Origin: an uncultured virus (IMG/VR IMGVR_UViG_3300035698_005065)
Taxonomy: Duplodnaviria > Heunggongvirae > Uroviricota > Caudoviricetes
Length of the DNA stretch: 20,000 nt
Strand: one strand, 5' to 3'
Virus record (IMG/VR): IMGVR_UViG_3300035698_005065
Shown in pieces: positions 1 to 20,000 of the stretch (its first letter is position 1; each line of letters starts with the position of its first letter). The position numbers were made by a program, and so were the translations under genes. The notes below the pieces were generated by a model, which ran no database searches, had not been told where the DNA came from, and saw only the letters and a list, made by a program, of their open reading frames with translations.

Positions 1-2
1 AC

Positions 3-218
3 ATGCTGCCCCGCGTCATCGAAGCGGTCAGGCCATGGCTGCGCGATAACGTCACTGATCTACGCTTCTGGGACGCGGCGCATGACACGACGCACACAGG
101 AGAGGTGGACCTGCCAGTGTCAACCAAAGACGAGAGAGCCGCGATGCTGGAACGCTACGCGGCGTTAAGCGAAGGAACCGCGCAGAAGGCGCCCGCAACC
201 GACAAAGAAACAGAATGA
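3..218 (+). CDS. hypothetical protein (may begin upstream of the window)
   Basis: ORF whose stop overlaps the next start (ATGA at 215-218); no recognisable motif. Confidence 0.6.
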   Translation: MLPRVIEAVRPWLRDNVTDLRFWDAAHDTTHTGEVDLPVSTKDERAAMLERYAALSEGTAQKAPATDKETE

Positions 219-1015
219 AATCATTACACATAGTCACAACCTTAAACGGAGACCTGGAGAACGCTGCCACTTCTGCGCACTCAAGCTACCACGCAGCCAT
301 GGACGCCGTCCGCAGGGCCCTCACGCTAGACCCGGGCGACCCGCTGCCTGAAGTTTTCCGCGAACCTGACCGCGCGCAAGGGAGTCTGACCTACACCGGG
401 GACCCTAGCGGCACCTGCGTCGTATACACCGTCACGCAGCCGCCCCCGGCGGTTACCGATCTTCCGTCGTTCGAGGACCTTAAGGGACTGTCGCCGTTGA
501 ATCGTAACAAGGAGGGCTTCATCGTATTGCAGCAGGCCTTGAAACATGGGCGCGTGTTGATGACTCCTACGACCCTCCGCGCTTCAGCGGAGGAGGTCTC
601 AACTCTCTGTGTCATCACTGACGCGCCGGACGGTAAGGGCCAAGTGCACATCCCCATCGCTGTGATGCTGACGGGTGACCCATTCGTCCTAGTCGGAGCT
701 ACGAACGACGATAAAGCGGAAAGCCCCGTCGAGCAGGGACACGGCACGCCGTGGCCCACGTTCTACTTCGCCGGGGATCTCTTTTCCGGCGAAGTGTCTG
801 ACGTCGAGACATTGCGCGCGTGGGTTGACGCCTATGATCTGGCAAGCGAGGATGACTTGGTCCAGTTAATTTCAGGAGTCGGTAGGATTCCTGGGACGGA
901 CGCGCCCAAGTTTGGGGCGCGCTGGGGGGGAGACGCTGCTGCCACACTCCTTACTTACCTGAGGAAAGCTGGCGTTTATGAATTCCTCGTGCACTTCGTC
1001 ACGAATCGCCCGTAA
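215..1015 (+). CDS. hypothetical protein, central segment DUF6117-like
   Basis: 266 aa ORF in the gene train; segment FIVLQQALKHGRVLM...STLCVI...HIPIAVMLTGDPF resembles my recollection of DUF6117 (weak, unsearched). Confidence 0.7.
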   Translation: MKSLHIVTTLNGDLENAATSAHSSYHAAMDAVRRALTLDPGDPLPEVFREPDRAQGSLTYTGDPSGTCVVYTVTQPPPAVTDLPSFEDLKGLSPLNRNKEGFIVLQQALKHGRVLMTPTTLRASAEEVSTLCVITDAPDGKGQVHIPIAVMLTGDPFVLVGATNDDKAESPVEQGHGTPWPTFYFAGDLFSGEVSDVETLRAWVDAYDLASEDDLVQLISGVGRIPGTDAPKFGARWGGDAAATLLTYLRKAGVYEFLVHFVTNRP

Positions 1016-1017
1016 CT

Positions 1018-1551
1018 ATGAGCGAATATTACGCACTAGAGATGGCGCCCGACCGTCCCGACGACCACTTCGAGAACGGGATTGGGTCGGTCGGCAGTTT
1101 CCGTGAGATGATACGCTTACGGGACGCCTACCGTGCGCTCGGAGGTCTTTCGGACCCTGACTCTTGCCGCGTCGAAGCCATCACATCGTGCGGTCTGACT
1201 TTAGGTGCCGAGGACACGATGTTACTGCTGGAAATGGATCACGTCCTTCTCGAGGCGATGCTGGGCGTGGAAGATCGCACCCGCGGGCATAGCGCGAAGG
1301 ATGAGCTGGCGTCCAAGCGTGCTTCCTTCTTTCGTAGCAAGGCGCGCGAGGCGCTGATCGCCTACGTTACGCAATGCGTGACGCCGGTGAGTCTACGAAG
1401 GTTGGATCGTCACGGTTACGTGCTGGTGGAATTCTACTTGAAGCGCTACGCGTTGTTCAACGCGGATCCGCTTGCGGCCCCGACCGAAGAAACCCTGTCT
1501 CCGGTCAACCCGAAGTTGGCCGCCAAACTCAAAGAAATATGTCAAAAATAA
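1018..1551 (+). CDS. hypothetical protein
   Basis: 177 aa ORF starting 2 nt after the previous stop. Confidence 0.75.
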   Translation: MSEYYALEMAPDRPDDHFENGIGSVGSFREMIRLRDAYRALGGLSDPDSCRVEAITSCGLTLGAEDTMLLLEMDHVLLEAMLGVEDRTRGHSAKDELASKRASFFRSKAREALIAYVTQCVTPVSLRRLDRHGYVLVEFYLKRYALFNADPLAAPTEETLSPVNPKLAAKLKEICQK

Positions 1552-2093
1552 CCATACCACCCGCCCTCTCTTCCGAAACCGTGATGCGAGAGGAAGGCTG
1601 GCTCACCCTGCGCGAGCTGCTCGACTCATCCCCTGCCATTGCTGACGCGATGCGATTAATCTCCGAGGAGGACTACCTATACCTCTACGAAGAGCTGGAG
1701 GGGTCCGGCGCGGAGTTCTTCAATCAGGAGCTGCGCGAGTTTAGCAACGCATCCGACTGGTCCGATCTTCACGAGCAATCAGGCGTCCCGTATTACCCTC
1801 TTGGCTGGGGCATACCCACCGAGGTGCCTGTTAGCGTTGCGGACATTCTACGTGGGTTGAGAAACCTCATGCATGCGCTACTCACCCGGTCCCATCAACC
1901 CCTGCCGGCCTACGGATTCAACCTGTTCGTCGGTGACGCTTCGTCCCGCCGTATCACGCTGCCGCAAGACTGCGCGTTAGTGCGAGAGTTCGTAGGCGAC
2001 GGGAGACACGCCGCCGACTTTAAGAATTACCTGTCTGACTCCCACGACGTCGTGCTCTACCAGCACAAGGTTATCCTTGTCCCAAACAGGTGA
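1539..2093 (+). CDS. hypothetical protein
   Basis: In-frame ATG at 1539 (MSKITIPP) after A-rich AAAGAAAT, preferred over the 1374 start, which overlaps the previous gene heavily. Confidence 0.75.
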   Translation: MSKITIPPALSSETVMREEGWLTLRELLDSSPAIADAMRLISEEDYLYLYEELEGSGAEFFNQELREFSNASDWSDLHEQSGVPYYPLGWGIPTEVPVSVADILRGLRNLMHALLTRSHQPLPAYGFNLFVGDASSRRITLPQDCALVREFVGDGRHAADFKNYLSDSHDVVLYQHKVILVPNR

Positions 2094-2113
2094 ATCAATA
2101 ACGTCGACCAGTC

Positions 2114-2749
2114 ATGAAAACTGTTATAATAATGGATACGGAAACTACGGGCAGGCTAGAGAGCGACCCGCACATCGTCCAGATCGCGCTGCAGACTATA
2201 GCCTACTCGAAGACGGATTCGCCGGTCCTCATCCAAGAGAGGATGGCGATTTTGCGATGCCCAATCCCAATACCGAGCGGGGCAATGCGTGTTCACGGCA
2301 TCTCTGATGTTGCGGCGTCTCGGGGCTTCCCCGCCGCCGCTGTGCTTAAGTGGGTCGCCGGACAGGCCCAGCACGCTGACCTTCTGGTGTGTCACAACCT
2401 GAGATACGACCAGCCCGTCGTGGACGCCAACTTAAAACGGCTCGACAATCACGGACCGTGCGAGTGGAAGTCCACCTACTGCACAATGCTGGGGTCGAAG
2501 GACCTCTGCAAACTACCAGGTAAGTATGACGATTACAAATGGCCCGGATTAGCCGAGGCGCTTAAGATCCTGTGCGGGCACGACCTCCAGGGCGCGCACG
2601 ACGCGCTCGCTGACGTCCGCGGCACGCGTGTCTTACTGGACTACCTGGTGGACGCTGGCGCCGTCCCAGAGCTGAAAGGCTACATCGGAAGCACGCCTAG
2701 CGTTAAACCCCTAGAGGGCGAGGACTACGCGCCTCCCTTAGTCCCGTAG
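2114..2749 (+). CDS. DEDDh 3'-5' exonuclease (DnaQ/epsilon-like)
   Basis: ExoI MDTETTG, ExoII CHNLRYD, ExoIII AHDALAD motifs in order. Confidence 0.93.
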   Translation: MKTVIIMDTETTGRLESDPHIVQIALQTIAYSKTDSPVLIQERMAILRCPIPIPSGAMRVHGISDVAASRGFPAAAVLKWVAGQAQHADLLVCHNLRYDQPVVDANLKRLDNHGPCEWKSTYCTMLGSKDLCKLPGKYDDYKWPGLAEALKILCGHDLQGAHDALADVRGTRVLLDYLVDAGAVPELKGYIGSTPSVKPLEGEDYAPPLVP

Positions 2750-2770
2750 CGGGACTTAGCAATTCGACGA

Positions 2771-2808
2771 GAAACAGGGCGTCCCGCTAGGTCGCCCTGT
2801 TTCATTTA
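2771..2808 (+). terminator. probable intrinsic terminator
   Basis: Inverted repeat GAAACAGGGCG (2771-2781) / CGCCCTGTTTC (2793-2803) followed by ATTT, just after the exonuclease stop. Confidence 0.65.
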
Positions 2809-2819
2809 ACGATAACAAA

Positions 2820-2975
2820 ATGAATTCAAATAAACAATATAAACCAATCAAAGCCGCCGTGTCTCAGGGATACCTAACCAAGGTCGGGCGCTACTTCGAC
2901 GGACTCAAGCGGGAAACTCTCGCGCCGACGTGGTGGGTGGAGTCTCGTCTTACCGTAGTCGGAGGTGCTAAATGA
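2820..2975 (+). CDS. small hypothetical protein (51 aa, not in ORF track)
   Basis: ATG after AACAAA, translates MNSNKQYKPIKAAVSQGYLTKVGRYFDG...GGAK, ends in ATGA overlap with the 2972 start. Confidence 0.6.
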   Translation: MNSNKQYKPIKAAVSQGYLTKVGRYFDGLKRETLAPTWWVESRLTVVGGAK

Positions 2976-3226
2976 TGGGACAAGATAGCGAGTATCGTGC
3001 GTGGCTAGCTTACCAAGTGGGTCTCGTCTTGGGAGATTTACCGGATAGTCCCGAGGCGAGTCTCGCGCTAGGACGGGAGGTTAAGGTCGTCGCGGCGAAA
3101 CTTGCGGAGGAGGTCTGCGAAAACGGGATCAAGTCAAAAATACAGTATCTGATGACGCACGGTTTATCCGGGGACGACATCATAGAACTAACCAACCAAC
3201 CAAATGAAAATACTCACACCGATTAA
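2972..3226 (+). CDS. hypothetical protein
   Basis: 84 aa ORF, GGAGGT upstream, coupled to previous ORF. Confidence 0.65.
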   Translation: MMGQDSEYRAWLAYQVGLVLGDLPDSPEASLALGREVKVVAAKLAEEVCENGIKSKIQYLMTHGLSGDDIIELTNQPNENTHTD

Positions 3227-3515
3227 ATTCGCGTTCCACGAGGGCCCGCTACACACCCCGGCAGACGTCCGGGCTGCTGCCTGCATCCTAGGCGATATAA
3301 ACCCTGCTTGCGACGTCGTGCGATCCTTCACGCTGGAGAATGACGTGACGATGCGTGACGCTCTTAACCGAATATCGGTAGAGCTGGAGAACCTCCTGCG
3401 AGGGACTCAACTAAAATCCAGCGACTTTTCAGTGCGCGCTGACGTGCAGGAGGGATCTGATAATCGCTTCTGGAGTCGGCCGCAGAGTAAAGGGCGCCCC
3501 TACCGCCTAATTTGA
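3204..3515 (+). CDS. hypothetical protein
   Basis: 103 aa ORF preceded by AACCAACCAACCAA leader. Confidence 0.7.
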   Translation: MKILTPIKFAFHEGPLHTPADVRAAACILGDINPACDVVRSFTLENDVTMRDALNRISVELENLLRGTQLKSSDFSVRADVQEGSDNRFWSRPQSKGRPYRLI

Positions 3516-3546
3516 TAGGGGATCACAAAAACAAAAATAAAAAACA

Positions 3547-4056
3547 ATGAAAATTGAAGACATGTTTAATTACAAAAACTTATCAAAAAGGAAAGGAGCA
3601 GCGGTCGCTCAAATTCAGGAAATATGGGACGCCGGTTTCATGCATCGCGTGCAGGCCAAGACCACGGCTGAACTAATCTTAGGAGGCGGCGACGGCGACA
3701 GCTACATCGAGGTGATCGCTAAGGTGCACGCGGCCATCGCCGAGATGCCGACCGTGACCGACAAGGATGCGGACGAGCCAAGCGCGGCGCTGCACTACTT
3801 CCACCCCGCGGGGGACTGGTGGATCATCGCCAAAGACGTCCCCCTTACTAAGAAGGAGAAGTCCGCAGGAATGAGAGAGCAGTCTCAAGCATTAGGCTAC
3901 GCTCGTCTGTCCGGGATGCCCGAGTGTGCCGAATACGGTTACATCGATTTGGGAGGTATACTCGCAGCTGGCGGGTCGTTTCACACGGAGATGGACTACC
4001 ACTGGGACGCGTCCCAGACTATGAAATCCGTAATTGAGAAACTCTCCAAGTCATGA
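3547..4056 (+). CDS. DUF2958-like protein
   Basis: C-terminal LHYFHPAGDWWI...LGYARL...CAEYGYIDL...EMDYHW pattern recalled from DUF2958; A-rich leader. Confidence 0.7.
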   Translation: MKIEDMFNYKNLSKRKGAAVAQIQEIWDAGFMHRVQAKTTAELILGGGDGDSYIEVIAKVHAAIAEMPTVTDKDADEPSAALHYFHPAGDWWIIAKDVPLTKKEKSAGMREQSQALGYARLSGMPECAEYGYIDLGGILAAGGSFHTEMDYHWDASQTMKSVIEKLSKS

Positions 4057-4111
4057 ATTACCAGCTGAAGGAGTGGGGATCGCCCCGCTTACAAAACAAA
4101 CCTAGACGTAA

Positions 4112-4534
4112 ATGCGTAAAATAAGATTGTTACTAGTTGGCGGACGTCGCGGCCCCACGCTTGAAGCGGAGGATGGGAGCGACGCTGAAGTAAGAGCGCG
4201 CTACGTCGGCCTTCGCTCTATCGAAGATCGCAGGGTGAGCGGCGTCGTGTTCTACGACCGCGACCCCTACGTCGGCGTGGCGGACACATGGCCGAAGCCG
4301 GGGGACTGGGTTGCTTTCCTGTCCACTGGCGACGTGCTTGGGCACGTCGTAGACGTTACTGACGCGATCGTGACTTATCAAAAAGCGAACGATGTCGGTA
4401 AAGCCACTAACACATTCATCTGGGTCCACGAAGGGGGCCAGCTGAATACGATGCACACTTGGAAGACCCGGCGAAACGCGGGTCGTGAATTCAATGAATA
4501 TAAAGCTACCACTCATATTACCAACAACCAATAA
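4112..4534 (+). CDS. hypothetical protein
   Basis: 140 aa ORF in the gene train. Confidence 0.7.
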   Translation: MRKIRLLLVGGRRGPTLEAEDGSDAEVRARYVGLRSIEDRRVSGVVFYDRDPYVGVADTWPKPGDWVAFLSTGDVLGHVVDVTDAIVTYQKANDVGKATNTFIWVHEGGQLNTMHTWKTRRNAGREFNEYKATTHITNNQ

Positions 4535-4536
4535 AC

Positions 4537-4872
4537 ATGGAAGGATTAAACAAAAACATACCACAGGATCTGATCGACCGCATGAAATCTGCCGGGTGCG
4601 GACGCTTCACATTTTACGCAAGCGGCGGATCGGACGAAGGTTACTTCGACGTCGTCGGGTGGGAGGAGAGGAGCAACGTGTCCGTATTCCTGGACGAGCT
4701 CGTCGAAGCTATCGCGTCTGATTACAGCGTCGACGCCGCCGAAGGCGACTACGGGACCGACATTGAGTTTGACTTGCACGCTATGACCGCGACCCATAAG
4801 GAGTGGCATATGGAGGCGTCCTACGCAGAGCCCAGCACTCAACAAATCGCACCAGCGACGGAAGCGCCATGA
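4537..4872 (+). CDS. DUF6878-like acidic protein
   Basis: YASGGSDEG and EGDYG motifs; lies directly upstream of a DUF6915-like gene, its usual neighbour as I recall. Confidence 0.6.
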   Translation: MEGLNKNIPQDLIDRMKSAGCGRFTFYASGGSDEGYFDVVGWEERSNVSVFLDELVEAIASDYSVDAAEGDYGTDIEFDLHAMTATHKEWHMEASYAEPSTQQIAPATEAP

Positions 4873-5255
4873 CTCCGCTAAAACACGCTCAAAGTAGCGT
4901 TCGTAAATGGAAGGGGGAGGTGTTGGATTACCTGCCGATACATGAGTTTTTCGACGAGACTAAGCAATTCACCGGTGACTGGACGCACCGGGCCCTACGT
5001 CACCACTCCGCTGGCGTGCAGTGGGCTGTCGCCCTGTTCGGGCACGTTATCACCAACGCTGACGGCACCCTAGTTCCGGTGAAGATGGTGGCAGAGCAGC
5101 ACGTCACTGAGGACTGCGGGTTCGTTCCCACGCCGCAGGATTGGCTGCGGGGATTGGCTGATAGGTCAGAGCCTTGGATGCTGCGTGTCGATACTAAGTT
5201 GGTGACTGAGAGAATCCAGCCCGAGAATTCAAAGATGGGCAATCCATACGACTAA
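4869..5255 (+). CDS. DUF6915-like protein
   Basis: Start 4869 (ATGA overlap); MTPLKHAQSSVRKWKG..DYLPIHEFFDETK..HRALRHHS..AEQHVTEDCG..PTPQDWL matches the remembered DUF6915 pattern. Confidence 0.8.
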   Translation: MTPLKHAQSSVRKWKGEVLDYLPIHEFFDETKQFTGDWTHRALRHHSAGVQWAVALFGHVITNADGTLVPVKMVAEQHVTEDCGFVPTPQDWLRGLADRSEPWMLRVDTKLVTERIQPENSKMGNPYD

Positions 5256-5259
5256 TATT

Positions 5260-5499
5260 ATGCCAACACCTAAAAACATACCACCCCCACCACCGGACCG
5301 CGCAGAGCGCATGCTAAAGTTCTTCGCGTGCGAGCACTTGCCTACGAGCGCCTCGCGTAAAGTCGCAGAGGAGTTTCGGGCACTCGCGCGCATTATTGAT
5401 GCGCGCATCAAGCAGGGACCGGAGAGGACCGTGACTTTACGCAAGCTCCTCGAGGCTCGAGACGCCGCCGTGCGCGCAACCCTTAACCCAGGAGGATAA
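5260..5499 (+). CDS. conserved small helical phage protein, possibly Acb2/Tad1-hairpin related
   Basis: FFACEHLP...GPERTVTLRKLLEARDAAVRA motif of a widespread small phage family; the functional link is inference. Confidence 0.65.
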   Translation: MPTPKNIPPPPPDRAERMLKFFACEHLPTSASRKVAEEFRALARIIDARIKQGPERTVTLRKLLEARDAAVRATLNPGG

Positions 5500-5729
5500 T
5501 GAGCGACTTACCTTACGAGACGATCCCCCACCCGTTCAACAAAGGAGATAAGAGGCGCGTTTACGTGCTGCCGGTCATGACTCGCATAGAGTTAGAGGTC
5601 GACGACGACCTCGACCAATGCGAGATCGACTCTCTAATCAAGCGACTGCAGTCTCAAGAGATGCACCTGAGTTTGATAAGCGGCCGCTACAGAGCGCGGA
5701 GCTTAAAACCTACCAAAGACAACCAATGA
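5499..5729 (+). CDS. hypothetical protein
   Basis: 76 aa ORF, TAATG overlap upstream, ATGA overlap into paralog copy 1. Confidence 0.65.
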   Translation: MSDLPYETIPHPFNKGDKRRVYVLPVMTRIELEVDDDLDQCEIDSLIKRLQSQEMHLSLISGRYRARSLKPTKDNQ

Positions 5730-6187
5730 AATTAAAACAATCTGGGCCTCTTGCGCCCACCAATGAACCGTGGAATCTCATCCGCGATGCCATTTTCGAT
5801 CTTGGACTTCAAGAGCAGCAGGAGGGCGTGGAGATCGAGATGGAAAGTCGGGGAACGATGAACGAGTGGCACGATCAACGCGACGGCGCGTGTCACCAGT
5901 GCCTCGCCGGGTCTGTCATGTCCCGGCGCCTTGGCGTTAATACTGACGCCTCCGCTTTCCCGTTCAACTTCCCCGACGACGTGAGAGACAGGCTCTGCGC
6001 GCTGGACGATTTCCGCAACGGGGAGATTGGCTTCGCCTACCGCGAGCTGAAACTAGAACTCCCCTCCTCGATTCCTGAGCGCGTGTTTATCCCGGACTAC
6101 CACCACGGCCACGCCGCCTTCAAGGCATCCATGCTAAAACTCGCCGACCAATTAGAGGCGGCACAACCAACCAAAACCAAGCTATGA
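5726..6187 (+). CDS. WH-CxQC paralog family, copy 1 (6 aa insertion)
   Basis: ATG 5726 (MKLKQSGPLAP) in ATGA overlap; family motifs intact. Confidence 0.9.
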   Translation: MKLKQSGPLAPTNEPWNLIRDAIFDLGLQEQQEGVEIEMESRGTMNEWHDQRDGACHQCLAGSVMSRRLGVNTDASAFPFNFPDDVRDRLCALDDFRNGEIGFAYRELKLELPSSIPERVFIPDYHHGHAAFKASMLKLADQLEAAQPTKTKL

Positions 6188-6624
6188 TACTAGAACAATC
6201 CGGGGAACTCGCGCCCGCCAATGAACCGTGGACCCTCATCCGCGATGCGATCCACGACCTCGAACTTCAAGAGAAGCAGGAGGGCGTCGATGTCGATATG
6301 AGCGGCTGGCACGTTCCAATTATCAACGGCGCGTGTCACCAGTGCCTCGCCAGGTCTGTCATGTCCCGGCACCTTGGTATTGATACGGATAATCGCGCAG
6401 ACCCGTTCGACTACCCCGACGACGTAGCGGGCAGGCTCCGCGCGCTGAACTGGCTCAGCATCGGGGAGGTTAACGTTGCCTACCGCAGGCTGAAACTAGA
6501 GTTCCCCGATACGCTTCCTGAGCGCGTGCACATCCCGGGCTACCGCCACAGCCCGCCCGCCTTCAAGTCCGCTATGCTCGACCTCGCCGACCGATTAGAG
6601 TCGGCACAACCAGTCAACCAATGA
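6184..6624 (+). CDS. WH-CxQC paralog family, copy 2
   Basis: Family motifs, ATGA coupling. Confidence 0.9.
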   Translation: MILEQSGELAPANEPWTLIRDAIHDLELQEKQEGVDVDMSGWHVPIINGACHQCLARSVMSRHLGIDTDNRADPFDYPDDVAGRLRALNWLSIGEVNVAYRRLKLEFPDTLPERVHIPGYRHSPPAFKSAMLDLADRLESAQPVNQ

Positions 6625-7064
6625 AATTGAAACAATCCGGGCCTCTTGCGCCCGTCAATGAACCGTGGACCTTGATCCGCGACGCCATCCACGACCTGAC
6701 GCTTCAAGAAAAGCTGAAGGGCGTTAAGATTCGCATGTCTAATTGGCACTTACCAAGCGCCGGCGTGTGTCACCAATGTCTCGCCGGGTCTGTCATGTCG
6801 CGGCGCCTCGGCGTTGATACTAATGCTGACACGCGCCCACACGAATTACCAGACGTAGCGGCCAGGCTCCGCGCGCTGGAGGAGTTACGGTGCGGGGAGA
6901 TTAGAGCCGCCTACCACAAGCTGAAACTAGAGCGCCCCGCTTCGCTTCCTGTGCGCGTGCCTATCCCGAACTACCACCGCCGCGGTCCCTCCGCCTTCAA
7001 GGCAGCCATGCTAAAACTCGCCGACCGACTCGAGTTAGCGCAACCAGAACCAACCAAACCATGA
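6621..7064 (+). CDS. WH-CxQC paralog family, copy 3
   Basis: Family motifs, ATGA coupling. Confidence 0.9.
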   Translation: MKLKQSGPLAPVNEPWTLIRDAIHDLTLQEKLKGVKIRMSNWHLPSAGVCHQCLAGSVMSRRLGVDTNADTRPHELPDVAARLRALEELRCGEIRAAYHKLKLERPASLPVRVPIPNYHRRGPSAFKAAMLKLADRLELAQPEPTKP

Positions 7065-7507
7065 TACTAGAACAATCCGGGCCACTAGCGCCCGCCAACG
7101 AACCGTGGACCTTGATCCGCGACGCCATAAAAGACCTGGAACTGCAGGAGAAGCAGAAGGGCGTTAAGATCGAGATGGGCCGTTGGCACACCCCGTATCA
7201 TTACGGCAACGGCGTGTGTCACCAATGTCTCGCTGGGGCTGTCATGTCGCGGCGCCTCGGCGCTGATACTGACGCCTACATAGTTCCGACCAGCTTCCCC
7301 GCCGACGTTTTGGCCAGACTCGACGCGCTGGACGATTTACGCGGCGGGCATATTGGCGACGCCTACAGTTGGCTGGGACTAGAGCGTCCCTCCTCGATTC
7401 CTGAGCGCGTGTTTATCCCGCACTACCACTTCGGCCCAGCCGCCTTCAAGGCAGCCATGCTAAAACTCGCCGACCGATTAGAGGCGGCACAACCAACCAA
7501 ACCATGA
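7061..7507 (+). CDS. WH-CxQC paralog family, copy 4
   Basis: Family motifs, ATGA coupling. Confidence 0.9.
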   Translation: MILEQSGPLAPANEPWTLIRDAIKDLELQEKQKGVKIEMGRWHTPYHYGNGVCHQCLAGAVMSRRLGADTDAYIVPTSFPADVLARLDALDDLRGGHIGDAYSWLGLERPSSIPERVFIPHYHFGPAAFKAAMLKLADRLEAAQPTKP

Positions 7508-7935
7508 TACTAGAACAATCAGGGACACTCGCTCCCGCCAATGAACCGTGGACCCTCATCCGCGACGCCATCCACGACCTGACGCTCCAAGAGAAGCAGA
7601 AGGGCGTTGCGATCGATATGTTCGACTGGCACTACCCTCACGATACCGGGTGTTACCAGTGCCTCGCAGGTGTGGTAATGTCGCGCAGGCTAGACGCTGA
7701 TACTGATAACACCGCAAGCCCGTGCGGCTACCCCGACGACGTGAGAGACAGGCTCTACGCGCTGAACTCACTCCGCGGCGGGGCGATTGGCATCGCCTAC
7801 GATTATCTGGGGCTAAAGCGCCCCGCTTCTCTTACTGCGCGCGTAACTATCCCGGGCTACCACCGCGTCTCCCCAGCCGCCTTCAAGGCAGCCATGCTCA
7901 AACTCGCCGACCAACTCGAGGCGGCACACCATTAG
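7504..7935 (+). CDS. WH-CxQC paralog family, copy 5 (tail replaced, ends EAAHH)
   Basis: Family motifs; homology to other copies stops at GCGGCACA (~7928). Confidence 0.9.
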   Translation: MILEQSGTLAPANEPWTLIRDAIHDLTLQEKQKGVAIDMFDWHYPHDTGCYQCLAGVVMSRRLDADTDNTASPCGYPDDVRDRLYALNSLRGGAIGIAYDYLGLKRPASLTARVTIPGYHRVSPAAFKAAMLKLADQLEAAHH

Positions 7936-7959
7936 TCTCGCCTAAGCAGCGGCGCGGGG

Positions 7960-7965
7960 TAAAAT
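7960..7965 (+). promoter_or_regulatory. possible -10 element (TAAAAT) for a leaderless RNAP transcript
   Basis: TAAAAT at -12..-7 relative to ATG 7972; no SD; no -35 recognised. Confidence 0.3.
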
Positions 7966-7971
7966 AACCGC

Positions 7972-9183
7972 ATGACCGACGATATCCCGACCACCGGCCC
8001 AGAGGCTATTATGCACGCGTTGCAGCGTATGGACTTAGACGCCATCGAGAAGGAGCAACGCCAAGTCATCACCGACCGCAAGAAGACGAAAAGACCGCGG
8101 GCTGTGCGTTTATTGAACATCATCGCGGGCCTACGTAAGAACGAGATGCAGCCATCCGAACTGATGGTGCACAGTGTACCGGTGATACCTCCGAAGTTCC
8201 GCCCGTTCTCGGTTACCGGGAACACCTTCCTGCCCGGAGACGCCAACGAACTCTACCGTGATCTGATGGAGTATCAGCGCCTCTACAACAAGACAGAGGA
8301 GGTCATGGGTCGCGGTGCGGCCGGTGAAGTCTACGAGGATTTAAATAAAGCAGTGCGGGCCGTTTACGGGTATGGGGAATCTCCCAATCCCAAGACTCGT
8401 GCGCGTAAGGTTAAGGGATTCTTCACGGCCGTGACTGGGACGAACCCTAAGACGAGCTGGTTGCAAAGTAAGATGCTGTCGAAGCCTGTCGATACGGTCG
8501 GTCGCGGCGTCATTGTCCCGGACGCAGATCTGGGTATGGACGAGATCGGAATCCCGGAAGAGATGGGATGGAAGCAGTTCGGTAACTACGTGCAGCGCCG
8601 CCTAGTGCGTAGCGGTATGTCAGCGCCCGACGCCCTGAGACACTTGGTGAATCGCACCCCGCAAGCTAGGAAGGCTTTGGAGATGGAGTTGCCGGAGCGT
8701 CCGATTGTTTTGACCCGCTCGCCGAGTTGGATAAAGACCGGGGTCATCGGCCAGATCGCTAGGCTTGTCCCAGGCGACGCGATACAGATCAATAACTTTG
8801 TTTCGGCAGGACTCGGAGCCGACTTCGACGGGGATACCGTTTCCATCCACACCCCGTCGTCTGACGAGACTGTCAAGAATGTGAGGGAGAAGCTGATGGC
8901 TTCCCACATGCTTTGGTCTACGAAGGATCGGGACACCGCGAACGCAATACCTAAACACGAGAGTGTGCTTGGGCTCTCGCTCGGGCGCGACTCGGGAGGT
9001 AAGAAACGCTACTACGACACGGACGAGGATGCTATGGCCGCTATCGATAGCGGAGAGATGGATCTCAATGACGACGTCGAGATCGGCACTAACCCCAACC
9101 AACCAAACCATGATACTAGAACAATCAGGGGCACTCGCGCCCGCCAACGAGCCGTGGACCCTCATCCGCGACGCTATCCATGA
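7972..9183 (+). CDS. rpoC: DNA-directed RNA polymerase beta' subunit, stand-alone catalytic middle module (phage split RNAP)
   Basis: TGPEAI..MDLD, VPVIPPKFRP, DANELYRDL, LSKPVDTVGRGVIVPD, TRSPS, GADFDGD and PKHESVLGL are collinear with bacterial beta' GAEAI, PVLPPDLRP, DLNDLYR, GKRVDYSGRSVI, NRAPT, NADFDGD, PSQDVVLGL; the last ~30 codons run into repeat DNA. Confidence 0.93.
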   Translation: MTDDIPTTGPEAIMHALQRMDLDAIEKEQRQVITDRKKTKRPRAVRLLNIIAGLRKNEMQPSELMVHSVPVIPPKFRPFSVTGNTFLPGDANELYRDLMEYQRLYNKTEEVMGRGAAGEVYEDLNKAVRAVYGYGESPNPKTRARKVKGFFTAVTGTNPKTSWLQSKMLSKPVDTVGRGVIVPDADLGMDEIGIPEEMGWKQFGNYVQRRLVRSGMSAPDALRHLVNRTPQARKALEMELPERPIVLTRSPSWIKTGVIGQIARLVPGDAIQINNFVSAGLGADFDGDTVSIHTPSSDETVKNVREKLMASHMLWSTKDRDTANAIPKHESVLGLSLGRDSGGKKRYYDTDEDAMAAIDSGEMDLNDDVEIGTNPNQPNHDTRTIRGTRARQRAVDPHPRRYP

Positions 9184-9547
9184 CCTGACGCTTCAAGAGA
9201 AGCAGAAGGGCGTTAGGATCGAGATGAGCGACTGGCACTTCCCACACGACGGCGTGTGTCACCAATGTCTCGCTGGGGCTGTCATGTCGCGGCGCCTCGG
9301 CGTTGATACGAATGACAACAAGTTCCCGTTCGACTTCCCCAAAGACGTAGCGGCCAGGCTCCGCGCGCTGGACCATTTACGTTACGGGAGTATTGTCTTC
9401 GCCTACCGCAAGCTGGAACTAGTGCGCCCCGCTGAGCTTCCTTTTGATGTGACCGTCCCGGACTACCACCGCGGCCCAGCCGCCTTCAAGTCAGCCATGC
9501 TAAAACTCGCCGACCTACTCGAGTCGGCACAACCAACCAAACCATGA
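9110..9547 (+). CDS. WH-CxQC paralog family, copy 6
   Basis: ATG 9110 (MILEQSGALAP) after AACCAACCAAACC; the longer 8963 start is read-through in RNAP DNA. Confidence 0.9.
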   Translation: MILEQSGALAPANEPWTLIRDAIHDLTLQEKQKGVRIEMSDWHFPHDGVCHQCLAGAVMSRRLGVDTNDNKFPFDFPKDVAARLRALDHLRYGSIVFAYRKLELVRPAELPFDVTVPDYHRGPAAFKSAMLKLADLLESAQPTKP

Positions 9548-9990
9548 TACTAGAACAATCCGGGGCACTCGCTCCCGCCAATGAACCGTGGACCTTGATC
9601 CGCGACGCCATAAAAGACCTCGAACTTCAAGAGAAGCAGGCGGGCGTTAAGATCGAGATGCGCGACTGGCACTTCCCACGCGGCGGTGGTGTGTGTCACC
9701 AGTGCCTCGCCGGGTCTGTCATGTCGCGGCGCCTCGGCGTTGATACTGATTACGACGCAGACCCGTTCGACTACCCCGAAGACGTAGCGGACAGGCTCCG
9801 CGCGCTGGACGATTTACGCACCGGGGAGATTGGCTTCGCCTACCGCAAGCTGAAACTAGAGCGCCCTGATACGTTTCCTGCGCGCGTGCCTATCCCACGC
9901 TACGCAGACGGCCCAGCCGCCTTCAAGTCAGCCATGCTAAAACTCGCCGACCAATTAGAGGCGGCACAACCAGAACCAACCAAGCCATGA
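9544..9990 (+). CDS. WH-CxQC paralog family, copy 7
   Basis: Family motifs, ATGA coupling. Confidence 0.9.
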   Translation: MILEQSGALAPANEPWTLIRDAIKDLELQEKQAGVKIEMRDWHFPRGGGVCHQCLAGSVMSRRLGVDTDYDADPFDYPEDVADRLRALDDLRTGEIGFAYRKLKLERPDTFPARVPIPRYADGPAAFKSAMLKLADQLEAAQPEPTKP

Positions 9991-10433
9991 AATTGAAACA
10001 ATCCGGGACGCTCGCTCCCGCCAACGAACCGTGGACTCTCATCCGCGATGCCATTTTCGATCTTGAACTCCAAGAGAAGCAGAAGGGCGCGAAGATCGCG
10101 ATGGGCGACTGGCACTTACCACGCGACGGCGTGTGTTCGCAGTGCCTCGCCGGGTCTGTCATGTCGCGACGCCTCGGCGTTGATACGAATGACAACAAGT
10201 TCCCGTCCACCTTCCCCGAAGACATAGCGGCCAGGCTCTACGCGCTGGACCATTTCCGCAACGGGGACATTGACGACGCCTACCGCAAGCTGGAACTAGA
10301 GTGTCCCGCTTCGCTTCCTTATAGCGTGCCTATCCCGGACTACGAAAACGGCCCACCCGCCTTCAAGGCGGCCATGCTAAAACTCGCCGACCTACTCGAG
10401 TCGGCACAACCAAAACCAACCGCACGTCAATGA
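9987..10433 (+). CDS. WH-CxQC paralog family, copy 8
   Basis: Family motifs, ATGA coupling. Confidence 0.9.
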   Translation: MKLKQSGTLAPANEPWTLIRDAIFDLELQEKQKGAKIAMGDWHLPRDGVCSQCLAGSVMSRRLGVDTNDNKFPSTFPEDIAARLYALDHFRNGDIDDAYRKLELECPASLPYSVPIPDYENGPPAFKAAMLKLADLLESAQPKPTARQ

Positions 10434-10795
10434 AACTGAGAAGATTATTCGCGACCTTATACGCCGCGATACTGCGCGCCGGCACTCCAGCGTCGGCCGA
10501 GCCTCCCAAGACAAACGATGCCCGACGCACCCTACGTCTCAGGGATTACGTCAGAGACATGGAGGCCGCTGGGTATGTGTGCTCCTTCTGTCAGCCCATC
10601 CCCGTCCCAGAGCTGATGACCGACCGGGAGGGAACGATAAGAATAAGCAGGGAGTCGTATGCTAACCACCTTGATTTATACCAAGAGGTGATGGTTCCTG
10701 CTGAAGATGTCGCGATTCATATCGTGATGGGTCTGCACTTCTGGTATTTCGATTCTGTATCTGCGGACGCCCCGAATATTGGAGATTATTTTTAA
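10430..10795 (+). CDS. hypothetical protein (possible N-terminal signal-like segment)
   Basis: 121 aa ORF coupled by ATGA to copy 8; MKLRRLFATLYAAILRAGTPASA N-terminus. Confidence 0.65.
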   Translation: MKLRRLFATLYAAILRAGTPASAEPPKTNDARRTLRLRDYVRDMEAAGYVCSFCQPIPVPELMTDREGTIRISRESYANHLDLYQEVMVPAEDVAIHIVMGLHFWYFDSVSADAPNIGDYF

Positions 10796-10802
10796 ACTTT
10801 AA

Positions 10803-10879
10803 GCGCGCGTAGCTTAGCGGTTCAAAGCAGCCGTCTCATAAACGGAAGATCGCGGGTTCAAATCCCGCCACGCGTACCA
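10803..10879 (+). tRNA. tRNA with CAT anticodon (elongator Met or Ile2)
   Basis: Cloverleaf: acceptor GCGCGCG/CACGCGT, D arm GCTT..AAGC, anticodon arm CCGT-CTCATAA-ACGG, T arm GCGGG-TTCAAAT-CCCGC, encoded ACCA end. Confidence 0.92.
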
Positions 10880-10883
10880 ACTT

Positions 10884-10920
10884 AACACCCGCCCGGACAA
10901 CCGGGCGGGTGTTCTAATTT
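10884..10920 (+). terminator. intrinsic terminator-like hairpin after tRNA
   Basis: Perfect 13 bp inverted repeat AACACCCGCCCGG-acaa-CCGGGCGGGTGTT followed by CTAATTT. Confidence 0.75.
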
Positions 10921-10923
10921 ACC

Positions 10924-11073
10924 ATGAAAACAAAAAACGAAAAATGCTACTGGGACTTCAGCGCCGAGGCACCGGCGTATTCCTCCCAATATACGAGCGG
11001 CGGTCGCTCGTCCATCTTTAAGGTTAGCGCGTTCGCCGTCGAAGATGCTACCACCCCCGACCGTCATGCGTGA
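10924..11073 (+). CDS. small hypothetical protein (49 aa, not in ORF track)
   Basis: ACCATG start, MKTKNEKCYWDFSAEAPAY...DRHA, stop overlaps the next ATG at 11066. Confidence 0.5.
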   Translation: MKTKNEKCYWDFSAEAPAYSSQYTSGGRSSIFKVSAFAVEDATTPDRHA

Positions 11074-11314
11074 AGTATTCTGCAGCCCTAGCCAGGGGCC
11101 AACCAAGGAAGCCCCCAAAGGCGTCTTCGCGGAGGCCTACTCCGTGACTGTGACCTACCTGACAGAGTTCGGAAAGTTGATACAAGGGGCCGAGGTCACC
11201 GTGTATGTGGACGTGCTCGCAGGAGGGGAGGAGAAGGTCAGCCACGAGAGAGCTGCCGACGTCGTGCGGGGAGCCCACCCCGGGTGCGACGTAACCAAAG
11301 TGACCTACTGGTAG
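11066..11314 (+). CDS. hypothetical protein
   Basis: In-frame ATG 11066 (MREVFC) of the 11045 ORF; start uncertain. Confidence 0.6.
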   Translation: MREVFCSPSQGPTKEAPKGVFAEAYSVTVTYLTEFGKLIQGAEVTVYVDVLAGGEEKVSHERAADVVRGAHPGCDVTKVTYW

Positions 11315-11315
11315 C

Positions 11316-11567
11316 ATGAACAACAACCATTTGCGGCCCGCGTTTGCGGCCTACCAGCATTCCGTCCCAGGGTTTCCGCATGTCATACTCAAGTGGCACG
11401 AGGACAAAGGAATCGTCGTTTCGCAATACGTCACGATTAAAGGAAAAATACACCCGTGGACGTTTGAGACGGGCCACGGCATGTCCGTAAATTTCGACCG
11501 TGTCATTCCTCACTTCGAAGCGTGGGTGCGCGCGGTCTATTGGGACGACGTCACCGTGCAAGGATGA
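11316..11567 (+). CDS. hypothetical protein
   Basis: 83 aa ORF starting 1 nt after the previous stop. Confidence 0.65.
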   Translation: MNNNHLRPAFAAYQHSVPGFPHVILKWHEDKGIVVSQYVTIKGKIHPWTFETGHGMSVNFDRVIPHFEAWVRAVYWDDVTVQG

Positions 11568-11585
11568 ACAAAAATCAACCAACCA

Positions 11586-12026
11586 ATGAAATTAAAACAA
11601 TCCGGGCCTCTTGCGCCCGCCAATGAACCGTGGACCTTGATCCGCGACGCCATCCACGACCTGACGCTTCAAGAAAAGCTGAAGGGTGTTATGATCAATA
11701 TGAGTAATTGGCACTTACCAAGCGCCGGCGTGTGTCACCAATGTCTCGGCGGGTCTGTCATGTCGAGGCGTCTCGGCGTTGATACTAATGCTTGCGCAAA
11801 CCCGATCAACTACCCCAAAGACGTAGCGGCCAGACTCCACGCGCTGGACGATTTCCGCATCGGGGATATTTACGCCGCCTACGACAGACTGGACCTAGAT
11901 CGTCCCGCTTCGCTTCCTCTTGATGTGACCGTCCCGAGCTACCACCGCCCACCCGCCTTCAAGGCAGCCATGCTCGCAATCGCCGACCTACTCGAGGCGG
12001 CACAACCAACCAAAACCAAGCTATGA
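11586..12026 (+). CDS. WH-CxQC paralog family, copy 9
   Basis: Family motifs. Confidence 0.9.
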   Translation: MKLKQSGPLAPANEPWTLIRDAIHDLTLQEKLKGVMINMSNWHLPSAGVCHQCLGGSVMSRRLGVDTNACANPINYPKDVAARLHALDDFRIGDIYAAYDRLDLDRPASLPLDVTVPSYHRPPAFKAAMLAIADLLEAAQPTKTKL

Positions 12027-12469
12027 TACTAGAACAATCCGGGGCACTCGCGCCCGCCAATGAACCGTGGACCCTCATCCGCGATGCGATCCACGACCTC
12101 GAACTTCAAGAGAAGCAGAAGGGCGTTGCGATCGTGATGGGTAATTGGCACGACCCATACGGCGGCGGCGTGTGTCACCAGTGTCTCGCCGGGTCTGTCA
12201 TGTCTCGGCGTCTCGGTGCTGATACGGATAACTACTCAAACCCCAGAGGCTACCCCGAAGACGTAGAGGCCAGGCTCCTCGCGCTGGAAGATTTACGCGG
12301 CGGGCATATTGGCGACGCCTATAGTTGGCTGGGACTAGAGCGTCCCTCCTCGACTCCTGAGCGCGTGTTTATCCCGCACTACCACTTCGGCTCAGACGCC
12401 TTCAAGGCAGCCATGCTAAAACTCGCCGACCTACTCGAGTCGGCACAACCAAAACCAACCAAACCATGA
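12023..12469 (+). CDS. WH-CxQC paralog family, copy 10
   Basis: Family motifs, ATGA coupling. Confidence 0.9.
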   Translation: MILEQSGALAPANEPWTLIRDAIHDLELQEKQKGVAIVMGNWHDPYGGGVCHQCLAGSVMSRRLGADTDNYSNPRGYPEDVEARLLALEDLRGGHIGDAYSWLGLERPSSTPERVFIPHYHFGSDAFKAAMLKLADLLESAQPKPTKP

Positions 12470-12912
12470 TATTAGAACAATCCGGGCCGCTAGCGCCCGC
12501 CAATGAACCGTGGACCTTGATTCGCGACGCCATAAAAGACCTGGAACTGCAGGAGAAGCAGGAGGGCGTTAAGATCGAGATGAACAGCTGGCACGACCCA
12601 TACGGCGGCGGCGCGTGTCATCAATGCCTCGCCGGGTCTGTCATGGCGCGGCGCCTCGGTGTTGATACTGGCGCCGTCGCGTTCCCAGACAACTTCCCCG
12701 ACGACGTGAGAGACAGGCTCCGCGCGCTGGAGGAGTTACGGTGCGGGGCGATTGGCGACGCCTACGTTTATCTGGGGCTAGAGCACCCCGATACGCTTCC
12801 TCGGGATACGTGTATCCCGAGCTACCGCGACGACCCAGACGACTTCAAGGAATCCATGCTCGCACTCGCCGACCAATTAGAGGCGGCACAACCAACCAAA
12901 ACCAACCAATGA
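12466..12912 (+). CDS. WH-CxQC paralog family, copy 11
   Basis: Family motifs, ATGA coupling. Confidence 0.9.
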   Translation: MILEQSGPLAPANEPWTLIRDAIKDLELQEKQEGVKIEMNSWHDPYGGGACHQCLAGSVMARRLGVDTGAVAFPDNFPDDVRDRLRALEELRCGAIGDAYVYLGLEHPDTLPRDTCIPSYRDDPDDFKESMLALADQLEAAQPTKTNQ

Positions 12913-13355
12913 TATTAGAGCAATCCGGGACACTCGCGCCCGCCAACGAACCGTGGACCTTGATCCGCGACGCCATCCATGACCTCGAACTCCAAGAGAA
13001 GCAGGAGGGCGTTAGGATCGATATGGGTAATTGGCACGACCCATACGGCAGCGTGTGCCTGCAATGTCTCGCCGGGTCCGCCATCTCGCGGCGCCTCGGC
13101 GTTGATACTGATGACGACGCAGAACCGATCGACTACCCCGAAGACGTGAGAGACAGGCTCCTCTCGATTGACTGTTTCCGTACCGGGGATATTGGCACCG
13201 CCTACGAGTATCTGGGGCTAGAGCACCCCGCTTCTCTTACTGCGCGCGTAACTATCCCGAACTACCACCGAAACGGCCCAGCAGCCTTCAAGGAGGCCAT
13301 GCTAAAACTCGCCGACCAACTCGAGGCGGCACAACCAACCAAAACCAAGCTATGA
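12909..13355 (+). CDS. WH-CxQC paralog family, copy 12
   Basis: ATG 12909 in ATGA overlap; the 12741 start is off-frame read-through of copy 11. Confidence 0.9.
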   Translation: MILEQSGTLAPANEPWTLIRDAIHDLELQEKQEGVRIDMGNWHDPYGSVCLQCLAGSAISRRLGVDTDDDAEPIDYPEDVRDRLLSIDCFRTGDIGTAYEYLGLEHPASLTARVTIPNYHRNGPAAFKEAMLKLADQLEAAQPTKTKL

Positions 13356-13798
13356 TACTAGAACAATCCGGGACACTCGCGCCCGTCAATGAACCGTGGA
13401 CCTTGATCCGCGACGCCATTTTCGATCTTGAACTTCAAGAGAAACAGGAGGGCGTCGATGTCGATATGGACCATTGGCACTTCCCATACGGCGGCGGCGC
13501 GTGTCATCAATGTCTCGCCGGGTCTGTCATGTCGCGACGCCTCGGCGTTGATACTGACGCCCACAAGTCCCCAGACAACTACCCCAAAGACGTAGCGGTC
13601 AGACTCCACGCGCTGGACGATTTACGGTGCGGGGAGATTGATACCGCCTATCGCGAGCTGAAACTAGAACTCCCCTCCTCGATTCCTGAGCGCGTGCCTA
13701 TCCCACGCTACCGAAACGGCCCCTCCGCCTTCAAGGCAGCCATGCTAAAACTCGCTGACCAATTAGAGGCGGCACAACCAGAACCAACCAAGCCATGA
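13352..13798 (+). CDS. WH-CxQC paralog family, copy 13
   Basis: Family motifs, ATGA coupling. Confidence 0.9.
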   Translation: MILEQSGTLAPVNEPWTLIRDAIFDLELQEKQEGVDVDMDHWHFPYGGGACHQCLAGSVMSRRLGVDTDAHKSPDNYPKDVAVRLHALDDLRCGEIDTAYRELKLELPSSIPERVPIPRYRNGPSAFKAAMLKLADQLEAAQPEPTKP

Positions 13799-14400
13799 TA
13801 TTAGAACAATCAGGGCCTCTCGCTCCCGCCAATGAACCGTGGACCTTGATCCGCGACGCCATCCACGACCTCGAACTCCAAGAGAAGCTGAAGGGCGTTA
13901 AGATCAATATGGACCATTGGCACATCTCATACGACGGCGTGTGTTCGCAGTGTCTCGGCGGGTCTGTCATGTCGAGGCGTCTCGGTGCTGATACGGATGC
14001 TCGCGCAGACCCGTTCGACTACCCCGACGACGTGAGAGACAGGCTCTACGCGCTGGACAATTTCCGCATCGGGGAGATTGGCTACGCCTACCGCAGGCTG
14101 AAACTAGAGCGCCCTGATACGCTTCCTAAGCGCGTGGATGTTCCGCGCTACCGCCGCGGCCCCTCCGCCTTCAAGGCAGCCATGCTAAAACTCGCCGACC
14201 AACTCGAGGCGGCACAACCAACCAGCCGTGAAATGAATTACAGAAAAAAAGAACCCAGCGGTCAAAACTCCAAGTGGCGCGAGCGTGCACGTAGAAAGCG
14301 AGCGTGTGACGACATCATTCTCCGCGTCACTTTCGCTGTTATTGTGTCGGCAGTCGTGGGTGCTATTGCATTAGCCATCGCAGCCTATAATCGATCATGA
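13795..14400 (+). CDS. WH-CxQC paralog family, copy 14, fused in frame to a basic/transmembrane tail
   Basis: Family domain continues without stop into MNYRKK...VTFAVIVSAVVGAIALAIAAY (internal ATG 14233). Confidence 0.85.
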   Translation: MILEQSGPLAPANEPWTLIRDAIHDLELQEKLKGVKINMDHWHISYDGVCSQCLGGSVMSRRLGADTDARADPFDYPDDVRDRLYALDNFRIGEIGYAYRRLKLERPDTLPKRVDVPRYRRGPSAFKAAMLKLADQLEAAQPTSREMNYRKKEPSGQNSKWRERARRKRACDDIILRVTFAVIVSAVVGAIALAIAAYNRS

Positions 14401-14612
14401 ACGCGTCCGATAAAATGCTTCACGCGCTACCAAGCATAGCGCCTCTCGACTAGCTTATATTTCGCGACCAACTAAAACCGTTACCCGTTCCTGACAATGA
14501 GCACCGGGGAGATCGCGGCTGCGCGGCTTGTCGTCATCTCCCTCGCTAACTCAGATAAAAACTATGGACTTTCTTCTCAAGTCGCGCTTTTACGACCCCC
14601 TATTAAATTGAC

Positions 14613-14804
14613 ATGACTACTAACGAAATCATCTTCAACAGCATCGACGCCTTTGCCTTCCTCTTATGGTTCATCGGATGCTCGCTTCTCGCCTTAGCTC
14701 TTATTATGCTCCCTCACGATGGTGACGATGACGTTCCCCCGGACGCAAGTTGGCTCGATAAAAATCAAACGGCACGGGGGCGGCGGTTATCGCCGTCGTT
14801 GTGA
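14613..14804 (+). CDS. small membrane protein
   Basis: 63 aa with hydrophobic AFAFLLWFIGCSLLALALIML. Confidence 0.55.
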   Translation: MTTNEIIFNSIDAFAFLLWFIGCSLLALALIMLPHDGDDDVPPDASWLDKNQTARGRRLSPSL

Positions 14805-14956
14805 TGACGATTGGCTATTCCATCAAACTCATCGCGAAAAACTTACTCGGGCAGTGAGTATTAAATCAACGCTAGGGGTGTCGGTCACTGTTAAGATTCT
14901 AAGGCGCGGCCGGGAGCGACACTCCCAAGGCGGCCTACATCTGTGGGGGCGGTCAC

Positions 14957-15427
14957 GTGGTCGATCGTAACGCGCCGCACCGCCCGCACTGGTTACGCAC
15001 CACCTCGCGAGAGGTGACGTGTAATATCTGCGGCCGCCGAGGGCCCTACTCTATCCAATCCGAGGTTTTGTGCGCGCCGTTCCCCGACGCGCCATACCGC
15101 CTAGTGGTGTGCGGCGGGAGGGACTACGAGTTTACGGATGCGGACAGGACGCTTCTAGACGCGATCCCGATCGCAGTGGTGATCAGCGGAAACGCCAAGG
15201 GAGCTGACAGATGCGGAGAGCTCTACGCAGTTAGCAGGGGAATACGAACCGAGCGATACCCGGCGGACTGGGACAAATATGGTCACCAAGCCGGGGCGAA
15301 GCGTAATAGGCTCATGGCGCAGAAGGCCACAGCCGTCGCTGCGTTTCCGGGAGGATCCGGGACGGCGGACATGATCAAGCAGGCCGCCATATTTAAACTG
15401 ACGCTATTTGACTTCTCAAGGCGGTAA
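14957..15427 (+). CDS. SLOG superfamily protein (DUF2493 / YspA-like)
   Basis: LVVCGGRDY, VISGNAKGAD, YPADWDKYG..AG..RN..M, AFPGGSGTADM motifs; start codon uncertain. Confidence 0.88.
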   Translation: MVDRNAPHRPHWLRTTSREVTCNICGRRGPYSIQSEVLCAPFPDAPYRLVVCGGRDYEFTDADRTLLDAIPIAVVISGNAKGADRCGELYAVSRGIRTERYPADWDKYGHQAGAKRNRLMAQKATAVAAFPGGSGTADMIKQAAIFKLTLFDFSRR

Positions 15428-15466
15428 AGCCATGCGGCCCCAACTGCCATCAACGAAATAACCAAT

Positions 15467-15907
15467 ATGAAGATAACTTTTAAAAAAGCAGAAGTCGCGC
15501 ACCTCGTTGCGGCGACAAAGTCCGCAGCCACGTGCACGGTCCCCTACACGGGAGAAGGCTGGGGGGTTCCCGAGGAAACTACGCCAGGAATTTGCGTCAT
15601 CGGCGACGCCGGCATCTACATGATGTCAAACCGCACCAGCGACGAAGGAAGCGCGAATCACATCAACGAGGCTACAGGGGGCGATCAAAGAAATGCAGCC
15701 TACGCCCAGGAGTGCGACCCTCAATCCGTAGAAAGCTGTTACGATACGAAGCGCGAGGCGTTCGGCGACGACGGCGTCGAGTTCATAGAGCTGGACACTA
15801 TACAGGAGTGGATAGACAAAACCCCCGGGGACATACTCAAGATGAATATGACGCCGGACTCTCTGTCGTTCTTATTCGTAAGCTCCCCCTCCGCGCGCGT
15901 AAGGTAA
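15467..15907 (+). CDS. DUF3085-like protein
   Basis: PGICVIGDAGIYMMSN...AYAQECDP...FGDDGVEFI pattern recalled from DUF3085. Confidence 0.78.
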   Translation: MKITFKKAEVAHLVAATKSAATCTVPYTGEGWGVPEETTPGICVIGDAGIYMMSNRTSDEGSANHINEATGGDQRNAAYAQECDPQSVESCYDTKREAFGDDGVEFIELDTIQEWIDKTPGDILKMNMTPDSLSFLFVSSPSARVR

Positions 15908-16031
15908 CTCTAGCCGTCGTAGAGATACGGGCACGGAGCGACGCGGATCGAGAAGTTAACCTGGGAGACCCCATCGCTAAAACTGCTCAGTTGCGCAGCC
16001 TCACCTTAATCAACACCAACAAAACTAAAAA

Positions 16032-16229
16032 ATGAAACCAACATTCAAAACTATATTCGTCACTGACGACACCGAAGAATTCGACCGACAAATAACCGAC
16101 CTTCTCCGTCAGGGCTACCGACTCCACGGATCCCCCCGCTCGCACGTTATCCACCCGCCGAGACACACGGACGCCCAGTCCCTCGTTTCTCTCACTCAAC
16201 ACCTCTACCACACAGGCAATGAGAATTAA
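16032..16229 (+). CDS. DUF1737-like small protein
   Basis: EEFDRQITDLLRQGYRLHGSP pattern; A/C-rich leader. Confidence 0.62.
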   Translation: MKPTFKTIFVTDDTEEFDRQITDLLRQGYRLHGSPRSHVIHPPRHTDAQSLVSLTQHLYHTGNEN

Positions 16230-16815
16230 CGAATGGCGATCCGAGGCGTATAAAAACTTCACGGACGTCCTCCACGACACATGCATCCCGGGATTCTCCT
16301 ACCGCATTAGAGGCGCGCCTACGCGTCGCGCTGCCGTTTCTCAAGAACTCGTGAGGGCGCTTCAGGCCGGCCAGACTCCTGATATTGGTGATGCCCGCGC
16401 GTTGGGGCACGACCGATACGCTCTGCCGGGTAAGATTGTCTTGCGCATCGCCGGCCCGCTTGTGGTCGACGTAAAAAAAACGGGAACGTCGGTCCCAGTG
16501 TCTCTCCCTATCGGTAAGATGCTCGCCGAGCAGCGCCGCGAGATGTTGCTCGCGATCATCGACGCCGGTAGTAGCGTCAGGTCTCGTATCAGCCCACGAG
16601 GCACCGAGCTGCACTATCAACGGGACATCCGCGTCGTCCGGAGGTTCGCTTGGCTTCCCGTGACCGCAAAGGATCAGAGCGGCACCCCGCGACGCCTGTG
16701 GTTTCGATCTTACTACCAAGAGCAGACCTATGACGAAGGCCTATCATGCGGAGTCATCAACGAGTTCATCGAAGGTCGCTGGTATGAAACTAAAAGCAAA
16801 TTCTACATCAAATGA
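16219..16815 (+). CDS. hypothetical protein
   Basis: 198 aa ORF; C-terminal RRFAWLPV..RLW motif seen in small phage proteins. Confidence 0.7.
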   Translation: MRINEWRSEAYKNFTDVLHDTCIPGFSYRIRGAPTRRAAVSQELVRALQAGQTPDIGDARALGHDRYALPGKIVLRIAGPLVVDVKKTGTSVPVSLPIGKMLAEQRREMLLAIIDAGSSVRSRISPRGTELHYQRDIRVVRRFAWLPVTAKDQSGTPRRLWFRSYYQEQTYDEGLSCGVINEFIEGRWYETKSKFYIK

Positions 16816-17390
16816 CACCACTTACTATCAGCATTCTCCTTGTTCTAGTATTGCTGGACCTGACGATGCATGCTTTACTTCACGCCCGTTACTTGACGCG
16901 CGATAACCTCAGCGACCGCCGTCAAAAGGAAGAAATTCTTCAAGCCCAACGGCGGTATCGCAAGGCAGCAGAAGCGCGGTGCACGGATGTAATAAGAGTT
17001 CTCGCGCTTTACCAGGTTAACACTACCGCGGCCTTATGGGCTGCTGACTACGTGTCGCGTGACCAGGCACATGATGACCCGGGTGTTGAGGAGTCACTGC
17101 GCCGGGCGGTGGAGGGTGCACGTGTGTCTGATTCCCTGCGCGCACTTGACGACGCGCCTGTGAAGGAGTCCGCCGTCACGCTGTTCAACCGACACCTCAG
17201 GTCGTTCACCTCAGCGTTTGCTGACGTGTATGTAACAGACCTGCGGCCCGACGGGACCGGCACTCTGTGCATCATTGACACCGATGAGGGAGTTGCCCGC
17301 CCCACGTATCACGAATTCGATAACTTACTAGAGGTCGTGTTTAAGTTAAAAAAATCAAAAGAGGATTATGAAATACCTACCAGCGATTGA
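16812..17390 (+). CDS. hypothetical protein with N-terminal membrane anchor
   Basis: ATGA coupled; hydrophobic LTISILLVLVLLDL N-terminus. Confidence 0.72.
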   Translation: MTPLTISILLVLVLLDLTMHALLHARYLTRDNLSDRRQKEEILQAQRRYRKAAEARCTDVIRVLALYQVNTTAALWAADYVSRDQAHDDPGVEESLRRAVEGARVSDSLRALDDAPVKESAVTLFNRHLRSFTSAFADVYVTDLRPDGTGTLCIIDTDEGVARPTYHEFDNLLEVVFKLKKSKEDYEIPTSD

Positions 17391-17679
17391 CCTATGGATG
17401 CCCGGCATCTCCGCGGCGATACTCAGTAACCAGCTTCGCTTACAAGTGGGGCAGTGGGTATACTGCGGGAGCGACAAGCCCTCACGGTATGTGAAGCACA
17501 CAGGGCGGCCCATATGGGCCGCCCACCCTGAGGGGGTAAAAGGGACCAAGGAATCCTTCAAGAGCCTCCTGAGGGCGTCCAGGGGATCAAATCAACCAAC
17601 CATCAAACCAATGAAGATATCCGAAAACTACAAGGCGCTCACTGAGTGTGAAAACAAGAACATCACGCGCCATGAGTAA
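17368..17679 (+). CDS. hypothetical protein
   Basis: 103 aa ORF with GAGG upstream; internal AACC leader and in-frame ATG at 17611. Confidence 0.65.
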   Translation: MKYLPAIDLWMPGISAAILSNQLRLQVGQWVYCGSDKPSRYVKHTGRPIWAAHPEGVKGTKESFKSLLRASRGSNQPTIKPMKISENYKALTECENKNITRHE

Positions 17680-17971
17680 AGAGGCAGGAATGGCGGCCGT
17701 GCAGCATAGCGAAATCAGTTACTACGTGGACAGCCGGCACGTAACGACGTCGCCGCGCGTCATGGCTCGCGCGTTGATAAATAAGCTGCGGAGTAAAAAG
17801 GCCCAGCGCGCGTCTCGCCGCTACATCATCGCCGCCGTTTTCAACCGTTGGGCGCGTAACATGTGGGAATACAAATACGTCATGGGGTCAGTTCCTAGGA
17901 GTTACCCCAGTTACGTCGCTCGTTACTTGTGGGACGACAATAAGAAGGAGGTCGTGATCCGAGAACCTTAG
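17672..17971 (+). CDS. hypothetical basic protein
   Basis: In-frame ATG 17672 (MSKEAG) overlapping the previous stop. Confidence 0.65.
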   Translation: MSKEAGMAAVQHSEISYYVDSRHVTTSPRVMARALINKLRSKKAQRASRRYIIAAVFNRWARNMWEYKYVMGSVPRSYPSYVARYLWDDNKKEVVIREP

Positions 17972-18047
17972 AGGAGACATCGTGAGCGGCTACTACGACA
18001 GACGCTACATGCATACGCAGGAACATGAACCGCTAAAAAGTTAGCAC

Positions 18048-18075
18048 AACCAACCAACCAACCAACCAACCAACC
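18048..18075 (+). repeat. (AACC)7 microsatellite at the head of array D
   Basis: Seven perfect AACC units read directly. Confidence 0.95.
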
Positions 18076-18086
18076 AAAACCAAGCC

Positions 18087-18530
18087 ATGATACTAGAACA
18101 ATCCGGGACACTAGCGCCCGCCAATGAACCGTGGACTCTTATCCGCGATGCGATCCACGACATCGAACTTCAAGAGAAGCAGGAGGGCGTCGATGTCGCT
18201 ATGGACCAGTGGCACTTCCCACTCGACGGCGTGTGTTATCAATGTCTCGCCGGGTCTGTCATGTCGCGGCGTCTCGGCGCTGATACGGATGACCACAAGT
18301 CCCCAATCAACTTCCCCGACGACGTAGAGGCCAGGATCCGCGCGCTGAACTTACTCCGCGGCGGGGCGATTGGCATCGCCTACCGCGAGCTGAAACTAGA
18401 ACTCCCCGCTTCGCTTCCTTATAGCGTTCCTATCCCGGACTACGAAAACGGCCCCTCCGCCTTCAAGGCATCCATGCTAAAACTCGCTGACCGATTAGAG
18501 GCGGCACAACCAAAACCAACCAAGCCATGA
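18087..18530 (+). CDS. WH-CxQC paralog family, copy 15
   Basis: Family motifs. Confidence 0.9.
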   Translation: MILEQSGTLAPANEPWTLIRDAIHDIELQEKQEGVDVAMDQWHFPLDGVCYQCLAGSVMSRRLGADTDDHKSPINFPDDVEARIRALNLLRGGAIGIAYRELKLELPASLPYSVPIPDYENGPSAFKASMLKLADRLEAAQPKPTKP

Positions 18531-18970
18531 AATTGAAACAATCAGGGACAATAGCTCCCGCCAATGAACCGTGGACCTTGATCCGCGACGCGATCCACGA
18601 CCTCGAACTCCAAGAGAAGCAGGAGGGCGTCGAGATCGATATGACCGCGTGGCACGATCAACGCGACGGCTCGTGCCAACAATGTCTCGCCGGGTCCGTC
18701 ATGTCCCGGCGTCTCGGCACTGATACGGATGACAAAAAGTTCCCAGACAGCTTCCCCAGGGACGTAGAGGCCAGGCTCTACGCGCTGGAATATTTCCGGC
18801 TCGGGGAGGTTGACGAAGCCTACGAGTATCTGGGGCTAGAGCACCCCGCTTCTCTTACTGCGCGCATACCTATCCCGGGCTACCACCGCGGCCCCTCCGC
18901 CTTCAAGGCAGCCATGCGCAAACTCGCTGACCGATTAGAGGCGGCACAATCAAAACCAACCAAACCATGA
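18527..18970 (+). CDS. WH-CxQC paralog family, copy 16
   Basis: Family motifs, ATGA coupling. Confidence 0.9.
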   Translation: MKLKQSGTIAPANEPWTLIRDAIHDLELQEKQEGVEIDMTAWHDQRDGSCQQCLAGSVMSRRLGTDTDDKKFPDSFPRDVEARLYALEYFRLGEVDEAYEYLGLEHPASLTARIPIPGYHRGPSAFKAAMRKLADRLEAAQSKPTKP

Positions 18971-19410
18971 TATTAGAACAATCCGGGACACTCGCGCCCG
19001 CCAACGAACCGTGGACCTTGATCCGCGACGCCATCCACGACCTAGAGCTCCAAGAGAAACAGGAGGGTGTTAGGATCGATATGGGTATTTGGCACGCCCG
19101 CGGCGGCGTCACGTGTCATCAATGCCTCGCCGGGTCTGTCATGTCCCGGCGTCTCGGCGCTGATACTGATGATCATGCGTCCCCAGACAACTTCCCCAGA
19201 GACGTGAGAGCCAGGCTCCGCGCGCTGAACTCACTCCGCGGCGGGGCGATTGGCATCGCCTACGATTATCTGAGGCTAAAGCGCCCCGCTTCGCTTCCCG
19301 ATCACGTGCCTATCCCGCGCTACCGCTTCGGCCCAGACGCCTTCAAGGCAGCCATGCTAAAACTCGCCGACCGACTCGAGTCAGCGCAACCAAAACCAAC
19401 CAAACCATGA
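18967..19410 (+). CDS. WH-CxQC paralog family, copy 17
   Basis: Family motifs, ATGA coupling. Confidence 0.9.
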   Translation: MILEQSGTLAPANEPWTLIRDAIHDLELQEKQEGVRIDMGIWHARGGVTCHQCLAGSVMSRRLGADTDDHASPDNFPRDVRARLRALNSLRGGAIGIAYDYLRLKRPASLPDHVPIPRYRFGPDAFKAAMLKLADRLESAQPKPTKP

Positions 19411-19853
19411 TATTAGAACAATCCGGGACACTCGCGCCCGCTAATGAACCGTGGACCTTGATCCGCGACGCCATCCACGACATCGAACTCCAAGAGAAAC
19501 AGGAGGGCGTTACGGTCGAGATGGACAGCTGGCACGACCCATACGGCGGCAGCGCGTGTCATCAATGCCTCGCCGGGTCTGTCATGTCGCGGCGTCTCGG
19601 CGTTGATACTGGCGCCGTCGCGTTCCCAGACGACTACCACATAGACGTAGAGGCCAGACTCTGCGCGCTGGACGATTTCCGGCGCGGGGGTATTCACGTT
19701 GCCTACCGCAGGCTGAAACTAGAGTTCCCCGGCACACTTCCTGCGCGCGTGCCTATCCCGGAATACGAAGACGATCCATCCGCCTTCAAGTTAGCCATGC
19801 TCGCACTCGCCGACCGACTCGAGTCAGCGCAACCAAAACCAACCAAGCCATGA
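19407..19853 (+). CDS. WH-CxQC paralog family, copy 18
   Basis: Family motifs, ATGA coupling. Confidence 0.9.
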   Translation: MILEQSGTLAPANEPWTLIRDAIHDIELQEKQEGVTVEMDSWHDPYGGSACHQCLAGSVMSRRLGVDTGAVAFPDDYHIDVEARLCALDDFRRGGIHVAYRRLKLEFPGTLPARVPIPEYEDDPSAFKLAMLALADRLESAQPKPTKP

Positions 19854-20000
19854 TACTAGAACAATCCGGGACACTCGCGCCCGCCAACGAACCGTGGACC
19901 TTGATCCGCGACGCCATCCATGACCTCGAACTCCAAGAGAAGCAGGAGGGCGTTAGGATCGATATGAACGAGTGGCACGACCCAATTAGAGGCGGCGGTG
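19850..20000 (+). CDS. WH-CxQC paralog family, copy 19 (partial, cut by window end)
   Basis: MILEQSGTLAPANEPWTLIRDAIHDLELQEKQEGVRIDMNEWHDPIRGGG from ATG 19850. Confidence 0.88.
   Translation, partial: MILEQSGTLAPANEPWTLIRDAIHDLELQEKQEGVRIDMNEWHDPIRGGG

What the first reader, a model, noticed from the sequence alone, without database searches (positions are those of the whole stretch)
5726..20000. Repertoire of at least 19 hypervariable paralogs with framework/variable architecture in a large phage
Seen: 19 copies of a ~147 aa gene in four tandem arrays (5+3+6+at least 5). All 18 complete copies are open frames and no two are identical. Near-invariant frameworks (M[IK]L[EK]QSG.LAP.NEPWTLIRDAI, WH, CxQCL, SRRLG.DT, R[LI]xAL, AFKxAMLxLADxLE) alternate with about four hypervariable segments: around WH, after LG.DT, between AL and AY, and around IP.Y. 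Framework DNA is nearly identical even at synonymous sites while variable segments differ at many amino acids. Inference: a young gene accordion under diversifying selection producing a panel of binders on one scaffold, for example anti-defence or host-protein inhibitors. I do not recognise the family or any described function.
Basis: partly seen in the sequence, partly recalled or inferred. Interest (0 to 1): 0.9.

Follow-up and report, generated by a model that had tools for sequence, protein, structure and literature searches.

The report
Phage multigene family of variable small proteins
A large uncultured salt-lake phage carries at least 27 intact, all-different tandem copies of one small protein of unknown function, whose core is kept constant while its surface is driven to change and is reshuffled between copies, which looks like a built-in panel of recognition proteins.

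Summary
The window holds 19 head-to-tail copies (5+3+6+5, the last cut by the window end). A contig that overlaps the window extends this to 27 intact, mutually different copies in five arrays, and a 28th lies on the same 160-kb contig. Separate assemblies reproduce the arrays, and copy-specific unitigs have the depth of the single-copy flanks, so this is not an assembly artefact.

Framework DNA is not near-identical at synonymous sites (pS 0.29; copies are 72-87% identical), so this is an old, maintained repertoire and not a young accordion.

Diversifying selection is supported. The tree-free, cross-validated dN/dS at variable sites is 1.6. My M2a vs M1a test gives 2ΔlnL = 192, against at most 14.8 in 19 recombinant null simulations. 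Copies are mosaics made by short-tract gene conversion, which is also seen between population variants.

The protein folds confidently (pLDDT 97) but has no PDB relative and no Pfam or PHROG family. It belongs to a large unannotated phage family (4,472 clusters), usually single-copy in replication/recombination modules.

Function is inferred, not shown. A co-expressed panel of binders or inhibitors against variable host or rival targets is the most likely reading (about 0.4).

The parts
5726..6187 (+). copy 1 (153 aa), first of array 1
6184..6624 (+). copy 2 (146 aa); its ATG overlaps the preceding stop (ATGA)
6621..7064 (+). copy 3 (147 aa)
7061..7507 (+). copy 4 (148 aa)
7504..7935 (+). copy 5 (143 aa), last of array 1; lacks the C-terminal tail that the next copy's leader would encode
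9110..9547 (+). copy 6 (145 aa), first of array 2; in a population variant its first variable segment carries copy 7's sequence
9544..9990 (+). copy 7 (148 aa), the copy that was modelled
9987..10433 (+). copy 8 (148 aa), last of array 2
11586..12026 (+). copy 9 (146 aa), first of array 3
12023..12469 (+). copy 10 (148 aa)
12466..12912 (+). copy 11 (148 aa)
12909..13355 (+). copy 12 (148 aa)
13352..13798 (+). copy 13 (148 aa)
13795..14400 (+). copy 14 (201 aa), last of array 3; the family domain is followed by a basic linker and a hydrophobic C-terminal stretch, a probable membrane anchor
18087..18530 (+). copy 15 (147 aa), first of array 4
18527..18970 (+). copy 16 (147 aa)
18967..19410 (+). 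copy 17 (147 aa)
19407..19853 (+). copy 18 (148 aa)
19850..20000 (+). copy 19, cut by the window end. It is complete (148 aa) on the overlapping contig L014, where array 4 runs to 9 copies and a fifth array of 4 follows

Best explanation
This is a long-standing multigene family of a large uncultured salt-lake phage. It has at least 27 intact, mutually different paralogues of a roughly 147-aa alpha/beta protein in five head-to-tail arrays, and a 28th on the same 160-kb contig.

Shown:
- About half of the codons are under strong purifying selection. These include the hydrophobic core and a His/Cys/Cys cluster together with the conserved Asp, Glu, Arg and Tyr.
- About a fifth of the codons are driven to change. 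They lie around the WH...CxQC hairpin, in the loop at residues 64-78, in the 3-4-residue periodic positions 79/82/86/90 of helix 79-92 (the pattern of one helix face), and in the long loop at residues 103-123.
- Short-tract gene conversion moves these segments between copies, so every copy is a different mosaic.

Inferred:
- Genes within an array are joined by ATGA stop/start overlaps and are probably made together from polycistronic messages.
- Each product presents a different recognition surface on one scaffold.
- The set serves to bind or inactivate a polymorphic class of targets, most likely host defence or nuclease proteins that differ between host strains. That would make it a germline counter-defence or host-takeover panel.
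For: The copies are real:
- Searches give 27 of 27 intact and distinct copies.
- Contigs of four metagenome assemblies match at 99.99-100%: Ga0222646_100050 covers the whole window, Ga0222634_1000248 covers 13102-20000, Ga0222653_1007423 covers 8776-11978, and Ga0222631_1000011 covers 1-6968.
- 24 salt-lake runs hold the stretch, 17 of them with at least half of the sampled words.
- The four copy-internal unitigs listed have depth 10.3-17.9 (X1) and 47.6-73.1 (X5), against 12.3-15.4 and 65.8-75.2 for the flanking single-copy pieces.

Selection:
- NG86 over 27 copies: framework dN 0.009, dS 0.36; variable codons dN 0.705, dS 0.445.
- Sites picked in 13 copies and measured in the other 14 give omega 1.60 (1.40-1.87), above 1 in 300 of 300 splits.
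- My own M1a/M2a fit: lnL -6316.9 vs -6220.8, 2ΔlnL 192, with 20% of sites at omega 2.95 and 53% at 0.055.
- 19 null simulations with a new tree every 12 codons gave at most 14.75.
- The 20 sites with P>0.95 show up to 12 different residues and are 58% polar or charged, against 34% at conserved sites.
- Net charge of the copies ranges from -13 to +9.

Mosaicism:
- Site incompatibility rises from 0.47 at 1-5 nt to 0.75-0.80 at 21-80 nt. PHI was reached by 0 of 1000 permutations for windows of 3-20 informative sites.
- 8 of 351 pairs share runs longer than the permuted global 95% maximum.
- One population variant differs from the window only at 9246-9278, where copy 6 carries copy 7's segment. 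Other contigs carry chimeras, such as the N-half of copy 16 joined to the C-half of copy 24.

Fold and family:
- pLDDT 96.9.
- The family has 4,472 clusters.
- Its relatives sit in phage replication/recombination modules: 18 of 26 function-labelled neighbour hits.

Coupling: 22 of 27 starts overlap the previous stop as ATGA.
Against: No experiment or homology ties the family to any function. PADLOC, Pfam, PHROGs and NCBIfam gave nothing.

The conserved polar cluster (His43, Cys51, Cys54, Asp25, Glu30, Arg92, Tyr120, near-invariant across 148 diverse members) looks more like a metal or catalytic site than a passive scaffold.

I could not get model coordinates. That the variable residues form one surface therefore rests only on helical periodicity and residue polarity.

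Secondary-structure classes chosen a priori all give omega below 1 (helix 0.54, strand 0.59, coil 0.66). The signal is site-specific, not segment-wide.

The cross-validation halves share ancestry. The likelihood test assumes one tree on heavily recombinant data, and 3 of 19 null simulations exceeded the nominal 5.99. PHI at the conventional window of about 100 nt was not significant (231 of 1000).

No RNA data exist (0 RNA runs), so co-expression is inferred.
Confidence: 0.42

Rival explanations
1. The family is an enzyme or metal-dependent effector. Its conserved His/Cys/Cys/Asp/Glu centre does the chemistry, and the hypervariable loops around it set substrate specificity. The arrays then encode a set of isoenzymes that act on different variants of a host molecule, which could be a protein, a nucleic acid or a nucleotide signal.
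For: His43, Cys51, Cys54, Asp25, Glu30, Arg92 and Tyr120 are at least 90% conserved across 148 diverse members, and H, C, C, D, E, R are invariant in 20 distant members. The first hypervariable segment directly flanks WH and CxQC. Cys54 sits at the N-terminus of helix 55-63. Relatives lie among nucleotide- and DNA-metabolism genes.
Against: There is no similarity to any solved enzyme fold: Foldseek E above 1, best VIA Z 4.3, and profile vs PDB sequences E above 1. Some family members lack one of the two cysteines (P0150, P0062). The domain is small, about 130 aa.
Confidence: 0.2
2. The copies are immunity-type or exclusion proteins. Each neutralises a different toxin or effector made by competing bacteria, prophages or phages, as in the orphan immunity-gene arrays of polymorphic toxin systems. 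The phage carries them to protect the infected cell or to exclude rivals.
For: Tandem arrays of diverged small paralogues with variable surfaces are typical of immunity genes (recalled from established knowledge; Zhang et al. 2012, PMC3482391, appeared in the listing but I did not read it). Related arrays occur in a bacterial chromosome: Bryobacterales MAG, with 7, 6 and 4 family matches at three loci. One copy has a membrane anchor.
Against: No toxin-like gene was recognised next to any array in the window, among 25 ORFs scanned with Pfam and PHROGs. None was found beside the Bryobacterales arrays either, where the interleaved genes are DUF29. Single-copy relatives sit in replication modules.
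Confidence: 0.12
3. There is no adaptive diversification. The variable segments are simply unconstrained surface loops of redundant duplicates, and recombination inflates the apparent dN/dS.
For: Recombination is extreme and inflates the likelihood test: 3 of 19 null simulations exceeded 5.99. Whole-gene omega is 0.60, and every secondary-structure class is below 1.
Against: Relaxed sites should approach omega 1, not exceed it. The cross-validated tree-free omega is 1.60, above 1 in 300 of 300 splits. The observed 2ΔlnL of 192 and omega 2.95 compare with null maxima of 14.75 and 1.56. All 27 of 27 copies are intact with framework omega 0.03, so the copies are not decaying.
Confidence: 0.08
4. 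This is an assembly artefact: strain variants of a single-copy gene strung together by the assembler.
For: Some assemblies break inside the arrays. The 77,760-bp contig ends at window 6968 and a 3,203-bp contig spans only 8776-11978. Logan contigs are fragmented in the arrays and show 5 alternative joints. No long reads were available.
Against: The same order of copies appears at 99.99-100% identity in contigs of four assemblies. Copy-specific unitigs have the depth of the flanks in two runs, not about 1/27 of it. Unique non-family genes, a tRNA and an RNA polymerase gene separate the arrays.
Confidence: 0.03

Closest known systems
Pfam DUF6197 (PF19698), e.g. gp47 and gp72 of Gordonia phage Nebulosus
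   Same: Both are small phage proteins of unknown function (about 120-140 aa) next to replication genes. Second copies and two-domain tandem fusions are reported in cluster A15 phages (PMC10586128, passages read). It is the nearest named cluster by language-model features. One family member (P0074) scores 23.4 bits against the model.
   Different: No window copy matches the model, even at E up to 10 (0 of 18). The model finds nothing in the two viral records searched, which do hold family copies. Profile-vs-sequence comparison with gp47 and gp72 is not significant (E 0.19 and 0.11). DUF6197 has no known function, so membership would explain nothing.
Multigene families of large eukaryotic DNA viruses (ASFV MGF110/360/505; poxvirus ankyrin and host-range families). 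Recalled, not read here
   Same: Many diverged tandem paralogues in a large dsDNA virus, maintained intact, and thought to deal with variable host immunity or host range.
   Different: Those families are in eukaryotic viruses, have other folds and are mostly larger proteins. I found no phage counterpart of this size in print.
Gene accordions and segmental amplification of counter-defence genes (poxvirus K3L and T4 dmd-tifA, both recalled; T6 SegB, PMC13096335, search listing and start of abstract only)
   Same: Tandem multiplication of a viral gene in a host-virus conflict.
   Different: Accordions are recent, near-identical and unstable copies that act through dosage. Here the copies are 72-87% identical, with dS of about 0.37, all different, and identical across samples.
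Diversity-generating retroelements (DGR) of phages
   Same: Targeted variability in defined segments of a phage protein on a constant scaffold.
   Different: No reverse transcriptase was seen among 95 ORFs scanned over about 103 kb. There is no adenine bias: the polymorphic fraction is A 0.63, C 0.68, G 0.62, T 0.48. Variation is held in many germline copies and moved by gene conversion.
Recombining paralogue repertoires, e.g. the staphylococcal tandem lipoprotein (lpl) cluster (PMC2568036, search listing and start of abstract only) and antigenic-variation cassettes (recalled)
   Same: Tandem paralogues whose segments are exchanged by homologous recombination. The unit of exchange is not the ORF.
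   Different: Here all copies appear to be expressed genes in a virus, not silent donor cassettes feeding one expression site.

Membership tests
Pfam DUF6197 (PF19698) | Match to the Pfam model at or above the gathering score (24.6 bits) | tested here: not met
   0 of 18 window copies match at E up to 10. 0 of 25 wider-family proteins reach the cut-off, the best being P0074 at 23.4 bits. The model finds nothing in G001 or G003.
Pfam DUF6197 (PF19698) | Profile-level homology to bona fide members (Nebulosus gp47, gp72) | tested here: inconclusive
   hhalign of A2 against the single sequences gives E 0.19 and 0.11. The nearest named Atlas clusters are DUF6197 at 0.90-0.93, which is a lead only. 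No DUF6197 alignment was available for a profile-profile test.
Diversity-generating retroelement target | Reverse transcriptase and template repeat nearby | tested here: not met
   No RT family among 25 + 58 + 12 ORFs scanned with PHROGs over the roughly 103-kb composite. The whole genome is not held.
Diversity-generating retroelement target | Variation confined to positions that are adenine in the template | tested here: not met
   The fraction of sites that are polymorphic is similar for all four major bases: A 0.63, C 0.68, G 0.62, T 0.48. Indels are also present.
Gene accordion (recent amplification) | Near-identical tandem copies, including at synonymous sites | tested here: not met
   Pairwise nucleotide identity is 0.716-0.873. 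dS is 0.37 overall and 0.36 in framework codons.
Gene accordion (recent amplification) | Copy number varies between closely related genomes | tested here: inconclusive
   Contigs of four assemblies agree exactly where they overlap. However, small contigs from other samples carry chimeric or reordered copies, and Logan contigs show 5 alternative joints.
Multigene family under diversifying selection (generic kind) | Many intact paralogues, with a class of codons at dN/dS above 1 alongside a conserved framework | tested here: met
   27 of 27 intact. Cross-validated omega 1.60. M2a vs M1a 2ΔlnL 192, against at most 14.75 in 19 recombinant null simulations. Framework omega 0.03.
Polymorphic-toxin immunity gene array | A cognate toxin gene, or a toxin-domain cassette, next to the array | tested here: not met
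   No toxin family among 25 window ORFs in Pfam or PHROGs, nor among the ORFs beside the Bryobacterales arrays. Unknown toxins would be missed.
Known anti-phage defence or candidate defence proteins (PADLOC) | Match to a PADLOC model | tested here: not met
   0 of 15 proteins match, counting family copies, a distant member and array neighbours.
Known anti-defence protein families | Homology or fold similarity to a characterised anti-defence protein | tested here: inconclusive
   No library of anti-defence families was on hand. No PDB chain reached Foldseek E of 0.001 or VIA Z of 5.

The most novel reading that the evidence does not exclude
A phage carries a germline, combinatorially reshuffled recognition repertoire. 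It consists of dozens of co-expressed copies of one novel scaffold whose surfaces are kept different by selection and are continually recombined by short-tract gene conversion. This lets one virus neutralise many allelic forms of host immunity (or rival weapons) at once. It would be a viral analogue of plant R-gene clusters or of the multigene families of large eukaryotic viruses, and the first of its size in a bacteriophage. The same scaffold has expanded independently in other phages and in a bacterial chromosome.
Probability: 0.3. Interest if true: 0.85.

Novelty: new variant of a known kind. Interest (0 to 1): 0.72.

Why it matters
Phage genomes are compact, and large families of diverged paralogues are rare in them. 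At least 27 intact copies, about 12 kb or some 7% of a genome of 160-185 kb, is a heavy investment and points to a strong, many-sided selective pressure.

If the copies are inhibitors of host defence or nuclease proteins, three things follow:
- A phage could hold a broad-spectrum counter-defence panel in its germline.
- The panel would be a ready-made natural library on a small, confidently folding scaffold with no solved relative.
- A very large unannotated phage family (4,472 clusters at 50% identity) would get its first functional handle.

The case is also a clean example of diversifying selection and short-tract gene conversion acting together in a virus of bacteria.

Tried and rejected
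- Database look-ups that found nothing for the family: Pfam, PHROGs, NCBIfam and PADLOC, and PDB sequences by profile (best E 1.8). Foldseek against PDB found 0 matches at E of 0.001 or less. VIA-align against 48,161 chains gave a best Z of 4.3. BFVD gave only uncharacterised phage proteins: A0A110B685 at TM 0.62 and R9ZYW5 of Cellulophaga phage phi17:2.
- megablast of the window, and tblastn of copy 7, P0092 and P0068, against 50,697 GenBank phage records: no match.
- The whole genome is not held.
- Earlier notes of this scan hold nothing on this family.
- The search for fused forms found only a tandem two-domain protein (P0074) and P0218, whose precomputed Pfam label PF26948 is not in the Pfam copy at hand.
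I repeated it with the narrower A3.
- A viral-contig scan with the close clade (A4) found only the same IMG/VR contig.
- DGR was rejected.
- A special A/C-rich leader was rejected as a family feature. The whole phage lacks Shine-Dalgarno sites: 12 of 82 other ORFs and 0 of 27 copies have one.
- Sigma-70 promoter scan in 5000-20000: 1 site against 6.4 expected. Terminator-like sites: 21 against 15.2 expected. Neither is informative.
- Copies in one array are not significantly more alike than copies in different arrays: 0.787 vs 0.781, with 123 of 2000 permutations reaching the difference.
- PHI at the conventional window was not significant.
- The literature search for DUF3085/YAcAr returned only papers on Caiman yacare.
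- I did not run complex prediction. No binding partner is proposed that it could test.
- Logan contigs leave parts of the arrays uncovered or fragmented. That says nothing either way.

Full report
1. THE OBSERVATION

The window has 19 copies of a roughly 147-aa gene, all on the + strand, in four runs of 5, 3, 6 and 5. The last copy is cut by the window end, and none lies on the other strand. The 18 complete copies are open and all different. Their alignment has 51 invariant columns and 61-73% identity to the first copy. A profile built from them finds exactly these 19 places in the window.

The window is identical over 13102-20000 to the first 6,899 bases of locus L014, a piece of a 30,760-bp metagenome contig. 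Reading on along that locus, array 4 has nine copies and a fifth array of four follows. That makes 27 intact copies, no two alike, within about 19 kb.

A further copy (P0217) lies on the 160,313-bp contig that also carries the window's proteins, so the phage has at least 28.

Within arrays the ATG of each gene overlaps the previous stop as ATGA (22 of 27 starts). Array-terminal copies (5, 23, 27) lack the short C-terminal tail, because that tail is encoded by the A/C-rich leader of the next copy.

Copy 14 carries an extra basic linker and a hydrophobic C-terminal stretch, a probable membrane anchor. Copy 20 has a four-residue deletion in helix 1 and an eight-residue internal duplication. Copy 25 has an insertion at the same place as that duplication.

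2. REAL OR ARTEFACT

- Contigs of four metagenome assemblies match the window at 99.99-100%. One covers all of it, one covers 13102-20000, one covers 8776-11978 and one covers 1-6968. Some assemblies break inside arrays.
- 24 public salt-lake runs hold the stretch, 17 of them with half of the sampled words or more. None is RNA.
- In the Logan contigs of two runs, the four listed pieces that lie inside single copies have depth 17.9, 11.1, 10.3, 16 (X1) and 73.1, 63.4, 47.6, 65.7 (X5). The flanking single-copy pieces have 14.7, 12.3, 13.6, 15.4 and 71.4, 65.8, 75.2, 72.1. If strain variants of one gene had been strung together, each variant would have a small fraction of the flank depth.
- The tool warns that contig depth is a rough figure, and 812 further pieces were not shown. 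Five alternative joints were reported. I read them as other mosaic copies or rearranged variants, but I did not resolve them.
- No long reads were available.

3. THE GENOME

Upstream, on the 77,760-bp IMG/VR contig that ends at window 6968 (CheckV 42% complete), lie these genes:
- a large terminase
- an SbcC-like protein
- several helicases, including a DnaB-like and a Dda-like helicase
- a primase
- a split DNA polymerase
- a UvsX-like recombinase
- a Holliday-junction resolvase
- an RNA polymerase beta piece
- a peptide deformylase
- a DNA methyltransferase
- an NAD-dependent ligase

In the window, an RNA polymerase beta' piece with the catalytic domain (7972-9109) sits between arrays 1 and 2. 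A tRNA-Met sits between arrays 2 and 3. A YAcAr/SLOG protein and a DUF3085 protein lie between arrays 3 and 4.

This is a large phage with its own multisubunit RNA polymerase and its own recombination proteins. It lacks Shine-Dalgarno sites throughout (12 of 82 other ORFs, 0 of 27 copies), so the A/C-rich leader of the copies is not special to them.

4. EVOLUTION OF THE COPIES

Age of the copies.
- Over the 27 copies (copy 14 trimmed to its domain; columns with fewer than half of the comparisons dropped), Nei-Gojobori counts give dS 0.37 and dN 0.22 overall.
- The 64 framework codons have dS 0.36 and dN 0.009.
- The 49 codons with pN of 0.25 or more have dS 0.445 and dN 0.705.
- Nucleotide identity between copies is 0.716-0.873.
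- The tree is star-like, with 3 of 24 nodes at 90% support or more.
- Copies in the same array are not significantly closer than copies in different arrays.

The repertoire is therefore old and maintained, not young.

Diversifying selection.
- Choosing sites by pN is circular. I therefore chose them in 13 copies and measured them in the other 14: omega 1.60 (2.5-97.5% of splits 1.40-1.87), above 1 in 300 of 300 splits. The halves share ancestry, so this control is partial.
- Secondary-structure classes chosen a priori give omega 0.54-0.66. The signal belongs to particular sites.
- My own implementation of the M1a and M2a codon models used F3x4 frequencies and IQ-TREE branch lengths with one scale factor. 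It gives lnL -6316.9 and -6220.8, so 2ΔlnL is 192. It puts 53% of sites at omega 0.055, 27% at 1 and 20% at 2.95. Twenty sites have P>0.95.
- Recombination inflates this test. I therefore simulated 19 alignments under the fitted M1a with an independent tree every 12 codons and analysed them the same way. The largest 2ΔlnL was 14.75, 3 of 19 exceeded 5.99, and the largest omega2 was 1.56. The observed value lies far outside this null.
- Two of the 20 sites (144, 145) lie in the tail that doubles as the next gene's leader and should be discounted.

Mosaicism.
- Incompatibility between informative sites rises from 0.47 at 1-5 nt to 0.75-0.80 at 21-80 nt and then stays flat.
- PHI was reached by 0 of 1000 permutations for windows of 3-20 informative sites. 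It was reached by 231 of 1000 for the conventional window of about 100 nt. This fits very short exchange tracts.
- 8 of 351 pairs share runs of identical polymorphic sites longer than the 95th percentile of the permuted global maximum. The longest run is 56, against a permuted maximum of 49.
- Exchange is seen directly. A 1,418-bp contig from another sample differs from the window only at 9246-9278, where copy 6 has acquired copy 7's first variable segment.
- Other small contigs carry chimeras, for example the N-half of copy 16 joined to the C-half of copy 24, followed by a near-copy-7.
- Each variable segment has 25-27 distinct alleles among the 27 copies.
- There is no adenine bias, and no reverse transcriptase was seen, so this is not a DGR.

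5. THE PROTEIN

AlphaFold2 with a 148-sequence alignment gives pLDDT 96.9 and pTM 0.91. The model has a helix at 15-30, a three-stranded sheet at 35-53, helices at 55-63, 79-92 and 96-102, a long loop, and a helix at 124-141.

Nothing in the PDB resembles it by Foldseek or VIA-align. In BFVD only uncharacterised phage proteins do.

Across 148 diverse members these residues are at least 90% conserved: Pro15, Leu18, Ile19, Ala22, Asp25, Leu26, Glu30, Met39, Trp42, His43, Cys51, Cys54, Ala56, Gly57, Ala87, Arg92, Gly94, Tyr120, Phe127 and Ala135. The polar ones suggest a metal or active site.

The selected sites are 41, 44 and 46 (beside Trp-His); 71, 73 and 75 (loop); 79, 82, 86 and 90 (spaced 3-4 residues apart along helix 79-92, the pattern expected of one helix face); 93, 98 and 102; 109, 113, 116 and 119 (long loop); and 137. 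They carry up to 12 residue types, with radical exchanges. Net charge of the copies ranges from -13 to +9.

I could not read the model's coordinates. A single surface patch is therefore inferred, not shown.

6. THE WIDER FAMILY

A profile search of 1.84 billion cluster representatives finds 4,472 proteins at E of 0.001 or less and 2,114 at 1e-10 or less. None of those I scanned is covered by Pfam or NCBIfam. The nearest named clusters by language-model features are DUF6197, but the model and the profile comparisons do not establish membership.

Copy number elsewhere. In 20 of 26 IMG/VR loci the gene is single within ±4 kb. Five loci have 2-4 matches (this count includes the remaining one, L054, as single). 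A Bryobacterales MAG chromosome has 7, 6 and 4 matches at three loci, interleaved with DUF29 genes. A 229-kb viral contig has four. The scaffold has thus expanded more than once, and the present phage is the extreme case.

Neighbours. Next to single-copy relatives, 18 of the 26 function-labelled PHROG hits are DNA/RNA/nucleotide-metabolism genes (131 ORFs scanned). They include RecE/RecT-like pairs directly downstream, helicases, primase, exonucleases and HNH endonucleases. The YAcAr/SLOG family (phrog_289) recurs in three contexts, and phrog_1818 in three.

No relative was found in 50,697 GenBank phage records by tblastn.

7. READING

Shown:
- a real, large, old family of intact paralogues
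- a conserved core
- a class of sites under diversifying selection
- combinatorial reshuffling by short-tract gene conversion

Inferred:
- co-expression through coupled translation
- variable residues forming a recognition surface
- targets that are polymorphic host (or rival) macromolecules

I favour a panel of binders or inhibitors, with counter-defence or nuclease inhibition suggested by the position in replication/recombination modules (0.42). The conserved His/Cys/acid cluster keeps an enzymatic reading alive (0.2). An immunity-type role is possible (0.12). Neutral relaxation (0.08) and artefact (0.03) are unlikely.

8. COMPARISON AND NOVELTY

It works like the multigene families of large eukaryotic DNA viruses and like recombining R-gene or immunity-gene clusters. 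It is not an accordion and not a DGR.

Literature searches found no described phage family of this kind or size. The only paper that mentions DUF6197 reports one or two copies and two-domain fusions in Gordonia phages. Supplements were not consulted.

I rate it a new variant of a known kind, with interest 0.72.

Noticed in passing
window 7972-9183: RNA polymerase beta' piece between arrays 1 and 2. It matches Pfam Rpb1 domain 2 (E 1.2e-16) and phrog_25354 positions 171-546 of 1216. It covers only about a third of a beta' subunit. Its open frame runs 74 nt into copy 6, and the last bases before copy 6 look like the usual inter-copy junction (…CAACCAACCAAACC-ATGA). The rest of beta' was not found in the roughly 103 kb examined.
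   Followed up: partly
window 10803-10879: tRNA-Met (CAT) between arrays 2 and 3 (ARAGORN; Rfam 64.5 bits).
   Followed up: yes
L014 8950-9040 and 9922-10012; L019 six places (1288-3779): A conserved two-hairpin intergenic element of about 75 nt. It starts right after a stop codon and ends at the next ATG, and it brackets single family copies and small genes. There are 8 copies with 49 invariant columns, and the first stem shows compensatory changes. It folds at -35.1 kcal/mol (z -3.8). It is absent from the window and from Rfam. It could be a phage terminator/promoter or an RNA-processing signal.
   Followed up: partly
window 14957-15427 and 15467-15907: A YAcAr/SLOG protein (PF10686, phrog_289) and a DUF3085 protein lie between arrays 3 and 4. 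The same SLOG family lies within about 1 kb of single-copy relatives in two other contigs, L029 and L041.
   Followed up: partly
whole window and the roughly 103-kb composite: The phage has almost no Shine-Dalgarno sites (12 of 82 ORFs, about chance). Start codons are preceded by A/C-rich stretches. It also encodes a peptide deformylase and an NAD-dependent ligase, so the host is probably a bacterium that does not rely on SD initiation.
   Followed up: partly
L032, L033, L035 (one Bryobacterales MAG chromosome): Seventeen matches to the family at three loci, as tandem genes of about 156-208 aa with a different C-terminal part. They are interleaved with DUF29 proteins and a repeated intergenic sequence. 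Two of the loci look like near-duplicates of each other.
   Followed up: partly
L034 3767-4366: Next to two family members in a Nitrospirales-binned contig lies a 200-aa protein whose N-terminal part carries a Cys…CLAG-like motif, followed by pentapeptide repeats (PF00805, E 4.9e-25). It may be a fusion of a related domain to a DNA-mimic-type repeat.
   Followed up: no
window 4866-5255 and 5260-5499: Just upstream of array 1 lie a DUF6915 protein (E 4e-39; phrog_8143) and a small protein of phrog_1761/5120. All are of unknown function.
   Followed up: no

What the first reader, a model, noticed from the sequence alone, without database searches (positions are those of the whole stretch)
6621..19853. 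Variable segments are shuffled as modules between distant copies
Seen: blocks are shared by non-adjacent copies in conflicting combinations. Copies 4 and 10 share a 102 nt block (7334-7435 vs 12290-12391, 2 mismatches; LRGGHIGDAYSWLGLERPSS.PERVFIPHYHFG) but differ upstream. Other shared blocks: MSNWHLPSAGVCHQ (3, 9), LEELRCG (3, 11), SWHDPYGG..DTGAVAFP (11, 18), NSLRGGAIGIAYDYL.LKRPASL (5, 17), DTNDNKFP (6, 8), ASLPYSVPIPDYENGP (8, 15), YEYLGLEHPASLTAR (12, 16), ADPFDYP (2, 7, 14), WHDQRDG (1, 16). Inference: recombination or gene conversion through the constant frameworks generates combinatorial diversity, analogous to antigenic-variation cassettes except that every cassette is an intact coupled gene.
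Basis: partly seen in the sequence, partly recalled or inferred. Interest (0 to 1): 0.8.

Follow-up and report, generated by a model that had tools for sequence, protein, structure and literature searches.

The report
Recombining 27-copy phage gene array
A large salt-lake phage carries at least 27 intact copies of a small gene of unknown function that swap short stretches of DNA with one another, so every copy is a different patchwork; the process is ordinary recombination between gene copies, but the size of the array and signs of selection for new surface residues are unusual for a phage.

Summary
The mosaicism is real. All ten listed blocks are in the sequence, and the signal exceeds 1000 of 1000 recombination-free simulations. 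It is not an assembly artefact: separate assemblies repeat the window almost base for base, and 16 of 18 complete copies recur unchanged on 8-18 contigs each. The window holds part of an array of at least 27 (probably about 30) intact, ATGA-coupled paralogs, 72-87% identical, in a large RNA-polymerase-encoding phage. Relatives elsewhere are mostly single-copy. Exchange is ongoing: recurrent alleles carry tracts from other copies, several joined at only 5-18 identical bases. Segments are not intact modules, breakpoints also fall inside variable segments, the frameworks are mosaic too, distance between copies does not matter, and there are no silent cassettes. Best reading: non-allelic homologous recombination (conversion plus unequal crossover), probably by the phage's own RecA/SbcCD-type kit, acting on a conserved core with excess amino-acid diversity at tolerant positions (pN/pS about 1.5). 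The protein folds confidently, has no match among solved structures and no known function; a host-interaction role is inferred, not shown. Known process, unusual scale.

The parts
5726..6187 (+). copy 1 (153 aa, 18-nt in-frame insertion in V1); first of run 1
6184..6624 (+). copy 2 (146 aa); polymorphic at 6206, 6521, 6530 between runs
6621..7064 (+). copy 3 (147 aa); also found fused to the 3' end of copy 4 (P0227, 7 contigs)
7061..7507 (+). copy 4 (148 aa)
7334..7435 (+). 102-nt block shared with copy 10 (2 mismatches)
7504..7935 (+). copy 5 (143 aa); end of run 1
7972..9183 (+). RNA polymerase beta-prime fragment (GADFDGD) between runs 1 and 2; its last 31 codons overlap the leader and start of copy 6
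9110..9547 (+). copy 6 (145 aa); an alternative allele carries a tract identical to copy 7 (L010, P0161, P0214)
9544..9990 (+). copy 7 (148 aa); the copy modelled at pLDDT 96.8
9987..10433 (+). copy 8 (148 aa); end of run 2
11586..12026 (+). copy 9 (146 aa); first of run 3
12023..12469 (+). copy 10 (148 aa)
12290..12391 (+). 102-nt block shared with copy 4
12466..12912 (+). copy 11 (148 aa)
12909..13355 (+). copy 12 (148 aa)
13352..13798 (+). copy 13 (148 aa)
13795..14400 (+). copy 14 (201 aa; reads on into a basic then hydrophobic tail); end of run 3
18040..18086 (+). (AACC)n leader in front of run 4; the same repeat forms the C-terminal tail of each copy and the leader of the next
18087..18530 (+). 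copy 15 (147 aa); first of run 4
18527..18970 (+). copy 16 (147 aa)
18967..19410 (+). copy 17 (147 aa)
19407..19853 (+). copy 18 (148 aa)
19850..20000 (+). start of copy 19; run 4 goes on with copies 19-23, and run 5 (copies 24-27) follows in L006/L007

Best explanation
A large phage has amplified one small gene (about 147 aa, compact helical fold with an invariant WH and CxxC) to at least 27 intact copies in five translationally coupled runs. Amplification was probably by unequal crossover, with the AACC-rich tail of one copy serving as the leader of the next (inferred). The copies, 72-87% identical, keep exchanging DNA by non-allelic homologous recombination: short conversion-like tracts and crossovers that fuse neighbours or change copy number (shown from alignments and alleles). 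Any copy can pair with any other, and junctions fall wherever a few to a few dozen identical bases lie, inside variable segments as well as frameworks (shown). The phage's own RecA-family recombinase, SbcC/SbcD pair and helicases are the likely machinery (genes shown, role inferred). Selection keeps the frame and core intact and appears to favour new residues at tolerant positions (statistical support). The most likely job is binding a variable host component inside the cell, such as a defence or takeover target, with recombination multiplying the variants (inferred; I put the function at about 0.45, the recombination mechanism at about 0.9).
For: Mosaic beyond chance: 0 of 1000 simulations reach any of six statistics; each of five segments rejects the four other segment trees, AU p<=0.001. 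Real, not chimeric: window reproduced at 99.99-100% by L003/L008, L004/L006, L001/L013, L009; 16 of 18 complete copies recur letter for letter on 8-18 contigs; the longest exact repeat among 27 copies is 105 nt; contigs of four runs cross several variable segments without another letter (table 8). Ongoing exchange: L010 has copy 6 with 11 differences, all equal to copy 7, left junction 18 nt, and that allele is on 4 contigs; c3/c4 fusion P0227 on 7 contigs, junction 7 nt; c21-type tract joined to the 3' half of c19 at 8 nt in 5 proteins on 6 contigs; c26 with a c8-type end on 4 contigs, 5 nt; two alleles of c2 separate runs X1 and X9. Selection: all 27 copies are open frames and indels are in frame; N-terminal framework pN/pS 0.18; at 40 codons chosen as tolerant from the family-wide alignment pN/pS is 1.5 (bootstrap 1.25-1.84). 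Machinery: RecA-family, Rad50/Mre11-like, RecQ, PIF1 and NAD ligase genes upstream. Expansion is lineage-specific: 26 of 30 other viral loci hold one copy, 3 hold two, 1 holds three.
Against: No raw or long reads were available; the runs laid were contigs. Contig counts may include re-assemblies of the same reads. Four of the five recurrent alleles rest on protein sequence only, so a donor outside the 30 known copies, with longer identity, is possible. Twelve single-contig hybrids cross at 20-55 nt exact runs and could be chimeras; they were set aside. No whole segment has pN/pS above 1 with a bootstrap interval clear of 1, codon bias could lower pS, and variability in the array follows that of the whole family (rho 0.71), as relaxed constraint would also give. 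Nothing here shows expression, a partner or a host. RecA-type recombination normally needs longer identity than 5-8 nt (recalled), so the enzyme is uncertain.
Confidence: 0.7

Rival explanations
1. Same recombination, no selection for diversity: the gene was amplified for dosage or selfishly, the core is conserved, tolerant positions drift, and shuffling is a by-product of many similar copies in a recombination-prone genome.
For: Array variability tracks family-wide tolerance (rho 0.71); overall dN/dS 0.59; segment-level pN/pS about 1; no dedicated recombination sites; T4 amplifies an anti-toxin gene by microhomology recombination for dosage (PMC9391042, passages).
Against: Codon positions 1-2 at tolerant codons are twice as heterozygous as four-fold sites (0.47 vs 0.23, p=4e-6; four alleles at 36 of 280 positions vs 1 of 37). 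No pair above 87% identity, whereas a pure dosage array should homogenise. No pseudogene among 27 copies.
Confidence: 0.2
2. Programmed cassette system: defined variable modules are exchanged through constant frameworks by a dedicated mechanism.
For: Constant/variable architecture and whole-segment sharing in some pairs (c2/c20 V1 identical, c17/c21 V2 distance 0.02).
Against: Recombination inside V3 and V4; junctions inside variable segments; mosaic frameworks; no silent copies; no recombinase or site specific to the array among the genes scanned.
Confidence: 0.04
3. Diversity-generating retroelement acting on many target genes, which would explain hypervariable codons of the NNC type.
For: Several codons vary at positions 1-2 with a fixed third base (codon 93: ten codons, all ending in C); A is the commonest base at four-allele sites (341 of 1076).
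Against: 75 of 254 polymorphic columns lack A, like the other three bases (83, 99, 95); invariant columns hold 35 A of 166. Variation covers the whole gene and includes in-frame indels and long shared tracts.
Confidence: 0.03
4. The mosaic is an assembly artefact (de Bruijn chimeras among similar copies or strains).
For: Short contigs do show many one-off hybrids at long exact runs, and several contigs end inside the array.
Against: The same copies in the same order recur in separate assemblies; shared blocks keep fixed differences (c4/c10: 2 mismatches on 8 and 11 contigs), which mis-joining cannot create; 83% of sampled 31-mers are in the best run.
Confidence: 0.03

Closest known systems
Interlocus (non-allelic) gene conversion and unequal crossover in tandem paralog families (general knowledge; PMC3790853 and PMC3966223 seen as search listings only)
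   Same: Patchwork paralogs, conflicting segment trees, alleles carrying tracts from other copies, copy-number change by fusion.
   Different: Here in a phage, with at least 27 copies (12 kb), no effect of distance, and junctions at 5-18 nt of identity between copies about 22% diverged.
T-even gp38 adhesin: four hypervariable segments between glycine-rich motifs, shuffled by recombination (PMC3157838, passages seen)
   Same: Conserved motifs alternate with hypervariable segments and recombination makes chimeras.
   Different: gp38 is one virion gene whose library is spread over many phage genomes, with exchanges often in or near the conserved motifs; here the library sits in one genome, junctions lie inside variable segments too, and there is no sequence or fold likeness.
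Genomic accordion: T4 dmd-tifA segmental amplification (PMC9391042, passages seen)
   Same: Tandem amplification of a small phage gene, with boundaries at 6-10 bp microhomologies as reported there; counter-defence role is a possible parallel.
   Different: Those copies are fresh amplifications of one locus; these are old, 72-87% identical, stable across samples and diversified.
Relaxed (homeologous) phage recombination by Rad52-like recombinases (PMC3945230, abstract seen)
   Same: Homology-driven exchange that tolerates diverged substrates.
   Different: Shown there between phages and prophages; the recombinase found here is RecA-family, and no Rad52-like gene was among the Pfam hits of the genes scanned.
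Antigenic-variation cassettes (vlsE, msp2, pilE/pilS; recalled)
   Same: Segmental conversion builds combinatorial variants on a conserved frame.
   Different: No silent donor cassettes, no single expression locus, no sign of one-way transfer.
PeSL regulatory cassettes of T4-type phages (PMC2839356, abstract seen)
   Same: A two-hairpin intergenic repeat flanks run 5 and the second group of copies and could drive whole-gene moves.
   Different: It is absent from the window's four runs, so it does not explain the within-gene mosaic.

Membership tests
Paralog family under non-allelic recombination | Conflicting histories along the gene beyond homoplasy | tested here: met
Paralog family under non-allelic recombination | Alleles of one locus that differ by a tract copied from a paralog | tested here: met
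   L010 copy 6 with copy-7 tract at DNA level; P0161/P0214 on 4 contigs
Paralog family under non-allelic recombination | Non-reciprocal conversion as against double crossover | not testable with these tools
   needs products of single events
Antigenic-variation cassette system | Silent, partial donor cassettes | tested here: not met
   27 of 27 copies are full open frames; 15 of 15 copy-to-copy junctions in the window are ATGA overlaps
Antigenic-variation cassette system | Breakpoints confined to conserved flanks, intact modules | tested here: not met
Antigenic-variation cassette system | One expression locus | not testable with these tools
   no expression data
Diversity-generating retroelement | Adenine-specific substitution | tested here: not met
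   75 of 254 polymorphic columns lack A
Diversity-generating retroelement | Reverse transcriptase and template repeat | tested here: inconclusive
   none in about 125 kb seen of an estimated 185 kb
Diversity-generating retroelement | C-type lectin or Ig-like target fold | tested here: inconclusive
   model is mainly helical; structure search does not exclude unlisted families
Genomic accordion | Near-identical tandem copies from recent amplification | tested here: not met
   pairwise identity 71.9-87.3%
Genomic accordion | Copy-number polymorphism with microhomology boundaries | tested here: inconclusive
   c3/c4 fusion on 7 contigs implies loss of one unit at 7 nt identity, protein level only
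gp38-type adhesin | Virion tail-fibre tip protein with glycine-rich motifs | tested here: inconclusive
   no Pfam, PHROG or NCBIfam match; no such motifs in the alignment; virion location untested
DUF6197 (PF19698) | Pfam match at the curated cut-off | tested here: not met
   1 of 150 members at E=0.002; hhalign against a DUF6197 protein gave probability 1.5% over 12 columns; atlas lead only, 14-20% of members of two clusters

The most novel reading that the evidence does not exclude
The array is a selected, genome-encoded repertoire: about 30 co-expressed binders of an undescribed fold, with a constant N-terminal arm and core and a diversifying surface, which the phage reshuffles by low-stringency recombination to keep up with a variable host target. 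That would be a phage counterpart of MHC or NLR clusters, a diversity generator that needs neither reverse transcriptase nor silent cassettes, and it would point to the function of a family with thousands of viral members.
Probability: 0.3. Interest if true: 0.8.

Novelty: new variant of a known kind. Interest (0 to 1): 0.55.

Why it matters
Phage genomes are under packaging limits and rarely keep many paralogs, yet this one spends at least 12 kb on one family that is single-copy in most other viruses examined. It offers a natural, repeatedly sampled population in which recombination between 22%-diverged copies, tract lengths and copy-number change can be measured directly from reads. It also singles out a large uncharacterised viral protein family (4,472 clusters at 50% identity) with a confident model and no structural match as a candidate host-interaction factor, with some 30 natural variants ready for a comparative assay.

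Tried and rejected
Family libraries gave nothing for the copies: Pfam and PHROGs, NCBIfam (114), PADLOC (0 of 150), PDB sequences (best E 0.24). Structure: the 18-sequence model (pLDDT 74) had no Foldseek match in PDB or BFVD at E<=0.001; the 150-sequence model (pLDDT 96.8) had best Z 4.2 among 48,161 chains and two uncharacterised viral proteins in BFVD at E 0.008 and 0.02; this does not show the fold is new. No family member in the phage isolate collection or among 51 candidate stretches in bacterial genomes (patterns from close copies only). No reverse transcriptase in G002, by motif scan (73) or among scanned ORFs (51, 95). No RNA holder listed. The three joints trace to copies outside the stretch laid, not to new recombinants. 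A copying-model fit preferred equal switch rates in frameworks and variable segments, but it has a constant mismatch rate and no control, so I do not rely on it or on its 10-nt tract estimate. L011, L005 and twelve single-contig hybrids were set aside as possible chimeras. Neighbours of single-copy relatives are not conserved (2 similar pairs among 113 ORFs; 78 of these scanned). Promoter and terminator scans were at chance level. No homo-oligomer prediction was obtained, so oligomer state is open. Literature searches found no report of a comparable phage array; the library lacks most subscription papers, and no supplements were read.
Full report
WHAT IS THERE. The window is part of a large tailed-phage genome. 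It has an RNA polymerase beta-prime fragment at 7972-9183 (Pfam Rpb1_2; about 30% identical to the enzyme of Salmonella phage Arash and of Vibrio and Rhizobium phages of 154-206 kb), a tRNA-Met, an exonuclease and many small genes. The 24 listed runs that hold it are salt lake metagenomes. Nineteen copies of a 143-153 aa gene start in the window, in four runs. Overlapping contigs add eight more, making 27 copies in five runs and 11,984 nt. Two or three further copies lie in L014-L016. These are probably the same genome: a protein of their cluster sits on a contig of 160,313 bp, the same length as the longest contig for the window's copies, and their contigs are laid at similar depth. All 27 copies are open frames, all indels are in frame, and all 15 copy-to-copy junctions in the window are ATGA stop-start overlaps. 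Pairwise identity is 71.9-87.3%, mean 78.3%.

The 102-nt block has 2 mismatches, and the other nine listed blocks are exact runs of 22-52 nt. Site incompatibility rises from 0.44 at 1-2 nt to a plateau of about 0.96 at 41-80 nt, and the PHI-type statistic was reached by 0 of 2000 permutations at two window sizes and 5 of 2000 at the third (18 copies). Because saturation on a star-like tree can mimic this, I simulated 1000 data sets on the best single tree with site-specific rates. None reached the observed number of long shared runs, the near/far incompatibility ratio (0.77) or the between-segment correlation (0.009). Each of five segments rejects the trees of the four others, and well-supported clades conflict: (c1,c8), (c2,c10) in the N-terminal framework; (c1,c16), (c2,c20) in V1; (c6,c9), (c8,c15) in V4 (short-segment trees are overfitted, so the simulation is the stronger test). 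Two statistics were weaker: only 5 of 153 pairs passed an exact-run permutation test at P<0.01, and a discordant-pair count fell inside the simulated range.

NOT A CHIMERA. Contigs of four other assemblies match the window at 99.99-100% over 3-17.5 kb, with the same copies in the same order. Sixteen of the 18 complete copies recur letter for letter on 8-18 contigs each; copy 2 differs by one residue from its commonest allele and copy 6 is split among start calls. Such counts may include re-assemblies of the same reads. The longest exact repeat among the 27 copies is 105 nt. Mis-joining cannot create two versions of a block with fixed differences, as c4 and c10 have. Contigs from four runs cross several variable segments of copies 5, 6, 7, 9 and 12 without another letter. 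No raw reads were available.

EXCHANGE IS ONGOING. In L010 copy 6 differs from the window at 11 columns, all equal to copy 7; the left junction lies in 18 identical bases, the right in 31. That allele is on 4 contigs, and the window's allele shares a 54-nt run with copy 4 over much of the same stretch. P0227 joins the first 116 residues of copy 3 to the end of copy 4 and is on 7 contigs up to 83 kb; the parents share 7 bases at the junction. A copy-21-type tract meets the 3' half of copy 19 at 8 identical bases in 5 proteins on 6 contigs. Copy 26 with a copy-8-type end is on 4 contigs (5 bases). Copy 2 has two alleles; run X9 shows the alternative letters at 6521 and 6530, X1 does not. The internal duplication of copy 20 is also polymorphic. 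Junctions this short cannot be crossed by a de Bruijn assembler at usual word lengths (general knowledge), but most are known from protein only and an unseen donor is possible. I set aside twelve single-contig hybrids that cross in 20-55 nt exact runs, and L011 and L005, as possible chimeras.

Simulating each variable segment as an intact module on its own tree, the observed rise of incompatibility with distance was matched by 0 of 150 runs for V3, 5 of 150 for V4, 11 of 150 for V2 and 30 of 150 for V1. The junctions above lie in V1, V3 and V4. Similarity does not depend on distance along the genome. The picture is a fine patchwork in which any copy pairs with any other, not cassettes moved through fixed frames.

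SELECTION. Overall dN/dS is 0.59; the N-terminal framework is strongly conserved in amino acids although it is not homogenised at silent sites (pS 0.37, pN 0.07). At 40 codons chosen as tolerant from the family-wide alignment, without looking at the array, pN is 0.44 against pS 0.30 for the gene, ratio 1.5 (1.25-1.84), and codon positions 1-2 are twice as heterozygous as four-fold sites. The variable residues fall on one face of the predicted helices (79, 82, 83, 86, 90, 93; 97, 98, 101, 102). Against this, whole segments have pN/pS near 1, codon bias may depress pS, and array variability follows family variability (rho 0.71). A retroelement is unlikely: polymorphic columns are not adenine-specific and no reverse transcriptase was seen in about 125 kb of an estimated 185 kb.

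THE PROTEIN. A profile finds 4,472 cluster representatives at E<=0.001; the nearest atlas clusters are mostly viral. Nearly invariant across 150 members are W42, H43, C51, C54, G57, R92, G94, Y120 and F127, which suggests a metal site (inference). AlphaFold2 gives pLDDT 96.8 with the deep alignment. The family is unnamed; the DUF6197 lead failed. In 30 other viral loci it is single in 26, double in 3 and triple in 1, within the flanks fetched, among unrelated small genes. So the expansion belongs to this phage.

MECHANISM. Shown: intact coupled array, mosaic, recurrent recombinant alleles, conserved core. Inferred: amplification by unequal crossover, helped by the AACC-rich tail that is also the next leader; exchange during recombination-dependent replication, for which the phage has a RecA-family gene, a Rad50/Mre11-like pair, RecQ, PIF1 and an NAD ligase; selection for new surface residues; an intracellular host target. 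T4 amplifies tifA at 6-10 bp microhomologies (PMC9391042, passages), lambdoid recombinases tolerate diverged substrates (PMC3945230, abstract), and gp38 adhesins shuffle hypervariable segments (PMC3157838, passages), so each step has precedent.

NOVELTY. The process is known, and earlier notes of this scan describe mosaic paralogs in other large phages (unchecked). Seven literature searches returned no report of a phage array of this size with population-level shuffling. What stands out is the scale, the absence of pseudogenes, the very short junctions, the pN excess and the unknown fold. Verdict: real feature, new variant of a known kind, interest 0.55.

Noticed in passing
window 7972-9183: The beta-prime fragment aligns with Arash gp206 up to that protein's last residue (VEIG vs IKIG), then reads 31 codons on through the AACC leader and start of copy 6, as if run 2 had been inserted at its stop codon. 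The polymerase is in at least three separate pieces (window, L020, L014).
   Followed up: partly
L006 8510-8595 and 9484-9561; seven times in L014 960-3770: A 75-90 nt two-hairpin intergenic repeat (z -4.2) precedes a series of unrelated small genes and some family copies, like PeSL cassettes; twice it is preceded by an orphan 3' end of the family gene (L014 913-961, 2434-2470).
   Followed up: partly
window 13795-14400: Copy 14 runs to 201 aa with a basic stretch and a hydrophobic C-terminal segment, found on 10 contigs: a fusion that could anchor one variant in the membrane.
   Followed up: no
L006 6752-7213 and 10001-10465: Copies 20 and 25 carry in-frame internal duplications or insertions near the C-terminal variable end; copy 20 also lacks four residues in helix 1, and its duplication is absent in two database alleles.
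   Followed up: partly
L014 9378-11789: A further RNA polymerase fragment (Rpb1_5) holds an intein with a LAGLIDADG domain.
   Followed up: no
L014 1-620; L015 722-5291: Other local duplications in the same phage: three related short hydrophobic ORFs in tandem, and two large adjacent ORFs sharing a long repeated domain, so duplication is not limited to this family.
   Followed up: no
window, gene starts: Most genes have A/C-rich leaders without a Shine-Dalgarno motif, a hint at a host that initiates translation without one.
   Followed up: no
window 10803-10879 and 14957-15427: tRNA-Met and a YspA/SLOG-family gene lie between runs; a SLOG gene also neighbours one single-copy relative (L034).
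   Followed up: no
L012 116-990: Two copies only about 84% identical to any of the 27, made of many short pieces of them: a different haplotype or related phage with its own patchwork.
   Followed up: partly
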